DNA from: an uncultured Spirochaetales bacterium
Lineage (GTDB): Bacteria; Spirochaetota; Spirochaetia; Sphaerochaetales; Sphaerochaetaceae
Direction: 5' to 3'
Assembly (NCBI GenBank): GCA_949285785.1
Contig: CASEAG010000028.1
Span: 165,161-229,160 of the forward strand
Length of the DNA stretch: 64,000 bases
Notes under the pieces: generated by a model
Database searches by the model: none
The model's input: the letters and a program-made list of their open reading frames with translations, nothing else
What the model was told of the DNA's origin: nothing
Part shown: positions 1-64,000 of the stretch, in pieces
How the letters are laid out: each line of letters opens with the position of its first letter
How positions within the stretch are numbered: the stretch's first letter is position 1
Made by a program: the position numbers and the translations under genes

Positions 1-1
1 G

Positions 2-571
2 GTATGCACCTCCCGTGTCGAAGAATACGGCAGCATCAAGGATTTCACGCACAGGGCATACGGAATCCTGGAGCCTAGCCGGCAGGATCTCGATGCGCTT
101 GACGGGGTGCTTGCGACGGACGCAGATGCCCTCGTAGGAGAGGTGGGAATGGATGCCAGGTGGCCGGACGACGGACGAGGCCTGCTGGATGACATCCTGC
201 ACATCATCTCGAAGCACAAGAGACCGTTCGTCCTCCATGTGGTCAGACGGCATGAGGAGGTGCTGGGGATTCTGGCCGCTGCAGGCATCGATCTTCCGTT
301 CATGGTCCACGGCTTCACCTCATCGCCCCAGGTCGCACTTCGCTACATGAGGCTGGGCGGCATCATATCGCTGGGCCCATTATGCCCTGCGACCAGACAT
401 TACAGAGAGCTTCTCGACCTGCCCTTCCTCCTGGAGAGCGACATGCCACTCTCTCCGGACAGCCAGGGCGTGCTCGACAGGCTTTACACGCAGGTGGCGG
501 CCGACATGGGGATCGAGAGGCCACGACTCGAGGAGATGATAGATGAGCGAAGAGCAGTTCTCACGTCTTGA
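2..571 (+). CDS. TatD-family hydrolase, 5'-truncated by the window edge
   Basis: Frame is open from base 2. Motifs VGEVGMD, FVLHVVRRH, MVHGF and LLESDMP fit the TatD TIM barrel. Confidence 0.7.
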   Translation, partial: VCTSRVEEYGSIKDFTHRAYGILEPSRQDLDALDGVLATDADALVGEVGMDARWPDDGRGLLDDILHIISKHKRPFVLHVVRRHEEVLGILAAAGIDLPFMVHGFTSSPQVALRYMRLGGIISLGPLCPATRHYRELLDLPFLLESDMPLSPDSQGVLDRLYTQVAADMGIERPRLEEMIDERRAVLTS

Positions 572-1268
572 ATGCCTTGTGGGGCATGATGCTGTGTGCA
601 GGCTCCACGATGCACATGTCATGATAGTAGGCATCGGAGCGGTCGGCGGCTGGGCGATGGAGTCGCTTGTGCGCTGCGGCATAGGCCATCTCGCCCTGGT
701 GGACTTCGATGTCGTCGAGCCGTCCAACATCAACCGCCAGGTGATCGCTACCCACGACACCATCGCACAGAAGAAGGTGGACGCGGCCGGAAGGCGCTGT
801 CTCTCCATCTGGCCCCGGTGCGACGTGCAGGCGATCGACGTCTTCGTGGACGACGAAAACGCATCCGGTCTCGTCGAGGGGATGGACATTGTGCTGGACT
901 GCAACGACACGGTGAAGGCGAAGGCCGCACTCATCGGGGCATGCCAGGAGAAAGGTGTGACGATCATCTCGTCCATGGGGGCGGCGCTGCGCACCGACCT
1001 CTCGCTGATAAGGACCGGGCTGCTCAAGGACACGCATGGCTGTCCGCTGGCACGTGCGCTCCGGGGCGAGGTGCGCAGACGTGGACTGTCGCTGGACGTG
1101 CCTGTCGTCTTCTCGAGCCAGGAGGTGAATCCCGGCTGTTCCCGGCCTGCCATGGTCGGCGATGACGCAAGACGCAAGCAGACGGCGCTCGGCAGTCTGC
1201 CGACCGTCACCGCCGTGTTCGGCCAGTATATGGCCCATGAGGCGCTGATGCGCCTTATCAGTGGATGA
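543..1268 (+). CDS. tcdA: tRNA threonylcarbamoyladenosine dehydratase (ThiF/E1-like)
   Basis: Motifs GIGAVG, VDFDVVEPSNINRQ, SSMGAA, CPLARALR and VVFSSQE. Confidence 0.85.
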   Translation: MSEEQFSRLECLVGHDAVCRLHDAHVMIVGIGAVGGWAMESLVRCGIGHLALVDFDVVEPSNINRQVIATHDTIAQKKVDAAGRRCLSIWPRCDVQAIDVFVDDENASGLVEGMDIVLDCNDTVKAKAALIGACQEKGVTIISSMGAALRTDLSLIRTGLLKDTHGCPLARALRGEVRRRGLSLDVPVVFSSQEVNPGCSRPAMVGDDARRKQTALGSLPTVTAVFGQYMAHEALMRLISG

Positions 1269-1824
1269 CGGCCTTGCCGAAGAACTCCGGACGATGGAAG
1301 TCGGGCTTCTCCAGTGGGATGTCGAACAGCGAGAGGAAATGAGGACGCTGCAGACCATCGCCGCACTTGTAGAGGTTGAAGGCGATCTCATGTGGAGCCG
1401 AAGGGATTATCCCCAGCTTCACCAGGTCGATTCTCGCCTCGAGCGTCCAGCGGCTTCTCCTGTTGTCGTTCTGGAGTATCTCGACGGCGTCGGTGATGGC
1501 CGAGCGCTCCTGGTCGCTGTAGCGCACCCGGTCCTTCCGCCCTGCTCCATGCGCAGCCAGGAATGCACCTGATGCGCTGAACTCGAGGTTGGAATACTCC
1601 TGCGACAGGGGATTCATGACGAAGACCTCGACACAGCTGTCCGTCCATACCTTGCCGTTGGGCTCCCAGACCATGCGCCTGAGCTCCCTCTCGCTGACGT
1701 GGAACCTTACGCACAGCACTCCATCCTGTGCCGAGATGCCGACTTTGACCGAGACATCCTCTCTGAGACTTCCCCACAGATAGTTGTCCAGGGAAAGCTC
1801 CTTCACTTCGCGATCGATATCCAT
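1258..1824 (-). CDS. Carbohydrate-binding family 9-like (CBM9/DOMON-like) protein
   Basis: Motifs VWTDSCVEVF, YSNLEFSASG and FNLYKCGD...PHFLS. Start moved to the ATG at 1824. Confidence 0.7.
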   Translation of the reverse strand: MDIDREVKELSLDNYLWGSLREDVSVKVGISAQDGVLCVRFHVSERELRRMVWEPNGKVWTDSCVEVFVMNPLSQEYSNLEFSASGAFLAAHGAGRKDRVRYSDQERSAITDAVEILQNDNRRSRWTLEARIDLVKLGIIPSAPHEIAFNLYKCGDGLQRPHFLSLFDIPLEKPDFHRPEFFGKAVIH

Positions 1825-1862
1825 GGTCGTAATACTATCACATGAGTCGGCATAAAAGAATA

Positions 1863-1884
1863 CAGGAACCCGACCGGGTTCCTG
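1863..1884 (-). terminator. Intrinsic terminator after the bS22-like gene
   Basis: 9-bp stem CAGGAACCC/GGGTTCCTG with a 4-nt loop, followed on the minus strand by TATTCTTTT. Confidence 0.7.
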
Positions 1885-1912
1885 CATCGCACGTCATCGA
1901 CGCTCACAAGAG

Positions 1913-2002
1913 CTACTTCTTCTTATGCCTGTTGGCTCTGAGTCTCTTCTTCCTCTTGTGAGTCGCTATCTTGTGCTTCTTTCTTTTCCTACCACAAGGC
2001 AC
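1913..2002 (-). CDS. 29-aa basic protein MPCGRKRKKHKIATHKRKKRLRANRHKKK; ribosomal protein bS22 (AURKAIP1/COX24/DUF1713-like)
   Basis: Translated by hand (absent from the ORF track). GTG start with AAGGAG 7 nt upstream, own promoter and terminator. The HKRKKRLRxNRHKKK pattern matches bS22. Confidence 0.85.
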   Translation of the reverse strand: MPCGRKRKKHKIATHKRKKRLRANRHKKK

Positions 2003-2050
2003 GGTCTGTCTCCTTATATCCAATTGGAAATTTTGTAATTACGGTTGGTC

Positions 2051-2080
2051 ATTATGCCAACGTGTGCCGCCTTTGGTCAA
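2051..2080 (-). promoter_or_regulatory. Sigma70-like promoter of the bS22-like gene
   Basis: TTGACC-N18-CATAAT on the minus strand, with a TG extension. Confidence 0.55.
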
Positions 2081-2103
2081 TACTCTCCGCCTAAGCCGAT
2101 ATA

Positions 2104-3375
2104 TCACAGCAGCCATCTGCCTGCGACGGCCTTGTGCGCGACCGGTGCCTCTGGTCTGAGGTAGGCGTAGCGCTCAAGCCGTTCCTCGACACCGAGGTTC
2201 TCGATTGTCGTCGGCAGCGTGGAGTCGTCCAGGACCACGATGTCGGCTTCATAGCCCGGGAGGAAGGTGCCCACGTCGCCGAAGAACGAACCGCCTATGA
2301 CACTGGCCATGTGGAAGGCCTCGCGGAAGCAAAGCGGCTTCATCGACTGGTCGACATGCCGCCAGTACATCTTGCTCACCTTTATGGCATCCGTGATCGA
2401 TCGCAGCAGCGAAAGCGTCGTGCCTCCGGCGACATCGCTGCCCAGCCCTATCCTGCAGCCCCTGTCTAGATAATACCGTGCACACATCAGGCCGGATGAC
2501 AGGTTGGTGTTGGAGTCGGGGCAGTGGGCGATCCAGATGTCATCATCCGCCAGCATCTCCTCCTCGTGACCCAGGGAATACACGCAGTGGGCCATGATGG
2601 TCCTGCGGCCGCCCCACAGGCCGAGAGCGCGGTATGCATCGGCATAGGAGGTCGAATCCGGGCACAGCTCCTTCACCCACTCCAGCTCGCCGAGGTTCTC
2701 CGACAGATGGCTCTGCACAGGCAGATTCCTCTCGTCGGCGATAGTGGCCAGAGCCCTGCACAGCCCGTCCGTACAGCTTGGTATGAAGCGTGGTGTGACG
2801 ACAGGTCTGACGAGAGAGCACGTAGAGGTGACCTCGTCTATGTATGCAAGGGTGTCGCGGATCGACTGCCCCGTCTCCTCGCACAGGATGTCCGGGCTGT
2901 TGCGGTCCATGTTCACCTTGCCCACGAAGCACGGAAGTCCAGCCTCCTCGAGCTTCCTGCAGAGCACCATCGTAGAATCGGCATGGATCGTGGCGAATAT
3001 GCTGGCACGGGTCGTGGGGCTCCTGAGCAGGTCATCGACGAAAATGCCGTATGCCTTTCCGGCATATGCCTCGTCGCGGTAGCGCGCCTCCTCGGGGAAC
3101 GTGTGTGTGTTCAGCCATTGTATGAGCTCCTCATCCATCCACAGACCGCGGAACTGGTACTGGCTGGCGTGCACATGCAGATCGGACAGCCCGGGGATGA
3201 CGAGCTTGCCCGAGAAGTCCTTCACATCCAGATGCGAATACCTTTCGGGAAGGCGCTGCCAGACGCCTTCAACCTTTCCGTCCACGACGACGAGCCAACC
3301 GTCCCTGACGGCCCTGGCGACGCTTGGCGATTCGGTGTAGTAGATGTCTCCTCTTGCTGCAAAAGTCCTCTCCAT
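2104..3375 (-). CDS. guaD: Guanine deaminase (amidohydrolase)
   Basis: Motifs DLHVHASQY, WLNTHTFPEE, TPRFIPSC, QSHLSEN, MAHCV, HCPDSNTNL and GLGSDVAGG. ATG at 3375 has GGAGGAG upstream. Confidence 0.9.
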   Translation of the reverse strand: MERTFAARGDIYYTESPSVARAVRDGWLVVVDGKVEGVWQRLPERYSHLDVKDFSGKLVIPGLSDLHVHASQYQFRGLWMDEELIQWLNTHTFPEEARYRDEAYAGKAYGIFVDDLLRSPTTRASIFATIHADSTMVLCRKLEEAGLPCFVGKVNMDRNSPDILCEETGQSIRDTLAYIDEVTSTCSLVRPVVTPRFIPSCTDGLCRALATIADERNLPVQSHLSENLGELEWVKELCPDSTSYADAYRALGLWGGRRTIMAHCVYSLGHEEEMLADDDIWIAHCPDSNTNLSSGLMCARYYLDRGCRIGLGSDVAGGTTLSLLRSITDAIKVSKMYWRHVDQSMKPLCFREAFHMASVIGGSFFGDVGTFLPGYEADIVVLDDSTLPTTIENLGVEERLERYAYLRPEAPVAHKAVAGRWLL

Positions 3376-3389
3376 AGGAATTCTCCTCC

Positions 3390-3457
3390 AGAGGTAGCAG
3401 GGGCTGGTATCGGAAGCCCGTAGAGACGACCACCCATCACGTGGTCCTATACCCTCT
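3390..3457 (-). ncRNA. Purine (guanine-type) riboswitch aptamer, variant
   Basis: Minus strand folds as P1 GGGUA/UACCU, J1/2 UAG, P2 GACCAC/GUGGUC with loop GUGAUGG, J2/3 GUCUCUAC, P3 GGGCU/AGCCC with a CCGAUAC loop, then CUG-C-UAC. It lies directly before the guaD RBS. Confidence 0.8.
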
Positions 3458-3460
3458 TTC

Positions 3461-3469
3461 ATGATAACA
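3461..3469 (-). promoter_or_regulatory. Extended -10 promoter for the riboswitch-guaD transcript
   Basis: TG-T-TATCAT on the minus strand places the predicted start at about 3454-3455, the 5' end of P1. The -35 element is poor. Confidence 0.5.
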
Positions 3470-3572
3470 CCGACTGGCCGATGGCGCCAGATGTCTTTTT
3501 TTCGAAGTTTCCTCTCGCCTTTTGCCGTTTCTTGTTCTAATATTTCTAGTCCAGGGGAAATTTGACAGACAG

Positions 3573-4934
3573 ATGAAGATACTTGTCCTCGGTCTTGGCA
3601 CGAACGGTGGCGGAAGAGCCGCCGCACTCCATTTCGCACATGACGAACACGCCCAGGTGCGCGTGTCCGACATGGCTCCCCGCTCATCATTCGGGGATGT
3701 GCCCGACGAGCTGGAGCGACTCGGCGTGGAATGCCACTTCTCGCACAGCGATCCGAAGGACGACATAAAGTGGGCCGATGTCGTGATCAAGAACCCTGCG
3801 GTCCCCACGTCTATGCCGCAGCTGTCCCTTGCCAGGCGGATCGCCAACGACTTCTCGTATCTGTTCAGCATGCCCTGGATCGGACGGGTGAAGCTTGTCG
3901 CGGTGACCGGGACGAAGGGGAAGACGACAACTGTCGCTGCCATACAGCATGGGCTTCAGGAGATGGGACAGGAGGCCCTGATCTGCGGGAACATCGGAAT
4001 CTCCGCATTCACCGTGATCGAGGAGGTCGACAGGAGAATCGCCGACGGCCGACCGCTGCCGAAATACATCGTCATGGAGATGTCGAGCTGGCAGATACAC
4101 GACACCTACATCGCGCTCAACGGCGTGATGCCGTCTCTGGAGCTGGCCATCTTCACCAGCAAGTATGCAGACCACCAGAACAGCTACCACAACCTCAGGG
4201 AATACTACGACGACAAGCTGAAGCTCTTCGGCCCGCAGTGCCGCATGATACTCGTCAACTCGCACAACCGGGACTTCTTCCTGAAGCATACGTTCGGCCT
4301 GAAGAAGCTGGTGCACGTATTCCCCGGCTACGGCAACCCCTTCAGGCAGACGAAGATGGAGCTGCAGTGCGCCTTCGTCGCGCTGCGCATGCTCGGCTAC
4401 GCCAGAAAGCAGGTTGCCGCAGCCCTGTCGACATACAAGGGAATGCCTCACCGCATCGAGCAGGTGGCCCTGTTCAAGGACATCATGTTCGTCAACGACT
4501 CCGCCGCCACGATAGCCGAGGCGGTGAGCTTCTCGATGAAGAACATCGCACCGCTGTCCACCCATCTGATCTGCGGAGGCACGGACAAGGACCTCAAGGC
4601 GGATGGCATGCAGGATGCGCTGCAGGCGGCATCGTCCGTGACGCTGCTCGACGGGTCGTTCACTCGTGGCCGCCTCATGCCGCTGCTCGACAGTCTCTCG
4701 ATTCCCTATCGGGGACCGTTCAGGACGATGAAGGAGGCCTTCGACGTGGCCGTGGCCGCAGCCGAGGCCAAGAGGGACGAGTTCAACCAGGTGCAGTGCG
4801 TCCTGCTCTCCCCGGGAGCCGCATCGTTCGAGCTGTTCAGGAACGAGTTCGACCGCGGCAACCAGTTCAAGGTCCTGGTCAAGACCTATGTGGCGAAGAA
4901 GAGCGGGCAGCGGAGGTTCTCGCTGAAGGACTAG
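3573..4934 (+). CDS. murD: UDP-N-acetylmuramoyl-L-alanine--D-glutamate ligase
   Basis: Motifs GLGTNGGG, AVTGTKGKTTT, EMSSWQ, PHRIE, NDSAAT and LSPGAASFELF. Confidence 0.9.
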   Translation: MKILVLGLGTNGGGRAAALHFAHDEHAQVRVSDMAPRSSFGDVPDELERLGVECHFSHSDPKDDIKWADVVIKNPAVPTSMPQLSLARRIANDFSYLFSMPWIGRVKLVAVTGTKGKTTTVAAIQHGLQEMGQEALICGNIGISAFTVIEEVDRRIADGRPLPKYIVMEMSSWQIHDTYIALNGVMPSLELAIFTSKYADHQNSYHNLREYYDDKLKLFGPQCRMILVNSHNRDFFLKHTFGLKKLVHVFPGYGNPFRQTKMELQCAFVALRMLGYARKQVAAALSTYKGMPHRIEQVALFKDIMFVNDSAATIAEAVSFSMKNIAPLSTHLICGGTDKDLKADGMQDALQAASSVTLLDGSFTRGRLMPLLDSLSIPYRGPFRTMKEAFDVAVAAAEAKRDEFNQVQCVLLSPGAASFELFRNEFDRGNQFKVLVKTYVAKKSGQRRFSLKD

Positions 4935-5899
4935 ATCCTTCCGCCTCTGGCGAAGCGGTAGCGCATGGAGTCCACTGTCCTGAACAATCCGGCGGACAGG
5001 GGACGGCAGTCGTAGTCCATCGTGACAGGTCTGTAGACACGCGTTCCTCCGAACGAGGTCTTGAAGGTCGTCAGCGACGAAAGATGTCCGTCCACCTCGT
5101 CCCTGCCGTCGATGCCGAACAGGTCGTACACCTCCACACCTGCCGAGCGTGCCTCCATGATCGCATGGACCTGGAGCGCATAGCCGCATGAAACGTTTCC
5201 TGTATGCTTGAGCGAGGAGCCGAAGAGGTAGACCTCCTCATGTCGGGTGCGGAGCGTGATGATCCCCCCGCTGATGATACCGTCGGAATACGCCATGTAG
5301 AGATTGGGCTCGACGGCGTGATCCATGATGTCGAAGATGGAGCGCATGTACTGCCGGCTTCTAGCATGGAAGTGGTCGCGCACAGCTGTATGGACATATG
5401 TGTCGTACCATGAGGAGAAGGTGTCCTCGTCACCATCCCATCGCCGCACGATCACGGCGTCCTCCTTGCGAAGATTGCGCCTCACTCTGTCCTTGAAGTC
5501 CAGATCCTGCGTGAGGTCTATGCGGACGGTCCCGACCGGCTGGATCGATGAAGAACACCTCACAAGGCCATTCCAGCCGTCCTCGGCATTGCCCCAGTCA
5601 AGATCGTAGCGGATCATCATGGGTCGAGGATCGAGCACCGATGCAGCCTGATGAGAGAACTCCAGGAGCTCGGCGGGATCAATGCCTCCTGGAAAGCCCA
5701 TCGGCACATAGGCCATTGAGAATCCTCTGATGAAGGTCCTGGAAAGCACGAGGACAGTACCCGAGTACGAGGTACCGTCCACGCTGAAGGCATGCCCGCT
5801 CCAGCCGTTACGGCTCTTGAGAGCTGCCCAGAATGCGCTCTGGAAGGGGCAGATGCCCTCCAGAGCCGATAGAGGTATGGTCTTAGCCGACAGGGCCAT
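4931..5899 (-). CDS. FemABX-family peptidoglycan bridge aminoacyltransferase (lipid II:glycine glycyltransferase-like)
   Basis: Motifs FQSAFWAALK, YLFGSS, YDLFGI and LTTFKTSFGG. Convergent with murD. Confidence 0.75.
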   Translation of the reverse strand: MALSAKTIPLSALEGICPFQSAFWAALKSRNGWSGHAFSVDGTSYSGTVLVLSRTFIRGFSMAYVPMGFPGGIDPAELLEFSHQAASVLDPRPMMIRYDLDWGNAEDGWNGLVRCSSSIQPVGTVRIDLTQDLDFKDRVRRNLRKEDAVIVRRWDGDEDTFSSWYDTYVHTAVRDHFHARSRQYMRSIFDIMDHAVEPNLYMAYSDGIISGGIITLRTRHEEVYLFGSSLKHTGNVSCGYALQVHAIMEARSAGVEVYDLFGIDGRDEVDGHLSSLTTFKTSFGGTRVYRPVTMDYDCRPLSAGLFRTVDSMRYRFARGGRI

Positions 5900-8108
5900 T
5901 GAGGTACTTGCTGCAGCCGATCGTCCTGCCATCGATTCCGATCGTCTTGCCGTCGACCATGAGCACGCCGTCCTTCATGTAGAGCGGCATGGCGAAGAAG
6001 TGGTCGGGCTTGATGTATGTCGTCACCTTCTCCACCTCTCCCTGGTCGGCCACCTTGAGAACAGTGCCTGCAGGGATGTCGTCGGCGAAGAGCACCTCGC
6101 ATGTCGTATGCTCCTCGGCATCAGGGTCGCTCGCGGCAAGCAGCATACCGTAGGACTTCACGCCTCTGAAGTTTGCAGGCTTCAGGTTGGCCACGACTAT
6201 GATGTTGCGTCCCTCGAGCTCCTCCGCCTTGTAGTACGGGACGATGGACGAGACTATCGTCCTGCCCTCCTCGCTGCCGTCATCCAGATGCAGGATGTAG
6301 AGAAGATCCCCGTTGGGATGCTTCTCGACCTGGGCTATGCGTGCGACCTTGAGAGTCACGCGGCGTTCGAACTGATGGGCGATGCTCTCGTCCACGCTCT
6401 CGACGGCCTTTGATTCTGTATTCATCTTCCTCTCCTCCTGATGGGTCTTCTTCTCCTCACGTTCGGCCTGGGAACCGCTGTAACGCTCCTTGAGCGTCGC
6501 GACGAGGTCGTCGTCAAGCTTGCTGAACAGCAGGCTCACACCACCTACGCTCTCCAGACCGTCGAAGTCCATGAGATCCTGCCATGTCCATCTCATGTCA
6601 CCGAAGAACGAGAATATCCTCGCGGCTGTGGATGGCATATACGGCTCGATCATCACGGCGACGTCGCGGATCATGAGACAGAGCGTGCGCAGCAGACGTG
6701 CGGCCTTCTGAGGATCCTCCTTCCTCGCCTTCCACGGTTCACCGGCTTGGAAGGCCCTGTTTCCGTCGTCGCACAGGCTGAAGATGGTGCGAAGAGCATC
6801 ACGCTCCTCGGCATGCTCCAGCAGGTCTGTGATCCGGGCCTCCTTGTCCTTCATCAAGGCGACGAGATCCCCGTCGAGATCCCCCTCGGGGACACGGCCG
6901 TCATAGAAGCGGCTGACGAAGGTCAGCGTCCTGTTGACAAGATTGGAGAGGTTTCCGATCAGCTCGCCGTTCACCTTCTCCTGGAAGTCGGACCATGAGA
7001 AGTTGACATCGCTCTTCTCGGGACGGTTGTAGAACATGTAGAAGCGCCAGACGTCCGCCGGGATGCCGGTGGCCTGCACGTCGTTGCCGAACACGCCGAT
7101 GCCAAGGCTCTTGGAGAACTTGCCACCCTCGTAGTTCAGGTACTCCGTGGATGACATGTGATGCAGCATGGTCCACTTCTCTCCGCTTGCAAGCAGAGTG
7201 GCAGGGAAGATGACCGTATGGAACGGGATGTTGTCCTTGCCGATGAACTGGAACAGCTCCGTGTTCTCGGGATCCTGCCACCAGCGTCTCCAGTCATCCC
7301 TTGCGCTTGCCGTCATCGAGATGTAGCCGATGGGAGCATCGAACCAGACGTAGAAGACCTTGTCCTCGAAGCCCTTGCGGGGAACGGGGATGCCCCATTT
7401 CAGGTCACGGGTTATGCAGCGCTCCTTGAGCCCGTCGCGGATCCATGACGATGTGACCTGGACCGCGTTCTTCGCCCAGAAGCCGTCAACGGAGGCCTTC
7501 TCGATCCACTTCGTCAGCAGAGGCAGGGCCTTGGGCAGGTCGATGTACAGATGCCTGGTCTTCTTCAGTACGGGCGTCGTACCGCACACGGAGCAGCGGG
7601 GATCGACGAGATCCGTCGGGTCGAGAAGCGTCTGGCATGCGTCGCACTGGTCTCCACGGGCGCCATCGCTTCCGCAGTGGGGGCAGGTACCGAGCACGAA
7701 GCGGTCCGCAAGGAAACGTCCGCACTTGGGGCAGTACAGCTGCTCGATCTCCTCTTCCCGGATATATCCGTTCCTGTCGACCTCCTCGAAGATCGACTGG
7801 ACGATCTCGGTGTGACGAGGGGTGCTCGTGCGGCCGAAGTAGTCGAACGAGATGTCGAACCACCTGTAGATGTCCTCATGTATCGCATGATAGTGGTCGC
7901 ACAGCTGGCGCGGCGTCACGCCCTCCTGGAGGGCCCTTGTCTCGCTTGCGGTCCCGTATTCGTCGGTTCCGCAGACATAGAACGTCTCATAGCCCCTGGA
8001 ACGGCAGAAGCGTGCGAACACGTCGGCGCTCAGGACCTGTGTCAGATTACCCAGATGCGGGATGTTGTTCACATACGGCAGAGCCGATGTTATGAGTCTC
8101 TTCTTCAC
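5883..8108 (-). CDS. metG: Methionyl-tRNA synthetase with C-terminal tRNA-binding domain
   Basis: Motifs TSALPYVNNIPHLGN and KFSKS, two Zn knuckles, and a C-terminal OB fold (HPNGDLLY, GVKSYGMLLAA). Confidence 0.95.
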   Translation of the reverse strand: MKKRLITSALPYVNNIPHLGNLTQVLSADVFARFCRSRGYETFYVCGTDEYGTASETRALQEGVTPRQLCDHYHAIHEDIYRWFDISFDYFGRTSTPRHTEIVQSIFEEVDRNGYIREEEIEQLYCPKCGRFLADRFVLGTCPHCGSDGARGDQCDACQTLLDPTDLVDPRCSVCGTTPVLKKTRHLYIDLPKALPLLTKWIEKASVDGFWAKNAVQVTSSWIRDGLKERCITRDLKWGIPVPRKGFEDKVFYVWFDAPIGYISMTASARDDWRRWWQDPENTELFQFIGKDNIPFHTVIFPATLLASGEKWTMLHHMSSTEYLNYEGGKFSKSLGIGVFGNDVQATGIPADVWRFYMFYNRPEKSDVNFSWSDFQEKVNGELIGNLSNLVNRTLTFVSRFYDGRVPEGDLDGDLVALMKDKEARITDLLEHAEERDALRTIFSLCDDGNRAFQAGEPWKARKEDPQKAARLLRTLCLMIRDVAVMIEPYMPSTAARIFSFFGDMRWTWQDLMDFDGLESVGGVSLLFSKLDDDLVATLKERYSGSQAEREEKKTHQEERKMNTESKAVESVDESIAHQFERRVTLKVARIAQVEKHPNGDLLYILHLDDGSEEGRTIVSSIVPYYKAEELEGRNIIVVANLKPANFRGVKSYGMLLAASDPDAEEHTTCEVLFADDIPAGTVLKVADQGEVEKVTTYIKPDHFFAMPLYMKDGVLMVDGKTIGIDGRTIGCSKYLNGPVG

Positions 8109-8250
8109 TTCATTCTCCTGGACAGTAGAGCATCATATCCATTTTGCCGCACTTTTTCCACACGCATCGGGATTCCAGATTGCCCCTTGCCCTCTTTTGC
8201 CCTATATTTTCCATCGTTGACCACGGGAAAGGTCATCAAGGAGACACAAG

Positions 8251-9234
8251 ATGAGCGATGAAGAGCAGGTCGTACGTCCTGCACGCAGACCCCGGGGGAC
8301 GCTTTCCCCGAAGATAGTCGTCGCCATAGTCATCGTCGTCCTGGTACTCGCGTCTGTCGCAAGCGGCTTCTTCGTGGTCGACCAGACCGAGCAGGCGGTG
8401 GTGCTTAGACTGGGGCGATACGAGAGGACGGTGGGACCGGGCCTCCAGCTGAGGCTGCCGTTCGGAATCGAGACCAGCCACAACGTGCCGACGCAACTGG
8501 TGCAGACGCTCACCTTCGGCTACAGGGCGACCGACAGCACCGGAACAGGGCTGACCGGGGCGCAGAGCTACGATGACGAATCGGTGATGCTTACCGGCGA
8601 CCTCAACATCGTTGACGTCGAATGGATCGTCCAGTACAGAATCAACGACCCGCGCAAATGGCTGTTCAACGTGGAGGACAAGGAGACCACCATCCGCGAC
8701 ATCTCCCAGTCCGTCATGAACGCCCTGGTCGGGGATCTGCCGATCCTGTCGGTCATGACGGATCTCAGGACGCAGATCGAGATCGATGCCCAGGAGAGGA
8801 TGCAGACCATATTCGACGGATATGACTTCGGCATCGAGGTCGTCACGGTCAAGCTGCAGAACATCGTTCCTCCCGAGGGCGCGGTACAGGATGCCTTCGA
8901 AGACGTCAACAAGGCCATCCAGGACATGAACAAGTCCATCAACGAAGGCAAGGAATACTACAACACCGCCATCCCCGAAGCGCAGGGAGAGGCGAACAGG
9001 ATCGTCCTCCAGGCGGAAGGCTACGCAGCCCAGCGTGTCAACCAGGCCATTGGCGACGTGGCGGCCTTCGATGCGATGAAGGCAAGCTATGAGCAGGCCC
9101 CGGAGGTCACACGGACGAGGCTGTACCTCGAGACGATGACGGATGTCCTCGCTCCTGAGAACGGACAGGTGACCCTCGTCGACTCCTCGCTCGAGAACTT
9201 CCTGCCGGTGAAGAACATAGGAGGTGGCGTATGA
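8251..9234 (+). CDS. hflK: FtsH protease modulator HflK (SPFH)
   Basis: N-terminal TM segment, MLTGDLNIVDVEW, VQDAFEDVNKA and VTRTRLYLETM. Confidence 0.9.
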   Translation: MSDEEQVVRPARRPRGTLSPKIVVAIVIVVLVLASVASGFFVVDQTEQAVVLRLGRYERTVGPGLQLRLPFGIETSHNVPTQLVQTLTFGYRATDSTGTGLTGAQSYDDESVMLTGDLNIVDVEWIVQYRINDPRKWLFNVEDKETTIRDISQSVMNALVGDLPILSVMTDLRTQIEIDAQERMQTIFDGYDFGIEVVTVKLQNIVPPEGAVQDAFEDVNKAIQDMNKSINEGKEYYNTAIPEAQGEANRIVLQAEGYAAQRVNQAIGDVAAFDAMKASYEQAPEVTRTRLYLETMTDVLAPENGQVTLVDSSLENFLPVKNIGGGV

Positions 9235-10196
9235 AGAAGCTGATAACCGCGCTTGTAGTCATCGCCGTTCTGGTCGTCGTCTTCCTGCTGCTCGGTCCGT
9301 TCTACATCCTTCCAGAAGGCGAGCAGGCCGTCGTCACCCGTTTCGGAAAGATAGTCGACGTGCAGACCAGTGCGGGGCTGAAGTTCAAGATGCCTGTCGT
9401 GGACAATGTCGTGAAGTACTCGTCCAAGTTGCTCAGCTGGGACGGTGATGCACAGAGGATCCCGACGAACGAGAACCAGTTCATCTGGGTCGATGCGACG
9501 GCGCGCTGGTACATAAGCGACCCCGCCCTCTTCTACGAGACGGTCGGCTCGATCGAGTCCGGCCTCGGCAGACTCAACGACATAATCGACTCGACGATCA
9601 GGACTGTGATCTCCGAGAACGACCTCAACGAGGCGGTGCGCTCCACGAACAGGATCAACCAGATCAACATCGTCGAGGGCTTCCAGGACGTGGACAGCGA
9701 AGAGGATGCCGAGACGCTGAAGAACCTGACAAGCACTGTCACCTCGCAGCAGACGATCGAGACCGGACGGGAGGGACTTAGCAACATGATCCTCGCCGAC
9801 GCCTCGCGCTACACCGACACCTACGGCATAGCCCTCGAGGATGTGATCATCCGCCAGATCCGCTATTCAGACGACCTGACTCAGTCCGTCTACGAGAGGA
9901 TGATCAAGGAGCGCAACCAGATCGCGGAGACATACCGCTCCTATGGACGCGGCCAGCTTGCAGAGTGGCAGGGACAGACCGAGAAGGACAGGGACACCAT
10001 CCTCAGCCAGGCGGAGGCCCAGGCCGCCAGGATCAGGGGCGAGGCCGATGCGCAGGCTGCAGAGATCTATGCCGATAGCTACGGCTCTGATCCCGAATTC
10101 TTCGAGTTCTACACCACACTCGAGTCATATCGCCAGACGGTACCGGCAATGACCAAGGTCCTGTCGACCGAGGGCGAATACTTCAGCTACCTGTGA
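9231..10196 (+). CDS. hflC: FtsH protease modulator HflC (SPFH)
   Basis: Motifs AVVTRFGK, VYERMIKERNQIA and DPEFFEFY. Coupled to hflK. Confidence 0.9.
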   Translation: MKKLITALVVIAVLVVVFLLLGPFYILPEGEQAVVTRFGKIVDVQTSAGLKFKMPVVDNVVKYSSKLLSWDGDAQRIPTNENQFIWVDATARWYISDPALFYETVGSIESGLGRLNDIIDSTIRTVISENDLNEAVRSTNRINQINIVEGFQDVDSEEDAETLKNLTSTVTSQQTIETGREGLSNMILADASRYTDTYGIALEDVIIRQIRYSDDLTQSVYERMIKERNQIAETYRSYGRGQLAEWQGQTEKDRDTILSQAEAQAARIRGEADAQAAEIYADSYGSDPEFFEFYTTLESYRQTVPAMTKVLSTEGEYFSYL

Positions 10197-10795
10197 AGAC
10201 CGACTGGTCACGCAGGGCGAATCTCGTGATCCCCACACCCGACCTGAGCCATGGCACAGTGCTCCACCAGGGTGGCGGGGATCTTGTGTATCTGCTGCAC
10301 GGCCATCTGTATTACGCATCAGATCGCGAAGATGTCGACATCTCTCCTTATCTGGACAGGGATGACATCGAAACCCTGCTCTACCCTTCGACGAAGGATG
10401 TGTCGCGCTGGCTGATGTACAAGGGCGGACCGGCCCATCCTGCGCAACGTCTTCCATCGTGCGCCCTGATGGCGGATTTCTACGAACGCTTCTCCCCATG
10501 GCCGGTGGATGTCGCCTACCTGGAGCACCTGAGGTCCTGCGGCGAGAACGTCTACACATCATACGAAGGGGACGAGCTCGCGAGCCTTGCATACAGCACG
10601 AAGGGGGCAAGGCAGCTGGTGTCGCTCTTCACCAGGGAGGACATGAGAGGCCGGGGACACGCCTCGGCGCTGCTTTCCCAGGCGGGTGATGTGCACATCT
10701 TCGTGGATGACCCGCGTCTGGTTCCGTTCTATAATGGGAGAGGATTCGAGGTCGTGAAGACCTATTGTCTTGTGGACAGGAGGAGACATAGATGA
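10193..10795 (+). CDS. Protein with C-terminal GNAT acetyltransferase domain
   Basis: Acetyl-CoA-binding motif FTREDMRGRGHASALL and FYNGRGF. Confidence 0.6.
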   Translation: MKTDWSRRANLVIPTPDLSHGTVLHQGGGDLVYLLHGHLYYASDREDVDISPYLDRDDIETLLYPSTKDVSRWLMYKGGPAHPAQRLPSCALMADFYERFSPWPVDVAYLEHLRSCGENVYTSYEGDELASLAYSTKGARQLVSLFTREDMRGRGHASALLSQAGDVHIFVDDPRLVPFYNGRGFEVVKTYCLVDRRRHR

Positions 10796-11562
10796 AGATA
10801 GTCGCATTCGTACCATCCGACAGGGACGAGATATGTTTCGGCCTTCTCGAAGGTGAGCGGATCGAGATGATAGACGATCCGTTCGCGACGGGAGAGGTCA
10901 CCAGGACAGGAGAGTGCGTGAAGAGACAGGACGTCGTCCTGGTCAACCCGTGCTTCCCATCCAAGGCGCTTTGCATCGGCCTGAACTACAGCGACCATGC
11001 AAAGGAGTTCGGTCTACCAGTCCCCGAGAGCCCGGTGGTCTTCATGAAGCCCTCCTCCGCCCTCATAGGTCCCAACGACTACATCATCAAGCCGGCGATG
11101 TGCCGCGACCTTGACGAGGAGGCGGAGCTTGCCGTCGTCATCGGAAGGGAATGCCGCTGCGTCGAGGAGGACGAGGTGGACCGGTACATTCTGGGCTACT
11201 GCTGTGCGAACGACGTGACTGCACGCGACCTGCAGCCGAAGACCGGACAGTGGACGATCGCGAAGGGGTTCGACACGTTCCTTCCTCTGGGACCATACAT
11301 CAGCGACGAGGTCGATGCCGGGAATCTGAAGATCGAGTGCAGGATAAACGGGAAGACGGTCCAGAGCTCGAACACGGGCAATCTGATCTTCTCCATCCCC
11401 TACCTCGTCAGCCATCTGTCAAAGGTCATGACGCTCAACCCCGGCGACGTGATCCTGACAGGTACGCCATCAGGCACGAGCCACATGAAGGCTGGAGATG
11501 TTGTCGAAGTCGAGATCGAAGGGCTTGGAGTGCTTTGCAACACGGTGGACGCAGAGGACTAG
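10792..11562 (+). CDS. Fumarylacetoacetate hydrolase family protein
   Basis: Motifs CIGLNYSDH, EAELAVVIG, NDVTARD, KGFDTF and LTGTPSG. Confidence 0.9.
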   Translation: MKIVAFVPSDRDEICFGLLEGERIEMIDDPFATGEVTRTGECVKRQDVVLVNPCFPSKALCIGLNYSDHAKEFGLPVPESPVVFMKPSSALIGPNDYIIKPAMCRDLDEEAELAVVIGRECRCVEEDEVDRYILGYCCANDVTARDLQPKTGQWTIAKGFDTFLPLGPYISDEVDAGNLKIECRINGKTVQSSNTGNLIFSIPYLVSHLSKVMTLNPGDVILTGTPSGTSHMKAGDVVEVEIEGLGVLCNTVDAED

Positions 11563-12929
11563 GCCCTCTTCGTCTCCCTCTTCTCGAGGCCGTGGATCCA
11601 ATCGGCCTTCGCCATGTAGATGATGAAGGCGATCGAGCTTATGGACCAGGTCAGCGGATAGGCCGAATAGACGATCTCGATGTGATGGTGGAAGCTCAGC
11701 ACCACCGTCAGATAGGTGACGCGCAGGACACACCAGGATCCGAACATGATCAGCATCGGGATCGATGCCTTGCCGGCACCTCTCAGGATTCCGGCCATGC
11801 AGTGCGAGAGCGCCAGGAAACAGTAGAAGAAGGCCTCGATGTGAGCCTGCCTCACACCATAGGCCACGACATCGGGATCGCTGTTGAACGCGGCGACGAA
11901 GAACGGCGAGAAGATGAACACGACCAGGCCGATGAGCTCCGCGAGTGTTATCGAGCAGAAGATGCCGAAGATGGCGCCCTTCTTCGCCCTGTCGTACCTT
12001 CTGGCCCCGAGGTTCTGCCCTATGCATGTGGTCAAGGCCAAGGAGAAGCAGGTCACAGGCAGGAAGGCGAAGCCCTCTATCTTGCTATATGCGCCAGAGC
12101 CGGCGACGGCGGCTGATGCGAACGAGTTGATGTTGGTCTGGACCACGATGTTCGCAAAACCGATGACGGAGTTCTGCACTCCGGAAGGCAGACCGAAGCG
12201 GAGTATCTCCTTGAGCGTGGGCCCATGGAAGCGGATCTTGCGGATCTCGACCTTGTAAAGGCCCGGCTGGCCCTTGAACAGTCTCTTCAGTGAAAGGACG
12301 ACGGACACCGCCTGGCTTATTATCGTGGCAAGTGCGGCAGAGCCCACCCCGCCCCCGAATCCGGCGACGAACAGCAGATCCAGCACGACGTTCACCACCG
12401 ACGAGATCATCAGATAATACAGCGGATGACGGCTGTCACCAAGTGCGTTCATGATGCCCATGCAGGTGTTGTACATCAGCGAGAACAGGATACCCATGCA
12501 GTAGACGCGGAAATACTCCACGCTGTTGGGCATTATGTCCTCGGGCGTCTGCATCCACTCGAGTATGATCGGGGTGAAGAGACTGCCGAGAACCGTCATC
12601 ACGACACCGGCCACCAGCGAGAACGCGATGTCGGTGTGTATCGCCCTGTCCAGCCCTATCCTGTCCCGTGCGCCGAAGTTGCGTGATATGACGACACCGG
12701 CGCCTATGGCCATGCCGTTGAAGAAGCCGACCATCATGTTTATCAGCGGAGATGAAGAGGAGACGGCGGCAAGGGCCTCGGCTCCGATATAGTTGCCGAC
12801 GATGAGGGAGTCCGCCGCGTTGTATAGCTGCTGGAAAAGATTTCCAAGGAACAGAGGAAAGGCGAATGCGATGAGATTCCGCTGAATCGAACCCTGTGTG
12901 AAATCTATCGCACGAGCCACTGCACACAC
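11559..12929 (-). CDS. MATE family efflux transporter
   Basis: Motifs FQQLYNAADSLIVG, GDSRHPL, NVVLDLLF and GQNLGA, with about 12 TM segments. Confidence 0.9.
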   Translation of the reverse strand: MCAVARAIDFTQGSIQRNLIAFAFPLFLGNLFQQLYNAADSLIVGNYIGAEALAAVSSSSPLINMMVGFFNGMAIGAGVVISRNFGARDRIGLDRAIHTDIAFSLVAGVVMTVLGSLFTPIILEWMQTPEDIMPNSVEYFRVYCMGILFSLMYNTCMGIMNALGDSRHPLYYLMISSVVNVVLDLLFVAGFGGGVGSAALATIISQAVSVVLSLKRLFKGQPGLYKVEIRKIRFHGPTLKEILRFGLPSGVQNSVIGFANIVVQTNINSFASAAVAGSGAYSKIEGFAFLPVTCFSLALTTCIGQNLGARRYDRAKKGAIFGIFCSITLAELIGLVVFIFSPFFVAAFNSDPDVVAYGVRQAHIEAFFYCFLALSHCMAGILRGAGKASIPMLIMFGSWCVLRVTYLTVVLSFHHHIEIVYSAYPLTWSISSIAFIIYMAKADWIHGLEKRETKRA

Positions 12930-13002
12930 CTCCCTATGGAAGATGGTTTAGCATACCATCAGAGGAAAATGCAATCGTCATCCCAGAGTGTGGAAACTGG
13001 TG

Positions 13003-13896
13003 CTATTTCATGGAGTCGGCCCTGGTCGCATTCCTCTTCACCTCTTCGTGGAAGAAGTAGTTGACCACGATCGGCGGGCTGTCGAAAGGACGGCTCATGG
13101 AATCGTCGTTTCTCACGTATTCCAGGCCCACCTGCCTGCAGTATGCCTTCATCTCCTGATCAAGGGAGAACCAGTAGTCCCGTCTGCCATGGCGGTAGAT
13201 GTCATCATACAGCGCAGAAAGCGCCGGATGACGAGTCCGGATGTATTCGAGTATTACGGGCTTGTAGTCACCCCGCAGGTTCAGGTTTTCCAGCCATATC
13301 AGATTGCACTTGTCCCTGCATCTGTCGATTATTGCTTTGCAGTCGGTGATGAGCGGGAAGATCGGAGATATGAAGCAGGTGGTCCGTATCCCCTCCTCAT
13401 GAAGACGCCGCATCGCCTCGATCCTGCACTCGATCGGCCTTGCATCGTCCATGTCGGACCGGAAATCCTCGTCAAGCGTGTTGATGGAGAACGACACTCT
13501 GGCATCAGGAAACGTGCGTATCAGGTCGATGTCCCTCAGCACCAGGTCCGATTTGGTCGCGATGCTTATCCGGCAACCGCTGCCCTGCAGCTGTTCCAGC
13601 AGGGCACGGGTCCGGCAGAAGACCTCCTCGGCCGGCTGATACGGATCAGTGACGGATCCGATGAAGAGTTCGGCTCCGGTGTACCGCTCCTTTTGTCGGA
13701 TCTCGGGCCAGAGCTTGACGTCGACGAAACCGCCCCATGGCTCCGGATGGTTCGTGAAGCGCTTCATGAAGGAGGCATAGCAGTACCTGCAGGCATGTGC
13801 GCAACCCGTGTACGGATTGACGGAATAGTCTGCGACAGGCAGATTGGACTTCGTCAGGATGCTCTTGACTCCGATCTCTCTCAAGACAGGCTCCAT
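13003..13896 (-). CDS. Radical SAM protein, SplB-like; resembles 'radical SAM mobile pair protein B'
   Basis: CxxxCxxC in NPYTGCAHACRYCYA, plus FMKRFTNHPEPWG, GSVTDPYQP and WLENLNLRG. The track's longer N-terminus runs into the tRNA-Leu gene, so the start was moved to 13896. Confidence 0.8.
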   Translation of the reverse strand: MEPVLREIGVKSILTKSNLPVADYSVNPYTGCAHACRYCYASFMKRFTNHPEPWGGFVDVKLWPEIRQKERYTGAELFIGSVTDPYQPAEEVFCRTRALLEQLQGSGCRISIATKSDLVLRDIDLIRTFPDARVSFSINTLDEDFRSDMDDARPIECRIEAMRRLHEEGIRTTCFISPIFPLITDCKAIIDRCRDKCNLIWLENLNLRGDYKPVILEYIRTRHPALSALYDDIYRHGRRDYWFSLDQEMKAYCRQVGLEYVRNDDSMSRPFDSPPIVVNYFFHEEVKRNATRADSMK

Positions 13897-13989
13897 GTAT
13901 CCACCATCCAACATAAGATCATCTACAACATCGTATGAAGATAGCCGAATGCTGTCCACAATCCATAGAAAGATGCGGACAGGTAGACG

Positions 13990-14027
13990 GAAAAACTGAA
14001 GGACCCATGGTCTCCCACAGGTCCTTC
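13990..14027 (-). terminator. Intrinsic terminator after tRNA-Leu
   Basis: 13-bp stem with GAGA tetraloop, then AGTTTTT on the minus strand. Confidence 0.8.
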
Positions 14028-14031
14028 TTCG

Positions 14032-14115
14032 TGCGGTCGACTGGACTTGAACCAGCATAGCCTTTCGACCACTAGCACCTCAAGCTAGCGTGTCTACCAA
14101 TTCCACCACGACCGC
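14032..14115 (-). tRNA. tRNA-Leu(GAG)
   Basis: GCGGTCG...CGACCGC-A acceptor stem, GTGGAATTGGTAGAC D arm, anticodon loop TTGAGGT, long variable arm, GGTTCAAGTCC T arm. CCA is not encoded. Confidence 0.95.
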
Positions 14116-14325
14116 AATTGGTAAATCCGTTGCTCGTTGCAACATGAGAGACATTACTCCAAGAATGCCGTGCAAGTCAATAAGTTGTGACAATTTTCTG
14201 CATAAAAATGGCCAATGATATGCAATTCGTTGTCTGGCAACGAAATGATCAGGATCAGCATCTGAGGAGTGGAAACAAGGAAGTCGAATCGTGATATCAT
14301 TCCGCAAAGAAGAGGTGAAAGCCGG

Positions 14326-14670
14326 ATGACAAGTGAAGAGATGTTCTTCTCATACAGGATGTTCAATCCCGATGTCCCTGATTATGGGCAATGCATATTC
14401 CCCTCCGGCATGGTCGAGCAGATGATACAGGAGGGCAATGGCAGAATCGCCGTTGGCCAGGACGTCTTCGAACTCTACAACGAGGAACCTCCTCTTGTCG
14501 GCGAAATCCAGGCATTGGAGGATGAAGGCGGAAGATGCCTGTGCCTCATCCGCATCGATGACATCTCGATAACTCCTGGGAAGCACATCGCTTCTGATGT
14601 TCCATGCTTTCCTCAGAGGATTGATGAAAGGCTGTACTGTGTGATGGGATTCTCGGTCGTCTTCCGCTGA
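14326..14670 (+). CDS. Hypothetical protein (114 aa)
   Basis: ATG with GAGGTG upstream. No family recognised. Lies between two divergent tRNAs. Confidence 0.45.
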   Translation: MTSEEMFFSYRMFNPDVPDYGQCIFPSGMVEQMIQEGNGRIAVGQDVFELYNEEPPLVGEIQALEDEGGRCLCLIRIDDISITPGKHIASDVPCFPQRIDERLYCVMGFSVVFR

Positions 14671-14793
14671 AGAAAACTTGAGACAAACCGATTCCATCTG
14701 CTGTATTCTAGATTGCCGACTTCATGTATAGAACAATTAATCTTTATGACAAAACAACTTATGTTGAATCGGCTAAATCAGGATGTTCTCTTA

Positions 14794-14823
14794 TTGACAC
14801 ATGGAGAGGCTTTTTGCTAGTAT
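14794..14823 (+). promoter_or_regulatory. Sigma70-like promoter of tRNA-Met
   Basis: TTGACA-N18-TAGTAT with a TG extension, about 30 nt before the tRNA. Confidence 0.55.
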
Positions 14824-14853
14824 CAGACTGTTGTCGCAAGGTCGGCAACGGAT

Positions 14854-14926
14854 GGCGAGATAGCTCAGTCGGTAGAGCAAGCGGCTCATATCCGCTCGGT
14901 CGGGGGTCCGAGTCCCTCTCTCGCTA
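14854..14926 (+). tRNA. tRNA with CAT anticodon, most likely elongator tRNA-Met
   Basis: GGCGAGA/TCTCGCT acceptor stem (1:72 paired, so not initiator), anticodon arm AGCGG-CTCATAT-CCGCT, T loop TCCGAGT. Ile2 is not fully excluded. Confidence 0.9.
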
Positions 14927-14933
14927 AGAACCG

Positions 14934-14966
14934 CAGGACACTCCGCAAGGGGTGTCTTCTGTTTTT
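14934..14966 (+). terminator. Intrinsic terminator after tRNA-Met
   Basis: AGGACACTCC-GCAA-GGGGTGTCTT stem followed by CTGTTTTT. Confidence 0.8.
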
Positions 14967-15033
14967 CCGACTACTTGTCTATATCTGGCTCATGCACAAT
15001 TCTATCAAACTGGAAAATGCCCTTCCAAGACAA

Positions 15034-15060
15034 GAATCCTCCCTTTGACCAGGAGGATTC
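15034..15060 (-). terminator. Putative terminator after asnA
   Basis: GAATCCTCC/GGAGGATTC stem, followed by TTGTCTT on the minus strand. Confidence 0.5.
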
Positions 15061-15087
15061 CACTACATCATATCAGCCGTATCCGGA

Positions 15088-16119
15088 CTACAGCAGGTTG
15101 AAACCCAGCTGATGTGCCTCCTGCCTGGCCTCCTCCTGCCAGACGGAAGCCTGGACCTCTCCGATGTGAGCCTTCTTGAGAAGGAACATGCAAAGCCTGC
15201 TCTGCCCTATTCCACCGCCGATGGTCTGCGGGAACTCTCCGGCAAGCAGTCTCCTGTGCCAGTAAAGTTCCTTCCTATTCTGACAGCCCTTGATCTCAAG
15301 CTGGTTCAGCAACGACTGTCTATCGACCCTTATTCCCATGGAGGACAGCTCCAGAGAGGTCTGTCTGACGGAATCCCAGACGATGATGTCGCCATTCAGA
15401 CCGACATGTCCGTCGCCTGTCTGTGTGGACCAGTCGTCGTAGTCGGGAGCCCGTCCGCTGTGTGGAGCACCATCCGCAAGGACGGCACCGATGCCGATGA
15501 CGAAGATGGCGCCATACTTCCTGGCGGCCTCCTTCTCCCTGTCGGCCGGATGCAGACCAGGATACATCTCCAGCAGGTCCTCGCTGTGGATGAACGTGAT
15601 ATCCTCCGGCAACGAGGGGACAAGAGACGTGTATGTCTCATGGATGAGGAACTCGGTCCTCTTCATGGCACTGTAGATCTCGCGGACGACCTTCTTCAGG
15701 TAATCGAGGTTCCTGTCTGCATCATCGATCACCTGCTCCCAGTCCCACTGGTCCACGTAGATGGAATGGATTGCATCGATATCGTCATCGGGGCGGATGG
15801 CGTTCATGTCGGTATACAGTCCGTAGCCCTTTGCGATTCCGTAATCGGCAAGGGCCATCCTCTTCCATTTGGCAAGGGACTGCACGATCTCCATCGACTT
15901 GTCGTCCATGTTGCCCACCTCGAAGCGCACAGGACGCTCGACTCCGTTGAGGTCGTCGTTGATTCCGCTTCCTGCAGGCACGAAGATCGGGCTGGTGACC
16001 CTGGACAGTCTCAGCGCTCCGCTGAGCTCCTTCTCGAAGAGGTCCTTGACAATCTTGATCGCCCTCTCTGTCTCGCGGGCATCTAGAATCGGCCTGTATC
16101 CATCCGGAAAAAATCTCAT
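15088..16119 (-). CDS. asnA: Aspartate--ammonia ligase (asparagine synthetase A)
   Basis: Motifs EIVQSLAKWKR, HSIYVDQWDWE, RAPDYDDW, ELSSMGIRV and TIGGGIGQSR. Confidence 0.95.
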   Translation of the reverse strand: MRFFPDGYRPILDARETERAIKIVKDLFEKELSGALRLSRVTSPIFVPAGSGINDDLNGVERPVRFEVGNMDDKSMEIVQSLAKWKRMALADYGIAKGYGLYTDMNAIRPDDDIDAIHSIYVDQWDWEQVIDDADRNLDYLKKVVREIYSAMKRTEFLIHETYTSLVPSLPEDITFIHSEDLLEMYPGLHPADREKEAARKYGAIFVIGIGAVLADGAPHSGRAPDYDDWSTQTGDGHVGLNGDIIVWDSVRQTSLELSSMGIRVDRQSLLNQLEIKGCQNRKELYWHRRLLAGEFPQTIGGGIGQSRLCMFLLKKAHIGEVQASVWQEEARQEAHQLGFNLL

Positions 16120-16223
16120 ACCGTCATCCCCCTGTTGCAACTATCAAGAAATACGTATACAGTTCGGCACTGTAACATCAAACGGGAAATTATTTAATAC
16201 ATAAGGAATAACGGAAAAGAAAA

Positions 16224-16670
16224 ATGAAAGGCACAGGTTTTTTCACTGAATTCAAGAAGTTCATCTCCCGCGGCAACGTCCTCGACATGGCAGTCGGTGT
16301 CGTCATCGGCGGCGCGTTCACTGCAATCGTCAACAGCCTTGTCAACGACCTCATCAGCCCGGTCATCGGACTTGTCACCGGAGGCGTCGACTTCGAGGCC
16401 ATGAAGATCACTCTCGTCGCAGCCACTGCAACGAGCGAGGCCGTCACGCTCAACATCGGCAACTTCATCAACGCCATCATCCAGTTCCTGCTGGTCGCCC
16501 TGGTGCTCTTCTGCATCGTCAAGGCGTTCAACAAGATGAACGAGGCGAAGGCGAAGAAGGAGGCCGAGGAGAAGGCCGCAGCCGCCGCTGCTGCAGCCGC
16601 GGTTCCACCTGCCAAGCCTGCCGACATCGCCCTTCTCGAGGAGATCAGGGATCTTCTGAAGAAGAACTGA
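16224..16670 (+). CDS. mscL: Large-conductance mechanosensitive channel
   Basis: Motifs EFKKFISRGNVLDMAVGVVIGGAF and LLEEIRDLL. Confidence 0.95.
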   Translation: MKGTGFFTEFKKFISRGNVLDMAVGVVIGGAFTAIVNSLVNDLISPVIGLVTGGVDFEAMKITLVAATATSEAVTLNIGNFINAIIQFLLVALVLFCIVKAFNKMNEAKAKKEAEEKAAAAAAAAAVPPAKPADIALLEEIRDLLKKN

Positions 16671-16692
16671 GAAAGGTTTCGACAAACAACGC

Positions 16693-16720
16693 AAGGCGGT
16701 CTCCGGACCGCCTTTCATTT
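16693..16720 (+). terminator. Intrinsic terminator after mscL
   Basis: AAGGCGGTC-TCCG-GACCGCCTT followed by TCATTTT. Confidence 0.75.
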
Positions 16721-16885
16721 TGCCTTGCGAATTTCGAAAAGTTCGTTTTTATTTCTGACATCTCCTTCTGGAAAAAGGATTTGTGAAAAGAGTGTTAAGA
16801 TTTTCATGCCCTATTGACTATTCTCTGCTTTATCAGTATCTATATGGGCGACAAAAGGAGAGAATCTTTTGATAGGAGGCTTTCG

Positions 16886-17296
16886 ATGAAAGCATCAGAT
16901 GTCAGCTTGATTCTCACGACCACAGAAGGCCACTTCACACAGCTTGACGTACCTCAGCTGTATGTGGAGATCCAGAGCCACAGGGCTTCTCTCGAGAGGA
17001 GCATGTCCCGCCAGATCTCGTTCGAGGACGCGCTCTACTCATGGATGGAGAACATCTACCACCCGATCATGAACCAGGTGATGGAGAGCACGAAGGTGCG
17101 CATCGCATCCAGCGGCAAGAGGCTGTCAGAGGTCTACTTCGAGATCTACGATCTTGCACAGGAGAACGACTTCAGGGACATCCCTGCGGCAGTTCAGCGC
17201 TATGTGGATGAGAACGCAAAGAGCATCTTCGATTTCATGCTCGCGATGTTCCACCTGAAAAAGGCGAGCGAGCAGAAGCAGAAGGAAGCGATCTGA
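16886..17296 (+). CDS. Hypothetical protein, DUF4032-like
   Basis: AGGAGG RBS. The EIQSHR...ISFEDALYSWMENIYHPI segment resembles the DUF4032 'A..SW..NVY.P' region (recall only). Confidence 0.5.
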   Translation: MKASDVSLILTTTEGHFTQLDVPQLYVEIQSHRASLERSMSRQISFEDALYSWMENIYHPIMNQVMESTKVRIASSGKRLSEVYFEIYDLAQENDFRDIPAAVQRYVDENAKSIFDFMLAMFHLKKASEQKQKEAI

Positions 17297-17302
17297 ATCG
17301 GA

Positions 17303-17332
17303 TGAAGGGGAAGCCGCAGAGCCTCCCCTTCA
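17303..17332. terminator. Hairpin between convergent genes
   Basis: TGAAGGGGA/TCCCCTTCA arms. Confidence 0.55.
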
Positions 17333-17338
17333 CTGTTT

Positions 17339-17890
17339 CTAGCGGTTCCACCAGATACCCTTCTCAAGTCTCTCCCTGGCCTGATCACCCAAAAGCCGCT
17401 GTACAAGCACAAGGCCGAGCGGCCAGGCGTAGGCCACCGACTTGGCCGTGATGATGTTTCCATCCTCAACGACGCCTTCGGATGAGAAGCTTGCCGACGG
17501 AGCATACTCCTCGCAGCCGGGGAAGCATGTGGCCTTGCGACCCTCGAGCAGCCCAAGCGGACCGAGCACGACGGCAGGAGCGGCGCAGATTGCCGCCACA
17601 AGCCTGTCCTGTACATGTCTGACGATCATCTCGTTGACAGGCCAGCATTGTGCAAGGTTCGAACTTCCCGGCATGCCACCAGGTGCGAAGACGAGATCGA
17701 CCATCTCGTCCTTGACGTCCTCGACCAGGGCGTCGCAGACGATCCTTACATCGTGGCTTGATACGACCTCGAGCGAGCCGCCCACGGCGGCCTTGACCAC
17801 TTCCACTCCTGCCCTGACCAGGGCATCGCATACGGTGAGGGCTTCGACCTCCTCGAAACCGTCGGCGAAAAAGACCACAGCCTTCTTCAT
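17339..17890 (-). CDS. DJ-1/PfpI (YajL/ThiJ) family protein
   Basis: Motifs DGFEEVEA, PGGMPGSSNL, AAICAAP and ATCFPG. Confidence 0.9.
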   Translation of the reverse strand: MKKAVVFFADGFEEVEALTVCDALVRAGVEVVKAAVGGSLEVVSSHDVRIVCDALVEDVKDEMVDLVFAPGGMPGSSNLAQCWPVNEMIVRHVQDRLVAAICAAPAVVLGPLGLLEGRKATCFPGCEEYAPSASFSSEGVVEDGNIITAKSVAYAWPLGLVLVQRLLGDQARERLEKGIWWNR

Positions 17891-18963
17891 AGCAGATTCT
17901 CCTTTCCCGCAGAACGGGCATCGCGCAGTATTCTGGCGGAAGCCTTGAGAATGCGCTCCGTCTCCTGCCAGCCGATACAGGCGTCGGTAATCGACACGCC
18001 ATACTCCAGATGGTCCCCGATGGGCTGGCATCCTTCGTTTATGTTGCTCTCCAGCATGAAGCCGCGAATCGAGTCATCACCCCACGCAACCTGGTCGATG
18101 ACACTTCTAAGCACCCTCTTCTGACGCGTATGGTCCTTGCGGCTGTTTCCATGCGAGCAGTCGATTATTATCGCATCGTTCAGGCCGCTCTCGATGAGCC
18201 GGGCCCTGGCGGACTCGACCTCGTCCTCGTAATAGTTCGGACTGCGCTCTCCGCCACGCATTATCAGATGACACATGTCGTTGCCACGTGTCCGGTAGAT
18301 CGCACTGCGACCGTCCTTGTCCATACCGATGAACGACGCCGGTGCGCTTGCACTCCTTATGGCGTTGATCGCATTCGTCAGGTCGCCCGATGTGGAGTTC
18401 TTGAAGCCGACAGGGACGGACACGCCGCTTGCCAGATTGCGATGCGTCTGGCTTTCGGTGGTACGGGCTCCGATGCTGGCCCAGCTTATCAGCTCGTCGA
18501 TGTACTGGGGAATGATAGGATCGAGCAGCTCGCATCCCACGGGAAGGCCCATCGAGACGATCTCTATCAGAAGACGGCGTGCCTTCCTCAGCCCCTTGTC
18601 GATATCATATGATCCATCGAGATCAGGATCGAGAATGAGGCCCTTCCAGCCCACCGTGGTACGCGGCTTCTCGAAATAAGTGCGCATGATGAAGAAGAAC
18701 TGGTCCGAGAGCTCATCGCTCAGCCCCTTCAGTCTTCCGGCATAGTCCAGTGCCGCATCCGTATCGTGGATGGAACATGGACCGACGATTGCGAGCAGAC
18801 GACCGTCCTTCTTCGTGAGTATGTCGCGCACACTCTGCCTCCATGAGGCTATGCGGTTCTGCATGTCCCTGGTGACGGGGTATTCCCTGCATATGTCGTC
18901 AGGCGTGAGGAGACTGTCGATCGCCCTCACGTTCATATCGTAGCTTGGCACTTCTCGACTCAT
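17887..18963 (-). CDS. 3-deoxy-7-phosphoheptulonate (DAHP) synthase, class I alpha
   Basis: Motifs VGPCSIHD, YFEKPRTTVGWKG, SIGARTTESQTHR, GFKNSTSG, DCSHGNS and YGVSITDACI. Confidence 0.95.
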   Translation of the reverse strand: MSREVPSYDMNVRAIDSLLTPDDICREYPVTRDMQNRIASWRQSVRDILTKKDGRLLAIVGPCSIHDTDAALDYAGRLKGLSDELSDQFFFIMRTYFEKPRTTVGWKGLILDPDLDGSYDIDKGLRKARRLLIEIVSMGLPVGCELLDPIIPQYIDELISWASIGARTTESQTHRNLASGVSVPVGFKNSTSGDLTNAINAIRSASAPASFIGMDKDGRSAIYRTRGNDMCHLIMRGGERSPNYYEDEVESARARLIESGLNDAIIIDCSHGNSRKDHTRQKRVLRSVIDQVAWGDDSIRGFMLESNINEGCQPIGDHLEYGVSITDACIGWQETERILKASARILRDARSAGKENLL

Positions 18964-18985
18964 GCTGCGATTATAACCTCAAAGC

Positions 18986-20809
18986 CTACTGCTTGTCCTT
19001 ATCAGGGGCGGCGGGTTTCCTCTTCGGATACAGGAAACGCTTGATCTTCTGCGTAGCCGTACGCTCGAAGTCCTCCTCCTGAAGCTCGACGGAGTCGATC
19101 CTGTTCTGGGCCGACAGCTCCTTGTTCACTTCTCCACGCAGGGATGCGACATACTTCTTCGCCTCCTCCCGTGCCTCGTCGATGCCGATCTTGAGGCTCT
19201 TGGCCATCAGCTCGATGTCTATCTTTATCAGGGCGAGCAGACCAGTGCCCTCGGGCACGACCAGGGACTCCTGGACGAACTGCATGTTGTTGATCACGGA
19301 CTCGATGGACTCGGGATAGATGTTCTCTCCTGCAGGGCCGAGAATCATGGTCTTGCAGCGGCCCTTGATATACAGCCAGCCCTTCCTGTCGATGTATCCG
19401 AGGTCTCCGGTCCGGAAATATCCGTCTTCGGTGAACGTCTCGCTGTTCAAATCAGGGTTGTCATAGTAGCCCGGGGTCACGTTCGGCCCCTTGACCGCGA
19501 TCTCGCCGACTCCTTCCCTGTCCTTGTCCAGAAGGATCATCTCTACATCCGGATGCACCTTTCCCACAGCCGTCCTGCGATGCTGCTTCGGCCTCGGTCC
19601 ACAACCGGCCAGAAGGGGGCTGGTCTCCGTCAGGCCATAGCCGAGAGCGTATGGGAAGTGTGCACGGTACAGGAAGTCCTCCACTTCCTTGTCCAGCGCA
19701 CTGCCGCCGATTCCGAAGAACTTCAGCTTGCCACCGAAGGTGGCCATCAGCTTATGACCGATCAGCCTGGCGACGAAGTTCTTCAGCAGCGGATTGGAAT
19801 ACGCCCTGGCAAGTTTGCCATCCCCCTTGATCACGGGCGCAACCGCGGCCTTGTACACCTTCTCGATCAGGAGAGGCACGGTCTGCACGACATGCGGACG
19901 GATCTTCTTGAGGGCAGGCAGGAGGACCGATACCGCTGGCGGTTTGCCGAGGAAGTGGATCTCCAGGCCGCAGTTCATCGACAGCATCTGGCCGATCGTG
20001 AACTCGTAGATGTGGCTTATCGGAAGGATGGAGAGCACCCTCATGCCCGGTTTGACATGTATGTACTCGTAGGACGATCTGTCGGCGTTGCGCAGGATGT
20101 TCTTGTGCGTGAGCACGACGCCCTTGGAGGAGCCAGTCGTACCGGAGGTGTAGATTATGGAGGCGATGTCATCCTCTTCCAGCGGTAGTGAAGACAGCTC
20201 CCTGAGCGCGAAGCGCGTATGGGTTATGTCGATTCCCGGGAGCGTGAGGAAGTTCTTCGCATCAAGCTGTCCCCTGAGCTCAGAAGGAATATGGAAGAGG
20301 TCCTCGAGGCGGAAGACCTCGTATCCGTTCTCCAGGACGAAGTCCGCGACCGAAGCGAACTGCCGGCTCTGGGCGCAGATGCCCTTGCAGCCGGAGTCCT
20401 TCATCGCAACGATGGCCTCCTTGCCGGAGAAGCCGGGCAGAATCGGCACCGCAACGCCTCCGATCGAGGTGAGGCCCAGATAGAACATCATCCACATCGG
20501 GCTGGACTCGCCATAGATGCAGATCCGGTCGCCCTTCCTGATCCCGAGGTTCAGCAGATACTGGCTGATCGCATGGACCTTGAATGCAAGATACTGGTAC
20601 GAGAAGCTCACCTCGTCCTCTCCGCCGTAGATCGTGTAGCACAGCAGCTTTCCATAGCGTGCACTGACGGCGTCGACGAAGTCGCGGAACGTGTACCTCT
20701 TCATGCCGTACATGACCAGACCGTCATCACGCTTCACCTTGGCGCACTCCTTGAACGAATACAGCTTCGCCTTGTCCGGCGCCTTCCTTGCCTTCTTCCT
20801 GTCAGACAT
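18986..20809 (-). CDS. Long-chain acyl-CoA synthetase (AMP-binding)
   Basis: Motifs IYTSGTTGSSKGV, GYGLTETSP, FRTGDLG and GENIYPESIE. GGAGG precedes the ATG at 20809. Confidence 0.9.
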   Translation of the reverse strand: MSDRKKARKAPDKAKLYSFKECAKVKRDDGLVMYGMKRYTFRDFVDAVSARYGKLLCYTIYGGEDEVSFSYQYLAFKVHAISQYLLNLGIRKGDRICIYGESSPMWMMFYLGLTSIGGVAVPILPGFSGKEAIVAMKDSGCKGICAQSRQFASVADFVLENGYEVFRLEDLFHIPSELRGQLDAKNFLTLPGIDITHTRFALRELSSLPLEEDDIASIIYTSGTTGSSKGVVLTHKNILRNADRSSYEYIHVKPGMRVLSILPISHIYEFTIGQMLSMNCGLEIHFLGKPPAVSVLLPALKKIRPHVVQTVPLLIEKVYKAAVAPVIKGDGKLARAYSNPLLKNFVARLIGHKLMATFGGKLKFFGIGGSALDKEVEDFLYRAHFPYALGYGLTETSPLLAGCGPRPKQHRRTAVGKVHPDVEMILLDKDREGVGEIAVKGPNVTPGYYDNPDLNSETFTEDGYFRTGDLGYIDRKGWLYIKGRCKTMILGPAGENIYPESIESVINNMQFVQESLVVPEGTGLLALIKIDIELMAKSLKIGIDEAREEAKKYVASLRGEVNKELSAQNRIDSVELQEEDFERTATQKIKRFLYPKRKPAAPDKDKQ

Positions 20810-21560
20810 CGTAGCCTCCATAGGTTCTTCCCCTTTCACATATGGTGACACCGTCACGCCCCTCGTAAAGTCTTCCGACGGCTTCGACGCTGTTGTTGTT
20901 CTCCGAGAGGTGGATGAGGAAGACCTTCCTGTCCAGAGCCTCGGCACGGGACAGGAAGTCCCTCGCCTGCGTATTGGACATGTGACCTCTCGGACCATCT
21001 ATGCGTCGCTTGAGGAATGACGGGTAGCCCCCGTTCTCAAGCATGGTCTCATCGTAGTTGCTCTCGACGAAGAGTACATCGCAGCCTCTTGCAAGGCTGA
21101 TGCTCTCCTCGCTGAAAAGCCCCGTATCGGTCATGAGGAAGAACGACACGGATGGTGTGGCTATATGATAACCCGCGCTTCCAGCGCTGTCATGGCTTGT
21201 TCTGAACGGTGTGAGCGTGAAATCTCCACTGACAAGGGTGTCTCCGAAGTCGAAGACATCCACATCCCCCCTTCCCAGGCCGAGCCTGTTGAAGATGCAC
21301 TCGTCGCTGTCCATGCATTGCCGCGATGCATGGACCCTCGCCCCAAGTCTGCGGCACAGCACGCCAAGCCCCTTGCTGTGGTCAGGATGCATGTGGGTGA
21401 CATACACGTCGCTGACGGAGTCGACCGGTATCTGCACATCCTCCAGCCGCCGCCTGAGTCCCGTTAGGGTCAATCCGTCGTCGACGAGAATCGTCCTTTC
21501 ACCATCGCTGAAGGCATAGCAGTTCCCGCAGCTCCCGCTCGTAAGCACGGCATACCTCAT
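20802..21560 (-). CDS. MBL-fold metallo-hydrolase (YycJ/WalJ-like)
   Basis: Motifs SGSCGNC, THMHPDHSKG, TSHDS, TDTG, ESNYD, GHMSN and HLSENNN. Confidence 0.9.
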   Translation of the reverse strand: MRYAVLTSGSCGNCYAFSDGERTILVDDGLTLTGLRRRLEDVQIPVDSVSDVYVTHMHPDHSKGLGVLCRRLGARVHASRQCMDSDECIFNRLGLGRGDVDVFDFGDTLVSGDFTLTPFRTSHDSAGSAGYHIATPSVSFFLMTDTGLFSEESISLARGCDVLFVESNYDETMLENGGYPSFLKRRIDGPRGHMSNTQARDFLSRAEALDRKVFLIHLSENNNSVEAVGRLYEGRDGVTICERGRTYGGYDV

Positions 21561-21886
21561 GACTCGGCCTCCAGGAAAGCCTGGTCATATCCAAGAGCCA
21601 CCCTGCCCCGTGAACGGAGAATCGGGGTGATGAACAGCTCGTTGTGCTCCATCAGCTCCTCGGCCGCATCATAATCCATGTATTGCAGCCCTTTGCGTCT
21701 ATAGTAGGCGCTGTCCACATTCACGCACTCCTCAGGCTGGAAATGCTGGAATATGTTCGCGATCTCGCCTTTGGACAGGCTTCTCTCGCCGAGGTCGACG
21801 AACTGGTACTCAGCCCGTCTCTCCTTCATGTATCTTATGGCCTTCTTCGTGTCGTTGCATGAGCGCAGCCCGATGATCTGGATCAT
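21557..21886 (-). CDS. ArsC/Spx (YffB-like) family protein
   Basis: Motifs GLRSCNDTKKAIRYMKER and FITPILR. Confidence 0.8.
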   Translation of the reverse strand: MIQIIGLRSCNDTKKAIRYMKERRAEYQFVDLGERSLSKGEIANIFQHFQPEECVNVDSAYYRRKGLQYMDYDAAEELMEHNELFITPILRSRGRVALGYDQAFLEAES

Positions 21887-22090
21887 ATGACAAAATATTG
21901 ACAAAAGGGGCTGGATTGTCAATTTGTGACACTGTCTTCACACATGGTGAATTTTCACCATCACCCCTTCCGGCCGATGGTTGCATTGCACCAGAGCGTC
22001 TGATTGCCGTCCTGAGACTATCTTGCATACAAACTGGAAAGAAACTAGGATTCCATATCATATTTCAAAACACTTCAAGGAGATTGTTTC

Positions 22091-23473
22091 ATGAAGGAGA
22101 GAATCAAGCAGATTCTATCGCGTCAGCCTGGTGACGAGGTCATCAGCGTCGAAGGATGGGTCAGGACCAAGCGTGACAGCAAGAACGTGTGCTTCCTGGA
22201 GATCAACGACGGATCCACGGTAAAGGGCCTTCAGGCCGTCGTGGACAAGGCTTCCTTCGGTAACGAGAATCTCCTTGGCGAAGTCACGACCGGTGCGGCT
22301 GTGAGATGTACAGGACGTCTGGTCGCGAGCCAGGGACAGGCACAGAGCGTCGAGCTCGCCCTCGAGACCCTCGAGATCGTCGGCACCTGTCCTTCCGACT
22401 ACCCTCTGCAGAAGAAGCGGCATACGATAGAGTTCCTGCGCGAGATAGCCTATCTCAGACCAAGGACGAACCTCATCGGTGCGGTCATGCGCGTCAGAAG
22501 CACGCTGGCCTATGCGATACACACCTTCTTCCAGGAAAGGGGATTCGTCTATGTCAACACGCCACTGATCACGACAAGCGACTGCGAGGGTGCCGGCGAG
22601 ACGTTCCAGGTCACCACGCTCGACCTTGCGAACGTGCCGGTGGGAAAGGACGGAGTCGACTATTCCAAGGACTTCTTCGGCAAGAAGGCATCCCTCACCG
22701 TGAGCGGTCAGCTCGAGGGCGAGTCCTATGCGCTTGCGCTCAAGGACATCTACACCTTCGGTCCGACCTTCCGCGCAGAGAACAGCAACACGACCCGGCA
22801 TCTTGCGGAGTTCTGGATGGTCGAGCCCGAGATGGCCTTCTGCGATATCGAGCTTGACGAGGAGGTCGCGGAGAGCTTCCTCAAGTACATCTTCCGGTAT
22901 GTGCTGGACAAGTGCCCCGAGGAGATGGCCTTCTTCGACTCTTTCGTCCTCAAGGGCAACATCGACACGCTCAGACACGTGATCGATACGCCGTTTGCCA
23001 GAATGACGTACACGGATGCCATCAAGGAGCTGGAGAAGGTCAACGACCAGTTCGACTTCCCGGTCCACTGGGGCAGCGACATCCAGACCGAACATGAGAA
23101 GTACCTCACCGAAGTTGTCTGCAAGCGCCCTGTCATCGTCACCGACTATCCGAAGGAGATCAAGGCCTTCTACATGAAGATGAACGAAGACGGCAGGACT
23201 GTGCGCGGCATGGACGTGCTCGTCCCACGTCTTGGCGAGATAATCGGAGGGTCTGAGAGAGAGGCCGACTACGACAGGCTGCTTGGCCGTATCGTCGAGC
23301 TCGGTCTGAATCCGGATGACTACAGATGGTATCTGGAGACAAGGCGTTTCGGCAGCGTCCCGCATGCCGGTTTCGGACTCGGCTTCGAAAGGGCTGTGCA
23401 GTACGTGACCGGTGTGGCCAACATCCGTGACGTCATCCCCTTCCCGAGATACGTCAAGAGCGCGGACTTCTAG
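22091..23473 (+). CDS. asnS: Asparaginyl-tRNA synthetase
   Basis: Motifs GWVRTKRDSK, DCEGAGETF, TVSGQLEGE, FRAENSNTTRHLAEFWMVEPE and GFGLGFER. Confidence 0.95.
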   Translation: MKERIKQILSRQPGDEVISVEGWVRTKRDSKNVCFLEINDGSTVKGLQAVVDKASFGNENLLGEVTTGAAVRCTGRLVASQGQAQSVELALETLEIVGTCPSDYPLQKKRHTIEFLREIAYLRPRTNLIGAVMRVRSTLAYAIHTFFQERGFVYVNTPLITTSDCEGAGETFQVTTLDLANVPVGKDGVDYSKDFFGKKASLTVSGQLEGESYALALKDIYTFGPTFRAENSNTTRHLAEFWMVEPEMAFCDIELDEEVAESFLKYIFRYVLDKCPEEMAFFDSFVLKGNIDTLRHVIDTPFARMTYTDAIKELEKVNDQFDFPVHWGSDIQTEHEKYLTEVVCKRPVIVTDYPKEIKAFYMKMNEDGRTVRGMDVLVPRLGEIIGGSEREADYDRLLGRIVELGLNPDDYRWYLETRRFGSVPHAGFGLGFERAVQYVTGVANIRDVIPFPRYVKSADF

Positions 23474-23916
23474 ACCGACAGGTGCACAAGCGCCCATGAC
23501 CTCAGCTGCTCGGCAGACTCCAGATCGAGTTTGCCGAGTATTCTTTTAAGCATCTTGTAGTAGCCGCTTCTTGATAGCGAGAGGTCGTGGCAGGTCTTCT
23601 TCACCACATCGTCGTTGACGACATGAGCGATGAATTCGTTCTCCTTCCCCGTCAGATACAGCCCTGACGGACTGGATACGATATCATCCTCGACTTCGGC
23701 GTTCCTGCTGTCCTGGAGAATCAGGTAGACGCAGTATTCCCTGCTCAGGGCGTTGAGGAAACCACCCACCTTCTTCAGCTCCGATTCACGCGTGATGCCG
23801 ATGGCGACCGTGTTGACCATCCGTCGGCTCGCACTCTCCAGCATGGTGCAACGATAGCCGGACTCCTCTATGAAATCCTTGGCCTTTGGATTCGAGAATA
23901 CATGGAATCTGATCAT
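23470..23916 (-). CDS. Hypothetical protein with probable C-terminal LuxR-like HTH
   Basis: C-terminus KKTCHDLSLSRSGYYKMLKRILGKLDLESAEQLRSWA. Confidence 0.45.
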   Translation of the reverse strand: MIRFHVFSNPKAKDFIEESGYRCTMLESASRRMVNTVAIGITRESELKKVGGFLNALSREYCVYLILQDSRNAEVEDDIVSSPSGLYLTGKENEFIAHVVNDDVVKKTCHDLSLSRSGYYKMLKRILGKLDLESAEQLRSWALVHLSV

Positions 23917-23973
23917 GCACAGTGATACCAGATCTGGAAGTTGTTTGTTTCAAACATAATAATACATGCCGAA

Positions 23974-24501
23974 TCAGGTATGACTTGTGAGAATCCTGTC
24001 AAGACAATTCGCGAATTCCTCTAGCTGCTTCTGGGAGAACGGACGCGTCCTCTCGTCAAAGACCCTCATCTCCCTCAGGGCTCCGTTGACGTCGCGTTCG
24101 CCGAGTCGGGCACGGATGTCATCCTTCGTGTAGCGCCCACCCCTGTCGTCCATGGCCTGTGCCCCCTTCTCTATCGCCCTGGCAAGCAAGGGGATGTCGT
24201 GGCTTATCACAAGCGCATCCTCGTCGGCAAGCTCAACGATCCTGTCATCGGCCGCATTCGTCCCGCTCTCCACGACAACCATGGAGACGGTGCTGCGTAT
24301 GCGTCTTATCTCCTCACGGTCGAGACTGTCCCGCAATGGAGCTCTGAGGGATGCGGTATGCTCCCTGATGGCGGCATCGACGTCACCCAGTCTCCTATCG
24401 GCGACGAATACGGTCTCGATGTTCTCCTTGACGGCCCTTCGCAATATGATTGCACGTTGCCTGACAGGCATCGAATCGGCATCGACGAGTATCCTTGGCA
24501 C
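23974..24501 (-). CDS. YaiI/YqxD (DUF188) family protein
   Basis: Motifs ILVDADSMP, AADDRIV, VISHDIPLLARAI and DDRGGRY. GTG start with AGAGGA upstream. Confidence 0.8.
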   Translation of the reverse strand: MPRILVDADSMPVRQRAIILRRAVKENIETVFVADRRLGDVDAAIREHTASLRAPLRDSLDREEIRRIRSTVSMVVVESGTNAADDRIVELADEDALVISHDIPLLARAIEKGAQAMDDRGGRYTKDDIRARLGERDVNGALREMRVFDERTRPFSQKQLEEFANCLDRILTSHT

Positions 24502-24557
24502 TTTGCTTTTTCCTCTATCCACTGTAGGATATGAAGAGAATATCATCCAAGGAGACA

Positions 24558-26219
24558 ATGATGTCAATTTCACCACTTCAGAAAGCTCGCCTGGGCTACC
24601 AGCCAAAGCTTCCGCTCATCCTCCAGAACGACATCCATCAGGTTGCGGTCAAGTACGGCAAGGAGACCGAGAGCGTCAGCGACCAGGCGAAGATCAAGGC
24701 GATGTTCCCCAACACCTATGGCATGAAGGAGATATCTTTCGAGAAGGCGCCCAGCACGGCCTCGGACAAGCGGCAGGTCGTCGGTGTGATACTCTCCGGT
24801 GGACAGGCCCCTGGCGGACACAACGTGATAACCGGATTGTATGATGCCCTCAAGAAGGCGGACAGGAACAATGTCCTTCTCGGGTTCAAGGGTGGTCCCA
24901 GCGGTCTGATCGACGACAAGTATGTCGAGTTCACCGACGAGTTCATCGACCAGTACAGGAACACAGGAGGATTCGACATCATCGGATCCGGACGCACGAA
25001 GCTCGAGACCGTCGAGCAGTTCAAGGTCGTCGAATCCGTCGCGAAGAAACACGGACTTACGGCGATAGTGATCATCGGAGGCGATGACTCCAACACCAAT
25101 GCGGCCGTCCTCGCGGAGTATTTCGCGGCGAACGGCAGCGGAATCCAGGTGATCGGCTGTCCCAAGACGATCGACGGAGACCTGAAGAACGACGTCATCG
25201 AGACCAGCTTCGGATTCGATACCGCGTGCAAGACATACAGCGAGCTTATCGGCAACATCGAGCGCGATGCGAACTCCGCGAAGAAGTACTGGCACTTCAT
25301 CAAGGTCATGGGACGTTCGGCAAGCCACATCGCACTGGAGTGCGCTCTCGAGTGCCAGCCGAACATCTGCCTCATCGGCGAAGAGGTCGAGGCGAAAAGA
25401 CAGAGCATGATGGACATCGTCAACCATATCGCTGATGTCGTCTCGGCAAGAGCGGACAAAGGCGACGACTTCGGCGTCGTGATCGTCCCGGAGGGCCTGA
25501 TCGAGTTCATACCCGAGGTGAAGACCCTCATCGGCGAGATCAACGACCTGCTTGCAGCATGGGAGGTCGAATACTCCTCGCTGACGACCTTCGACCAGCA
25601 GTATTCGTTCATCATGGAACGCCTGACCAGCAACAGCGGCTCCGTGTTCTCGTCTCTCCCCGTCGACATCCAGAAGCAGCTGCTGATGGACCGCGACCCG
25701 CACGGTAACGTCCAGGTCAGCCGCATCGAGACCGAGAAGCTCCTGATCACGATGGTTTCGAAGGTGCTTGCCGACAGAAAGGCCAAGGGAGCATACAAGG
25801 GCAAGTTCAGCGCACTAAGCCACTTCTTCGGCTACGAGGGCCGCTGCGCATTCCCGTCCAACTTCGATGCGGATTACTGCTATTCGCTGGGATACAACGC
25901 GTTCCTCCTGATCGCCAATGGTGTGACCGGCTACATGTCAGTCGTCAACGGACTGAGCAAGGGACCGGCGGCATGGCAGGCAGGTGGCATCCCGATAACG
26001 AAGATGATGAACATGGAGCGCCGTCACGGCGAGGACAAGCCTGTCATCAGAAAGGCGCTCGTGGAGCTCGACGGAAGACCGTTCAAGTACTTCGAGAGCC
26101 AGAGGGCGACCTGGGAGGTCGAGACATGCTTCACCTTCCCCGGTGCAATCCAGTACTACGGCCCTGAAGAGGTGTGCGACAACACAACCAGGACGCTTGC
26201 ACTGGAGCAGGAGAAGTAA
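24558..26219 (+). CDS. pfp: Pyrophosphate-dependent phosphofructokinase (long clade)
   Basis: Motifs [35 protein letters not shown] and FGYEGR. Confidence 0.95.
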
Positions 26220-26249
26220 GACGGGAACCGACAGGTTCGACATCGCTGG

Positions 26250-26280
26250 AAGGCCGGGGACACGATCTCCGGCCTTTCAT
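26250..26280 (+). terminator. Putative terminator after pfp
   Basis: AAGGCCGGGGA/TCTCCGGCCTT stem, then TCATATT. Confidence 0.55.
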
Positions 26281-26527
26281 ATTGCAGAACCTTCCTCCAC
26301 GAAAATGTCCTGGCGTACCAGCTTCAGGTGCAAGTGCGATGAAGCGGCATTGTCACGTCGTTTGTCGGCAGAAACTGGAGAGTGGAACGGAAAAAGTCCC
26401 TGTCATATGCCGTTTTTGTTAGAAATCTCCATTCCGTATCAGGCATCGCCCATAGGCTATCGGAAAAGATGCTGGATTCTGATAATATACCCAGCAGAGA
26501 AATACCTTCATCGGGGGAGAGAGGTAG

Positions 26528-27619
26528 ATGACGACACAGGACTTCTATCACAATGATGGCCTGAGTGCCATGGATGCGCGCTTCGAGGCGCAGAAGATCG
26601 CATTCGCACCATATGTATTCCAGGCAGCCAGGGCGATGATCGATCTTGGGGTTCTTGCATCGCTCTCAAGATGCGGAGACAAGGGCCTGTCGCTTGAAGA
26701 GATAGAGGCCGAGTGCGGAATATCCGAATACGGTGCGAGGATCCTGACGGAAGCCGGCCTTGGAATCGGCGCGATAAAGCTGAATGACGAAGACAGGTTC
26801 GTCATCGGCAAGATCGGATGCTTCCTGGCAGACGATGCGCTCACGAGAATCAACATCGACTTCATGCAGGACATCTGCTATGAAGGGGCCGCAAAGCTCG
26901 AGGAGAGCATCCAGACCGGAAAGCCCTGTGGACTGAAGGCGTTCGGAGAGAACTGGAATACCATCTACGAAGCCCTCTCGTCTCTGCCTGAAAGGGCAAA
27001 GAGGAGCTGGTTCGCCTTCGACCACAACTATTCCGACAACATTTTCCCTGAAGTGCTCGACATCGTATTCGACCGGCCTGTAGCCGAACTGTATGACATC
27101 GGCGGCAACACCGCCCGCTTCGCCATGACCTGTGCAAGACATGACAAGGACGTCCACGTCACGATCATAGATCTGCCAGGCCAGTGCCGGATGGCACAGG
27201 AGAACATCGCGGCAAACGGGCTGGAACAGAGAATCTCCACTCATGCGGCGAACATGCTCGAACCTACCGGGCTGCCTTCACATGCCGACGTCATCTGGAT
27301 GAGCCAGTTCCTCGACTGCTTCTCTCCTGAGGAGATCACGTCCATCAGCAGAAAGGTCGCCTCGGCCGCCACGGATTCGACCAGGATCTTCGTCCTAGAG
27401 CCACTGACCGACCAGCAGAAGCATCTGGCCGCGACATTCTGCCTGCAGCAGACAAGCCTCTACTTCACGACGATGGCAAACGGCAACAGCAAGATGTATT
27501 CATTCGCGGAGATAGTCCCGGCCATCGAGGCCGGAGGCCTGAGATACGTGGGATCGCATCAGAATCTCGGAATCTACAGCTATACATTACTTGAATTCAG
27601 GAAGAGAGATGAGAATTGA
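26528..27619 (+). CDS. SAM-dependent O-methyltransferase (ApeB-like)
   Basis: N-terminal dimerisation domain (EAQKIAFAPYVFQAAR), LYDIGGNTARFA, IDLPGQ and WMSQFLDCFS. Confidence 0.85.
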   Translation: MTTQDFYHNDGLSAMDARFEAQKIAFAPYVFQAARAMIDLGVLASLSRCGDKGLSLEEIEAECGISEYGARILTEAGLGIGAIKLNDEDRFVIGKIGCFLADDALTRINIDFMQDICYEGAAKLEESIQTGKPCGLKAFGENWNTIYEALSSLPERAKRSWFAFDHNYSDNIFPEVLDIVFDRPVAELYDIGGNTARFAMTCARHDKDVHVTIIDLPGQCRMAQENIAANGLEQRISTHAANMLEPTGLPSHADVIWMSQFLDCFSPEEITSISRKVASAATDSTRIFVLEPLTDQQKHLAATFCLQQTSLYFTTMANGNSKMYSFAEIVPAIEAGGLRYVGSHQNLGIYSYTLLEFRKRDEN

Positions 27620-28265
27620 CGAATTCGCCCTCTGGGCACCGGGGATCGAGACACAGGATGACTGGATGCAATGGTATCATGGCGAGAAGGCCATCGAAGA
27701 TTCGAAGGCAAGCCCCAGGCTGGATTTCGTCTCGCCCCTTGCAGTCAGGCGACTGAGCCAGCTGACGAAAATGACCTGCCACGCCTTCCACCTGCTGTAC
27801 AGGGAGGATGTGGAGGCATTGTACTTCTCCTCGGTGCGTGGGGAGATATCGATCCAGTATGACATCGATGCGGCATATGCCAGAGACCACGAGCTCAAGC
27901 CGGCCACATTCGCCATTTCGGTGTTCAACACGGCACCTGCCCAGGCCACCATACTCTGCAAGACACAGATCCCATACACTCCGCTGTATTCGGGGCAGGA
28001 GAACGTGATCGGGAATCTCTGGAAGGTCTCCACATCATCGATCAGAGCCGGCAGAATGAAGAAGGTCATGCTGGTCTACGCCGAGGAGAGGACTCCGGAC
28101 GAATACAGGAACAACCTCGACTACAGTCTGCTACCTCCGATGTACATCGCCTTGACGGTGGATGCACAGGAAGGAGAGGAGCCTGATGAGGCCGCCCTGT
28201 CATCGCCACAGGCATTCGCTCGATACCTGCTGTCCAGCAGGAGGGAGTCATGGGTCACAGGATAA
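27609..28265 (+). CDS. Beta-ketoacyl synthase chain-length factor (ApeC-like)
   Basis: Motifs RRLSQLTKM, FSSVRGE, FAISVFNTAPAQ and MLVYAEE. Short KS-like protein with no catalytic Cys motif. Confidence 0.8.
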   Translation: MRIDEFALWAPGIETQDDWMQWYHGEKAIEDSKASPRLDFVSPLAVRRLSQLTKMTCHAFHLLYREDVEALYFSSVRGEISIQYDIDAAYARDHELKPATFAISVFNTAPAQATILCKTQIPYTPLYSGQENVIGNLWKVSTSSIRAGRMKKVMLVYAEERTPDEYRNNLDYSLLPPMYIALTVDAQEGEEPDEAALSSPQAFARYLLSSRRESWVTG

Positions 28266-29020
28266 GACTTGCCTTATGCAGCCTGAGGAAGATGTTCTGC
28301 TATGCGTTCTTCGGAGCAGGCGGTCTGTTCATCGGGCTTGTCGTGCTGACTGTGGAGCGGATACTGATCCATCCCGCATCCAGGTACAGGAGAATCGGAA
28401 GGCTCACGATCACATATTCGCACCGCTTCTTCGTGAAGGTGATGAAGCTCCTTGGCCTCATAAGAATCACAGGTCCACTTCCTGACGTATCGGGACTCGA
28501 GGGGAAGATAGTCGCCCCTAACCACCCTTCCCTGATTGATGTGGTCATACTCTTCTCGTTGATTCCAGGTGCCAACTGCATAGTCAATGGAAACCTTACG
28601 AAAGGTCCTCTGCGCTTCATAATAAACCAGCTGTACATAGTGAACTCCGAAGACATCGACATGCTGGTCGAGGACTGCTGCACTTCCCTTACGGCAGGAG
28701 ACACGCTCATCATCTTCCCCGAGGGGACCAGGACAAGAAGGGACAAGCCGATCACGCTCAAACGTGGCACGACACTGATATCGATCATGTCTGGCGCCTC
28801 CATCGTTCCGTTCTTCATCAGGGGAAACGACAAGAAAGGCCTTCAGAAGAAGGACCATTTCTGGAGCATAAACGACGACGGGTATTATACCTACGAGATT
28901 ACAAGAAGTCCTGACGAGCTCGAGGCGGGTTCATACTACACAGGACATCCACGAAACGACTCCATACGCATGATGGAGGATCTCGAGACGATTCTGAGGG
29001 AGAACATACAGCAGCAATGA
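28250..29020 (+). CDS. PlsC-type lysophospholipid acyltransferase (ApeD-like)
   Basis: NHPSLID (HxxxxD) and FPEGTR, with an N-terminal TM segment. Confidence 0.85.
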   Translation: MGHRIRLALCSLRKMFCYAFFGAGGLFIGLVVLTVERILIHPASRYRRIGRLTITYSHRFFVKVMKLLGLIRITGPLPDVSGLEGKIVAPNHPSLIDVVILFSLIPGANCIVNGNLTKGPLRFIINQLYIVNSEDIDMLVEDCCTSLTAGDTLIIFPEGTRTRRDKPITLKRGTTLISIMSGASIVPFFIRGNDKKGLQKKDHFWSINDDGYYTYEITRSPDELEAGSYYTGHPRNDSIRMMEDLETILRENIQQQ

Positions 29021-29937
29021 CACGATATGCATTCCTTTTCTCTGGGCAGGGAGCCCAGTACACCGGCATGGGTCGCGAGATTCATGATGCGTTCCCATCT
29101 GCAAGGAAGGTCTTCGAACTATCCAGTGAGATAAGCGGAAGAGACATCGCCGCTCTCTGCTTCAATGCAGACGAGAGCGAGCTGTCCATGACGGAGAACA
29201 CGCAGATTGCAGTTCTCACATGTGAGCTGGCGACTCTTGCAGTCCTCCAGGAGAAAGGAATCACCCCCTGTGCCGTTGCCGGGTTCTCGCTTGGCGAATA
29301 CGCGGCCCTTGTCGCCGCCGGTGTCATGTCCCCCTCCGATGCGATACGCATCATAAACATTAGGGCCAGGGCCATGCAGGAATCGGTCCCCGCCGGCTGT
29401 GGAGCAATGGCAGCGGTCAAGAAATGTCCGTCTTCGAAGATCGAGGAGATCTGCTCACGGATCCAGGGAGTGTGGCCGGTGAACTACAACAGCCCTGAAC
29501 AGACCGTCATCAGCGGCCTGGGCGACAGCGTCGAGAAGGCGGTCGAATGCCTGAGAGCGGAGAAATACAGATCCGTGATCCTTCCTGTAAGCGCCCCTTT
29601 CCACACCCCGCTGATGGAGAAGGCCCGCAAGGTGCTCGAAGACGAGTTCAGCTCACTCGCCTTCAAAGATTCATCAATTCCTGTCTTCATGGACTACGAC
29701 GGCATGCCTGCCCATGATGCGCATGAGATAAGAAGCAGGCTGCTCCTCCAGACGGTCAGCCCGGTCAGATGGCTGGACATCCAGAACAACCTTGCATCAT
29801 CGGACCCGGATCTCGACTACATCGAGATAGGCCCTGGCCATACGCTTTCATCCTTCCTGTCGAAGACCATAGGCAGGACGGCATCCACGACGAACACGAT
29901 CGAGGAGATCACAATGGCATGTTCCCATGCCGTGTGA
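29017..29937 (+). CDS. fabD: Malonyl-CoA:ACP transacylase
   Basis: Motifs FSGQGAQY, GFSLGEY, NYNSPEQTVISG, LPVSAPFH and PVRW. Confidence 0.9.
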   Translation: MTRYAFLFSGQGAQYTGMGREIHDAFPSARKVFELSSEISGRDIAALCFNADESELSMTENTQIAVLTCELATLAVLQEKGITPCAVAGFSLGEYAALVAAGVMSPSDAIRIINIRARAMQESVPAGCGAMAAVKKCPSSKIEEICSRIQGVWPVNYNSPEQTVISGLGDSVEKAVECLRAEKYRSVILPVSAPFHTPLMEKARKVLEDEFSSLAFKDSSIPVFMDYDGMPAHDAHEIRSRLLLQTVSPVRWLDIQNNLASSDPDLDYIEIGPGHTLSSFLSKTIGRTASTTNTIEEITMACSHAV

Positions 29938-31393
29938 CGTCCCTCTTCTTCGTCCGAAGCACATCAAGTGAGGCTATCAGCCTGTCCCTGGTCTCCTGGG
30001 GAAGTATGACATCGTCCACAAGCAGGGAGTCATGTGCCGGGTACGGGCTATAGAACTCCGCCTTGTATTCTTCTTCCAGACGTCGTCTCTCATCCGCTGC
30101 CATACCGGCCCTGATACGCTTTCCGTGCAGTATCGCAACCGCACCATCTGCACCCATGACAGCGATCTGGGCTCCAGGCCATGCGTATACGAAATCGGCA
30201 CCGAGGCTCTTCGATCCCATTGCGATATAGGCACCACCGAAGGCCTTGCGCAGAATCACGGTCACCATCGGGACCGATGCCTCGGCATATGCATACAGCA
30301 TCTTCGCACCATGGTTGATGATCGCGTTCGCCTCCTGTTCGACACCAGGCATGAATGCCGGAACATCAACGAAGGTGACCAAGGGGATGCCGAAGCAGTC
30401 ACAGAACCTGACAAAGCGGCTCATCTTCATCGCAGCCTTGTAGTCTATGGCACCTGCAAGCTGCCTTGGCTGGTTCGCGACGACGCCAACGGTCCGCCCG
30501 TCAAGTCTGGCAAGGGCCGTGACCGCATTGCGCGCATACAGGCTCTTCATCTCGAATATGCTTCCGCTGTCGAAGACGGCCTCGAGGACATCCATGATGT
30601 CGTATGAACGACGCTCATCCTCAGGAACAATCCCTTCCGGTGTGCGCTGGGGCTGAATCACGGGAACATCGTTCTCCTGACTGCAGGGCAGATACGAGAT
30701 GAACCGTCTGACAGCATCGATACATTCCTTCTCCGTATCCGAGACATGATGTACGACGCCGCTTGTGCCTGCATGTATCCGCCAGCCGCCAAGCTCCTCC
30801 GCACTGCACTCCTGGAAGAGCACGGACTTCGTGACGGCAGGCCCAGTGAGGAACATCTGACCCATCGACTTGACAGTGAACACTGCGTCCATCAGCGCTG
30901 GAGAATAGCAGGCGCCACCGGCTGCAGGGCCCATCACCATGGCGATCTGGGGAATCAGACCGGAATACCTGACATTCCTTCTGAAGATCCGGCCATAGCC
31001 GTCGAGGGAGTCGACACCGGATTCGATGCGTGCACCGCCGCCATCGTTCATCGATATGAAAGGAGAACCGGTGGATGCCGCCATATCAAGGATACGGCAG
31101 ACCTTGCCGGCATGGACCGGTCCAGTCGTCCCCCCTCTGGTGCAGAAGTCCTCCGCTGCGCAGAATACGGTTCTGCCTCCGACAAGGCCATAGCCGGTGA
31201 TGACACCGTCACCGGGACTTGCCCCGTCATCATCACACGAAAAGGCGAACATCTCATGGAACGTCCCCTCGTCGAACAGCAAGGCGATGCGTTCTCTTGC
31301 GCTCATCCTCCCCTTCGCCTTCTGCCGTGCCGAGCAGGCAGGATCCTCAAGTGCTTTTCTCCTGTCGACCAGCGTCTCTTCAGCCTTCGTCAT
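29909..31393 (-). CDS. Acyl-CoA carboxylase carboxyltransferase subunit (PccB/MmdA-like)
   Basis: Motifs ARERIALLFDEGTF, GGGARIESG, GPAAGGACYSPAL, VDVPAF, RKAFGGAY and C-terminal HGNMPL. Confidence 0.9.
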   Translation of the reverse strand: MTKAEETLVDRRKALEDPACSARQKAKGRMSARERIALLFDEGTFHEMFAFSCDDDGASPGDGVITGYGLVGGRTVFCAAEDFCTRGGTTGPVHAGKVCRILDMAASTGSPFISMNDGGGARIESGVDSLDGYGRIFRRNVRYSGLIPQIAMVMGPAAGGACYSPALMDAVFTVKSMGQMFLTGPAVTKSVLFQECSAEELGGWRIHAGTSGVVHHVSDTEKECIDAVRRFISYLPCSQENDVPVIQPQRTPEGIVPEDERRSYDIMDVLEAVFDSGSIFEMKSLYARNAVTALARLDGRTVGVVANQPRQLAGAIDYKAAMKMSRFVRFCDCFGIPLVTFVDVPAFMPGVEQEANAIINHGAKMLYAYAEASVPMVTVILRKAFGGAYIAMGSKSLGADFVYAWPGAQIAVMGADGAVAILHGKRIRAGMAADERRRLEEEYKAEFYSPYPAHDSLLVDDVILPQETRDRLIASLDVLRTKKRDVTRHGNMPL

Positions 31394-31394
31394 G

Positions 31395-32612
31395 TCAACA
31401 CCTCTTGAAGATCAGCGACGTGTTGATCCCTCCGAAGGCGAAGTTGTTGGACATGACATACTGCGCATCAATCGTCCGGCCTGTACCGGTGATGTAATCG
31501 AGCTGGGCACATTCGGGATCGACATCCTTCAGATTTATGTTCGGGCAGAACCAGCCATCCCTCATCATGAGGATGGTCGACCATGCCTCGATCGCTCCGC
31601 AGGCGCCAAGCGTATGCCCCGTATAGTTCTTCAGCGTCGACACGGGAACATCCGGGCCAAAGACATCGTGTACGGCATTCGTCTCGACGATGTCTCCGGA
31701 CACGGTGGCGGTGCCATGCATGTTTATGTATGCGATGTCCTTCGCCTCGATTCCGGCGCTTTCCAGCGACATTCTCATGACACGGGCTATGGTGACTCCG
31801 TTCGGATGCGTGATGTGTACACCATCGGTATTCGTCGCGAAACCTGCGATCTCGGCATAGATTCTGGCGCCTCTTGCGATGGCATGCTCATACTCCTCGA
31901 GAATCAGGGTTCCTGCCCCTTCTCCGACCACAAGGCCATCCCTGTTCCTGTCATATGCCCTGGGAGTGACCTCAGGAGTCTCGTTCAACGTGGAAGCCGA
32001 GAGGATGGAATCGAATACGGCCGCATCTGCAGGTGTAAGCTCCTCGGCGCCACCGGCTATCATGATGTCCTGCACCCCATTCCGGATCGCCTCATAGGCA
32101 TAGCCGATGGACATGCTTCCGGAAGTGCATGCCGTATTGGTCGTGATCAGACGGCCCGTAAGCCCGTAGCGGACCGAGAGATTGGCGGCACAGGTCTGAG
32201 GCATCGCCTTGATGTATGTCGTCGGAGACACGCTCTTCGAGGAGTAGTTCAGGAGGAGGCCATAGAAGTCCAGCAGTCCATCGACATTGCCGGCAGAGGA
32301 GCCGTAGGCGATGCCGGCCCTTCCCGCCTTGAGCTCGTCGCTACCCAGCAGGCCGGCCTTCTCGAGGGCGGTTTCGGTTGCGTTGAGCGCCAGGATGGCG
32401 ACTCTTCCCATCCCTCTGAGCTCCTTGCGGGAGAAGTCCCTAAGCTGTGCGGTGACAGGAGCGGCAAGCGTCGTCCTCAAGCCCTTGTACTTCTGCCAGT
32501 CGGGAATGCTCACGACCTTGTTATGGCATGCCTTTAGACATGCAAGCACATCCTCATCCTCGATTCCCAGGGAAGAGACCACGCTTCCTCCCGTGACTAC
32601 GACTCTTCTCAT
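31395..32612 (-). CDS. fabF: Beta-ketoacyl-ACP synthase (FabF-type, ApeR-like)
   Basis: Cys-His-His triad in NTACTSG, HGTAT and GHTLGACG. C-terminal SNNFAFGG. Confidence 0.9.
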   Translation of the reverse strand: MRRVVVTGGSVVSSLGIEDEDVLACLKACHNKVVSIPDWQKYKGLRTTLAAPVTAQLRDFSRKELRGMGRVAILALNATETALEKAGLLGSDELKAGRAGIAYGSSAGNVDGLLDFYGLLLNYSSKSVSPTTYIKAMPQTCAANLSVRYGLTGRLITTNTACTSGSMSIGYAYEAIRNGVQDIMIAGGAEELTPADAAVFDSILSASTLNETPEVTPRAYDRNRDGLVVGEGAGTLILEEYEHAIARGARIYAEIAGFATNTDGVHITHPNGVTIARVMRMSLESAGIEAKDIAYINMHGTATVSGDIVETNAVHDVFGPDVPVSTLKNYTGHTLGACGAIEAWSTILMMRDGWFCPNINLKDVDPECAQLDYITGTGRTIDAQYVMSNNFAFGGINTSLIFKRC

Positions 32613-33343
32613 CAGCACATTCCTCCATTTATGGATATGACCTGCCTAGTGATGTATCCCGCATCGTCACCAAGCAGGAAGGCGACCAGAGAGGCTATCT
32701 CGTCCGGCTTTCCAAGCCTGTTCATCGGAACCATCTCGAGCATTCTGTCCAGAGGAAGCCCTTGGATCATGTCAGTCTCTATTATTCCGGGAGCGACGAC
32801 ATTCACGGTTATGTTGCGCGTCGCCACCTCCAGTGCCAGCGCCTTGGCCGCGCCGATCAGGCCGGCCTTCGCCGCGCTGTAGTTGACCTGTCCCTTGTTG
32901 CCCATGACGCCTGAAACCGACGAGATGGCCACGACACGGCCACGACGCTTCTTGCACATGCTCATCATCGCAGGCCGCAGGACATTGTAGAACCCATCAA
33001 GATTTGTATGTATGACGGAATCCCAGTCATCATCATCCATCGCGACGAGAAGGTTGTCACGGCAGATGCCGGCATTGAGCACTATGCCCCAGAACGCACC
33101 GTTCTCCTGGATGTATCCCTCTATCGCATTCCGGCATTCCTCACGGTCCGCTATGTCGAACACGATGCTCCCTGCCTGTCCTCCAAGGCCACGGATCTCC
33201 TCCTCGAGAGCCTTAGCCCTATCGATGGAGCTCTTTCTGCAGTTCAGGACGACATGGTATCCTTCGGATGCCAGACGAAGGCTCACTGCCCTGCCGATTC
33301 CGCGTAGTGCGCCTGTGACCAGAACGCTTTTACCCTTATCCAT
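32612..33343 (-). CDS. fabG: 3-oxoacyl-ACP reductase (ApeQ-like)
   Basis: Motifs TGALRGIG, NAGICRD, GQVNYSAAK and VAPGIIETDM. Confidence 0.9.
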   Translation of the reverse strand: MDKGKSVLVTGALRGIGRAVSLRLASEGYHVVLNCRKSSIDRAKALEEEIRGLGGQAGSIVFDIADREECRNAIEGYIQENGAFWGIVLNAGICRDNLLVAMDDDDWDSVIHTNLDGFYNVLRPAMMSMCKKRRGRVVAISSVSGVMGNKGQVNYSAAKAGLIGAAKALALEVATRNITVNVVAPGIIETDMIQGLPLDRMLEMVPMNRLGKPDEIASLVAFLLGDDAGYITRQVISINGGMC

Positions 33344-33812
33344 CAATCACCTCTTCAATGAAATCCATATCGTCAACGGAGAGCACAAGCAGATCGCCTT
33401 CGGCAACCAGCTCGTCACCGGAGAGCACCTGTCCATGGAACGAGAATATCCCTCCTGGGAGAATCGCATCCGAATGCACCTGTATCGTGACCTCCTCGTC
33501 CTCCTGGAACCATGCCCTTGAACACCTGAAGTCGGACACCCTCAGAATGAATCCGATGGACGGCTCCTCGCTATGGTTGTAGTCCATGATCTGCGAATAC
33601 GCGCTGATCGTCTGTGCAATGAGCTCGAACGACACATATGTAGGCGTACGACCATCGCGGAAGAACGGAGAGCCGGCATCGAGCGTGGCGTGGCATGTCA
33701 GTCCGTCATCCTGCATGGAAAGCACGCCATCGATCAGCAGCATGTCCTCGCGATGCGGCACGACGAAGCCCATGTTCTCCTTTCCCATCAATGGCAGCTC
33801 TATGTTCTTCAT
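33336..33812 (-). CDS. Hotdog-fold 3-hydroxyacyl-ACP dehydratase (ApeP-like)
   Basis: Motifs VPHREDMLLID, ELIAQ and GFILRV. GGAGG RBS. Confidence 0.8.
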   Translation of the reverse strand: MKNIELPLMGKENMGFVVPHREDMLLIDGVLSMQDDGLTCHATLDAGSPFFRDGRTPTYVSFELIAQTISAYSQIMDYNHSEEPSIGFILRVSDFRCSRAWFQEDEEVTIQVHSDAILPGGIFSFHGQVLSGDELVAEGDLLVLSVDDMDFIEEVIDG

Positions 33813-34945
33813 CCCTCGACCTCCATGAGTAAAAGCGAGTTGGAACCGCCGAATGCAAATGCATTCGAAATCGCGGCATGTATCTCGCACCGCTGCCCGG
33901 CCTTCACGAAATCAAGCTGGGGAATGGTCTCGTCCAGCTCTCCATCGAATACATGTGGAGGCAGCAGACAGGGCTGGCTGGATGCAAGGCACATCGCGCT
34001 TATGACGGTGCCGAACGCACCTGCAGCGCCCAGAGTATGTCCGGTGATGGACTTCGTGCTCGACACCTTCACTCCATGAGGGAAGACCTGTGAGATCACC
34101 TGGGCCTCCATCGCATCGTTGACTCTGGTACCGGTTCCATGGAGATTCACATAGCCGATGTCCTCCGGTCTGCGGACCGCCATGGCCAATGCCCTGTGGT
34201 AGATGTCGATCACGGCACTGCCCTGCGGATCCGGGCTGGTCATGTTGTATCCATCGCTGGACTCGCCGAAGCCGGTGATCATGACAGGAAAGTCGAACAC
34301 CTTGTCCCTGGATATGAAATACAGGGCGGCACCGTCCCCGAGCGTCGTGCCCTTCCTGTTCCTGCTGAACGGATCGACTCTTTCGTCGCTGATCGCAGAC
34401 AGGCAATGGAAGCCGGCGGTGATGATGTCGCTTGCGAAATCGATTCCACCCACCAGCATCGCGTCCACCTCACCGGCTGCGATGAGATCCATTGCACGTA
34501 TAGCGGCGACATTGCCTGAAGAGCAGGCGGTGGCCACTGCGAAGGAAGGCCCCTCTAGCCCGAGTCCGGCAGCGACCTTCTCGACAGGATGATAGGGATT
34601 CTGGAAGTCGACATGATAGTCGCCGAACGTCCCGGTCGCGAGAAAGGACGCGTGTTCCCTGGTGGCGTTCTGGCTGTTGTAGTCGCATCCACCAAGCGCG
34701 ACGCCGACCCTTTCAGCCCCATATCTGGAAACAAGGGCAGAAGCCTGCGCTCTGCATGCTTCGACCGCCTTGGCGAGAATCGCATTGAACACATCGGGAT
34801 CCATGGACGGATACCTGACGACGAGGTGCCCGTCTTCATTGCGCACGAAATGGCTGGTATCGCCTGCGAGACAGGCAGCCATGAAGCTGTCGACATCGTC
34901 GCCCAGAGGACTGATCACGACAGGATAGGACATATGGTATCTCAT
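33809..34945 (-). CDS. Beta-ketoacyl-ACP synthase (ApeO-like)
   Basis: Motifs ATACSSG, HGTGTRVNDAME, KSITGHTLGAAG and SNAFAFGG. Confidence 0.85.
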   Translation of the reverse strand: MRYHMSYPVVISPLGDDVDSFMAACLAGDTSHFVRNEDGHLVVRYPSMDPDVFNAILAKAVEACRAQASALVSRYGAERVGVALGGCDYNSQNATREHASFLATGTFGDYHVDFQNPYHPVEKVAAGLGLEGPSFAVATACSSGNVAAIRAMDLIAAGEVDAMLVGGIDFASDIITAGFHCLSAISDERVDPFSRNRKGTTLGDGAALYFISRDKVFDFPVMITGFGESSDGYNMTSPDPQGSAVIDIYHRALAMAVRRPEDIGYVNLHGTGTRVNDAMEAQVISQVFPHGVKVSSTKSITGHTLGAAGAFGTVISAMCLASSQPCLLPPHVFDGELDETIPQLDFVKAGQRCEIHAAISNAFAFGGSNSLLLMEVEG

Positions 34946-35514
34946 AACAGACTCGTCACCTCATATCTGTATCCTCTCAGAGGATTCTCGACTTTCATGT
35001 AACCGCCCTGCCGGACACATGTCCAGACAGGAGTTCCATCATCGGCTATCGTGAGGACATGTCCACCATCGATCTCATCGATGGAAAGCTGGAGGCCGGC
35101 AGACTCCACCGCATAGCGGACGGCCGTCTGGTCGTACGTCGCGAGCTGTAGATCGGCGACGATGTATTCGGCCTTGATTCCGCCTGCAGGTATGAATGGA
35201 GATGAGAACGTCACGTTCTCGCCATCCCATATGATCGTGCAGATGGTCTGGCCACTGGTGGACAGCACGGTCATGTCGAGCTTGTGCTCATCCTCATAGA
35301 GATAGGCCTCCATCATGAACTCCTCGTCCCCGTAGGAGCCGATCAGCAGCTGGTAGTCCTCGAACGGAGCACCCACGGCAGAGGGCGGCAGAAGGCTGAT
35401 GGCCTTCTCGTCCGTCAGATAGACACCATCCGGAACCCTGGTTGATTCACATGCAACCAGACATATAATTGTCAATGATGCAAAGAACAACATCACACGC
35501 TTCTTCATCTTCAA
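34942..35514 (-). CDS. Lipoprotein, DUF3261-like (ApeN-like)
   Basis: Signal peptide with lipobox LVA-C, YIVADLQLATY, and a position matching apeN. Confidence 0.7.
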   Translation of the reverse strand: MKMKKRVMLFFASLTIICLVACESTRVPDGVYLTDEKAISLLPPSAVGAPFEDYQLLIGSYGDEEFMMEAYLYEDEHKLDMTVLSTSGQTICTIIWDGENVTFSSPFIPAGGIKAEYIVADLQLATYDQTAVRYAVESAGLQLSIDEIDGGHVLTIADDGTPVWTCVRQGGYMKVENPLRGYRYEVTSLL

Positions 35515-35564
35515 CTCCTCATCGTCCCCTCATCCTGATCGATCGACGGGATGACAGGACATCC

Positions 35565-36056
35565 ATGCAGCTGGTAGGCCAATGCATGTCATCCGTTTTC
35601 GGCATACCGGAAACCGACATCACCTTCGCCCGCGGCGAGAACAGCAAGCCCTTCTGCCCCGGCATCCCCATTGCATTCAACGTCTCGCATTCACGGGATT
35701 TCATCGCCGCATCGTTCGTGCCGAATGGAGAGGCCACAGGCTGCGACCTCCAGGCGGACAGGCCCGGGTACTCGCAGTGCGAGATCGCGGCACTGCAGTT
35801 CACCAGAGAGGAGAGACGGCTGCTCGAAGAACGCACGGTGCCGTTCTTCCTGCTCTGGGCGATGAAGGAGTCGTATGTCAAGTTCAACGCCTGGAGCGTA
35901 TTCGACATGCCTTCCTTCTCGGTCCTTCCGATCGCCGATTCCTTCGACCTCTTCTCTTTCAGTTCCAACGACTGCACTTACTACCTCTCCATATATCCCG
36001 CAATCCAGTCACCTGAAATCATCGCTCCCTTCTCTCTGCGCACAGAGCACATATGA
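35565..36056 (+). CDS. 4'-phosphopantetheinyl transferase (Sfp/AcpT-type)
   Basis: Motifs GENSKP, FNVSHS, GCDLQ and FFLLWAMKESYVK. The start is uncertain (35469-35565). Confidence 0.8.
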   Translation: MQLVGQCMSSVFGIPETDITFARGENSKPFCPGIPIAFNVSHSRDFIAASFVPNGEATGCDLQADRPGYSQCEIAALQFTREERRLLEERTVPFFLLWAMKESYVKFNAWSVFDMPSFSVLPIADSFDLFSFSSNDCTYYLSIYPAIQSPEIIAPFSLRTEHI

Positions 36057-38313
36057 ACGCGGTGGTGATGCCGATCATCACCGTCACTCCGAATATGTGC
36101 ACCGGGCGGAATGAGCTCAAGGCAAGCGTACCGAAGCTCAATGCCGTCGTGACATAGCACATCGCAATGGCGAATATCGGGGAGTGCTCGCTATTGCCTG
36201 CAAATACCATGTAGTCCAGCCCGAGTCCTATCACGAGAAGCATACCGACCGCAAAGAAGAAGTCGAGATCCTGGCCAAGAAGCGGCATGCTCGACAACAG
36301 GACCGCCACGATCACGACAGGTGACATCGCAAGCTTCAGCCCCTTCTTCCTGAAGACCGCTATGGTCAGGACGATTATGATGACGAAGGCGATCACGAAG
36401 ATCTTCAACAGAATCATCGTCAGCTCGTCGAGCTGATGGTTTATGTCGTCCACCTTCTGGAAATAGGTCACGCCATCATATGACGCGGCAATGGACTTCA
36501 TGTCCACGGATGGATCGATGTCGAATATCATGACGACGATGTAGTATCTGTCGTCGATCCGGCCCGCGATGAGCTGGCCGAGCAGATCTCCCAGGGAGGC
36601 GGGAAGATCATCGAAGTACAGGATTCCATTGGCATCGTCCAGTTCCGACATCGCGGCTGTTGAATCGATTCCCAGCCTGTCGCACTGGTCCTGGAGGAGA
36701 GGGCGGAGGCTGCGGGCCACCTCGAGGCTCCTGAGCTGGCTGCTGGGTGGCGGAATGAAGAGCGAAGGCGACAGATAACCTCCGACGAGGCCCTCGTCCT
36801 GAAGCTGTGCAAGCCGTCGTGAGAACTCGTATTCATTCTCTCTGGCATCCGCCTCGTCGACACCTTCCACAATCGCATAGTTCGAGCTCATGAAGCCCAT
36901 CACGCTGCCGACGGTGATCTCGCTTTCGAGCAGTCTGTCGCTCATCTGGTAAAGGTCGGCGACGCTGTTCCTGACATGCAGGTCCTTTGCCGTGAACGCA
37001 AGCATGCACAGGGAGACCACGACCAGCGGAAGCAGGAAGGACCTGTGCTCAGGCATGGGCTTCAGCCTCCAGGCCAGCGCCTTCTCATTGACCATCCCGG
37101 GACGGATCAGCAGCGGGAAGATGCCCATGACGACCAGGAAGGATCCCAGAAGACCGAAGAACGAGAACACGCCCACCTGCCGCAGGATGTCATACGGGCT
37201 GAAGACGATGAGTGCGTAGCAAAGGACAGTGGAGGCGAAGCTGACTGCGAGGTTCTTGGACAGGAGGCGTGTGATGGAGAACGAATCCTCCCCCTTCTCT
37301 CTCCTGGCATAGGCAAGATAATAGTGAATCGAATAGTCTATGCTGGTACCGATCAGCGAAGTGCCGAATATCATGGTGAGGATGTGGATGTCCTTGAAGA
37401 AAACGCACAACGAGGCGAACGCGGCACCGAGCGAGAAGGCGATTCCAAGAAGGAAGAGGCCGATCACATGGACATTGCGCAGCAGAATGAGGAACATCAC
37501 CACGATCAGGAGAATCGATATTCCGGTTATGATGGCGATCTCCTTCTGGGCGTTGGAGGCGCTCTCGAAGCTGTGGAACGGGAAACCGGAATAGCTTACG
37601 CTGAGACCGGGCGTGGACGATGCGATGTCGTCCCCTACTTCATATATGACTCCGACTCCGCCATCAGTGTTTGTGATGTCGAGGCTCTCCTGCGACAGCG
37701 CACCCTGTAGCAGGACATACCACATTCCCTCGTACTGGGTTGCAAGCACCCCCTCCTTCGGCATCACGGGGGATATTGAAGAAGCCTTTTCGGCAAGATC
37801 CGTCACGATTGCGCTGTCCACAAGGAACGGGTCCCTGTCGAGGGAATCGAGCGAAGCCAGCGAGAAGGGAGAATAGATCGCCGCAAGCGAATTCATCTGG
37901 AACTGCCCAGGGGATTCGAGGATCTCCTCCTGCACCGACTCGGGCAGCAGCGCGTATCTGTATCCATCGAGCATCCTGGAGACTTCTGACATGTCGAAGG
38001 AGCCGGTACTCGAAAGCGAGAGCTCATCGAACACGCCCGTTCCTTCCATCCTTTCATGGAACTCGACGGCCGCAGCCCTTGCAACCTCGAAGTCCTCATG
38101 GCCGAAGAGGATGTTCGCGCTCCCGTTCTGCTTCGCGACGAACTGCCCTTCCGCCTTGCTTACGCCCTCCGGGATTCCGTATGTAGGGATCATGGACATG
38201 AAGTCCGTAGTGATCGAGACACGGCCGGACAGGACGAATGCGACCGACAGGACGGCAAGTATGAGGAAATAGGCCACTGCAGCAATGCTATATTTCGAAA
38301 AGTGCATTCTCAT
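36019..38313 (-). CDS. MMPL/RND-like exporter (ApeM-like)
   Basis: Two TM bundles with FGTSLIGTSIDYSIHY and VIGLGLDYMVF, plus TALSFGTLALSSF. Confidence 0.85.
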   Translation of the reverse strand: MRMHFSKYSIAAVAYFLILAVLSVAFVLSGRVSITTDFMSMIPTYGIPEGVSKAEGQFVAKQNGSANILFGHEDFEVARAAAVEFHERMEGTGVFDELSLSSTGSFDMSEVSRMLDGYRYALLPESVQEEILESPGQFQMNSLAAIYSPFSLASLDSLDRDPFLVDSAIVTDLAEKASSISPVMPKEGVLATQYEGMWYVLLQGALSQESLDITNTDGGVGVIYEVGDDIASSTPGLSVSYSGFPFHSFESASNAQKEIAIITGISILLIVVMFLILLRNVHVIGLFLLGIAFSLGAAFASLCVFFKDIHILTMIFGTSLIGTSIDYSIHYYLAYARREKGEDSFSITRLLSKNLAVSFASTVLCYALIVFSPYDILRQVGVFSFFGLLGSFLVVMGIFPLLIRPGMVNEKALAWRLKPMPEHRSFLLPLVVVSLCMLAFTAKDLHVRNSVADLYQMSDRLLESEITVGSVMGFMSSNYAIVEGVDEADARENEYEFSRRLAQLQDEGLVGGYLSPSLFIPPPSSQLRSLEVARSLRPLLQDQCDRLGIDSTAAMSELDDANGILYFDDLPASLGDLLGQLIAGRIDDRYYIVVMIFDIDPSVDMKSIAASYDGVTYFQKVDDINHQLDELTMILLKIFVIAFVIIIVLTIAVFRKKGLKLAMSPVVIVAVLLSSMPLLGQDLDFFFAVGMLLVIGLGLDYMVFAGNSEHSPIFAIAMCYVTTALSFGTLALSSFRPVHIFGVTVMIGITTAFICALCAERRER

Positions 38314-38929
38314 CTGATTCAAGCTCCCTCATCTCGACATCCGCGAACTCGTAGAGAATGCTGTCTCCACTCGTCTCGACCATTGTCACTGATTCAAGCG
38401 TCCGGTCCCCGGTTATCGTTATCGACCCGACGAACGAGGCAATCGTCTCGTCCACTGGCACAAGGCCAATCACCCACTTTCCATCATTCTCGATGAAGAA
38501 TGCATCGAAGACGGTGTCGACCTGCGAGAAGTCTCCGCTGAAGACGCTCTCGATCGCCTGTGCCATGGCCAGGTAGACCAGGTTCCCGGAGACATCCATC
38601 TGCACCATTCGGGTGCCGACCTGCTGGAACATGGTCGATCTACCCACGACCATCAGCGATGCATATGGCTTCATCGTCTGCCATGCGATTCCGTAGCCCG
38701 GCCTGACGATCATCCTGCCAGAGGATTCGAGACTTCTGCCAAGACGGCCGATCGTCCTCGTCTGGACATAGTCGGCGACAATCGGATCTCCTGTGAAGGT
38801 CTCCTCGACGCGGATGAACCGCTCGTCGCTGCGGTCAAGAGGACTGTCGAACAGTCCGGCTCCATCAGCTGCGGCCAGGCCGGTCAGGACCGACATGGCC
38901 AGGATTGCGCATACGAATAGACGCTTCAT
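38288..38929 (-). CDS. LolA-like periplasmic carrier (ApeL-like)
   Basis: Signal peptide, YVQTRTI...LESSGRMI..PGYGIAWQTMKP, WVIGLVP and ETSGDS. Confidence 0.75.
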   Translation of the reverse strand: MKRLFVCAILAMSVLTGLAAADGAGLFDSPLDRSDERFIRVEETFTGDPIVADYVQTRTIGRLGRSLESSGRMIVRPGYGIAWQTMKPYASLMVVGRSTMFQQVGTRMVQMDVSGNLVYLAMAQAIESVFSGDFSQVDTVFDAFFIENDGKWVIGLVPVDETIASFVGSITITGDRTLESVTMVETSGDSILYEFADVEMRELESDENALFEI

Positions 38930-39336
38930 CGCCGTGCTCCTCCTTCGATCGCCTCGATGATGAAATCCGGGATGTCAAGAACGCCATTGCCCTCCAGGTC
39001 TGTCAGCATCTGGACGCTCTCTCCCGTCGTGGTCAGGGCCCCAGTGGTCTTGTCGACGATCTCGAAACGGAAACGTATGAGCACGTCGTATGAGACGAGG
39101 CTCGTCCTCACCACGACCGCCTGTCCCGGCCTGAGCGGCTTCCTGTACTTCGCCTTGTTCCTGACCAGTGGAAGCATGTAGCCATGACCTGCCAGGGTCA
39201 TATAGCCTATGCCCAGCGATTCGAGGAGCATCGACCGGCCCATCTCGAAATAGTCGAAGTACCTGCCATTCCATACGACTCCCATCGGGTCGCAGTCGTT
39301 GAACTCTACTCTGATCTCCCTTTCCGCACTGATCAT
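38926..39336 (-). CDS. Acyl-CoA/ACP thioesterase, 4HBT/YbgC family (ApeK-like)
   Basis: Motifs FNDCDPMGVVWNGRYFDYFEMGR and KYRKPL. Confidence 0.85.
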   Translation of the reverse strand: MISAEREIRVEFNDCDPMGVVWNGRYFDYFEMGRSMLLESLGIGYMTLAGHGYMLPLVRNKAKYRKPLRPGQAVVVRTSLVSYDVLIRFRFEIVDKTTGALTTTGESVQMLTDLEGNGVLDIPDFIIEAIEGGARR

Positions 39337-40262
39337 CTCGCCACCGCCCAGAAATCATAGAAGTTGAACCACTGGCACGGGTTCTTCTTCAGAATCGATT
39401 CGATGAATTCGACGTATCTCTGACAGGAGGACCTGACCACGGCCTCCCTCTGTGAACGCCCGATTCCCTCATAATCAAGCATGTTCGTCCGGATATGCAC
39501 CGTATAGCGCTTGGTGAACTCGATGTCCTTTGTGCGTACGCATGTGGCGAAGAACGACGGGACACCGAGAAGAAGCGGCAGATAGAAGGCCCCGAACGGG
39601 AAACAGGCAGGGGCTCCCAGGAAGTCGACGACGACGTTCCTGTCGCTTGAACGGTCACCGGCGATGACCACGATACCGCCCCTGTCGAGCACGCCCTGTA
39701 TCCTCTCGATGCTGTCGACGGAGATGTCCCTGATGCTGAGGATGTCCATCATCGAGTCGGCGTTGAGCTTCTTCAGCATGTGGTTGAACCTGTCGGTGAT
39801 CGAGAAGTCCACGAGACTGAGTACCGGCACCTGACTGCCCAGGTACTCCCTGTTGAGCTGGTCGGAAAGAGCCCTGAGCTCCTCGCTGCTGCCGATATGC
39901 GATACGATGAGCAGAACACCCTGCCCCTTCTTCAGATAGCTGTTCATCAGATCGATGTCTCCGACGGTCTTCAGCCTTCTGCAGTCGATCTTGCCTATCC
40001 AGCTCTCGCACTTCTCGATCAGGGTTATCGAAAACGACAGGAATATCCTCCAGACACCCACCCTGTATCTGACAATCGGGGAGATTCTCCTGCAATAGTC
40101 CTTCATCACCACTCTGGCGTTCCGGGAGAACATGTAGTAGAAGAAGCTGACCGGGAAGGCGATCAGCACGAGGACGGGATGCGGCAGAATCCTGACCATC
40201 ATGGCCAGCATCATCATCGCATGTGCGCTGCCGACCTCCTCTATCTGTCTCCAGATTCTCAT
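39333..40262 (-). CDS. LpxL-like acyltransferase (ApeJ C-terminal half equivalent)
   Basis: Motifs SHIGSSEELRAL, AGDR, FPFGAF and QWFNFYDFW. ATGA overlap with the GT2 gene. Confidence 0.8.
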   Translation of the reverse strand: MRIWRQIEEVGSAHAMMMLAMMVRILPHPVLVLIAFPVSFFYYMFSRNARVVMKDYCRRISPIVRYRVGVWRIFLSFSITLIEKCESWIGKIDCRRLKTVGDIDLMNSYLKKGQGVLLIVSHIGSSEELRALSDQLNREYLGSQVPVLSLVDFSITDRFNHMLKKLNADSMMDILSIRDISVDSIERIQGVLDRGGIVVIAGDRSSDRNVVVDFLGAPACFPFGAFYLPLLLGVPSFFATCVRTKDIEFTKRYTVHIRTNMLDYEGIGRSQREAVVRSSCQRYVEFIESILKKNPCQWFNFYDFWAVAR

Positions 40263-40999
40263 CTTCCCCGCCTCCTTCTCCTGAGCATCGCCGGAATGTG
40301 GAGTGGCAATGCAATGCACAGTCTGGTGAACACGATCGAGATGCGCACGTTGTCCTTCACCGGATGGAAATGGGACAGCGCATCCTGTGGATATGTCACC
40401 TTGACAGGCAGAGATGTTATGCCGATCCCCTTCCAGTACATCCTGACAAGGACCTCGATGTCGAATCCCATCCTGTAGTCCCAATGCCCACGGGCCACCA
40501 GCGGCGCGAGTGTCGCCACGGGATAGATCCTGAAACCGCACATGCAGTCCACTATCGAAGTGCGATCCATCGTCACGATATGGGCGAACGTGTTGGCGAC
40601 CTTCCGTCCATTCAGTCTTTCCTGCGGCACGGAACTGTCGAAGACGGGATGCCCGATGACGGCGCAATCCGGACTCATGCGGGAGGCCTCGAGGAACCGT
40701 GGTACGGCCTCCAGGTCGTGCTGTCCGTCGGCATCTATCTGGAAGACATGCGTCAGCCCCATGGCGGACGCGGCCTCGATGCCACGCACCACCGCCGCCC
40801 CTTTCCCGCTGTTTCTGGAAAGGGTCAGGACCGTGACGAGACCAGACAGTCCCCTGGCCTTCTCCAGCCATTGGCGGGTCTCGTCATCGCTGCCGTCATC
40901 GACCAGGATGATGTCAAAGCCGTATTCAAGAAGCGTGCCCACCTCCTGGTATGCCGACTTGCCATGGTTGTATACTGGAAGAAGAAAGGCGTACTTCAT
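40259..40999 (-). CDS. Glycosyltransferase family 2 (ApeJ N-terminal half equivalent)
   Basis: Motifs LPVYNH, VDDGSD, NSGKGAA, QIDADGQH, DCMCGFRIYP and SHFHPVKDNVRIS. Confidence 0.85.
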   Translation of the reverse strand: MKYAFLLPVYNHGKSAYQEVGTLLEYGFDIILVDDGSDDETRQWLEKARGLSGLVTVLTLSRNSGKGAAVVRGIEAASAMGLTHVFQIDADGQHDLEAVPRFLEASRMSPDCAVIGHPVFDSSVPQERLNGRKVANTFAHIVTMDRTSIVDCMCGFRIYPVATLAPLVARGHWDYRMGFDIEVLVRMYWKGIGITSLPVKVTYPQDALSHFHPVKDNVRISIVFTRLCIALPLHIPAMLRRRRRGR

Positions 41000-41352
41000 A
41001 GGTCACCCACCATGATCTTCCCGAACGAGAGCTTCTCACCTTCATGTGTGAAGAACGAGAAGCGGACCAGCCCCTCTCCAATCATGGATATCTCGAGCCT
41101 GCATCGTCTCTCCGGGACAAGAGGCTTGACGAACTTGCACTGGCGTATCGCATCGACACGCACACGATCCGGCAGGACCTCGTCCAGGGTGTTTGCAAGA
41201 ATGTCTATCTCCGCGACTGCAGGCAGGAGACGGAAGGCCTCGAAATGCTGTCTGAAATACGGGCTTGATGCCGGAACGGTGAATTCCATTTCCCATCTTC
41301 CATCTCCGGTCCGGCTCAGAGAGTGCACGACAAGTGAATCGTATCCTTTCAT
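40996..41352 (-). CDS. FabA/FabZ-like dehydratase (ApeI-like)
   Basis: Motifs PYFRQHFEAFRLLPAVAEID and KFVKPLVP. Confidence 0.75.
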   Translation of the reverse strand: MKGYDSLVVHSLSRTGDGRWEMEFTVPASSPYFRQHFEAFRLLPAVAEIDILANTLDEVLPDRVRVDAIRQCKFVKPLVPERRCRLEISMIGEGLVRFSFFTHEGEKLSFGKIMVGDL

Positions 41353-43301
41353 ACAACAGGCTCCTTGAGGATTGCATCGACCTCCTCCATCTGCACCTTG
41401 CCCATCTCGTTGCGGGGAATGGCATCCACGAACCGCCATTTCCTCGGGATGGTCACGCCTTCCAGACTGTTCGAGAGAATGTTCCTGAACACCTTGACCA
41501 CCTGTCCATGACTCATGCCCTCGAAGCGGGCCCTCGCCTCATCGCACAGCACTGCGACGACAGCCACATAGACCCCTCTGCTCTCCGAATCCTGGCGGAC
41601 AGCCAGTGCATCCTCGACAAGCCCGGTCTGCACAACCCTGTCGGCGATCTCCACCAGCGAGACCCGCTTCTCGGCGATCTTGACTATCGAATCCCGCCTT
41701 CCAAGCAGTCTGAATCTTCCGTCCTCCCGGATCTCCACCACATCGCTCGTCGTGAAGGGACACTCGCCATGGACTCCGTCGCAGCTGACGACAAGACAGC
41801 CGTCATCGTCGATGGATATCTTCACACTGTGGTTGACGGTCCACCAGGATGCCTCCTCGTCGACATCGACCCTGCGTGCTATCGCCCCGGTCTCGGTGCT
41901 CCCGTAGATTTCGAATGGGAAGCGTCCGAACACTTCTGCGACCTTCTTCGCCTCATGCCGATGAAGCGGAGAGCCGGCGACGATCATGCTGACATCCCTG
42001 GACGGTATGCCATGCGAGATGGCATCATCGCTGATGGCCAGGCGAAGGAACGAAGGCGTCGATATCAGCAGCAGGCGGTGATCGCCCAGGCCGGCAAGCT
42101 CGTCAGGACCGAGTATCCGCCTCCTCGAGATCGGCACCGCATGGATGAACGGCTTTATTATCGAGAAGACGATTCCGAAGGCGTGCTGGGGCGGTACGCT
42201 CGAGACCAGGAGCCTCTTCTGGAAATCCTTCCTGTAGTACTCTCCAAGCGAATCGTTGTCATCCTCGAGCTCCCACAGGAAATGCTCGCATGCCTTCGGC
42301 TTTCCAGTGGAACCTGAGGTGTACAGCACTATTCTGGCCTCCGGTCCGATGACAGGCATCTCCAGATCGAGGTCACACTTCTCTTCAGACAGGATATCGC
42401 CGATGTCCATGGCACCTTCCAGATGCCGGTCGGACAGACATGCCATATCCCCGTCGTCCATCTGCCTCATGAAATCGATTGTGAGATTGCTGGGCACGAG
42501 CGCGACCTTGCCGACCTGCAGAATCGAGCACAAGGCGAGGATGAAGTTCCAGTTGTCCTCCACGTTCACGACGACCTTGCCCTCAGGGCGGCGCGAAAGC
42601 GCATCACGAAGCCTTGCGCTCTCGATCAGGAAGTCCTTCCAGCATTTGAAGACGCCGTCCTCGAAACGGCCGTCGTATGCAAGTATGCAGTCATCCTCGC
42701 GGGAGGTGCGGCTCATTTGTGAAATGAACACAGGCCTGCGCAGTCTCCGCTGGACATGCACCCTGACGATGAACTCGAGTGCGAACAACAGGCCTATGAG
42801 CATGTATGTCAGGAAGCCGTTGTACAGCGTCCAGAACTCGACAGGCATGAAGAGTGCAGTCACAAGGGCGGCGGAGCCGTTGAGGACGAAGAATGCGCAC
42901 CAGACCATGGTCACCTTGCGGCAGTAGCGCATTATCGCATTCCTGTGGGCACCATACCGGAGCGTACTGTCGCCGAGATTGGCGAAGTCGTAGACGATCC
43001 CGCCAGGCTTCGAGAAAAGCGATCCGCCAAAAGTCGCAAGAAGTACGGCGTTGACCAGGACCGGATAGAACTTCAAAGCCACCTCGCTGGCGAACACCAT
43101 CACGCATATCGCGATCACGGCAAGGGCGATCGTCGTCACGCGCGACCTGTCATCACTCCCCTTCAGTATCAGCATGGACAATGCGAAGACGGCGATGACA
43201 ATCCCGATGACCCTCACCGGGAGCTTGAATATGACCAGAGCTAGGAAAACGAAAACAGGGTAGGCGATCGCAAGGACGCCTACCACAATCTTCCGTATCA
43301 A
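41349..43301 (-). CDS. Fusion of a COG4648-like membrane domain (ApeG-like) and an adenylate-forming ligase (ApeH-like)
   Basis: N-terminal ~190 aa with KFYPVLVN, YCRKVTMVWCAFFVLNG and WTLYNGFLTY. C-terminal YTSGSTGKPK, YGSTETG, GRRDSIVK and IPRNEMGK. One uninterrupted frame. Confidence 0.85.
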   Translation of the reverse strand: MIRKIVVGVLAIAYPVFVFLALVIFKLPVRVIGIVIAVFALSMLILKGSDDRSRVTTIALAVIAICVMVFASEVALKFYPVLVNAVLLATFGGSLFSKPGGIVYDFANLGDSTLRYGAHRNAIMRYCRKVTMVWCAFFVLNGSAALVTALFMPVEFWTLYNGFLTYMLIGLLFALEFIVRVHVQRRLRRPVFISQMSRTSREDDCILAYDGRFEDGVFKCWKDFLIESARLRDALSRRPEGKVVVNVEDNWNFILALCSILQVGKVALVPSNLTIDFMRQMDDGDMACLSDRHLEGAMDIGDILSEEKCDLDLEMPVIGPEARIVLYTSGSTGKPKACEHFLWELEDDNDSLGEYYRKDFQKRLLVSSVPPQHAFGIVFSIIKPFIHAVPISRRRILGPDELAGLGDHRLLLISTPSFLRLAISDDAISHGIPSRDVSMIVAGSPLHRHEAKKVAEVFGRFPFEIYGSTETGAIARRVDVDEEASWWTVNHSVKISIDDDGCLVVSCDGVHGECPFTTSDVVEIREDGRFRLLGRRDSIVKIAEKRVSLVEIADRVVQTGLVEDALAVRQDSESRGVYVAVVAVLCDEARARFEGMSHGQVVKVFRNILSNSLEGVTIPRKWRFVDAIPRNEMGKVQMEEVDAILKEPVV

Positions 43302-43303
43302 GG

Positions 43304-43552
43304 CTATTTCTCCGAGTCTGCCACCAACAGCTCCACCAGATCCTGGAGGGTCCGGATTTCACGGAACATTCCGGCATCGACCTTCGGAGGCAGATATTCC
43401 CGGAACTTGACGATCATCTCGGCAGCGTCGATCGAATCGAGCTCCAGATCCTCGACGAGCCTGGACTCGGGAGTGATCTCATCCCTGTCGATGTCGAACT
43501 CGTCGACCAGCACGTCGACTATCCTCTGGTAAAGATCATCCTTCAGACTCAT
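43304..43552 (-). CDS. Acyl carrier protein (ApeF-like)
   Basis: Motif DLELDSIDA. Confidence 0.9.
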   Translation of the reverse strand: MSLKDDLYQRIVDVLVDEFDIDRDEITPESRLVEDLELDSIDAAEMIVKFREYLPPKVDAGMFREIRTLQDLVELLVADSEK

Positions 43553-43815
43553 CTTGCGCTCTCCTTTGCATCCGCGATGTAAGAAGCAAGTGTGTTCACG
43601 CTTCTGAAATACTCGTTGTTGGCTCCACTGCCAGATTTGAATGCGACACCATACTTCTTCTTGATCGCAATGCCGAGCTCCAGAGCATCCACACTGTCAA
43701 GGGAAAGTCCCTCGCCGAACAGCGGCTCATCGTCGCCGATGTCTTCAGGAGTCACACCATCCAGCTCAAGGCTGGAGATGATCAGCTGCTTGATCTCGTT
43801 CTTCAGTTCTTCCAT
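43549..43815 (-). CDS. Acyl carrier protein (ApeE-like)
   Basis: Motifs PLFGEGLSLDSVDALELG and FRSVNTLASYI. Confidence 0.9.
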   Translation of the reverse strand: MEELKNEIKQLIISSLELDGVTPEDIGDDEPLFGEGLSLDSVDALELGIAIKKKYGVAFKSGSGANNEYFRSVNTLASYIADAKESAR

Positions 43816-43867
43816 CACCCTCTCCCCAATTGAACATTCGATTTCATTGAATCATGTATCAGCAGAT

Positions 43868-43896
43868 ACACTACAGGTTAAGCATTCCGTTGTCAA
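43868..43896 (-). promoter_or_regulatory. Sigma70-like promoter of the minus-strand ape-like operon
   Basis: TTGACA-N17-TAGTGT about 50 nt upstream of the first ACP. Confidence 0.65.
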
Positions 43897-43966
43897 TTTC
43901 GAATCATCGCATAACCGTTCGACAAGGCCTGTGGCGTACGACATCTTACAGAATTGTAATTTCCGC

Positions 43967-44656
43967 TCAGAAGACATACTGCACACTGACGAAAGGCGCG
44001 GCAAGGACCTCGAGGAACACCGAGGAGATCACCAGGTCCTCGACAGCCATCACCTCGAATCCGAGGCCGGCGTTCGCGACAATGCCTGCACTGAGGCCGA
44101 GATGTTCGACCAGGGTGAAATCGAGAGAGACGCTGCCGTACAATCCGCTGCCCATATACAGGGCCGCATCGAAGCCGTCCTCACCCTTTGGCGAGAGGCC
44201 ACCCTGAAGATACATGTATTCTCCGAACGCCAGACCGAGGTCCATAATAGACGTCAGCCTCTGGCAGTACCCGAAACCGAGGCGGAAGCTTCCTCCCCCG
44301 GTGCCGAGAGGTCCGCTCTCGGGAAAGGCGTCGTACCTGGAAGCGGGGGCGTTCTGCATATCCAGTTCACGCCATGTCCGCTCGTTGAACAGAAGACCTA
44401 CGGCGAAGTCGATTCCGAATCGTTCGTTGTTTCCGAAATAGCCGGACCCCTTGATCATGTAGTTCATGTCCATACGGCCGGCGGACACATATTCACCAGA
44501 CATGCTCGTCGCATGGTATGGGTCGACGTCGACAATGCTGGTAGGAGGAACGACGAAAAGCCACGTCGGCTCCACCGATACGCCAAGACGGAATGCCGTT
44601 GCACACAGCGGCATGCAAGCCATGATTACCATGGCAAGGATCATAAGCTTCTTCAT
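43967..44656 (-). CDS. Secreted protein, possible outer-membrane beta-barrel
   Basis: Signal peptide, Gly/aromatic-rich amphipathic strands, C-terminal VSVQYVF. Confidence 0.5.
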   Translation of the reverse strand: MKKLMILAMVIMACMPLCATAFRLGVSVEPTWLFVVPPTSIVDVDPYHATSMSGEYVSAGRMDMNYMIKGSGYFGNNERFGIDFAVGLLFNERTWRELDMQNAPASRYDAFPESGPLGTGGGSFRLGFGYCQRLTSIMDLGLAFGEYMYLQGGLSPKGEDGFDAALYMGSGLYGSVSLDFTLVEHLGLSAGIVANAGLGFEVMAVEDLVISSVFLEVLAAPFVSVQYVF

Positions 44657-44877
44657 GCTTGCCCTTCTCCCGATAAGATGAATTCTCGATTTGAAAACTC
44701 ATCCTGTCAAGGTTCCGCCTTGTCCATTGCAGACAACGACCTGGTTGGATCCATACGACCTGCGACGAGTCGGAACGGAAGCCCGGTGTCCATGTCCAGA
44801 TCAGGTAGAGGCATCACGGAAAGGAACAGGACCGTGCTGAAACGGCCCTGTCCTGCATGAATCCTGTCTAGATGGAA

Positions 44878-45198
44878 TCAGATGTCCTTGACAGTGAGCG
44901 TCTTGAGGTTGTAACGACGCTTCTCCTGCCTGTCGCTCTGGCGATAGAACACCGCCGTGAAACCGGTGGTCGAGACCAGAGTCGAATCCGTGAAGCTCTC
45001 GAGCTCGCGGGCGATGTCCTTCACCTCGTCCTTGTGCGCCTGGAAGCGCACCTTCACCAGTTCATGGCTTGCGAGGGCCTCGGAAAGGGCCCTGCCAACG
45101 TTATCGCCCATTCCATCCTTGCCGACCATGACCACGGGGTCCAGCGTCTGTGCCTGGCTTCTGAGGAAAGCCCTCTGGGCACTTGTCATCTCAATCAT
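44878..45198 (-). CDS. yhbY: YhbY/CRM-domain RNA-binding protein
   Basis: Motifs QRAFLRSQAQTLDPVVMVGKDG and LASHELVKV. Confidence 0.9.
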   Translation of the reverse strand: MIEMTSAQRAFLRSQAQTLDPVVMVGKDGMGDNVGRALSEALASHELVKVRFQAHKDEVKDIARELESFTDSTLVSTTGFTAVFYRQSDRQEKRRYNLKTLTVKDI

Positions 45199-45224
45199 TG
45201 CATTCTCCTGGAAACGGGGGTCAG

Positions 45225-45255
45225 AAAAAGGCCTACCCCACTATGAGGATAGGCC
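45225..45255 (-). terminator. Putative terminator after the second acyl-CoA synthetase
   Basis: GGCCTA/TAGGCC hairpin followed by TTTTT on the minus strand. Confidence 0.6.
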
Positions 45256-45280
45256 AGAATTCCGGAATCCCCGGTAGATG

Positions 45281-47017
45281 TCACTCGTTCAGTTCGGCCT
45301 TGTATGCCTTCTCGACCTCGAATCTCTTGACCTTCTTGGTGCTCGTCATGGCAAGAGGCTCCTTCGCTATCACGACCTTCGTGATCTTCTTGTAGCTCTG
45401 CAGCTCCCTGTTGACCGTGGAGACTATGGAGTTGATGTACGCCTCCATGTCGTCGGGATGCGCCTTGGAGCAGTCGGCGGAAGGATAGATGATGGCGGCG
45501 ATGCCTTCGCTCTTGTCCCTGGCGTCGATCACATAGCCGCACACGCAGATCTGGTCCACGTCATAGTGCAGCTGGAAATGGTCCTCGATCTCCTCGGGGA
45601 ACACGTTCTTGCCACCTTCCGTGACGATGACGTTCTTCGCCCTGCCTGTGAGATACAGGTAGCCGTCCTTCTGGTAGCCGACGTCTCCCGTGTTGAGCCA
45701 GCCGTCCTCGGAGAGGACCTCGCGGGTCGCCTCCTCGTTGTTGTAGTAGCCCTTCATGACGACGGAACCCTTGATGTAGATGACGCCGTTCCCATTCTCG
45801 TCGGGATCGACGATCTTAACCTCGGTACCCGGGATGTTGTGTCCCACGGACGCCTCGTCATATGCCTCGACGGGATTCAGGTGCGTGATCGGGCTGGTCT
45901 CGGTCAGACCATAGCCCTGGACGAAGTCGATTCCAAGCTCGTTGAACATCTTGAACGTCGAAGGTGGAAGCGGACCGCCGCCGCAGATGCAGATCCTGGC
46001 GTTCTCGAGCGAAAGCTGCCTGAGCAGGAAGCCGAACCACTTCTTGCCCACCTTGATGTGGAAGGCCTTCTTCAGGAAACCGGAGATGCCCATCATGCCG
46101 CGGATGAGGCCGTATACGACAATGCCCTTCTTCCTGACGCCGTTCATCAGGGCGGAAAGCAGCTTGTTGAACAGCAGCGGGACGGCAAGGAACATCGTGA
46201 CCTTGCCCATATTGAGCTCCTTGAGGACCTGGGGCACGATCAGACGCTTGCCGAAGACGCAGGAAGCTCCCACGGAGATCGTCTCGAAGAAGACGGCCAG
46301 CATGGTATATGCATGGTGGAGCGGAAGAATCGCGTAGAAGACATCCTCCGGATAGAGCTTCATCAGGCACTGCGCCTGATAGCAGTCGCTGACCAGGTTT
46401 GCATGGGTGAGCTGCACGCCCTTGGGCACGCCGGTCGTACCGCTCGTGAAGAGAATCGCGGCCACCTCGTCCTCACCGGCCCTCTGTGCGGTGTGCTCGC
46501 CGTCGGCCTTCAGGTCGAACAGGTATGGATATGTCCTGCTCGTGTCCTCGAGGCAGTACTTCTCGACGAGGGAGACCTTCCCGGTCTTCGTGCCGATGTT
46601 GTCTATCCTGTCGGCATCGATGAAGATCCTGGACACGCCGCCGAATGCCATAAGTGTCTCCATGTCCGCATCGTTGTATGTGATGTCAAGAGGAACGACG
46701 ATCGCTCCGGCATACAGGATAGCCAGATATGCCACGGCCCATTCCGGGCTGTTCTTGCCGCTGACGGCGATCTTGTCGCCCTTCTTCACGCCGGTGGCCA
46801 GAAGGTAGTTGGCGATCTGCGTCACCTTCTCCTTGACCTCGCTGTAGGTCAGATGGATCTCCTTCGGGTGGAATGCCGTGAAGCACGGCCTGTCGCCATA
46901 GCGCATGACGGAGATGTCGAACATCTCCACGACAGTCGGCCACTTCCCGCTGAAGACCTTTCCCCTGTAATCGTCCAGAAACGCATAGGCGTCTGGATTC
47001 GGTACCTTGAATGCCAT
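45281..47017 (-). CDS. Long-chain acyl-CoA synthetase (AMP-binding)
   Basis: Motifs LFTSGTTGVPKGV, QGYGLTETSP, WLNTGDVG and GKNVFPEEIE. Confidence 0.9.
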   Translation of the reverse strand: MAFKVPNPDAYAFLDDYRGKVFSGKWPTVVEMFDISVMRYGDRPCFTAFHPKEIHLTYSEVKEKVTQIANYLLATGVKKGDKIAVSGKNSPEWAVAYLAILYAGAIVVPLDITYNDADMETLMAFGGVSRIFIDADRIDNIGTKTGKVSLVEKYCLEDTSRTYPYLFDLKADGEHTAQRAGEDEVAAILFTSGTTGVPKGVQLTHANLVSDCYQAQCLMKLYPEDVFYAILPLHHAYTMLAVFFETISVGASCVFGKRLIVPQVLKELNMGKVTMFLAVPLLFNKLLSALMNGVRKKGIVVYGLIRGMMGISGFLKKAFHIKVGKKWFGFLLRQLSLENARICICGGGPLPPSTFKMFNELGIDFVQGYGLTETSPITHLNPVEAYDEASVGHNIPGTEVKIVDPDENGNGVIYIKGSVVMKGYYNNEEATREVLSEDGWLNTGDVGYQKDGYLYLTGRAKNVIVTEGGKNVFPEEIEDHFQLHYDVDQICVCGYVIDARDKSEGIAAIIYPSADCSKAHPDDMEAYINSIVSTVNRELQSYKKITKVVIAKEPLAMTSTKKVKRFEVEKAYKAELNE

Positions 47018-47355
47018 TGCTCTTCTACTCCCAGAAATACAGCAACAAGTCTAGCGATAACGAAGGACTTCCGCAATACTTTTCTGGACACATATTCACA
47101 ATGCGTAAAGGTGTCTATTCCATTTCGCTGCAAGACGATGCATGTCGCCCACAGCCCATGCGGGACAGAGGAATGCAATCGGACGGAATCCAGGAGAAGA
47201 CCGTCTCCTCCATGCCGTCCAGGAGACGGTATCATCATCGTCCTCCCTGGAACATCGTAGCACATCGCCACGATTTTCCGCATACGATGAAGGCTACAAC
47301 CTGCTTGGGATGTGCGTTGTTGCACTCGCCCCATCATTGGGCTAGACTCTGTCCT

Positions 47356-48678
47356 ATGCACTTCGACTCGTTCGACGATGTCACGCGATGGCTCGACTCG
47401 TTCATCCCACCCTCCTCGTCATCCCCCGGGCTGATCAGAGGGGCGCGGCTGGACAGGATGAGACGTCTTCTCGCAGCTTTGGGCAACCCGGAGGACGGCT
47501 TCAAGGCCATCCATGTCGCAGGAAGCAAGGGCAAGGGCTCCACCTGCCGTTATATATCGGCGATGCTGACCGCAGCGGGGGAGAAGACGGGACTGTACCT
47601 CTCCCCTCACCTCGTCGACTACAGGGAACGCTTCACGCTCGACGGCGTCTTCTTCGACGATGCGACGCTGATCGAGGTGGCGCATGGACTTGCCGATGTC
47701 GTGGACGGCTTCCGGCTTGATCCTTCATCCGGATACGACCGTCCCACCACGTTCGAGCTCTACACGGCCTATGCATACATGCTTTTCAGGCACGCCGGCT
47801 GCACCTGGGCCGTGGTGGAGACAGGACTCGGCGGAAGACTCGACGCGACGAACACGCTCGAAGAGGTGTGCTCCGTGATCACGCCCATAGAGCTGGAGCA
47901 CACGGCCGTCCTGGGCGACAGCATCGAGAAGATCGCCACCGAGAAGAGCCGGATCATCAAGAAGGACTCGATTGTCGTCACCGGCCTGCTGAGGCCACAG
48001 GCATTCTCGGTGGTCAGGGCGGAGGCGGAACGTCAGGGATCCAGGCTCGTCTCGCTTTCCCACGAGCTTGCAGGTCTCGAGACCAGCACCACGCTGGATG
48101 GGGAGGTCTGCTCCATCATGTTCCGTGACGGGGAGTCCCATCATCTGAAGCTCAGGATGCCTGGAGAGGTGCAGGCGCAGAACGCCGCCCTCGCCCTGCT
48201 GGTCGCAAAGACGCTGGGCTTCTACAGGAAGGGGATCGGCGAGAGGGCCCTAGAGAACGCAACGCTTCCCGGGCGTTTCGAGGTCCATTACGTCGACGGC
48301 GTGCCTGTCGTCATAGACGTCTGCCACACGAGAGTCTCGATGATGCATACCGTCTCCTCCTTCAAGACGCTGTTTCCCGATACGGCACACGATGCCTGCA
48401 TATTCGCCGCAATCGAGGGGAAGGACATAACGCACATGTTGCAGACTGTGCTCTCGTCCTTCTCCAAGGTCATAATAAGCCGCCCCTCCAGTGTGAAGAG
48501 AAGCGACAGCGAGGCCATCTGGAGGGAGGCGATGCAGATGAAGGGGGATGATGTGACGGTCCTGCACATACCGGATGCGCATCATGCGCTCAAGACGGCC
48601 CTGGAGGGTTCTTCAGCCGTGCTCGTAGCCGGGTCGTTCTACCTGGCGACGCTTTTCGAGGAGATCGTGGCATGCTGA
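47356..48678 (+). CDS. folC: Folylpolyglutamate/dihydrofolate synthase
   Basis: Motifs HVAGSKGKGST, SPHLVDYRER, TTFE, ETGLGGRLDATN, PGRFE and DVCHT. Confidence 0.9.
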   Translation: MHFDSFDDVTRWLDSFIPPSSSSPGLIRGARLDRMRRLLAALGNPEDGFKAIHVAGSKGKGSTCRYISAMLTAAGEKTGLYLSPHLVDYRERFTLDGVFFDDATLIEVAHGLADVVDGFRLDPSSGYDRPTTFELYTAYAYMLFRHAGCTWAVVETGLGGRLDATNTLEEVCSVITPIELEHTAVLGDSIEKIATEKSRIIKKDSIVVTGLLRPQAFSVVRAEAERQGSRLVSLSHELAGLETSTTLDGEVCSIMFRDGESHHLKLRMPGEVQAQNAALALLVAKTLGFYRKGIGERALENATLPGRFEVHYVDGVPVVIDVCHTRVSMMHTVSSFKTLFPDTAHDACIFAAIEGKDITHMLQTVLSSFSKVIISRPSSVKRSDSEAIWREAMQMKGDDVTVLHIPDAHHALKTALEGSSAVLVAGSFYLATLFEEIVAC

Positions 48679-50081
48679 ACAGCAACGAGATCAGGCTTCT
48701 TCTGTCCGAACTGGATCTGGAAGGCTCTTTCATACAGAAGGTCACGGAGCACGACTATCACAGCTTCACGCTTTCGATGTTCTCCAGGAGGGAGAAGGCG
48801 TTCCTCCTTTATTTCGAGACGGGGACGCGCAACCAGCACTTCTGCCGCACGGGCATCATGAGGAAGAAGAGCGCCAAGGCGCAGCGCTTCACGCAGTACC
48901 TCAGGGCGAACATCGTCGGCAGCCGGGTCATGGCTGTCGAGCAGGTCGAGGGCGAGCGCACATTCACGTTCACACTGTTCCACACCGGCGTGACGAGGAA
49001 GCTGGTGTTCAGGTTCTTCTCCGGCCCCGGTGCCAACATCATCGTCACCGACGAGGACGATGTGATCCTCGAGCTGCAGATGAGACGTCCGCAGCGCGGC
49101 GAGGAGAAGGGGCATGTCCTCGAGAAGGAGGCGGGAAAGAGCTGGGACGAAGAGCGCTTTCCCGTCCGCCGGTGGGAAGGGGACAGCTTCAACGAGTACA
49201 TCGACCGGTTCTACAGCGGTCTGGTACGCCAGGAACGCTGCGAGGATGCGAGATCGACCCTCGTCGCCCAGCGTGACAGGGAGCTTGCCGGCTTGAGGAA
49301 CAGGATAAGGGACGTGGCGCTCAGGGAGGAGCGCAGCCGGGACTACGAGTCGTTCAGGACAAGTGCCGACCTGCTCTCCTGCAACGCCCACCTGCTTGTG
49401 CGCGGACAGTCCAGCATCGATCTGACGGACTACGAGGGCCGTCCTGTCACCATCTCGCTGGATGCATCGCTCTCGCCGAGCGAGAACATCAACGCTTTCT
49501 ATCAGCGCTACAGGAGACAGGAGCGCATACACGCCAATGCCATGGAGGAGCTCGAGGAGCTCAGGGCGGAACTCGAGGAGAGGACGCGACGATACGAGGA
49601 GCTGCTTGGCGACGATGCGACGGAGCTCCAGACACTTGAAAAGGCCATAAGGAAGCAGAACGCCCCACTCCAGCACCAGGCGCTCGAGGCGGGTCTCAGG
49701 TTCTTCAGCCACGGCTTCGAGATCCTCGTCGGCAGGAACGCCAGGGAGAACGACATCCTTCTCAGACGCAATGCGCACAGCAACGACACATGGCTGCATG
49801 TACGTGACTTTGCAGGTGGATATGTGATAATAAGAGCGAAGAAGGACAAGAGCATCCCGCTCGACGTGCTTCTCGATGCGGCCTGTCTGGCGATCCACTA
49901 TTCCAAGGCGAAGAGCCAGGGCAGAGCGGACATCTACTACACGCAGGTCAAGTACCTGCGCAGGATCAAGGACGGGAAGACAGGACTCGTCACTCCGACA
50001 AGGGAGAAGAACCTGTTCGTCACGCTCGACGAACAGCGGATAAGAAGGCTGACCAGCGGGAACGAGGAGGAAAGACGTTGA
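48672..50081 (+). CDS. rqcH: NFACT/RqcH (Rqc2, FbpA-like) ribosome quality-control protein
   Basis: NFACT-N region, coiled coil, VGRNAREND, WLHVRDFAGGYVII, A..AIHYSKAK and YTQVKYL. Confidence 0.85.
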   Translation: MLNSNEIRLLLSELDLEGSFIQKVTEHDYHSFTLSMFSRREKAFLLYFETGTRNQHFCRTGIMRKKSAKAQRFTQYLRANIVGSRVMAVEQVEGERTFTFTLFHTGVTRKLVFRFFSGPGANIIVTDEDDVILELQMRRPQRGEEKGHVLEKEAGKSWDEERFPVRRWEGDSFNEYIDRFYSGLVRQERCEDARSTLVAQRDRELAGLRNRIRDVALREERSRDYESFRTSADLLSCNAHLLVRGQSSIDLTDYEGRPVTISLDASLSPSENINAFYQRYRRQERIHANAMEELEELRAELEERTRRYEELLGDDATELQTLEKAIRKQNAPLQHQALEAGLRFFSHGFEILVGRNARENDILLRRNAHSNDTWLHVRDFAGGYVIIRAKKDKSIPLDVLLDAACLAIHYSKAKSQGRADIYYTQVKYLRRIKDGKTGLVTPTREKNLFVTLDEQRIRRLTSGNEEERR

Positions 50082-50848
50082 AGACACTCTACTTCATGGA
50101 CATGTACTACCCGTCCGACACTCAGGAGCTGCGGCAGTACTGCAGCGTGACGCCGAGGGACTGCCATACGCCCTCTCTGATTCTTCTGCCGCATTCCAGT
50201 CTGGAGTTCATCCACGGGATGTATCAGGATGCATTCAGCCAGATCCACAACCCCAGGAGAATCGTGGTCATGGCTCCTGTCCACGGACAGAAGTTCGAGG
50301 ACGATGCCTCATCAAGTCTCTTCACCTTCTCCAGCGGCGATGTCATGACCCCGCTAGGCCCCGTGAGGATACAGGCGGTCGACGGGGTGAAGGTCAACGA
50401 CAGCTATGCCGAGGAGGAGTACGCGGTGGAGCTCTTCTACCCGTATGTGGCCCAGAGCAGTCCGGATAGCGTGGTGCTGCCTATCCTCACCGCCCTCGAG
50501 AGCAAGGAGGACATACAGGCCCTCTCCCGTCTGATCGTCAGGCTGAAGAAGGAGGAGAACGACACCGTCTTCATCATCTCCGGCAACTTCACACAGATCG
50601 GCAGGAGCGAGGAGATCAACCAGATGGCGCGCACGCTCAACGAACTGCTGGAGAACAACGCGCCTCTGCTCGATGCCGCCGCAAGGAAGAAGATCTCGGG
50701 CTGCGCATACAGGATGATGGAGGCTTCGCGCACCGCCATACAGGGGCATTTCAGGATAATCCAGGCGCGTTGTGGGAACTACGTCGGCGAAAACCTGACC
50801 AGCGAGGCCGACGGACGCATCTGGCAGGTATATGGCACGAAGGGTTGA
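50078..50848 (+). CDS. MEMO1/AmmeMemoRadiSam protein B-like, divergent
   Basis: Motifs FYPSD-like start, LLPH, APVH, TPLGPV and VFIISG, with metal ligands degenerate. Confidence 0.6.
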   Translation: MKTLYFMDMYYPSDTQELRQYCSVTPRDCHTPSLILLPHSSLEFIHGMYQDAFSQIHNPRRIVVMAPVHGQKFEDDASSSLFTFSSGDVMTPLGPVRIQAVDGVKVNDSYAEEEYAVELFYPYVAQSSPDSVVLPILTALESKEDIQALSRLIVRLKKEENDTVFIISGNFTQIGRSEEINQMARTLNELLENNAPLLDAAARKKISGCAYRMMEASRTAIQGHFRIIQARCGNYVGENLTSEADGRIWQVYGTKG

Positions 50849-52355
50849 CGGAATGCAGATAACGGAACACGAGATAGAAGGCGTATTGAAGACCTGCATC
50901 CTGCTTGGAGACGAGTCGATGCAGCCTCCCAAGCACATGATGCAGGGAGAGAAGCAGAAAGGCATACTCCACATCGACGGAGAGGACAGGAGCTGGAACT
51001 GGGACGGGCTATGCACCATTGAAGGAAAACGGTACGTCTATTTCGACCACATGGACATCGACCCGTTCGACACCATCGCGTCAAAGCACCGCGACAAGGC
51101 GCTGGAGCTCGTCACGACCCTCGCGGGGATCCTCTCGCACCAGAAAGAAGATTTCGTCAGTCCGCTGGTCGGACTCTTCACCACATGGAGGGTGTTCATA
51201 GTCGAAGGCGGGCGGGGAATCCTGATCCTGCCGGCCGACCTGGGCGATCTGATCTCGATATACATGGGCAACGACGAGAGACAGAGCGGTCACGGCTGCT
51301 ATGTCAAGCGCGGCACCGAGGAAGGCTTCGCCATGATCCGCCAATGGGCCCAGTTCCTCTACTACGCCCTGACCGGCATCAGGCCGTACGAGGACGAGGT
51401 CATAAGGGATGCAGGCTACAACGAGATCCCCCTGGAGGTGTACAGGAAGGAGCTCTTTCCAGACATCGACGACAAGACACTGGGCTTCATAGGCTTCATC
51501 CTCCACGCGAAGGAGCGGGAACAGCGCGACATCATGGGCAACCGTAAAGGCTACGAGAACCTCGAGTGGTTCGCCTCCAAGGCGTCCTCCCTGTCCTGGG
51601 ACGTGCCGAAGGCGGACGATGGCGAGCTGAAGGAGAAGGCACGCATCATCGCATCAACGGGAGAAGTCCAGAAGCTGATGGAAGGCATCAGACGCTCTGC
51701 GGGCAGACGCAACTTCTGGCGCGCGAAGGGCACGCTGATAATAATCGTCTCGATAATAGCCGTCCTGCTGGGTTCGGTCGCCTTCACGATAATATCCGGA
51801 GCGCTTGAGCCGCCCCAGACCAGGGACCTGGGACAGGAGGAGATCATCCACGCATTCTACGATGCGCAGAACGACCTGGACGTCGACCTGATGCAGACTG
51901 CGACAAAAGGCTGCAGCGCACCGCAGGAGGTCGAGGTGATCAGCCTGTACGTCACGACGCAGACCCGCTCCGCATACGAGGGGATCAGACCGCTGGTGGG
52001 CGTCGACGACTGGATCGAGGCGGGCAGACCTGCCATCAGCAGCACCTGCTACATATACGGCGTCACCGACATCAGGGCAATCGAAACCGGGGAGAACACC
52101 TGGCATGTGGATGCGACCTACTACTCGCCCTACCCGTACGAGGAGTCGGAGGAGATCCTCGATGTCCCCCAGGACAAGGTGCTGGTGTACGTCTACGACA
52201 TGGACCAGGACTTCACATTCTCCTGGAACGACAGGGGATGGTGGAACATCACGCAGATCGGACCGGTGTCGGTCGACCTGGTCGAGACACTGTATGTGGA
52301 TTCCTACGATCCTTCTTCACTGCTGGAGGACCAGGTCGCTGAAGAACAGGTCTGA
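50832..52355 (+). CDS. Hypothetical membrane protein (single central TM segment)
   Basis: 507 aa with a hydrophobic segment LIIIVSIIAVLLGSVAFTII. Coupled to the upstream gene. Confidence 0.6.
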   Translation: MARRVDGMQITEHEIEGVLKTCILLGDESMQPPKHMMQGEKQKGILHIDGEDRSWNWDGLCTIEGKRYVYFDHMDIDPFDTIASKHRDKALELVTTLAGILSHQKEDFVSPLVGLFTTWRVFIVEGGRGILILPADLGDLISIYMGNDERQSGHGCYVKRGTEEGFAMIRQWAQFLYYALTGIRPYEDEVIRDAGYNEIPLEVYRKELFPDIDDKTLGFIGFILHAKEREQRDIMGNRKGYENLEWFASKASSLSWDVPKADDGELKEKARIIASTGEVQKLMEGIRRSAGRRNFWRAKGTLIIIVSIIAVLLGSVAFTIISGALEPPQTRDLGQEEIIHAFYDAQNDLDVDLMQTATKGCSAPQEVEVISLYVTTQTRSAYEGIRPLVGVDDWIEAGRPAISSTCYIYGVTDIRAIETGENTWHVDATYYSPYPYEESEEILDVPQDKVLVYVYDMDQDFTFSWNDRGWWNITQIGPVSVDLVETLYVDSYDPSSLLEDQVAEEQV

Positions 52356-53753
52356 GGCGAACTGTCTCCGCCTCGACGCCGTGACGTATGCCCATTCATC
52401 TCCGTTGACGGCATAGTAGCGCTTCTTCTCCTGGTACATCAGCCTGTCGGCCTCGTCGAACTGGGTGCGGAAGTCGCCGTCCTTCTGTCTGAACGACACG
52501 CCGACGGAGGCATGTATCCCGTCCTTGAGCATCTCTCCTGTCACTTCGTCGACAGCGTTGCGGAACGACACCTCGTCCCTGTCGCCGTCCACCACGACGA
52601 ACTCGTCTCCTCCGATCCTGTACGTCATGCCCTCGAAACGGGAGTTCAGATGCTGGGCGGTGCGCACGATCAGCCGGTCACCGGCGGCGTGCCCCATCAT
52701 GTCGTTCACGCCCTTCAGCCCGTTGATGTCGAAATAGGCGATGCCGAGCGGCCTAGCACTGTCATGCCGCTCCCCAAGCATCCGTGTGAAGCCGTTGCGG
52801 TTGTGCACTCCGGTCAGCAGGTCGACATAGCCCATCTGCTCGAGGGCCTTCTCCATCTCGACGCGGCTGGTGATGTCAAAGCCTATGCGCTGGATGATGT
52901 CACCTTCCGCACCTGTGCTGACCAGCAGGTTCGTCGTGCTCAGGACGACGGGCTTGCCGGATGCGCTATGGATCGTGTAGTCGACATGGGAGATGTCCCC
53001 GGGCTTCTTCAGCCGCCCGAGGGCGGTGCGCACCTTCTGTACGTCCTCCTCGTCGACGTTACGGCTATGACCGTGACTCCAGTCGAGCATCGTGATGCCC
53101 TTCTCATCCGTGCCGATGAAGTCGCAGATGGCCTTGTTGCTTGTGAGCAGATGATAGCCATCGGCATTCCTGAGAAGGCGTATGATGGCGCAGGGCACCG
53201 TGTTGTATATGCTCTCCAGCTCCTCGGTCTGCTTCGCTATGAGGCGCCGTGCCTCGTCCATCTGCTCCTGCATGTACTCGTAGGTGTGTCGGGCGACCCT
53301 GGTCGGGAAGCCGACATCGTCAGGCGCCATCTCCACATACGGATTGGATATGTGTATATGTGAGCAGCGTGGCTGTCCGTCGACGAAGCGCACTGCCGTG
53401 GTTATCCTCTGATGCACGCGCACGAAGACGTTGGTGGACGGATCGGTCTGTATCCACAGCATGCCGCTGACTATGTACACGTCGTCCGTGAGTCTGATCG
53501 CATCCAGCCTCTCGTCGGATATCACGCATCGTGGCACCTGGCCTGCAAACCGCTCGAAAATGGCCTTCACATGGTCATGCCCGATTCCATACTCGGTCTC
53601 ACCGGTACCGATCCATGAGAACGGGTCGTCGAAATGGCATGTGACTCCGTCGATGTCGTTCTCACAGTAATGCCTATGAAGAAGCACACTGGTGAGCTCG
53701 ACCGCCTGCCGGGCACGTTCGTCCTTGTCTCTGCTGTCGCAATCCCCTTTCAT
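52317..53753 (-). CDS. Diguanylate cyclase (SnoaL/NTF2-like + PAS + GGDEF)
   Basis: Motifs DLLTGVHNR, DINGLKGVND.MGHAAGD and YRIGGDEF. N-terminal WIGTG...HQRIT...HIHISNP. Confidence 0.85.
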   Translation of the reverse strand: MKGDCDSRDKDERARQAVELTSVLLHRHYCENDIDGVTCHFDDPFSWIGTGETEYGIGHDHVKAIFERFAGQVPRCVISDERLDAIRLTDDVYIVSGMLWIQTDPSTNVFVRVHQRITTAVRFVDGQPRCSHIHISNPYVEMAPDDVGFPTRVARHTYEYMQEQMDEARRLIAKQTEELESIYNTVPCAIIRLLRNADGYHLLTSNKAICDFIGTDEKGITMLDWSHGHSRNVDEEDVQKVRTALGRLKKPGDISHVDYTIHSASGKPVVLSTTNLLVSTGAEGDIIQRIGFDITSRVEMEKALEQMGYVDLLTGVHNRNGFTRMLGERHDSARPLGIAYFDINGLKGVNDMMGHAAGDRLIVRTAQHLNSRFEGMTYRIGGDEFVVVDGDRDEVSFRNAVDEVTGEMLKDGIHASVGVSFRQKDGDFRTQFDEADRLMYQEKKRYYAVNGDEWAYVTASRRRQFASDLFFSDLVLQQ

Positions 53754-53873
53754 ACCACTACCCTCAAAACACTATCCAATCAAATCCCGGCTGATTCAAT
53801 TCTAAGGGCAGAAAACCGATCTGGGCAAAAAAAGAAGCGCGATTCGCGACTCCTCATGCCTGTTTCATCGTCG

Positions 53874-54845
53874 TCAAGGATTCAAATGCCGTGGAGCATC
53901 CGGGAACGAGGTAAGGTACTCATCGAGAATTGCACATACGTGTGCGGTATCATCAGGGTCAATTTCGAGCGCGTCCGTGAACGAACGGAAGAACGTCATC
54001 TGCCGCTTTGCATAGGCCTTCGTGTTGCGCTCTATCTCGCAGGCGATGGAGGAAGGCGTGGCACACCCGTCGTCGAAGGCGCGGAAGAACTCGGCATAGC
54101 CGATGCCTCCGATCCCCGGCCATTCGAGACTGGCATTCATGCGCCTCAGAATGCGGATCTCGTCCTCAAGTCCTTCATCGAACATCTGCACGACACGCCG
54201 ATGGATGCGCTCATGCAGCAGCGCCTTGTCCCTCACGATCTCGAGTATCAGGGGGCGCATACCGTACCGGGGCTTGTCAGGGAGTGCGAATGATGACAGT
54301 GGCCGGCCGCTCTGGTAGTAGACCTCCAGGGCACGGGTGATCCTGTATGTGTCATTGATATTGATTCTGGCGCCGCTCACGGGGTCCACATCGCACAGTC
54401 TTCTGTGCATGGCCTTTGCTCCGTCCCGCTCGAGTTCCAGGGCCACCTTCCGGCGGATGTCCGGATCTGCGACAGGAGCCTGCGAAAGACCGTAGAGGAA
54501 ATGGCGGAAATAATAGGCGGTTCCGCCTGTGACAAGAGGTATGTCGCCATCTTGCCATATGCGTTCGACGGCCTCGTCGGCCTTCTCGATGAACTGTCCT
54601 ACGGTGAACTGCTGCCAGGGGTCGAGGATATCCACCAGGTGATGGGGAATCCTCTCCATCAGGTCATGAGACGGCTTTGCGGACCCGACATCCAGATGTC
54701 TGTACACCTGGACGGAGTCCGCATTCACTATCTGATAACCCTTGTTGAAAAGCCTCTCCACAAGAGCGGTCTTGCCGCTTGCGGTCGGGCCGAAGAGGAA
54801 GACTATAGGCTTATTTCTTCTCGTCGGTCGTGTACTTGATCTCAT
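53874..54845 (-). CDS. miaA: tRNA dimethylallyltransferase
   Basis: Motifs GPTASGKT, NADSVQVYR, GGTAYY, RITRALEV and AKRQMTFF. Confidence 0.95.
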   Translation of the reverse strand: MRSSTRPTRRNKPIVFLFGPTASGKTALVERLFNKGYQIVNADSVQVYRHLDVGSAKPSHDLMERIPHHLVDILDPWQQFTVGQFIEKADEAVERIWQDGDIPLVTGGTAYYFRHFLYGLSQAPVADPDIRRKVALELERDGAKAMHRRLCDVDPVSGARININDTYRITRALEVYYQSGRPLSSFALPDKPRYGMRPLILEIVRDKALLHERIHRRVVQMFDEGLEDEIRILRRMNASLEWPGIGGIGYAEFFRAFDDGCATPSSIACEIERNTKAYAKRQMTFFRSFTDALEIDPDDTAHVCAILDEYLTSFPDAPRHLNP

Positions 54846-55011
54846 CGTTCAAGACCTGGTCCAAAACGTGGGTTACGACCTTCTCGCCATTCTTCTCGAT
54901 CTCGTCCTTGAGATTCGTGGCCTGGATGACATTGGCCTCCTTGATGGCGACGCAGGTCATCTCGTAGATATTGCCTTCCTTGTCAATAAGTTTGTCTAGT
55001 AGGACGCTCAC
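54811..55011 (-). CDS. rpoZ: RNA polymerase omega subunit (short spirochaete type)
   Basis: GNIYEMTCVAIKEA...KVVTHVLDQVL, 66 aa, in a cmk-rpoZ-miaA context. Confidence 0.65.
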   Translation of the reverse strand: MSVLLDKLIDKEGNIYEMTCVAIKEANVIQATNLKDEIEKNGEKVVTHVLDQVLNDEIKYTTDEKK

Positions 55012-55086
55012 TTGCTAATCTCCTGAATGTATTGTGACTATGGAATAATAGAGAATCGGGGGAAATTGGTAAATAGGCCGAACACC

Positions 55087-55608
55087 TCAGATCCTGCGTC
55101 TGTCCACCTCGGCGACGATCATGTCGACGATCTGCTCCGGCGTCCTCTCGTCGGTATCGATGACGATGTCGGCGATGGATGTGTCGCCGTTGTCTATTCC
55201 ATAGATCCTCATATAGCGCGCACTGTCGTTCGCATCGCGGCGCCCGGTCTGCTCAAGCCTCTCCTCGAGCGTGCCGCCCTCCCTGTTGAATATGCGCTTC
55301 GCCCTGGTGAGCACAGATGCCGTCAGATACACCTTGAGATCGGCCTCCTTGAGCATCCAGATCGCTAGGCGGCTGCCGAGGACGCAGTCCTTCTCCGCCA
55401 TCGCCATCTCGACCTGTCTGCGGTCAAGCTCCCTGTCGATGTCGTCGTCGCCTTCGGCCATCGAGCAGAAGGTCCAGAAGTCGACCCCACGCTCCTTTGC
55501 CATCTGGCGGAAGGTGAAATTGATCATCGGATAGCCGAGCCTCTGGGCCAGCAGAGTGCTCACCGTGGTGTTGCCGCATCCCGATTTCGAACTGATCGCT
55601 ATTCTCAT
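55087..55608 (-). CDS. cmk: Cytidylate kinase, archaeal-type family
   Basis: Motifs IAISSKSGCGNTT, NFTFRQMA, DRELDRRQ, GSRLAIW and YGID. Confidence 0.8.
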   Translation of the reverse strand: MRIAISSKSGCGNTTVSTLLAQRLGYPMINFTFRQMAKERGVDFWTFCSMAEGDDDIDRELDRRQVEMAMAEKDCVLGSRLAIWMLKEADLKVYLTASVLTRAKRIFNREGGTLEERLEQTGRRDANDSARYMRIYGIDNGDTSIADIVIDTDERTPEQIVDMIVAEVDRRRI

Positions 55609-56474
55609 TCTATGTTCCTTATCTGTTCACGTATGTTCTCCAGATCGTCCTTCATCTGCACGGTGTAAAGCGTGATGTCGACGTTCTGGCTCTTGCTGGC
55701 AGTGGTGTTGACCTCCCTGTTCATCTCCTGGCACAGGAAGTCGAGCCTCTTTCCCACAGGTTCCGGAGAGGCAAGCAGGTTGAAGTACTGTTTCACATGG
55801 GTCCTCAGCCTGTTCTGCTCCTCGTTTATCGAGTACTTGACCAAGAGTGCCGCCACCTCCTGCATCAGTCTGGTCTCGTCGTAGCGTCCTCCAAGATCGA
55901 GCTCCCTGTACTTATCCAGCAGCAGGTCCCTGAACCAGTGCTCGTAGGCCCCGGTCAGCTGTCCTATCCTGTCGTTTGCCTCGGCGAAGGAGCGCCCAAG
56001 CCTCTCGAGATCGCGGCGTGTCTCCTCACCTTCCCTCTCTCTGGAAGCACAGAAGTCCTCAAGCGCCCTGGACAGGGCGTCCTCCAGCCCTGCCCTGTAC
56101 TCCTCGCACTCGCGTGCGGTGGATGTCGTGAACAAACCCTCGATCCCCAGCAGAGAGGAGGCGTCGACGCCGAGAGAGACGCCCTTGCGCCTCTCGATGT
56201 CTCCAAAGGCTTCGAGATACTGGTCCAGGAGCGCCTGGTCCACATGCACGACGCTGCGGCTCTCGAAGACCTTCAGCCGGACGCCCACCTCGACCTTTCC
56301 ACGTCTTGCGACCTCTTTGACTCGGCCCGTCACATACGACTCGAAGGGACCGAGGACGGGATTGAGGTTCACATAGATGTCGAGATAGCGGTTGTTGTAG
56401 CTCTTGACCTCGACTTCAAGCTGGTATTCTTCTTCGACATGGCTCGCATGGCCATATCCTGTCATGCTCTTCAT
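55605..56474 (-). CDS. yicC: YicC/YloC family endoribonuclease
   Basis: Motifs SMTGYG, KSYNNRYLD, RRGKVE and GKRLDFLCQEMNREVNTTASK. Confidence 0.95.
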   Translation of the reverse strand: MKSMTGYGHASHVEEEYQLEVEVKSYNNRYLDIYVNLNPVLGPFESYVTGRVKEVARRGKVEVGVRLKVFESRSVVHVDQALLDQYLEAFGDIERRKGVSLGVDASSLLGIEGLFTTSTARECEEYRAGLEDALSRALEDFCASREREGEETRRDLERLGRSFAEANDRIGQLTGAYEHWFRDLLLDKYRELDLGGRYDETRLMQEVAALLVKYSINEEQNRLRTHVKQYFNLLASPEPVGKRLDFLCQEMNREVNTTASKSQNVDITLYTVQMKDDLENIREQIRNIE

Positions 56475-56492
56475 CTTCACAACTCCTGTCCG

Positions 56493-57899
56493 TCAGGATA
56501 ATCCACAGCGGCGCTGCTGGGCAATTCGTCCGACGAGTTTCCTGTTGTCACCGGCACCGAGCGTGACAAGCACGTCGCCCGGGGTGAGGAACGCCGAGAG
56601 AGACGCGACAGCATCCTCGTCACTCCTACAGTACGAGACCGTGGCCAGCCTGCCGTAGAACGTCCTGAACACCTGACGCTCCAGCGCCTTGTACAGCCGC
56701 CCCGACTCGTCCCTGCAGTCGTCATCGCCTCTTGCCGAGGCATAGACGCCCTGCATGAAGACGGCATCGCATCTTGAAAGGGCGTTCACGAAGCCTCTGA
56801 GAAGGGCCTTCGTCCTGGATGCCGTATGTGGCATGAACAGAACGACGAGGCGCCTTGACGGAAAGCGCCGCCTGAGATTGTCGATGCACACCCTGATCTC
56901 GTCAGGATGGTGGGCGTAGTCGTCCACATATGTCACACCACCCTCCTCCAGAATGACCTCGCCACGTGCGACAAGTCCGGGGAAGGAGGACAGGAACGGG
57001 ATGAGCGGATCCACCTTGTGCATTAGCGATCCGGCACAGACCGTCTCGCCTGCGATTCTCAACGAAAGCGCGGCACAGGCGAGAAGTCCTCCTACGTAGT
57101 CGTACAGGATGTCCATGTTCCTGTCGGACGACGTGAACGATGCGCTGCAGCCGGAGACGGTCCATTTGCCGTCAGGGGTGTCGGAGAGACTGAAACAGCC
57201 GCGGGGTCCGTATGAGACGAACGTGATGTCCGGCCTCTCGCTCTGCCAGTCCTTCACGTGACGAGAGAGCGAGGAATGGTGGATGACGGTTGCGCCCGAA
57301 GGCATCGAGACGATCCGTTCGCGGAAACTCCTCCTGACCGCGTCGAGGTCCTCGAAGAAGTCAGGATGGTCGAAGGCGAGCGAAGTGACCACGAGCACGT
57401 CCAGGTCATAGAGCAGGAAATGATCCTGGTACTCGCAGGCCTCCACGAGCAGACCCGAATCACCATCATGCCAGGCACTGTCCGAATGCTGGAGGAACGA
57501 ACCGTAGACAGAACCTGCGTCGAGACCGGCACACGAGGACAGGTAGGATGCGACTGCGCATGTGGTGCTCTTGCCATGGGTTCCCGACACGCCAACCGTG
57601 ATTCTCCCGCTGCTCAGACGGGCGAGCATCTGGGGATAGGAGAGTGCCGGCAGACCTCTCTCCCGTGCCTCGTCCATGGCTCGAAGAGGCCGGTTCCCAT
57701 AGCCTGTCGAATAGACGAGGACGTCTGCATCTTCAGGAAGCGGCGAGTCCAGAGGGTGCACGGGAAACGAGGAGATGATGCGCCGAGTGAAGAAGTCCTC
57801 TTCGACGTCCTCTCCTTCGACGATATCGCCACCGGCAGCCAGATAGCTTGCCAGATGGCTCATGCCTGTTCCCTTTATCCCGACCAGGTAATACTTCAA
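56493..57899 (-). CDS. murC: UDP-N-acetylmuramate--L-alanine ligase
   Basis: Motifs GIKGTGMS, GTHGKSTT, EACEY, FDHPDFF and DDYAHHPDEI. TTG start. Confidence 0.9.
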   Translation of the reverse strand: MKYYLVGIKGTGMSHLASYLAAGGDIVEGEDVEEDFFTRRIISSFPVHPLDSPLPEDADVLVYSTGYGNRPLRAMDEARERGLPALSYPQMLARLSSGRITVGVSGTHGKSTTCAVASYLSSCAGLDAGSVYGSFLQHSDSAWHDGDSGLLVEACEYQDHFLLYDLDVLVVTSLAFDHPDFFEDLDAVRRSFRERIVSMPSGATVIHHSSLSRHVKDWQSERPDITFVSYGPRGCFSLSDTPDGKWTVSGCSASFTSSDRNMDILYDYVGGLLACAALSLRIAGETVCAGSLMHKVDPLIPFLSSFPGLVARGEVILEEGGVTYVDDYAHHPDEIRVCIDNLRRRFPSRRLVVLFMPHTASRTKALLRGFVNALSRCDAVFMQGVYASARGDDDCRDESGRLYKALERQVFRTFYGRLATVSYCRSDEDAVASLSAFLTPGDVLVTLGAGDNRKLVGRIAQQRRCGLS

Positions 57900-57915
57900 G
57901 ACGCTTTCTCCGGAT

Positions 57916-57944
57916 AAAACAAAAGCGGGGTGTTGATCCCCCGC
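57916..57944 (-). terminator. Intrinsic terminator after the 54-aa gene
   Basis: GCGGGG/CCCCGC stem followed by TTTTGTTTT on the minus strand. Confidence 0.75.
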
Positions 57945-57968
57945 CTCGAATGCATCAGCACCCGTGCC

Positions 57969-58133
57969 TTACTTCTTCAGCTTGGCGTTGCACTGCTTGC
58001 AGACGTTGACCTTCGCTCCATCGAGCTCGACCTCGTAAAGACACTTGATGGCCTCTCTCTTGCAGACCGGGCAGGTTCCCCTTCCGTGGTTGGCAAGCTC
58101 TCTGATGCCGGTACCTCTATGTGCTTTCGACAT
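57969..58133 (-). CDS. 54-aa basic double-CxxC protein MSKAHRGTGIRELANHGRGTCPVCKREAIKCLYEVELDGAKVNVCKQCNAKLKK; probable spirochaetal ribosomal protein bL38-like
   Basis: Translated by hand (absent from the ORF track). AGGAG 6 nt upstream and own terminator. The family call is from memory. Confidence 0.6.
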   Translation of the reverse strand: MSKAHRGTGIRELANHGRGTCPVCKREAIKCLYEVELDGAKVNVCKQCNAKLKK

Positions 58134-58220
58134 ATTCTTCTCCTATAGGTTGTGAATTTGCGCAATCGTCATTTAGCCATCATTTTGCATTTATGTCAAT
58201 GATGAATCGTCGACAGGACA

Positions 58221-59363
58221 TCAGTCGTCGAATCTGTCTATGAGCGTCCTCTCGAACACCCTGACGGCAGCACCGACGAGTGAAGAGTACTTCTTCGCCG
58301 ACCTGGTTATGGATACGCTCCTTTTGCGGGCCGCAAGCAGCGCATTGACCTGACCTTCCGTGATCTGGAGCAGCCGTTCCCCCAGGAGATCGGGAATGAA
58401 GCCGTCTAGGATGAATGCGGATATGTCCAGGAAGAACGAGATGTTGTAGATGCTCATCGACAGATATGGGACCAGATAGGCGATCATGTCGGCCTTCATC
58501 GCATCATCTATCGCGTCCTCCCTGATGTTGACGGCGAACCTCTCGTTCAGCGCCCTGATGTTGATATAGTATTCCAGCGGTATCGGCTGTGATCCCATGT
58601 CGCCATCGGCAGGACGGACAAGGATGTTGCCGATCTCCCCTGCCCTGTACTGCGATCCCAGATAGAGGGATCCGTCTATTATGATTCCGGCACCATAGCC
58701 GCTGCCGAGGGTCAGATAGCACAGGTTGGCCTTTTCATCGCCGCCCCTGTTGAACAGCTCTCCCAGTGCCGCGAGATTGACGTCGTTGTCGACGAAGTAA
58801 GGCAGGTCGATGTGCTTCACGAGATTCGGCACCAGCGAATCGATCGAGATGATCGACGACACCCCCACGGAATAGTAGCTCATTATCTCGTTCGTGTATG
58901 GATTGACGTTCGAGGGAAGCGAGATTCCGATGCCGAGTATGGGGATGCTGGACTGCCTGACAAGCCGGGCTATCCGGCGGCCGAGGCTCTCATGAGCCTT
59001 CACATCCAGAAAATCGGCGAACTCCCTCTCCTCATGGAAGAGTACATCGCCTGAAAGATTGACGATGCCGATCTCGACGATGTCGCCCTGGAAGTTCATC
59101 GTCAGCGCGGCATATGAGGACGAGTTGAAGACCAGCATCCGTCTTCTGCGCCCAGGGCCGCTGGTCTTGTCGTCGGTCATGTCCGACTCCATGATGATCC
59201 CCTTGCCGATGAAGTAGTCGATGCTCTTGCTCGCCGTGGGGAAGCTCATGTTGGTCTTCGACACGACATCGCTACGCGCCATGACCCTGTTCTTGACGAA
59301 CAGGTCATAGATGAGTTTGCGGTTGCTCATCTTCAGATATTCCGGCACGTAACTGGTGGTCAA
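58221..59363 (-). CDS. ROK family transcriptional repressor (NagC/XylR-like)
   Basis: N-terminal HTH (MSNRKLIY...SFPTASK), GIGISLPS, DNDVNLAALGE, GSGYGAGIII and AGEIGN. Confidence 0.9.
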   Translation of the reverse strand: MTTSYVPEYLKMSNRKLIYDLFVKNRVMARSDVVSKTNMSFPTASKSIDYFIGKGIIMESDMTDDKTSGPGRRRRMLVFNSSSYAALTMNFQGDIVEIGIVNLSGDVLFHEEREFADFLDVKAHESLGRRIARLVRQSSIPILGIGISLPSNVNPYTNEIMSYYSVGVSSIISIDSLVPNLVKHIDLPYFVDNDVNLAALGELFNRGGDEKANLCYLTLGSGYGAGIIIDGSLYLGSQYRAGEIGNILVRPADGDMGSQPIPLEYYINIRALNERFAVNIREDAIDDAMKADMIAYLVPYLSMSIYNISFFLDISAFILDGFIPDLLGERLLQITEGQVNALLAARKRSVSITRSAKKYSSLVGAAVRVFERTLIDRFDD

Positions 59364-59505
59364 GGCCTCCTCCCTATGCATGCCCACAAATGAGTGTGCG
59401 ACGATTTACCTTCTCAGAACAATTCTCATGCAATATGAATGCCGATGCAAGAGGAAATGGAGGAGAGGGCATCGCCCTCCCCTCGTCATACGTCTTCAAT
59501 CCTCC

Positions 59506-60432
59506 TCAGACCAGTTCCAGCGCCATCTTCACTGCTCCGTCAAGGCTAGTCATGGACGACTCCACGACTCTGCATTGCGGATATCTGTCCATAACACGGG
59601 CGATGAACCTTTCCTTCAGCGTGGATGACTGGAGGATGTTGCTTCCCCACAGTCCGAGCTTGAAGTCGGGCTCGTCCTCATCCAGATGCAGACTGGTCAC
59701 GGCATCGCCGACTATCTCCATCAGGGCGGCGGACGCCTTGTCCAGTATGGCCGTGGCCTCGCAGTCGCCCTGTTCGACCGCCTTGTCCACAAGATGTCCT
59801 ATCGACGGGCAGGTCCAAGGCATCGAGCCCATGCGGAATGCGAGCGTGTTCAGTCCATGCCTGTCGTGGATGTCGAGCTCCTCCTCTACAAGAGAGACCA
59901 GAGGTGTACATGGGACGGCACCATCATAATGGCGGCCGAGCAGATGGAGAGCCGCCCGTGCAACCCAGCTTCCGGACCCCTCGTCTCCGAGAATGGTGAA
60001 CAGATATCCTCCGCTGCGTGCGCACCGGCCATCACGTGCACGTGCGAAGGCGATGCTGCCGGTTCCGGAGATGATCAGCACACCCTCCCCTCCGGTCACG
60101 GTGTAATGGGCGAGCTCTGCATCGTTGATCACCCGGACAGGACAGTTGAAACCGGCTAGGCTGCTGTAGCACCTCTCCAGATATTCGCCGTCCTGGGGGC
60201 TGTCCAGCCCGGTCGTCCCGCACACGATATACCGGCAGTCCTCTCTCCTGCCGCCGAATGTCGCCAGGAGCGAGGTGAAATGGGATTCGATGCGCCTGAG
60301 CATGTCCTCCTCGGTGTTGTGGTAGTGGTTCGCTTCGGCACCGGTGAAGGAGCCGAGGCATTCACCATCCAGCGAAGCCGCCTTCAGCCGGTAATGGGTG
60401 CCTCCGCTGTCGATTCCGATCACATATTCCAT
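59506..60432 (-). CDS. BadF/BadG/BcrA/BcrD-type sugar kinase (GlcN/GlcNAc kinase-like)
   Basis: Motifs GIDSGGT, NDAELA, ISGTGSI and GDEGSGSWVA. Confidence 0.85.
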   Translation of the reverse strand: MEYVIGIDSGGTHYRLKAASLDGECLGSFTGAEANHYHNTEEDMLRRIESHFTSLLATFGGRREDCRYIVCGTTGLDSPQDGEYLERCYSSLAGFNCPVRVINDAELAHYTVTGGEGVLIISGTGSIAFARARDGRCARSGGYLFTILGDEGSGSWVARAALHLLGRHYDGAVPCTPLVSLVEEELDIHDRHGLNTLAFRMGSMPWTCPSIGHLVDKAVEQGDCEATAILDKASAALMEIVGDAVTSLHLDEDEPDFKLGLWGSNILQSSTLKERFIARVMDRYPQCRVVESSMTSLDGAVKMALELV

Positions 60433-60442
60433 CAGCGCCTCC

Positions 60443-61510
60443 CTAGTCGTGCCTGGCCTTGGTCTTCACAAGTCCGTCCAGGACCTTGAACCTGTCATGG
60501 CCAAGTCCTTCGACGCCTTTGAGTGAAGGGATCCTGGCGCTCAGGATCTGGATCGGGATGATGTATTCGAACGGTCTCATGTAGAGGTTGTCGCCGAGAG
60601 TGAGCCAGAGGTCACGTTCATCGCTGCTCTTCGTTCCGCTGAAGGTGAACGTCGCGTCACACGCACAGCGATGGTATTTCACAAGCGCCTCGAAACGTGG
60701 AAGATCCTTCGAATCGGAAGCCGGAGGCATCATGTAGATTCCGGCGGTCATGTCGGCGACAGAGCAGCTCGGGCCATGGAGATACTCCTCGCATTCGAAT
60801 CCGACGGCGGGAATGAGGAGGGTCTCCATGATCTTCAGCGCGCCTTCGTCCGCGACGGATGCGTCAACGCCCTTGCCGATCACGTATGCGGTCTTCATCC
60901 CTTGAAGACGTCCGCTGTTTCTGGTGACCCATTCATCCGATGCCTCGACATTGGAAGCCATCGCGACGACCATTCTCTTCAGATCGCCGATGACATCGTC
61001 ATGATAGGCCTCGCTTCTGATGCCGCATTCCCTGGCCGCCTCAAGCGCGAAGAGATAGAGCTGGAGGACCGTCGTCGTATAGCCCTTCGTCTTCGGGCCG
61101 ACCGTCTCCTCACCACACGGGATCTCGACATAGTTCTCCACCATGGTGTTTATCACACCATCGGGATTGCCGGTCATCGCAATGGAGAGGATGTCCCTGT
61201 TGCGCTCTATCGCAGCGATCGTGTTGGTGGAGTTGCCTCCCTGCGAGATATATATCGCAAAGGGCCGCTCGCCGAAGAAGTCCTTGGCGCTTGTCGCTGA
61301 GAACACGCTGACCTCGATGCCAAGGCAGTCCTCCATGAATGGAGCCGCCGCCTTGGCCGCGTTTCTGCTAGTCCCGCTTGCGACGAGATAGATATGGTCC
61401 GGCCTCTCTTCCTTGAAGATTCTGCGGAACGTCTCCGTTATCCGACTCCTGTCATCCAGAGCCTTCGACAGCACGCTGCTCTGCTGTCTTATGTAATCCA
61501 TCATGTCCAT
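60443..61510 (-). CDS. Two-SIS-domain sugar-phosphate isomerase/deaminase (GlmS C-terminal-like)
   Basis: Motifs VASGTSRNAA, ISQGGNSTNT, GPKTKGYTTT, EGALKIME and EEYLHGP. No glutaminase domain. Confidence 0.85.
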   Translation of the reverse strand: MDMMDYIRQQSSVLSKALDDRSRITETFRRIFKEERPDHIYLVASGTSRNAAKAAAPFMEDCLGIEVSVFSATSAKDFFGERPFAIYISQGGNSTNTIAAIERNRDILSIAMTGNPDGVINTMVENYVEIPCGEETVGPKTKGYTTTVLQLYLFALEAARECGIRSEAYHDDVIGDLKRMVVAMASNVEASDEWVTRNSGRLQGMKTAYVIGKGVDASVADEGALKIMETLLIPAVGFECEEYLHGPSCSVADMTAGIYMMPPASDSKDLPRFEALVKYHRCACDATFTFSGTKSSDERDLWLTLGDNLYMRPFEYIIPIQILSARIPSLKGVEGLGHDRFKVLDGLVKTKARHD

Positions 61511-61515
61511 TTCAA

Positions 61516-63264
61516 TCACTCCTTTCTAAGAGACAGTGCATACAGGAACCACGTCGCATGTGGAATCCACTGCTCAGCCCATCTCCAGTTGTCGTCGATC
61601 CTGTCATCGGGCTTCGTCACGAATTCGATGTCGTCCTCGTCATCAAGCCCGCTCGTGATGCCGTTGACTATGCCACCGGGACAGCTGATGAAGTCGTAGC
61701 GGTTCTTGAAGAAATACGCGACGTTGTTGCGTCCATACCCTTCGACCATGCAGGCATCATAAGGGTTCTGCCCCAGTATCCAGTCGATGCAGTCCTCTGC
61801 AAGTCTGACGGCATCCGCCCTGAGGGTCCTGTCGTCGGTGACGGATGCGACCATCCTCGCAGCGACCGAGATCGAGGCGACTCTTGCATTGTCACCCTGC
61901 CACCAGGGGGCGGCAGTCGTCTGATGCGGGAAGAAGAACTTCGTCCTGAGTCCGCCATCGACGAGATCCTCGAACACGGGATAGCCGAACGGATTGGACA
62001 CGGACGCGCCGAGATGGATCTTCCATCTCATGATGTCCTGTGCCGCCTGCAGGGCCTCATCAGACCTGGCCCTGTCGCCCTCGATGCGCGAATAGAGGAC
62101 AAGTGCCACAACGGGAAGCCCCTCATCGGCTGCGCTGAAATAAGGCAGTCCACCCTCGAACTCGAGACGTCTCATTCCCGGCTGGACCGGCTTTGCACTT
62201 GAGATGACGAGGGATGCGTATCTCCTTGCATCGGCCAGGTATTCGTATTCCATCGTCGTCCTGTACAGCTCGACCGCCGCAAGAAGGGCGCAATACCAGT
62301 CGACGAGATTCCATCTGCCGTCGTTCGTATAGACCTCGTTGTGCTCCTTCAGGTGCCTGAAGCTCTCCTTCGCCGCGAGGACATACTCCTCCTGGTCATA
62401 GTCCCTTGCCGGATAGAAGTGTCTTCCTGCAATCGCAAGGGCCGCGATCGCAAGGCCTCCTCCACTCCTCATCGAGGTCTCGTAGTTGGCGTCCGTAACC
62501 GTCTCCGAGTCGGCTGTGGCGGCCTTCTCGCTGAACTGGGAACTCGACCCATGATACTCGAACGAGATATTTCTCGTACCGATAACGGCATTGAATGCGT
62601 TACTTCTGCTTATGGACCTGAAGAATGATCCCGAAGGTGCCCTCATGCGCATGAGGAAATCGGCACCCCAGTAGCCCTCGTCGAGCATCCGCCTTTTCAG
62701 CATGGAGTACCAGTCGTTTCCGCTTGCTTCGAGGTTGTCTGCGGCAGCGAAGAAGACATATGCGCTGAGCGGGACCTGCTGCGGGTTGTAATACGTGGAA
62801 TGCGACAGATGGCTGAGGTGGATTCCATAGTCGCCTGTGGCATCGTACCATCCGCCATGTGCATCGACGATTCCCTCGCGCTCGCCTGCGAAAGGAAGGG
62901 CCGAGTCGTCGAGAAGCCACTCCCCGCTGTCCCTCTGCGCCTTGAAGTAATACGTGACGGCGTTCATCAGCCTCATGGTCGCGCTGTGGGCGGTTATCTC
63001 GAAGCTCTCGCTTACGGATGCACCTATCCTGACGGTGTAGACGCCTTCCTCGTCAAGAGAATCAAAGCTTCCGGCATAGTATGATCCGGTATGCCATGAG
63101 GCGACCTTTCCATACGGGACGAGCTTTCCGGCATATGCCCTGGTCCCGTCCTGTCTGAGTATCGAGAAACCGAGGCGTTTCAGCTCCTGCCCATCCGTCT
63201 GGACCACGACCTTCTTCGGCTTTCCAACACTGTAACCCATGTGATTCACAAGGATCTTGAACAT
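61516..63264 (-). CDS. Glycoside hydrolase family 9, exo-beta-D-glucosaminidase-like
   Basis: N-terminal Ig-like domain (NHMGY..GKPK), HGGWYDATGDY, HLSHLS...YNPQQ, WWQGDNAR, GQNPYDACM, GGIVNGITSG and WRWAEQWIPH. No signal peptide. Confidence 0.8.
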   Translation of the reverse strand: MFKILVNHMGYSVGKPKKVVVQTDGQELKRLGFSILRQDGTRAYAGKLVPYGKVASWHTGSYYAGSFDSLDEEGVYTVRIGASVSESFEITAHSATMRLMNAVTYYFKAQRDSGEWLLDDSALPFAGEREGIVDAHGGWYDATGDYGIHLSHLSHSTYYNPQQVPLSAYVFFAAADNLEASGNDWYSMLKRRMLDEGYWGADFLMRMRAPSGSFFRSISRSNAFNAVIGTRNISFEYHGSSSQFSEKAATADSETVTDANYETSMRSGGGLAIAALAIAGRHFYPARDYDQEEYVLAAKESFRHLKEHNEVYTNDGRWNLVDWYCALLAAVELYRTTMEYEYLADARRYASLVISSAKPVQPGMRRLEFEGGLPYFSAADEGLPVVALVLYSRIEGDRARSDEALQAAQDIMRWKIHLGASVSNPFGYPVFEDLVDGGLRTKFFFPHQTTAAPWWQGDNARVASISVAARMVASVTDDRTLRADAVRLAEDCIDWILGQNPYDACMVEGYGRNNVAYFFKNRYDFISCPGGIVNGITSGLDDEDDIEFVTKPDDRIDDNWRWAEQWIPHATWFLYALSLRKE

Positions 63265-63286
63265 TCTTTATCTCCTTTTTCCTTCA

Positions 63287-64000
63287 TCAACCCTTGACTG
63301 CTCCTGCCGTAAGACCGGAGACGACCTGTTCCTGCGCCACTGCATACAGCACCAGCGGAGGAAGTATGGTCACGACGATTGCCGCCATCATGGCGCCGTA
63401 ATCCGTTCCGAACATGTTGCTGACCATCGACAGGATCACGCATACGGGCTTCATCGTCTGTCTGGAAATGTAAACCAGCGATGTGAACAGGTCGTTGTAT
63501 GACCAGATGAAGACCATTATCGCGATCGTCGAGATCATGCTCTTGCAAAGCGGCACTGCTATCCTCGTGAAGATCGTCCACACGGACGCGCCGTCCATGA
63601 GAGCCGCCTCGTCCAGCTCCTGTGGAAGGCTCTTCATGAAGCCTGTCATCATGATTATCGAGAAGCACAGGTTTCCTGCCGTCTGCGGGATGATCGCCGC
63701 AAGGTACGTTCCATTGACGAACGGGATGTGGCTCAACGTGACGAAGTTCGGAATCACGGTCGCGAACGACGGCACGAGCAGACATGCAGTGAGGACCGAC
63801 ATGAGCGGACCGGACGCCTTCACCTTGAATCTTCCGAGTGCGAAGGAGGCCATGCTCGCTATCACGACGACAAGGATGACGGTCGAACCCGATATGATAA
63901 GACTGTTGATGAACGCCTTGAACAGGTTGACGTCAGGATACGTCATGATAGTCTGGTAGTTCGCCATGTCCAGAGCACTCGGGAACGACATGCTGCTTCG
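63287..64000 (-). CDS. Carbohydrate ABC transporter permease (CUT1), start lies outside the window
   Basis: EAA loop LPQELDEAALMDGAS, plus NSLIIS, WSYNDL and GLTAGAVKG. Confidence 0.9.
   Translation of the reverse strand, partial: RSSMSFPSALDMANYQTIMTYPDVNLFKAFINSLIISGSTVILVVVIASMASFALGRFKVKASGPLMSVLTACLLVPSFATVIPNFVTLSHIPFVNGTYLAAIIPQTAGNLCFSIIMMTGFMKSLPQELDEAALMDGASVWTIFTRIAVPLCKSMISTIAIMVFIWSYNDLFTSLVYISRQTMKPVCVILSMVSNMFGTDYGAMMAAIVVTILPPLVLYAVAQEQVVSGLTAGAVKG

What the first reader, a model, noticed from the sequence alone, without database searches (positions are those of the whole stretch)
3375..3469. Variant guanine riboswitch abutting the RBS of guanine deaminase (candidate translational ON switch)
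Seen: a three-way junction keeps the positions equivalent to U22, U47, U51 and C74 and the L2 GG/L3 CC kissing pairs of the xpt aptamer. It deviates with G at 24, a 6-bp P2, no C54-G72 pair, a longer J3/1 (CUG before C74, G instead of A73) and altered loop partners (L2 GUGAUGG, L3 CCGAUAC). An extended -10 puts the start at P1, and GGAGGAG follows P1 directly. CUUCC in P3/L3 could pair with the GGAGG RBS when ligand is absent. Known: C74 specifies guanine, variant classes bind xanthine or 2'-dG, and the add adenine riboswitch is a translational ON switch for a deaminase. Purine riboswitches are mostly reported in Firmicutes. Inference: this is a guanine-sensing analogue of add in a spirochaete, possibly a new structural variant.
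Basis: partly seen in the sequence, partly recalled or inferred. Interest (0 to 1): 0.75.

Follow-up and report, generated by a model that had tools for sequence, protein, structure and literature searches.

The report
Divergent guanine riboswitch before guanine deaminase
A real but unusually divergent guanine-type RNA switch sits at the very start of the guanine deaminase mRNA of an uncultured gut spirochaete; it probably turns the enzyme on when guanine is abundant, and standard annotation misses it because one corner of its ligand-binding junction has been rebuilt.

Summary
Rfam's Purine model aligns end to end but scores only 22.8 bits (threshold 37). It is the only hit in the 2.05 Mb genome and lies directly before a guanine-deaminase-like gene.

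All non-canonical-type hits in two genera of the same spirochaete family lie before guaD-like genes. Stems covary strongly (95% of cells paired, 14 of 16 pairs with double changes).

U22, U47, U51, C74 and the GG/CC loop contacts are kept. The deviations cluster at one site: G24, G73 and two extra J3/1 nucleotides (CUGC instead of AC). This exact combination recurs in five species of the genus. G73 plus one extra nucleotide dominates the sister genus and still passes Rfam.

G73 and an extra nucleotide before 73 have published natural precedents, and guanine-II and xanthine-II also carry G there. G24 lies outside the published A/U consensus.

An extended -10 places the transcript start at P1. 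Across 29 related leaders the aptamer fold and opening of the ribosome site are coupled beyond shuffled controls, which fits an ON switch.

Ligand and direction are untested.

The parts
3461..3469 (-). Extended -10 promoter element TGtTATCAT (TG 3469-3468, hexamer TATCAT 3466-3461). Predicted transcription start about 3456-3453, at the first nucleotides of P1.
   Evidence: Read from the sequence. The same TGnTAnnAT element lies 6-13 nt before the P1 core in most orthologous guaD leaders, 34 of them with the TG. The generic two-hexamer scan found no promoter. No RNA data exist, so the start site is inferred.
3450..3457 (-). P1 5' strand AGAGGGUA. The conserved core is GGGUA, 3454-3450.
   Evidence: CM alignment. 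P1 pairs covary in relatives. Only the 5-bp core GGGUA/UACCY is shared by the five closest variants.
3447..3449 (-). J1/2: U22 A23 G24. G24 replaces the usual A or U.
   Evidence: Position 24 is 'W' in the published guanine consensus, and A24G abolishes 2-aminopurine binding in the xpt aptamer (PMC2018637).
3428..3446 (-). P2-L2 hairpin: GACCAC / GUGAUGG / GUGGUC. The loop ends in the GG that pairs with L3.
   Evidence: All six P2 pairs show changes on both sides among relatives.
3420..3427 (-). J2/3 GUCUCUAC (G46 U47 C48 U49 C50 U51 A52 C53). It has the normal 8-nt length and keeps all pocket and base-triple nucleotides.
   Evidence: alignment. It is invariant in the five closest variants.
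3401..3419 (-). P3-L3 hairpin: GGGCU / U-CCGAUAC-C / AGCCC. L3 begins with the CC that pairs with the L2 GG.
   Evidence: All five modelled P3 pairs show changes on both sides among relatives.
3397..3400 (-). J3/1 CUGC: two extra nucleotides (C3400, U3399), G at position 73 (3398) and the specificity nucleotide C74 (3397).
   Evidence: The same C(Y)G-C occurs with G24 in four further species of the genus and CG-C with G24 in two leaders of the sister genus.
3390..3396 (-). P1 3' strand UACCUCU. In the ligand-free minimum-energy fold, CCUCU pairs instead with AGAGG of codons 2-3.
3383..3389 (-). Shine-Dalgarno GGAGGAG, starting immediately after P1.
   Evidence: Sequence. In the orthologous leaders analysed, an SD lies 0-23 nt after the model match.
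2104..3375 (-). Guanine-deaminase-like amidohydrolase gene (423 aa, ATG 3375-3373, stop included).
   Evidence: TIGR02967 guanine deaminase 331.7 bits, best family but below its 375-bit cut-off. Pfam Amidohydro_1. Closest solved structure 2I9U, 369 bits, then E. coli, human and yeast guanine deaminases.

Best explanation
This is a functional guanine-class purine riboswitch that forms the first ~65 nucleotides of the guaD (guanine-deaminase-like) mRNA.

**Shown**
- The three-way-junction aptamer is there. It is conserved before the same gene in two genera of the family and is held by compensatory changes.
- The nucleotides that contact the purine in guanine-I and guanine-II (U22, U47, U51, C74) and the two base-triple nucleotides (U49, C50) are intact.
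- The deviations all lie at the stack between P3 and the pocket: G24, G73 and two inserted J3/1 nucleotides.

**Inferred**
- The ligand is guanine.
- The inserted nucleotide 5' of G73 pairs or stacks with nucleotide 24. This would add a layer under P3 like the A11.A61 layer of guanine-II.
- Transcription starts at P1.
- Ligand binding locks the P1 3' strand (UACCUCU) into P1. Without ligand, the 5' AGGG pairs with CUCU of J2/3. CCUCU pairs with AGAGG of codons 2-3 and closes a hairpin that holds the SD (AGGA:UCCU) and the start codon. Guanine would therefore raise translation of the enzyme that removes guanine, as an ON switch.

The ON direction is well supported for the family. It is only weakly supported for this particular leader.
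For: - **Rfam.** RF00167 aligns full length, is the only hit in the genome and lies on the right strand just before guaD. Orthologues score 42 bits (G018) and 33 bits (G009) on the same model.
- **Gene association.** With own models R1 and R2, 72 of 258 family genomes have a match. In genera g1 and g18 every match checked lies directly before a guaD-like gene.
- **Covariation.** 95.1% of cells are paired, against 36-46% when partners are slid. 14 of 16 pairs change on both sides, and 0 of 500 shuffles reach the observed values. On 67 distinct sequences 93.8% are paired.
- **Independent fold.** RNAalifold on a MAFFT alignment of the five closest variants recovers P1 and P2 with three compensatory pairs.
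- **Strain variation.** Near-identical strains in four DNA metagenomes differ only at 3376 and 3473, outside the aptamer.
- **Promoter.** An extended -10 lies 6-13 nt before the P1 core in most leaders.
- **Poised energetics.** Without ligand the aptamer fold is 1-3% of the ensemble, 2.3-2.9 kcal/mol above the alternative.
- **Family-wide ON coupling.** Opening the SD-to-+12 region costs on average 5.3 kcal/mol more in the free ensemble than with the aptamer enforced (29 leaders, none negative). Shuffled tails give 2.0 kcal/mol (Wilcoxon p = 1.6e-5, 23 of 29 above their null mean).
- **Position 24 against the nucleotide 5' of G73.** They are pairable in 24 of 35 G73-type leaders (A:U 12, G:C 4, G:U 3, U:A 3, U:G 2), against about 46% expected from base frequencies.
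Against: - No binding or expression data exist, and only DNA metagenome runs hold the sequence.
- The Rfam score is below threshold.
- A24G and A73G each abolish 2-aminopurine binding in the xpt aptamer, and natural aptamers with an extra nucleotide before 73 were the weakest binders (PMC2018637). Affinity or specificity may therefore differ here.
- For this leader the coupling is 1.3-1.5 kcal/mol, within the shuffled null (73-78% of shuffles are as high). The SD is predicted to be no more accessible with the aptamer enforced (0.21-0.33, against 0.42-0.44 in the free ensemble). The nearest relatives G013 and G009 also show no excess coupling.
- The 24 to 72b relation has many A:A, A:C and G:A exceptions (11 of 35) and is not corrected for relatedness.
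- The statistics treat related sequences as independent.
Confidence: 0.6

Rival explanations
1. Same scaffold with changed ligand preference. The rebuilt 24/J3-1 corner gives a distinct specificity. It could be a hyper-selective guanine sensor that rejects xanthine, the product of the enzyme it controls, as guanine-II does. Alternatively it could sense another purine derivative.
For: - G at the 73-equivalent position plus J3/1 insertions are hallmarks of guanine-II and xanthine-II, whose specificity differs from guanine-I (PMC9295807, PMC12445698).
- A24G and A73G are not tolerated in the xpt context.
- Within this family G73 occurs in 36 of 58 distinct guaD leaders and in 0 of 10 canonical terminator-type aptamers of genera g50 and g52.
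Against: - All four ligand-contacting nucleotides are those of guanine-I and guanine-II.
- There is no J2/3 insertion, no U51G, no U47 deletion and no C74U.
- Orthologous leaders before the same gene run from fully canonical (A73, 55-68 bits) to this variant, which argues for one ligand.
- Lachnoanaerobaculum guaD homologues carry a canonical J3/1.
Confidence: 0.17
2. It is a guanine-responsive OFF switch or non-switching element. With the SD starting at the nucleotide after P1, the ligand-bound aptamer hinders 30S binding. Alternatively the main effect is on mRNA stability, because ligand binding buries the 5'-terminal nucleotides in P1.
For: - There is a zero-nucleotide gap between P1 and the SD.
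- In this leader the predicted SD accessibility is slightly lower with the aptamer enforced.
- There is no excess ON coupling.
- The transcript probably starts at P1.
Against: - The SD is not part of any aptamer helix and P1 cannot be extended into it (read from the sequence).
- Repressing a guanine-degrading enzyme when guanine is high makes little physiological sense.
- 23 of 29 related leaders show ON-type coupling above their null mean.
- No terminator follows on the minus strand.
Confidence: 0.13
3. It is a decaying relic. The aptamer has drifted below function in this GC-rich lineage and guaD is expressed constitutively.
For: - The Rfam score is sub-threshold.
- L2 and L3 partner nucleotides are altered.
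- The expression platform is weak or absent in this leader.
- Two guaD orthologues in other uncultured Spirochaetales (L018, L020) have no riboswitch at all.
Against: - Junction strings GGGUAUAGG, GUCUCUACGG and C(Y)GCUACC are invariant in five species whose GuaD proteins are only 60-82% identical. P2 and P3 change by compensatory substitutions.
- The aptamer is invariant among strains while flanking positions vary.
Confidence: 0.07

Closest known systems
Guanine-I riboswitch (Rfam RF00167 Purine; B. subtilis xpt-pbuX type)
   Same: - Three-way junction.
- 8-nt J2/3 with U47, U49, C50, U51, A52 and C53.
- U22, C74 and the A21-U75 and U20-A76 closing pairs.
- L2 GG / L3 CC kissing pairs.
   Different: - It scores 22.8 bits against a gathering score of 37.
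- G24 instead of A or U, G73 instead of A, and a 4-nt instead of a 2-nt J3/1.
- Inverted G54-C72.
- Altered L2/L3 positions 33, 34, 64 and 66.
- It has no terminator and abuts an SD, whereas most guanine-I examples are transcriptional OFF switches.
- It occurs in Spirochaetota.
Guanine-II riboswitch (Paenibacillus PRT; PMC9295807, structure PMC12445698)
   Same: - Same pocket nucleotides.
- G at the position above the ligand that corresponds to A73.
- Inserted J3/1 nucleotides, one of which pairs with the nucleotide-24 equivalent (A11.A61). The analogous 24 to 72b relation is suggested here.
- ON direction.
   Different: - Guanine-II has one extra J2/3 nucleotide (A41) and three to four extra J3/1 nucleotides with two consecutive G (G62, G63). 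Here J2/3 is normal and only two nucleotides are inserted, with a single G.
- Guanine-II uses a terminator. Here the platform is the SD.
- Guanine-II is known only from Firmicutes.
[quoted passage not shown]
   Same: - Single features of this variant: G73 and an insertion immediately upstream of 73.
- ssnA is also an amidohydrolase of the chlorohydrolase/deaminase group.
   Different: - Those carry one feature each, within otherwise canonical cores and with A or U at position 24.
- Here G24, G73 and a 2-nt insertion occur together and are conserved in a clade.
add adenine riboswitch of Vibrio vulnificus (translational ON switch before adenosine deaminase; from my own knowledge)
   Same: - Purine aptamer before a purine deaminase.
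- No terminator.
- The P1 3' strand has an alternative partner in the translation-initiation region.
- The fold is thermodynamically poised.
   Different: - U74 and adenine there, C74 here.
- add has a spacer and a defined SD/AUG-sequestering helix. Here the SD follows P1 directly and the alternative helix (CCUCU:AGAGG plus AGGA:UCCU) is short and not better than chance in the model.

Membership tests
Guanine-I / Rfam RF00167 Purine | Score at or above the curated gathering threshold (37 bits) | tested here: not met
   22.8 bits, E 0.33-0.53. Orthologues: G018 42 bits, G009 33.4 bits, G013 no hit at E <= 10.
Guanine-I / Rfam RF00167 Purine | Three-stem junction P1/P2/P3 supported by covariation | tested here: met
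   95.1% of cells paired, 14 of 16 pairs with changes on both sides, slid controls 36-46%. 93.8% paired on 67 distinct sequences. The alignments were fitted to the model, but an independent MAFFT plus RNAalifold run recovers P1 and P2.
Guanine-I / Rfam RF00167 Purine | Pocket nucleotides U22, U47, U51 and C74, and triple nucleotides U49 and C50 | tested here: met
   CM alignment. C74 is invariant in all 70 family matches.
Guanine-I / Rfam RF00167 Purine | Two-nucleotide J3/1 (A73 C74) and A or U at position 24 | tested here: not met
   J3/1 is CUGC and position 24 is G. The published consensus has position 24 = W and position 73 = A in 90% (PMC2018637).
Guanine-I / Rfam RF00167 Purine | L2-L3 kissing interaction (G37-C61, G38-C60) | tested here: met
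   L2 ends in GG and L3 begins with CC, here and in all five closest variants. The other loop partners (33/66, 34/65) are changed, and their effect was not testable.
Guanine-I / Rfam RF00167 Purine | Selective binding of guanine | not testable with these tools
   Needs in-line probing or ITC.
Guanine-II | One inserted nucleotide in J2/3 and three to four in J3/1, with G62-G63 | tested here: not met
   J2/3 is 8 nt, as in guanine-I. J3/1 has two insertions and one G (definition).
Xanthine-II | U51G and a two-nucleotide J2/3 insertion | tested here: not met
   U51 is kept and J2/3 is 8 nt (definition).
8-oxoguanine riboswitch | Deletion of U47; association with 8-oxoguanine deaminase | tested here: not met
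   U47 is present. The gene scores 331.7 bits for guanine deaminase against 103.6 bits for 8-oxoguanine deaminase. Definition.
Adenine riboswitch | U at position 74 | tested here: not met
   C74 at 3397.
add-type translational ON switch (function, not a sequence family) | Aptamer fold and SD/start-codon sequestration are mutually exclusive | tested here: inconclusive
   For the family the feature is met (5.3 against 2.0 kcal/mol, p = 1.6e-5). For this leader the value is 1.3-1.5 kcal/mol, within the null, although a P1-3':codon 2-3 helix is in the free minimum-energy fold.

The most novel reading that the evidence does not exclude
The G24 + C(Y)G-C74 junction here, together with the simpler N-G-C74 junction of the sister genus, would be a distinct subclass of guanine riboswitch.

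It would be a structural and evolutionary intermediate between guanine-I and guanine-II, found outside Firmicutes. An extra 24:72b layer under P3 would sharpen discrimination against xanthine and hypoxanthine. A guanine deaminase gene would then be induced by its substrate but not by its product.
Probability: 0.2. Interest if true: 0.6.

Novelty: new variant of a known kind. Interest (0 to 1): 0.4.

Why it matters
- **Annotation gap.** Rfam-based annotation misses real purine riboswitches in GC-rich spirochaetes.
- **Substrate-induced wiring.** A whole family of gut spirochaetes controls guanine deaminase with an aptamer fused almost directly to the ribosome-binding site. This substrate-induced arrangement is seldom described.
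- **A natural series of sequences.** Within one orthologous locus the sequences run from canonical guanine-I, through G73 plus one nucleotide, to G24 plus G73 plus two nucleotides. [quoted passage not shown] It could also show which changes tune selectivity between guanine and its deamination product xanthine.
- **Limit.** If the RNA binds guanine just as guanine-I does, it is simply a divergent member of a very well known class.

Tried and rejected
- **Other Rfam families.** A permissive scan of 3300-3600 against all 4227 families gave only RF00167. No separate 2'-dG or xanthine model won.
- **Metagenome pattern scan.** The variant signature TATAGG..TCTCTACGG..GCTAC gave 71 hits. None folds into P2 and P3, so all look like chance. 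The signature was not found outside the spirochaete genomes.
It has about zero pairing probability in this leader. It appears only in one length variant of the G013 leader.
- **J2/3 CUCU as a general anti-SD.** It is seen in some minimum-energy folds (L130, L133, L139), but not consistently and not here.
- **P1 3' strand as a local TIR partner.** The effect is modest (-2.7 against -1.9 kcal/mol for shuffled strands, p = 0.002). For this leader 16% of shuffles do as well.
- **RNA-seq for the 5' end.** Only DNA metagenome contigs hold the locus. Laying them on gave strain variants only.
- **A link between guaD and G73 in Firmicutes.** Only Lachnoanaerobaculum among 28 guaD-homologue loci has a riboswitch, and it is canonical.
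- **The MFE z-score of the aptamer.** It is unremarkable (+0.84) and says nothing either way.
- **The generic sigma-70 scan.** It found no promoter. The extended -10 was read by eye and then checked across orthologues.
Full report
**What is there**

The feature is on the minus strand. Read 5' to 3':
- An extended -10 element TGtTATCAT (3469-3461).
- P1 AGAGGGUA (3457-3450).
- U22 A23 G24 (3449-3447).
- P2-L2 GACCAC/GUGAUGG/GUGGUC (3446-3428).
- J2/3 GUCUCUAC (3427-3420).
- P3-L3 GGGCU/UCCGAUACC/AGCCC (3419-3401).
- J3/1 CUGC (3400-3397).
- P1 3' strand UACCUCU (3396-3390).
- Then at once GGAGGAG (3389-3383), and seven to nine nucleotides later ATG (3375-3373).

The ATG opens a 423-aa amidohydrolase. 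Its best family is TIGR02967 guanine deaminase, at 331.7 bits, under the 375-bit equivalog cut-off. Its closest solved structure is 2I9U, followed by E. coli, human and yeast guanine deaminases.

The neighbours are a divergent Mur-ligase-like gene, a CBM9-like gene, a FemAB-like gene and a ThiF-family gene. None is linked to purine metabolism, so guaD looks like a stand-alone regulated gene.

**Is it more than chance?**

At Rfam's gathering thresholds the window yields only two tRNAs. With permissive settings RF00167 aligns over its whole length at 22.8 bits, against a threshold of 37 (E 0.33). It is the only candidate in the 2.05 Mb genome (E 0.53). That score alone proves nothing. The context settles the matter.

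- The same genus holds purine riboswitches of 34-73 bits, several before guaD-like genes.
- The orthologous leader of G018 has the same odd junction and passes Rfam at 42 bits.
- GenBank records of the closest GuaD relatives carry the same element. These are uncultured Spirochaetales MAGs and Candidatus Aphodenecus pullistercoris.
- A covariance model built from this sequence and the G018 orthologue (R1), and a second built from 28 sequences (R2), found matches in 72 of 258 genomes of the family. The matches fall in four of 30 genera.
- In genera g1 (own) and g18, every match checked lies directly before a guaD-like gene (47-82% identical to this one, or a more distant paralogue-like form). 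An SD lies 0-23 nt after the match.
- In genera g50 and g52 the matches are canonical guanine-I aptamers followed by terminator-like hairpins.

Stem covariation is strong. 95.1% of cells are paired, 14 of 16 pairs change on both sides, 0 of 500 shuffles reach the observed values, and slid partners give 36-46%. A 67-sequence alignment gives the same picture. These alignments were fitted to the model. An independent MAFFT plus RNAalifold run on the five closest variants still recovers P1 and P2 with compensatory changes.

Near-identical strains in four DNA metagenomes differ at 3376 and 3473 but nowhere in the aptamer.

**How it deviates**

The purine-contacting nucleotides (U22, U47, U51, C74), the base-triple nucleotides (U49, C50), A52, C53 and the GG/CC loop pairs are all present.

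- A 6-bp P2 is the rule in this family, even in 55-68-bit members.
- P3 has its usual six layers, with an inverted G54-C72 at the base. The 'missing C54-G72' is how the Rfam model chose to place a gap.

The real deviations sit together: G24, G73 and two extra J3/1 nucleotides (C, U), plus changed L2/L3 partner positions. In guanine-I, A24 stacks between G72 and A73 (PMC2018637, PMC12445698). The changes therefore rebuild one structural corner.

Across the family J3/1 forms a series:
- The canonical A-C is a minority among guaD leaders.
- N-G-C (G73 plus one extra nucleotide) dominates genus g18 and still scores 42-58 bits on RF00167.
- G24 with C(Y)G-C occurs in this genome and in G013, G018, G009 and G017. 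G24 with CG-C occurs in two g18 leaders.

**Precedents in print**

Mulhbacher and Lafontaine (PMC2018637) report the following:
- Positions 24, 48 and 73 are the least conserved core positions (24 = A/U; 73 = A in 90%).
- LM-pbuG naturally has G73.
- BH-ssnA and FN-purQ have an extra nucleotide just before 73 and bind weakly.
- A24G or A73G abolishes 2-aminopurine binding in the xpt aptamer.

Guanine-II and xanthine-II carry a G (G63) at the A73-equivalent position and three to four inserted J3/1 nucleotides. One of these (A61) pairs with the A24 equivalent and another (G62) pairs with the C53 equivalent. They also carry a J2/3 insertion (PMC9295807, PMC12445698).

The 8-oxoguanine class lacks U47 (PMC10556655).

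The element here fits none of these definitions. It looks like an intermediate between guanine-I and guanine-II. All published variant classes are reported only from Firmicutes. I found no paper in the held library on purine riboswitches in spirochaetes.

**A possible new layer**

Among 35 G73-type leaders, nucleotide 24 and the nucleotide 5' of G73 can form a standard pair in 24 cases (A:U 12, G:C 4, G:U 3, U:A 3, U:G 2). Base frequencies predict about 46%. Eight more are A:A, the pair seen in guanine-II.

RNAalifold also proposed C53-G73 and G54-Y pairs for the five closest variants. C53 and G73 do not vary, so that proposal cannot be tested by covariation. All of this is suggestive only, and it is not corrected for relatedness.

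**Promoter and 5' end**

TGnTAnnAT lies 6-13 nt before the P1 core in most guaD leaders, 34 of them with the TG. Here the hexamer ends at 3461, which predicts a start near 3454. The aptamer is therefore the very 5' end of the mRNA, and P1 is probably only GGGUA/UACCU plus one or two pairs. No RNA data are available.

**Direction of control**

No minus-strand terminator follows, and the SD is not inside any aptamer helix. I computed the free-energy cost of opening the region from the SD to +12, in the free ensemble and with the aptamer enforced, for 29 distinct leaders.
- The free ensemble always costs more (mean difference 5.3 kcal/mol).
- This exceeds controls with shuffled tails (2.0 kcal/mol; 23 of 29 above their null mean; p = 1.6e-5).
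- In many leaders the competing fold is easy to see. The P1 3' strand pairs with the start-codon region around an inner SD hairpin (G003, G014), with the SD itself through a GGAA loop (G018), or with codons 2-3 and the start codon (G017; 5.0 against 1.5 kcal/mol).

That is the logic of the add adenine riboswitch, and it suits a substrate-induced deaminase.

For this leader the picture is weaker. With a realistic 5' end, the ligand-free minimum-energy fold keeps P2 and P3. It pairs the 5' AGGG with CUCU of J2/3, and CCUCU of P1 with AGAGG of codons 2-3, around an AGGA:UCCU hairpin that holds the SD. The aptamer fold is 1-3% of the ensemble, 2.3-2.9 kcal/mol higher, a gap that guanine binding could easily pay.

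But the initiation region is predicted to be about as structured when the aptamer is enforced. The coupling is only 1.3-1.5 kcal/mol, no better than shuffled tails.

I therefore give:
- ON control about 55%.
- The statement 'functional guanine-class aptamer controlling guaD' about 85%.
- The combined explanation 0.6.

**Earlier notes of this scan**

One search lists guanine-type riboswitches before guanine-deaminase-like genes in Clostridia, Bacillales and an alphaproteobacterium. Most were read as ON switches. One has a 'non-canonical J3/1 fused to the SD', and one clade has G24 and G73. These agree with the present reading and lower its surprise. I used them as leads only. The claim of published precedents I checked myself.

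**Verdict**

This is a real riboswitch, correctly spotted. It is a lineage-specific structural variant of the guanine class that standard annotation misses, with probably the usual ligand and probably an ON function.

It is worth a binding test, because it forms a natural series toward the guanine-II type junction and because it controls the enzyme that turns its ligand into a close analogue. Without such a test it remains a moderately interesting variant of a very well known RNA.

Noticed in passing
window 3474-3500 (+ strand): A terminator-like hairpin CTGGCCGATGGCGCCAG followed by a T-run lies in the divergent intergenic region. It sits just upstream of the guaD -10 element and about 75 nt before the Mur-ligase-like gene (ATG 3573). 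The G013 relative has a different hairpin (CCGC...GCGG) at the same place.
   Followed up: no
L171, L173, L175, L182, L184-L191 (genus g18 genomes, e.g. G255:C38:2698-2767): A second leader type stands before a more distant guaD-like gene (MRxIKG...). Its P1 3' strand UAUGAG(A) is repeated at the start codon (..UAUGAGA..), so the P1 5' strand can pair with either copy. This is a very clear ON design. J3/1 there varies (A, AC, CCA, ACA, CCG, CCGG, CG).
   Followed up: partly
L144/L011 (G004) and L149/L012 (G007), same genus: These guaD leaders have J3/1 UUC-C (C rather than A or G before C74) and an 11-nt L3. They score 34-40 bits on RF00167. This is another junction variant at the same locus.
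   Followed up: no
L018 and L020 (uncultured Spirochaetales MAGs, GuaD 60-62% identical): These guaD orthologues have no detectable purine aptamer upstream (regex scan and model R2), so the riboswitch has been lost or was never gained in part of the lineage.
   Followed up: partly
window 3376 and 3473: These are the only strain-level differences seen in near-identical metagenome contigs: A>G at 3376 (U>C just before the AUG on the mRNA strand) and A>C at 3473. The aptamer itself is invariant.
   Followed up: partly
window 14032-14115 (-) and 14854-14926 (+): Two tRNA genes. They are the only Rfam matches above threshold in the window.
   Followed up: no
L036-L048 (Lachnoanaerobaculum guaD homologues): A canonical guanine-I aptamer is followed by a small hairpin and an intrinsic terminator before a guanine-deaminase homologue. 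This is a transcriptional version of the same gene association in Firmicutes. I did not work out its direction.
   Followed up: no

Follow-up and report, generated by a model that had tools for sequence, protein, structure and literature searches.

Gene content and organization of the locus

Positions 26528–43815 of the window (the whole 64,000-nucleotide stretch that was analyzed) carry 20 genes, whose families we assigned with Pfam and NCBIfam searches. All the genes listed in the earlier note are present at their coordinates, free of frameshifts and internal stops, and their lengths agree with those of the genes called on an orthologous contig. The plus-strand arm begins with an ApeB-type SAM O-/C-methyltransferase (26528–27619; PF21212 and PF00891), which resembles the FlxJ family (NF053543, 449 bits, below the cut-off of 560) and has orthologs of 50–60% identity at the same position in G024, G097, G169 and L096. 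It continues with an ApeC-type chain-length factor (CLF; 27591–28265, likely starting at the methionine at 27609; PF13723, 80.8 bits), which is ketosynthase-like but lacks the active-site cysteine; an ApeD-type lysophospholipid/PlsC-type acyltransferase (28250–29020; PF01553, TIGR00530-like); and the malonyl-CoA:ACP transacylase FabD (29017–29937; PF00698, 133 bits; TIGR00128, 232 bits), in which the GFSLGE motif, the Q of GQGAQ, and the R and H can be read.

The minus-strand operon opens with two acyl carrier proteins (ACPs; both PF00550), in the ApeE position (43549–43815; NF006617/PRK09184, 89.5 bits, cut-off 70) and the ApeF position (43304–43552; NF003757/PRK05350, 79.5 bits, cut-off 65). 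These are followed by an ApeG-ApeH fusion (41349–43301; PF00501, TIGR02372-like), combining an N-terminal multi-pass membrane domain with an adenylating acyl-ACP synthetase that displays the motifs YTSGSTGKPK and YGSTE; it is likewise fused and full-length in G024, G097 and G169, while its parts lie in different reading frames in L001 and match as two adjacent pieces elsewhere. Next come an ApeI-type dehydratase partner (40996–41352; weak match to the ApeI-like PF22818; PDB matches 3esi and 6qsr_A), which shares an ATGA overlap with the apeGH stop, and a GT2 glycosyltransferase (40259–40999; PF00535, 67 bits) and an LpxL-type acyltransferase (39333–40262; PF03279, 32.7 bits) that correspond to the two halves of E. 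coli ApeJ, annotated as a glycosyltransferase/acyltransferase (PMC8253772). The operon then encodes an ApeK-type 4HBT thioesterase (38926–39336; PF13279, 72.5 bits), an ApeL-type LolA-like periplasmic carrier (38288–38929; PF03548; LolA2_flexi NF053544 at 71 bits, below cut-off), an ApeM-type MMPL/RND transporter (36019–38322; PF03176; HpnN- and HAE3-like) and an ApeN-type, LolB-like DUF3261 lipoprotein (34942–35514; PF11659, 56 bits) with a lipobox-like LVAC.

Antisense between apeM and apeN, on the plus strand, lies the gene for an Sfp-type 4′-phosphopantetheinyl transferase (PPTase; 35469–36056). Its matches to PF22624 and PF01648 are below cut-off; the sequence shows the motifs FNVSHS, GCDLQ and WAMKESYVK, and its orthologs, in the same antisense position in G024, G097, G169, L096 and G516, match PF01648. 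The operon ends with the genes for an ApeO-type ketosynthase (33809–34945; best PDB match 6qsp_A); an ApeP-type dehydratase (33336–33812; weak match to the ApeP-like PF22817), whose gene has an ATGA overlap with the apeO stop and in which the catalytic histidine of VVPHRED aligns with LPHEAP of ApeP; an ApeQ-type 3-ketoacyl-ACP reductase (KR; 32612–33346; adh_short and KR domains; FabG2 TIGR01831, 336 bits; FlxB, 286 bits; YSAAK motif); an ApeR-type ketosynthase (31395–32618; NF006587/PRK09116, 589 bits, cut-off 470); and, beginning 1 nt after the apeR stop, a two-domain carboxyltransferase of the PccB/MmdA/12S type (CT; 29909–31393; PF01039, 513 bits). As had been noted earlier, no enoyl reductase is found among the 20 genes, the sole SDR being the KR. 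However, describing the cluster as complete overstated the case, as the apeA-type lipoprotein gene seen in the relatives L096, L098, G097 and G024 was not found anywhere in the host genome (G000). A gene for a FadD-like ligase adjoins the cluster.

Affinities and predicted product

The proposed match to apeB-R of the aryl-polyene (APE) family is supported by family searches, PDB matches and the ketosynthase tree. Every apeB-R function in the E. coli table (PMC8253772) is represented, and PRK09116, PRK09184 and PRK05350 are all recovered above their curated cut-offs. The top PDB matches of the ApeO-, ApeC- and ApeP-like proteins are the Xenorhabdus doucetiae APE proteins 6qsp_A, 6qsp_B and 6qsr_B; 6qsp_B (ApeC) is the only PDB match of the CLF, the ApeO-type ketosynthase scores 204 bits with 6qsp_A versus about 125 bits with FabF, and 6qsr_A is second, after 3esi, for the ApeI-like dehydratase. 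In the tree, the ApeR-type ketosynthase lies inside a 100%-supported clade of 30 ketosynthases, all from an APE context, and the ApeO-type enzyme inside a 100%-supported ApeO clade, with the FabF of a genome of the same genus (G002) placed apart from the ApeR clade; no grouping with FabF/FabB was seen. By these sequence comparisons, the cluster is an intact member of the aryl-polyene family and not a primary FabF/FabB system.

The clusters of E. coli CFT073 (apeA-R, c1204-c1186), X. doucetiae and Acinetobacter baumannii match it one-to-one in apeB-apeR content. They share the methyltransferase, CLF, LPLAT, two ACPs, ApeG and ApeH, the ApeI/ApeP dehydratase pair, the glycosyltransferase and acyltransferase, the thioesterase, the LolA-like, RND and DUF3261 proteins, ApeO, ApeQ and ApeR, the matching ketosynthase clades and the absence of an enoyl reductase. 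In contrast to these, in the cluster of the present host, a spirochete on circumstantial grounds, the apeB-D arm is turned round to form a convergent operon, ApeG is fused to ApeH, separate GT2 and LpxL-type genes take the place of ApeJ, the apeA lipoprotein is missing and ApeO is Cys-Asn-His; the host has no FAS II. The cluster further adds the 12S/PccB-type CT, FabD and the antisense Sfp-type PPTase, where E. coli uses AcpT and FAS II. The nearest ketosynthase relatives outside the host family, at 65% and 61% identity, come from collinear APE clusters in G516 (another family of the same class) and L001 (a Fibrimonadaceae MAG). Unlike the host cluster, both lack CT and FabD; G516 shares an antisense PPTase, again placed between apeM and apeN, but has all its ape genes in the same orientation, and its PPTase carries the canonical G-C-D-I-E.

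By homology, the ApeG-ApeH fusion would adenylate an aromatic acid, probably 4-hydroxybenzoate or something similar, although this is a guess, and load it onto the ApeE ACP; no aromatic ammonia-lyase was found in the host genome. ApeR and the ApeO:ApeC KS-CLF pair would then extend the chain from malonyl-ACP, and ApeQ with ApeI:ApeP would leave each added unit as a double bond, the chain staying a conjugated polyene because the cluster has no enoyl reductase. ApeB could methylate the aryl head; attachment of the acyl chain to a glycolipid or phospholipid anchor might fall to ApeK, ApeD, the GT2 and the LpxL-type acyltransferase, and ApeM, ApeL and ApeN are predicted to move the product to the outer membrane. 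Comparative genomics further suggests that the Sfp-type PPTase activates the two ACPs, that malonyl-ACP comes from the cluster FabD, the genome’s sole FabD, and that CT makes malonyl-CoA from acetyl-CoA.

Lineage distribution and hosts without FAS II

Of 258 species genomes from the host’s family, 8, belonging to three genera, share this architecture: CT follows apeR, the apeB-C-D(-fabD) arm is convergent, the Sfp-type PPTase lies antisense and ApeG is fused to ApeH. The arrangement is identical in G016/L096, G024 and G169 and the same minus fabD in G097, and the CT-to-apeB arm is seen in L098; the cluster proteins are 23–75% identical to their orthologs. Among 29 APE loci from other phyla, not one has CT, FabD or PPTase at these positions beside apeR, which upholds the earlier suggestion that the cluster, unlike its proteobacterial prototype, has its own extender-supply and activation enzymes. 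As judged from gene content, it is a lineage-specific APE variant with its own building-block and activation enzymes. To call it an undescribed system goes too far: it belongs, as a lineage variant, to the most widespread family of biosynthetic gene clusters, and antiSMASH has already flagged “arylpolyene” clusters in genomes of the gut treponeme Treponema_D (PMC8863827, PMC10904984). Likewise, lone CT and PPTase genes are already known inside actinomycete type II PKS clusters (PMC7284819): angucycline clusters (e.g., baiA11/baiA12) also bring their own PPTase and a stand-alone methylmalonyl-CoA carboxyltransferase of the PccB/12S type, presumed to supply precursors. However, the actinomycete hosts have FAS II as well as complete ACC/PCC biotin carboxylase systems, and the products are aromatic polyketides; the CT role there is putative too.

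The host genome has only two ketosynthase genes, both in the cluster, a single FabD match, the cluster’s own, and a single PF01039 protein, CT. FabF, FabK and AccA/D were not found in it outside the cluster, accC/biotin carboxylase found no match, and a tblastn search with a relative’s ACP-FabK-FabD-FabG-FabF-AccC-AccD-AccA operon matched only cluster genes. AcpP and AcpS are retained, which we read as a sign that external fatty acids are scavenged. In genera g1 (the host’s) and g7, where FabF, FabD and AccC are missing outside the cluster, the cluster carries fabD; in the sister genus g37, which has all three elsewhere in the genome, it does not. This pattern suggests that the extra genes free the pathway from reliance on the missing FAS II. 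For its APE synthesis, E. coli depends on an orphan PPTase (AcpT) and on malonyl units that come from FAS (PMC8253772); in a host without FAS II and acetyl-CoA carboxylase, PPTase, FabD and CT would close the resulting gaps. Hence, we propose that this is a functional cluster for the biosynthesis, attachment and export of an APE lipid, of a lineage-specific, self-supplied type (a rough probability of 0.72), equipped with building-block and activation enzymes of its own because the small-genome gut organism that houses it makes no fatty acids.

Malonyl-CoA supply, catalytic integrity and alternative functions

The PDB matches of CT are 7w5u and 1xnw (about 484 bits) and 1on3 (449 bits), and it has isoleucine at the D422 position of PccB. 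A D422I exchange presumably broadens PccB towards acetyl-CoA; this residue does not discriminate, since it is common to 107 of 120 homologs, including ordinary MmdA-like proteins. The biotin system of the host consists only of OadA (PYC_OADA, HMGL-like, with at least three biotinyl domains) and OadB. Because CT has no biotin carboxylase partner and OadA is the only biotin protein, we propose a transcarboxylase-like supply, in which carboxybiotin on OadA, the Na+-pump oxaloacetate decarboxylase, would donate its carboxyl group to CT, with OadA contributing its 5S-type domain and tandem biotinyl domains, for a net reaction of oxaloacetate + acetyl-CoA -> pyruvate + malonyl-CoA. The parts list is that of the Propionibacterium transcarboxylase (12S + 5S + 1.3S), CT being of the 12S type and the 5S-type oxaloacetate/pyruvate domain and biotinyl carrier both residing in OadA. 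Here, however, the latter parts come from a membrane Na+ pump whose genes lie elsewhere, acetyl-CoA rather than propionyl-CoA is the proposed acceptor, and the partnership with CT is putative; OadA occurs in all relatives, cluster carriers and non-carriers alike, so co-occurrence lends that partnership no support.

Alternatively, CT might not supply malonyl-CoA, acting instead as an MmdA-type decarboxylase subunit that feeds (methyl)malonyl-CoA-derived carboxybiotin to the OadB Na+ pump, or in some other role, with malonyl-CoA obtained by another route, such as malonate uptake and an acyl-CoA ligase. Its best NCBIfam match is indeed mmdA (TIGR01117, 582 bits, below cut-off), its nearest homologs outside the clusters (about 50% identity; Clostridia and other taxa) are of the acyl-CoA carboxylase beta/methylmalonyl-CoA carboxyltransferase type, an OadB-type pump is present and a FadD-like ligase is at hand. 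Genus g37, moreover, keeps CT despite a normal ACC, where it may have a role other than replacing that enzyme. We nevertheless consider this alternative rather improbable, as CT is confined to cluster carriers, being absent from G013 and G006, non-carriers without FAS II (G002 has only AccA/D-type PF01039 matches), and its place directly behind apeR is kept across three genera by orthologs of 50–58% identity. Further, the searches with the FAS/ACC operon and accC revealed no other malonyl-CoA source in the host, and other genera do not keep the FadD-like gene next to the cluster.

A second question concerns the catalytic state of the self-supplied APE cluster. The earlier note had credited both ketosynthases with an intact Cys-His-His triad; in the alignment this holds for the ApeR-type enzyme (C/H/H) but not for the ApeO-type one, which is Cys-Asn-His, with SDGYNMT in place of the SDAYHIT of relatives. 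The asparagine occurs only in the host and its same-genus ortholog G016, 25 of 27 ApeO-type sequences having histidine. With this substitution confined to genus g1, a PPTase carrying D-x-Q and apeA missing from the genome, activity may be reduced or altered, and a cluster decaying or altered here might make nothing, or only short polyenes by ApeR alone, which in A. baumannii yields polyenes with about four double bonds at most (PMC8358021). We regard such decay as unlikely: all 20 reading frames are intact and of ortholog-like length, D-x-Q is conserved in 5 of 5 PPTases of the host family (f1; D-I-E in the G516 ortholog), and an E. coli apeA deletion still makes pigment (PMC8253772). Further, the asparagine is shared by an independent same-genus MAG that retains every gene, a pattern that speaks for a tolerated or adaptive substitution and against recent decay.

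A flexirubin-type pigment cluster, as in Bacteroidota, is suggested by the named matches to FlxJ, FlxB and LolA2_flexi, but is very improbable, as all three scores are below cut-off, no tyrosine/aromatic ammonia-lyase was found in the genome, the ketosynthase clusters with proteobacterial and Fibrobacterota APE enzymes, with the one Bacteroidales APE-context ketosynthase (L070) falling outside their clade, and the GT2, LpxL-type and PlsC-type enzymes correspond to the attachment set of APE lipids. We find it equally hard to credit that the cluster is a surrogate fatty-acid synthase making ordinary membrane acyl chains for a host that lost FAS II: FabF, FabD, FabK and ACC are missing outside it, and it offers KS, KR, DH, FabD, ACPs and acyltransferases, but it has no enoyl reductase, nor the genome a FabK; its ketosynthases belong to the ApeR and ApeO clades and are separate from FabF; and it includes an aryl-acid-type adenylating enzyme, a methyltransferase and Lol/MMPL-type export genes. 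Moreover, genus g37 holds both FAS II and the cluster, and G006, G007 and G013, of the host’s own genus, have no FabF, no FabD and no cluster, indicating that the lineage can do without synthesis.

An aryl-polyene cluster with a rearranged gene set

The 20 intact genes at 26528-43815, reported in an earlier note on this DNA, were recovered in full by ORF listing, translation and scans with Pfam and NCBIfam models. They form two convergent arms, with tails overlapping by 29 nt, and one antisense insertion: The plus-strand arm (26528-29937, +) codes for a methyltransferase (MT), a CLF, a PlsC-type acyltransferase and FabD. The minus-strand operon, running from 43815 to 29909 (-), codes in its first half for two ACPs, a membrane/adenylation fusion, a dehydratase (DH), a GT2 protein, an LpxL-type acyltransferase and a 4HBT thioesterase, and in its second half for a LolA-like protein, an MMPL protein, a DUF3261 lipoprotein, a KS, a DH, a KR, a second KS and a carboxyltransferase. 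An Sfp-type PPTase gene (35469-36056, +) is inserted in antisense orientation between those for the MMPL and DUF3261 proteins. No ER domain is encoded; the KR is the only SDR of the cluster, which therefore has no enoyl reductase, as had been claimed, and FabK was not found in the genome by tblastn with the FAS II/ACC operon of a same-genus relative. Gene lengths agree with independent gene calls on one orthologous contig, and the GC content of 0.55-0.58 is that of the genome as a whole (mean 0.572). A search for RNA runs that cover the region returned none. The frames 35519-35977 (-), 43592-44860 (+) and 45278-47260 (+), and the N-terminal 203 residues of 39333-40871 (-), lie opposite or overlap real genes and were discarded as spurious.

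The cluster is intact and genuinely belongs to the aryl-polyene (APE) family, and the match to apeB-R proposed earlier was borne out gene by gene against the apeB-apeR table of E. coli CFT073 (PMC8253772). The ApeR-type KS (31395-32618, -) matches PRK09116 with 589 bits (cut-off 470) and retains the Cys-His-His triad. In a maximum-likelihood tree of 109 KSs, drawn from 80 related loci and relatives, it falls inside a 100%-supported clade of 30 KSs, every one with an APE gene context, while the ApeO-like KS (33809-34945, -) falls inside an equally supported ApeO clade. The FabFs, including that of the same-genus genome G002, lie outside both, and the KSs thus do not group with primary FabF/B, the placement that the earlier note had set against its own reading. 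The closest solved structures of the core proteins are APE proteins of Xenorhabdus doucetiae: ApeO matches 6qsp_A best (204 bits, compared with some 125 for FabF), the CLF has 6qsp_B as its single PDB match, and the ApeP- and ApeI-type DHs match 6qsr_B, and 3esi and 6qsr_A, respectively, with weak hits to PF22817 and PF22818. Likewise, the ApeE and ApeF ACPs exceed the cut-offs of PRK09184 (89.5 bits versus 70) and PRK05350 (79.5 bits versus 65), and ApeQ was confirmed as a KR by its NCBIfam model. The attachment and export set, ApeD, ApeJ, ApeK, ApeL, ApeM and ApeN, is represented by PF01553, PF00535 plus PF03279, PF13279, PF03548, PF03176 and PF11659, in the same gene order as in E. coli (Table 1 of PMC8253772). 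Two differences from the E. coli CFT073 prototype are that ApeG and ApeH are fused and that ApeJ is split into separate GT2 and LpxL-type genes (PMC8253772). In the ApeGH fusion a membrane domain at the N-terminus precedes the AMP-binding domain; in other APE loci the homologous parts are adjacent.

Two other assignments were rejected. A primary FAS II fails on the position of the KSs outside the FabF clade and on the lack of FabF, FabK, AccC or AccA/D outside the cluster. A flexirubin-type cluster fails because the FlxJ, FlxB and LolA2_flexi models all score under their cut-offs; the absence of an aromatic/tyrosine ammonia-lyase (PF00221) from the window's own genome and six relatives also argues against the flexirubin-type tyrosine route. 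Chorismate synthase is present in the genome, and a chorismate-derived 4-hydroxybenzoate starter is therefore possible, judging from gene content. The APE lipids of X. doucetiae have galactosamine-phosphate-glycerol as the anchor of their conjugated acyl chain (bioRxiv 10.1101/2020.12.19.423268); by analogy, the predicted product here is a glyco- or phospholipid whose anchor bears a methylated aryl-polyene acyl chain, and ApeM, ApeL and ApeN would export this polyene lipid.

Added genes and the loss of FAS II

Among the families of bacterial BGCs, that of the APE clusters counts as the most widespread. To our knowledge, their biochemistry has to date been worked out entirely on Proteobacteria, whose FAS II, ACC and orphan PPTase serve the pathway. 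The present variant reveals what the pathway needs where the host lacks all three. The genome in question (2.05 Mb in 40 contigs, 96% complete) has no KS genes other than the two of the cluster, no FabD other than the cluster FabD, and no PF01039 protein other than the cluster carboxyltransferase (CT). A tblastn search with the same-genus operon (ACP-FabK-FabD-FabG-FabF...AccC-AccD-AccA) returned the cluster genes and the housekeeping AcpP, and nothing else; the accC model likewise found no match. The genome retains AcpP (contig C39:109038-109280, adjoining rnc) and AcpS (contig C31:116973-117338). AcpP and AcpS without FAS II are the usual kit of fatty-acid scavengers, and their retention here fits the uptake of external fatty acids. 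The existence of the APE variant implies that gut bacteria with small genomes that scavenge their fatty acids nonetheless spend resources on a polyene lipid of the outer membrane, presumably as protection against oxidative stress. The flagellin N-terminal motif was also not found in this genome.

APE-type KSs occur in 8 of the 258 species genomes of the host's family, spread over three genera, and the same architecture recurs with protein identities of 23-75% at the loci of the same-genus relative G016 (L096), of G024 and G169 (genus g7) and of G097 (genus g37), as well as on two metagenome contigs. Within it the CT directly follows apeR, the apeB-D arm is convergent, the PPTase gene runs antisense and ApeG is fused to ApeH; the flanking genes vary between genera. 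In a comparison with 29 APE loci of Proteobacteria, Fibrobacterota, Melainabacteria and other phyla, not one was seen to carry a CT, FabD or PPTase in these places. The collinear cluster of G516, which belongs to a different family within the host's class, has the antisense PPTase and lacks CT and FabD. From these gene contents, the PPTase is the older addition, and the CT, fabD and the inversion are specific to the host's family.

The carriers further provide a clean natural experiment, as the cluster includes fabD only where FAS II is missing: In carriers of g1 (the window's own genus) and g7, FabF and AccC are absent and fabD lies inside the cluster, whereas in g37 a normal operon encodes FabF, FabD and AccC, and the cluster is identical except that it lacks fabD. 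This gives good comparative evidence from gene content that the fabD of the cluster stands in for the absent housekeeping enzyme. In E. coli, APE biosynthesis reportedly requires AcpT, an orphan PPTase, and draws on malonyl units that FAS also uses (PMC8253772); the dependence on AcpT accounts for the presence of a private PPTase in the window cluster. The earlier suggestion that the cluster carries its own supply and activation enzymes has good support where fabD and the PPTase are concerned; for the CT such a role is hypothetical. A self-contained cluster of this kind would also be a convenient cassette for heterologous APE production.

What is new is the APE variant with CT, FabD and PPTase tied to FAS II loss, whereas the APE family itself is known; the "undescribed system" of the earlier note is overstated. 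A literature search returned no description of such a variant, nor of its tie to FAS II loss. Clusters labeled "arylpolyene" by antiSMASH in Treponema_D sp900541945 already figure, unanalysed, in metagenome surveys (PMC8863827, PMC10904984).

APE-type KSs were detected in two further families in a 401-genome sample of the phylum. In G511 and G466 (genus g52 of the sister family f18; closed genomes of 2.7-2.8 Mb) only homologues of apeN-O-P-Q-R occur together (loci L108/L109 and L113/L114); no other genes of an APE set were seen over 36 kb, and the organization differs. The clusters of genus g7 have a second ApeH-like adenylation gene, without the membrane domain, directly after ApeGH (5173-6501 in the G024 locus; 25239-23932 in the G169 locus).

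The carboxyltransferase and a tentative route to malonyl-CoA

The CT gene (29909-31393, -) starts 1 nt past apeR and encodes a full two-domain protein of the PccB/12S/MmdA type, with PDB matches 7w5u, 1xnw and 1on3 at 449-484 bits. Across six genomes tested, it is present in three carriers and absent from two non-carriers without FAS II, and the sixth, G002, has only AccA/D-type matches. A lone CT together with a PPTase likewise occurs in the type II PKS clusters of angucyclines, where the role of the CT is putative (PMC7284819). Neither a biotin carboxylase nor a BCCP was found in the window's own genome. Its sole biotin protein is an OadA-type alpha subunit of the Na+-pump oxaloacetate decarboxylase, in which PYC_OADA and HMGL-like domains are combined with three or more biotinyl domains in tandem. 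The OadA gene is in two pieces at contig ends, broken by this repeat (C34:1350-3425 and C6:1-417), and is followed by that for the Na+ pump subunit OadB (C6:427-1635). The OadA proteins of relatives likewise have two or three tandem biotinyl domains.

With the CT and OadA domains present and accC absent, the genome therefore encodes the parts list of a transcarboxylase, namely a 12S-type CT, a 5S-type domain and a biotinyl carrier, a likeness that is a functional analogy. This raises the question of an ATP-independent route to malonyl-CoA. We tentatively propose, with a probability of roughly three in ten, that neither ATP nor biotin carboxylase is needed to make malonyl-CoA for the polyketide lipid, the CT intercepting carboxybiotin on the multi-biotinyl OadA; in this scheme the CT would carboxylate acetyl-CoA using carboxybiotinyl-OadA. 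If true, a secondary-metabolite gene and a bioenergetic pump would together make up a hybrid oxaloacetate:acetyl-CoA transcarboxylase in spirochaete-like gut bacteria that are auxotrophic for fatty acids. Four points weigh against the proposal: OadA occurs in non-carriers as well, so that its distribution draws no link to the CT; the CT is retained in g37 despite a normal ACC; the Ile that the CT has at the position of PccB D422 is shared by 107 of 120 homologues and is uninformative as a clue to the substrate; and the CT may instead act as a decarboxylase.

Peculiarities of this copy and its surroundings

The second KS, which had also been listed with an intact Cys-His-His triad, is actually Cys-Asn-His: The Asn lies in the motif DGYNMT (residues ~231-236) and is shared only with the same-genus G016, His being present in 25 of 27 ApeO-type sequences. 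ApeO is the long-chain KS in A. baumannii (PMC8358021); because of this substitution in g1, the chain length made by the window cluster is uncertain. The variant offers a natural means of probing the first catalytic His in KS-CLF enzymes. The family PPTases (those of the window, G024, G097, G169 and L096) in turn read G-x-D-x-Q, the Mg-binding Glu being replaced in all of them; the G516 orthologue reads G-C-D-I-E.

A small signal-peptide protein without a Pfam family is encoded beside the cluster in relatives (L096:14839-15270, -; L098:5088-5573, -; G097 and G024), adjoining apeB, the apeA position, in L096, L098 and G097. No homologue of this apeA-type lipoprotein was found anywhere in the window's own assembly, and the ORF at 26143-26556, upstream of the MT gene, was rejected as its equivalent, being dissimilar to the relatives' lipoprotein and non-protein-like in composition. 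The possibility that the cluster has decayed in this genome is nevertheless unlikely, since all its frames are intact.

Apart from the small lipoprotein, no flank conservation was found across genera; a FadD-like ligase, a YhbY-like gene and a 229-aa signal-peptide protein were therefore excluded from the cluster. The last of these (43967-44656, -), with a C-terminus ending in VQYVF, is possibly a small outer-membrane beta-barrel; its gene, 148 nt upstream of the first ACP gene, is preceded by a promoter-like site (44710-44682). The protein has no Pfam match, and the clusters of other genera have no homologue of it next to them. On the other side lies a gene for a PPi-type phosphofructokinase (24531-26219, +), of which about 60 versions, 95-99% identical and 552 aa long, are present in ENA metagenome assemblies. 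Given that length, its true start is probably 10 codons downstream, and the number of near-identical versions suggests that the host organism is probably common in its habitat.

Follow-up and report, generated by a model that had tools for sequence, protein, structure and literature searches.

A lone carboxyltransferase coupled to a ketosynthase gene probably supplies malonyl-CoA to an aryl-polyene-like cluster of an uncultured gut spirochaete

Results and discussion

An aryl-polyene (ape)-like gene cluster of an uncultured gut spirochaete ends, on its minus-strand arm, with a gene for a carboxyltransferase (CT) of the PccB/12S/MmdA type, and we propose that this protein forms malonyl-CoA for the cluster, which would then be self-sufficient. 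The cluster probably provides malonyl-CoA for itself, with CO2 taken from oxaloacetate rather than fixed in an ATP-driven reaction, because neither a fatty-acid synthase nor an acetyl-CoA carboxylase (ACC) nor an ATP-dependent biotin carboxylase (BC) was found in the host genome, and the only CT it encodes lies in the cluster. On balance we favour ATP-independent transcarboxylation as the mechanism, with carboxybiotin provided by the oxaloacetate decarboxylase subunit OadA. The host genome is a metagenome-assembled genome (MAG) of 2.05 Mb in 40 contigs, 95.9% complete. Unless a contig is named, coordinates refer to the window, the stretch of 64,000 nucleotides of contig C28 that was analysed.

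Organisation of the cluster

The minus-strand arm is headed by two acyl carrier proteins (PP-binding, 43325..43767; C28:208485-208688 and C28:208793-208927). They are followed by genes for an LpxL-like acyltransferase, a GT2 protein, an ApeI-like dehydratase and a membrane-fused adenylating enzyme (ApeH-like) at 39333..43301, and for an MMPL exporter, a LolA-like protein and a thioesterase (ApeM/L/K-like) at 36019..39336. Next on this strand are a DUF3261 (ApeN-like) lipoprotein (34942..35514, PF11659), an ApeO-like ketosynthase (33809..34945), an ApeP-like dehydratase (33336..33890) and an ApeQ-like ketoreductase (32612..33346, adh_short/KR). The dehydratase has a weak PF22817 match and its true start is probably more downstream, the orthologues in relatives being 157 aa long. 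The arm closes with an ApeR-like beta-ketoacyl synthase (FabF-like KS, 31395..32618), which scores 589 bits against NF006587 (cut-off 470) and is, together with the ApeO-like protein, one of the only two KS genes of the genome, and with the CT (29909..31393).

Antisense within this operon, on the plus strand, lies a phosphopantetheinyl transferase (PPTase, 35469..36056), whose ACPS and AASDHPPT_N matches are weak and below cut-off; an ACPS gene is called at its position in every related cluster. The plus-strand arm encodes an O-methyltransferase, a CLF-like Ketoacyl-synt_2 protein and a PlsC-type acyltransferase (apeB/C/D-like, 26528..29020), upstream of a FabD-like malonyl-CoA:ACP transacylase (29017..29937) that converges on the CT, the 3' ends of the two genes overlapping by 29 nt. 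The transacylase scores 232 bits against TIGR00128 and 133 bits against PF00698, for which it is the sole match in the genome. The hallmark set of ape clusters is thus present (ApeH-type ligase, two acyl carrier proteins, ApeI/ApeP, KS and CLF, KR, thioesterase, LolA-like protein, MMPL exporter and DUF3261 protein), and no enoyl reductase was seen among the cluster ORFs scanned.

The KS and the CT are translationally coupled. Their junction reads ...AAGAGGTGT TGA C ATG..., that is, the KS stop codon, a single base and the CT start, and the ribosome-binding site of the CT (AGAGG, 7 nt upstream of the start) lies inside the KS gene. Promoter and terminator scans over 28500-33000 gave nothing above chance and are used here solely for the minus-strand KS-CT junction, where no promoter-like or terminator-like site was found. 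The KS and CT genes of relatives share 4 or 8 overlapping nt.

Family assignment and active site of the carboxyltransferase

The initial annotation had described a two-domain PccB/MmdA-type carboxyltransferase at 29909-31393 that starts 1 nt after the stop of a fabF-like gene. The ORF is exactly as given there (minus strand, ATG start, intact, 494 aa), and the single-base gap can be read directly in the junction. In a profile search the protein matches Pfam Carboxyl_trans (PF01039) with 513 bits over profile positions 2-490 of 493, which means that both sub-domains are present. It aligns with solved acyl-CoA carboxylase beta subunits, whose members are hexameric, at E-values of about 1e-144 to 3e-144, and with the 12S transcarboxylase subunit (1on3) at 1.4e-133, which places it among the 12S-type CoA-ester carboxyltransferases. 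The best NCBIfam model is TIGR01117 (mmdA), at 582.3 bits and under the cut-off of 998.8.

The active site was compared with that of Streptomyces coelicolor PccB by alignment to 1xnw. Both oxyanion-hole pairs are kept, G159-G160 and G387-A388 of the CT corresponding to G182-G183 (for the CoA ester) and G419-A420 (for biotin) of PccB. At the position of D422 of PccB, the CT carries I390 and so lacks the Asp of strict PccB enzymes. Ile is the state found here in the promiscuous, acetyl-CoA-accepting S. coelicolor AcCCB (ScAcCCB, I420) and in the D422I mutant, and it is associated with the use of acetyl-, propionyl- and butyryl-CoA as substrates (PMC7835884). The residue was considered as a discriminator between carboxylases, decarboxylases and transcarboxylases and set aside, as it is I, L, V or C across BC-, OadB- and 5S-linked homologues. 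Ile390 is no proof of acetyl-CoA use, since a hydrophobic residue is also common in the OadB-linked (decarboxylase-type) and 5S-linked homologues; judged from the alignment, it would indicate just that the enzyme does not have the Asp of a strict PccB.

Phylogeny and genomic context in relatives

In a tree labelled by the genomic context of the homologues, the CT falls within a clade of 99% SH-aLRT support. All clade members of known context (n = 7; P0003/L105, P0004, P0006/L103, P0009 and P0022) have the KS-CT arrangement with convergent FabD-AT-CLF-MT, the P0022 cluster being without FabD, and the genes flanking these clusters vary between contigs. The same layout is found in G016 and in G024, which belongs to another genus. 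The nearest outgroup of the clade includes a clostridial 12S gene adjoining a 5S gene. Many homologues at about 50% identity adjoin BC and BCCP genes; the BC-linked homologues form separate clades, and the OadB-linked clade excludes the CT of the window.

The cluster of G283 is colinear (ACP...KS_R-MT-CLF-AT), and a tblastn search of it for CT, FabD and PPTase gave no match; FabD and CT are encoded elsewhere in that genome. The same is true of CT and FabD in genus g32 (G233 and G278), where the KS is not followed by a CT. G002 has the operon acpP-fabK-fabD-fabG-fabF-(accB?)-accC-accD-accA-ligase, while in G008 and G009, which have no accC match, the fab genes are followed by the ligase and then by a lone CT of the neighbouring group. 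Within the genus, this replacement of accBCDA by a lone CT in the fab operon is a natural swap. Among 41 relatives, which are not independent samples, a PccB-type CT occurs in 14 of the 15 genomes with KS but without an ACC-type BC, and in none of the 10 genomes without KS. The OadA marker PYC_OADA is found in 24/24 genomes of the family, and the co-occurrence of CT and OadA is non-specific because OadA is present in every one of them, with or without CT.

Some relatives carry the CT in another setting. True Mmd-type operons (CT-gamma-BCCP-OadB) are found in G019 and G283, and BCCP and OadB matches lie beside the CT in G027, G032 and G034. Operons of the first kind, together with mmdA as the best NCBIfam model and with OadB and biotin carriers in the host genome, would suit a catabolic MmdA-like decarboxylase subunit that works with OadB in energy conservation and stands beside the cluster by accident. 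We regard this as the least likely of the alternatives weighed here and very improbable. The mmdA score is far under its cut-off (582 vs 998.8), and the neighbours of the CT are KS and FabD, with no OadB-type beta subunit, small gamma/delta subunits or BCCP around it. The coupling to KS is kept in at least seven related clusters with different flanks, and relatives without KS lack a PccB-type CT. Moreover, no match to methylmalonyl-CoA mutase (PF01642) was found in the genome, hence no source of methylmalonyl-CoA from succinate.

Carboxylase and biotin proteins of the host genome

The CT is the sole PF01039 match of the genome, and AccA was not found. No Biotin_carb_C match was obtained genome-wide; the accC profile matches CarB only, as does a tblastn search with the AccC of a genus-mate. 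Neither an ATP-dependent BC-BCCP alpha subunit nor the pair AccC and AccB was therefore found in the 95.9% of the genome that is covered. Biotin_lipoyl domains are confined to contigs C34, C6 and, weakly, C9, with none on C28. These results agree with the initial annotation, which had seen neither a biotin carrier nor a BC in the window and had suggested locating partners elsewhere in the genome: that search returned OadA as the sole biotin protein and no BC.

OadA consists of HMGL-like and PYC_OADA domains followed by at least three tandem C-terminal biotinyl domains of the AMKM type, and is the only clear biotin carrier of the genome. Its gene is followed by one for OadB (C6:427-1635), a second OadB being a stand-alone paralogue at C2:164943-166106, and a BirA-like ligase is present. 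If OadA acts as donor to the CT, CT and OadB would be rivals for its carboxybiotin, a counterpoint to that model. The 5S-type oxaloacetate/pyruvate carboxyltransferase is represented both by the N-terminal domains of OadA and by a stand-alone 469-aa 5S-like protein on C31. There is no dedicated 1.3S carrier with co-encoded subunits in the genome: all biotinyl domains are part of OadA, and the genes lie scattered, with CT and OadA on separate contigs. The C31 protein, encoded beside a CMD-family protein, a LacI regulator and PFOR, was weighed as a dedicated partner of the CT because this genome is the only one to have it among 18 genus-mates. G024, with the same cluster and CT, has OadA only; the protein was not adopted as dedicated partner and is kept as a candidate.

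Since the assembly is metagenomic and in 40 contigs, a BC gene could lie in the missing ~4%. The CT would then be the beta subunit of a conventional ATP-dependent acyl-CoA carboxylase, its BC-BCCP alpha subunit being unassembled; the many homologues that adjoin BC and BCCP genes speak for this. We consider this quite improbable, given that a lone CT and no BC were also found in G024 (95% complete) and G017 (96%), and that each of four g32 genomes (98-99% complete, some in 1-2 contigs) has one lone CT and no Biotin_carb_C. The separation of the BC-linked homologues in the tree argues in the same direction.

Proposed mechanism of malonyl-CoA supply

The initial annotation had placed the CT in extender-unit supply, a role that is strengthened by the conserved coupling to KS, by the ape-linked CT clade, by CT and FabD being the only ones of the genome, and by sister clusters that lack both in hosts with copies elsewhere. 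ATP-independent transcarboxylation, one of the options raised there, has become the leading mechanism: searches for BC came up empty both here, at 96% completeness, and in relatives of 99% completeness that have a lone CT, and OadA is the only biotin protein. The catalytic residues are intact, and from them, together with gene content, synteny and phylogeny, we infer acetyl-CoA as the substrate, OadA as the donor and the direction of flux. With no BC found in the genome, the CT would have to draw its carboxybiotin from the tandem biotinyl domains of OadA, the sole carrier found, which the 5S-type domain of the same protein would load from oxaloacetate. The net reaction would be oxaloacetate + acetyl-CoA -> pyruvate + malonyl-CoA, and the system would amount to a split ATP-independent transcarboxylase, with its 12S-like part in the cluster and its 5S part and carrier borrowed from a Na+ pump. 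FabD would then turn malonyl-CoA into malonyl-ACP, which the two KS/CLF enzymes would use to extend the chain, the decarboxylative condensation pulling the flux forward.

The same role could be served by another source of energy: the sodium gradient would drive the OadB Na+ channel in reverse and so carboxylate the carrier from CO2 or bicarbonate, and the CT would take the place of the alpha subunit in a malonyl- or methylmalonyl-CoA decarboxylase working backwards. This is unlikely in our view, although it is the least improbable of the alternatives. The genome has two OadB genes, and the relatives with OadB encoded beside the CT (G019, G283, G027, G032 and G034) provide a parallel; Dimroth and Hilpert are said to have reversed such Na+ pumps in 1984 to carboxylate acetyl-CoA. 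A gradient-driven step would, however, be unnecessary because OadA would load biotin directly from oxaloacetate, and the CT lies outside the OadB-linked clade, with no gamma/delta subunit or separate BCCP found beside it.

Supply of methylmalonyl-CoA had also been put forward in the initial annotation, with a methyl-branched polyene as product; the CT would then carboxylate propionyl-CoA, alone or along with acetyl-CoA. The family is promiscuous, Ile at the D422 position fits acetyl-, propionyl- and butyryl-CoA alike (PMC7835884), and mmdA is the best NCBIfam model. This proposal gained no support from the genome, in which no mutase was found and the CT has Ile instead of the PccB Asp, and we hold it to be rather unlikely. 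The best score of the transacylase beside the CT is for FabD, the malonyl type, and the fatty-acid operon of a genus-mate has a CT from the neighbouring group in place of ACC. Known aryl polyenes are built from malonyl units only.

Comparison with known systems

The nearest precedents for the proposed transcarboxylation are the transcarboxylases of Propionibacterium and Entamoeba. The 12S/5S/1.3S enzyme can convert acetyl-CoA and oxaloacetate into malonyl-CoA and pyruvate (PMC8085960, PMC12502205). The CT is a two-domain homologue of the 12S subunit (1on3) of the Propionibacterium freudenreichii methylmalonyl-CoA carboxyltransferase (EC 2.1.3.1), and we propose for it the kind of reaction that this enzyme carries out, in which biotin carries the carboxyl group from or to a CoA ester, with oxaloacetate/pyruvate as the other partner and without ATP. 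In P. freudenreichii, however, 12S, 5S and 1.3S are co-encoded and form one complex serving propionate fermentation, whereas the CT stands alone in a polyketide-type cluster, where it would take its 5S function and carrier from an unlinked Na+-pump subunit for an anabolic purpose. Entamoeba makes malonyl-CoA by transcarboxylation from oxaloacetate (PMC8136499); the acetyl-CoA:oxaloacetate transcarboxylase of Entamoeba histolytica and Mastigamoeba is a eukaryotic, single fused polypeptide used for fatty-acid elongation, while the present system is bacterial, split over unlinked genes and located in a pigment-type cluster.

With S. coelicolor AcCCB/PccB (PDB 1xnv-1xo6) the CT shares fold and catalytic residues, including the Ile of AcCCB (I420; PMC7835884), but AcCCB and PccB depend on a BC-BCCP alpha subunit (AccA) that consumes ATP, often along with an epsilon subunit, and no BC was found here. 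CT genes near secondary-metabolite genes are known from actinomycetes, where they supply polyketide extender units, as at the pccB locus of S. toxytricini (PMC2886142). Like MmdA, the alpha subunit of Na+-translocating methylmalonyl-CoA decarboxylase, the CT would work free of BC, and a biotin carrier and an OadB-type subunit are both in the genome; unlike MmdA, it scores below the model cut-off, has no mmd-type operon, occurs where no methylmalonyl-CoA mutase was found and sits in a biosynthetic context. The ape-like set, including acyltransferases, GT2 and a methyltransferase, is shared with the G283 cluster and with the canonical ape clusters known from Proteobacteria and Bacteroidota. Those clusters rely on the ACC, FabD and PPTase of the host, whereas here CT, FabD and PPTase are inserted and the MT-CLF-AT block is inverted.

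Implications

Essentially all bacteria are assumed to spend one ATP on each malonyl-CoA, which they form with acetyl-CoA carboxylase. We did not find the present arrangement described in the literature on aryl polyenes with a carboxyltransferase, on spirochaete ACC or oxaloacetate decarboxylase, or on malonyl-CoA in Treponema. If the proposed mechanism is true, it would be a natural bacterial system in which malonyl-CoA arises by transcarboxylation, oxaloacetate being the source of the carboxyl group and a sodium pump lending donor and carrier, and a new solution for extender-unit supply. It would also offer metabolic engineers a compact ATP-free malonyl-CoA module of one CT gene and OadA.

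The host lacks a detectable housekeeping fatty-acid synthase and acetyl-CoA carboxylase, so that this cluster variant carries its own CT, FabD and PPTase; a secondary-metabolite cluster can in this way bring its whole precursor line and function in a host without fatty-acid synthesis, which is relevant to predicting the gut bacteria that can make membrane pigments of the aryl-polyene type. Many Spirochaetia may be without any BC, and we tentatively suggest, a little short of an even call, that the CT serves different ends by lineage: a fab operon in G008 and G009, a stand-alone housekeeping role in g32, or a portable aryl-polyene cluster with FabD and PPTase that is workable in hosts without fatty-acid synthesis. 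The proposed mechanism would account for the making of lipids or polyenes in some spirochaetes that have no biotin carboxylase at all.

The carboxyltransferase gene and its cluster

The carboxyltransferase (CT) frame at 29909-31393 (minus strand) has an ATG start and stays open over 494 residues. Its sequence places it clearly in the PF01039 acyl-CoA carboxyltransferase group: Pfam Carboxyl_trans spans it from end to end (513 bits), and weaker ACCA and MdcE matches fall on the C-terminal half, as is expected of two-sub-domain acyl-CoA carboxylase beta subunits. The preceding gene (31395-32618, minus strand) is a FabF-like ketosynthase (KS; NF006587, 589 bits). The initial annotation placed the CT start 1 nt past its stop, which is exact: the sequence here is AAGAGG TGT TGA C ATG, in which a single base separates the stop from the start, and 7 nt before the start lies an AGAGG that resembles a Shine-Dalgarno site. 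A site scan of the junction returned neither a promoter-like site nor a minus-strand terminator-like site.

Judged by gene content, the surroundings are an aryl-polyene (ape)-like cluster. Its minus arm encodes, in order, two acyl carrier proteins (ACPs), a membrane-fused adenylating enzyme, an ApeI-like dehydratase, GT2, an LpxL-like acyltransferase, a thioesterase, a LolA-like protein, MMPL, DUF3261, a KS, an ApeP-like dehydratase, KR, the second KS and CT. The plus arm (methyltransferase, MT; chain-length-factor-like protein, CLF; PlsC-type acyltransferase, AT; FabD-like malonyl transacylase) converges on CT with a 29-nt tail overlap. The PPTase gene (35469-36056, plus strand) lies antisense inside the minus-strand operon, a position kept in all the related clusters with CT that were read.

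The rest of the genome

CT had been described as lone in the window, and this is also true of the whole genome (2.05 Mb, 40 contigs, 95.9% complete), in which it is the single Carboxyl_trans match. Genome-wide, there was no match to Biotin_carb_C, the biotin carboxylase (BC) domain, and none to AccA apart from the weak match on CT itself; the accC matches were rejected as BC, since they are just CarB's two ATP-grasp halves. AccC, AccD and AccA of one genus-mate, used as tblastn queries, found nothing further. The single Acyl_transf_1 match is the convergent FabD, both ketosynthases of the genome lie inside the cluster, and two of the three ACPs do so as well. No methylmalonyl-CoA mutase was found genome-wide, while a BirA-like biotin ligase is present. 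Given the genes missing from these searches, a housekeeping type II fatty-acid synthase appears to be lacking in the organism, as does every kind of ATP-dependent carboxylase.

Clear biotinyl domains were found in one protein only, an OadA-type oxaloacetate decarboxylase alpha subunit (HMGL-like and PYC_OADA); one further Biotin_lipoyl match, on contig C9, is marginal. At its C-terminus OadA has three or more AMKM-type biotinyl domains in tandem, a repeat within which the assembly breaks, leaving one piece at the end of contig C34 (L113:1350-3425) and the other at the start of C6 (L114:1-417), directly followed by OadB. OadA frames of genus-mates are open over 690-840 aa, which suggests that a multi-carrier OadA is general in the genus, with or without CT. 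A second OadB paralogue (L157, C2:164943-166106, plus strand; 49% identical to the first) is solitary between opposite-strand genes, with no alpha, gamma or carrier gene nearby. A stand-alone 5S-like carboxyltransferase of 469 aa (HMGL-like and PYC_OADA, no biotinyl domain) is encoded on C31 (L112:9427-10836, minus strand), followed by a CMD-family protein gene and flanked by genes for a LacI regulator and PFOR. Among 18 genus-mates it occurs in this genome only, and it is absent from G024, a genome of another genus of the family which shares the cluster and CT.

Conservation of the cluster-linked carboxyltransferase

A search of 5.8 billion proteins returned closest homologues of about 490 aa, 53-58% identical to CT (55% for P0006). 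P0121, which clusters with P0006 at 90% identity, bears the annotation 'Spirochaetales bacterium'. The contexts of P0003, P0004, P0006, P0009 and P0022 were read, and all five homologues with a readable contig share the layout ...DUF3261-KS-ApeP-KR-KS-CT, then convergent FabD-AT-CLF-MT (FabD missing in one) and an antisense ACPS gene. In these relatives the overlap between KS and CT is 4 or 8 nt long, and the genes flanking the clusters vary from contig to contig.

A maximum likelihood tree was built from 110 homologues, each labelled with its genomic context. In it, CT belongs to a clade of 10 (99% SH-aLRT) whose members of known context are all ape-linked. Nearest to this clade come G024's ape-linked CT and those of three genus-mates. 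The wider group that includes CT is well supported and has 22 members; homologues linked to BC and biotin carrier (BCCP), to OadB and BCCP, or to 5S lie outside it, save for a Clostridia 12S-type gene in a 12S-x-x-5S operon. The group also includes a FabH-CT pair, in which a lone CT lies directly behind FabH (L119:4937-7542, NCBI GCA_031553615.1) and near which no BC, BCCP or 5S was called. Ape-linked and genus-mate lone CTs have in common an 8-residue deletion after CT residue 54 (window 31232), which removes the H-x-x-x-x-F-G-L loop of other homologues and occurs in no BC-, OadB- or 5S-linked homologue of the alignment. One clade-specific change was seen, Gly to Ala at residue 346.

Comparison among spirochaetes

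Other spirochaetes with ApeR-like KS genes have no CT behind the KS. The cluster of G283 is colinear (ACP...KS_R-MT-CLF-AT), and CT, FabD and PPTase are absent from it (tblastn), as they are from the cluster of G278 (genus g32) within the stretch read. G283, G278 and G233 each have a single FabD and a single CT, both away from the cluster, whereas in the present genome, G016 and G024, all three without accC, the sole FabD and sole CT found are those of the cluster. On this distribution, CT, FabD and PPTase act like an add-on package that occurs in hosts otherwise without them.

Within one genus, a natural swap separates two forms of the orthologous fab operon. That of G002 (L115:4125-13626) reads acpP-fabK-fabD-fabG-fabF-(accB?)-accC-accD-accA-acyl-CoA ligase, whereas in G008 (L106:7830-15534) and G009 the same fab genes and the orthologous ligase (63-81% identical) are followed by a lone PccB-type CT, with no accC. 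Among 41 relatives, a PccB-type CT is present in 14 of the 15 genomes with KS but without ACC-type BC and in none of the 10 without any KS, a pattern among related genomes rather than a statistic. Roughly half of the genus, together with one other genus of the family (G001, G003-G007, G012-G014, G022; several 94-97% complete), has no ketosynthase, accC or carboxyltransferase; these spirochaetes seem to lack fatty-acid synthesis. In two spirochaete families, open frames of 1769 and 1837 aa with BC and both CT halves (G026:C1:390794-395854 and G033:C3:51269-56500) look like single-chain multidomain acetyl-CoA carboxylases.

A BC gene could have been missed in the unassembled part of the genome, but this is unlikely since near-complete relatives repeat the pattern. 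Four genomes of g32, another genus of the same class (G233, G278, G303, G340; 98-99% complete), have an ape-like cluster and just one PccB-type CT, which is lone, and show no Biotin_carb_C match; at the loci read (G278 and G340), the CT lies amid unrelated housekeeping genes (PTS enzyme I, Der GTPase, Band_7 proteins). A catabolic role for CT as the decarboxylase subunit MmdA conflicts with the evidence: the mutase is absent, the mmdA score is below threshold (582 vs 998.8), the coupling of CT to KS is conserved, and no relative without KS has a CT.

Proposed route to malonyl-CoA

The catalytic apparatus of CT is intact as judged from the alignment, G159-G160 and G387-A388 matching the oxyanion-hole pairs of Streptomyces coelicolor PccB. 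At the D422 specificity position CT has Ile390; ScAcCCB likewise has Ile here (I420), as does the D422I mutant, which gains acetyl-CoA activity (PMC7835884). Hydrophobic residues are also common at this position in decarboxylase- and transcarboxylase-linked homologues, so that Ile390 is taken only as compatible with acetyl/malonyl-CoA, and as a difference from strict PccB enzymes.

Enzymes of the CT family depend on carboxybiotin, and as no BC was found in the genome, the only evident source would be OadA. We infer that the 5S-type domain of OadA would shift CO2 from oxaloacetate to its own biotinyl domains and that CT, if able to reach these, could convert oxaloacetate and acetyl-CoA to pyruvate and malonyl-CoA. 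The pull in this direction would come from FabD and from the decarboxylative reactions of the KS enzymes. The chemistry has precedent: the Propionibacterium 12S/5S/1.3S transcarboxylase, whose main methylmalonyl-CoA reaction is near equilibrium, is known to catalyse the same reaction as a side activity (PMC8085960, PMC12502205), and in Entamoeba this reaction is how malonyl-CoA is made physiologically (PMC8136499). Alternatively, the Na+ gradient could act through OadB, run in reverse, to carboxylate the carrier; CT would have the same role with another energy source, and the sequence fits both readings alike. Of the extender supplies proposed in the initial annotation, ATP-free malonyl-CoA would be the leading route, while methylmalonyl-CoA is possible as a side or alternative activity, with nothing here pointing to it.

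A strict PccB has Asp422 and an alpha subunit, whereas CT has Ile at that position and no alpha subunit was found for it; CT also departs from MmdA in cut-off, operon and substrate source. In its proposed working it most resembles the transcarboxylase 12S subunit, but its gene has no 5S and 1.3S partner genes beside it. In actinomycetes, carboxyltransferases encoded within clusters are known to raise extender supply (PMC2886142); unlike CT, for which no BC was found, these use ATP and a BC subunit. We found no paper on CT in aryl-polyene clusters, nor on BC-less malonyl-CoA supply in spirochaetes. What would be new is the split architecture, the borrowing from a Na+ pump, the packaging in a cluster that is portable, and how widely this seems to occur in the lineage.
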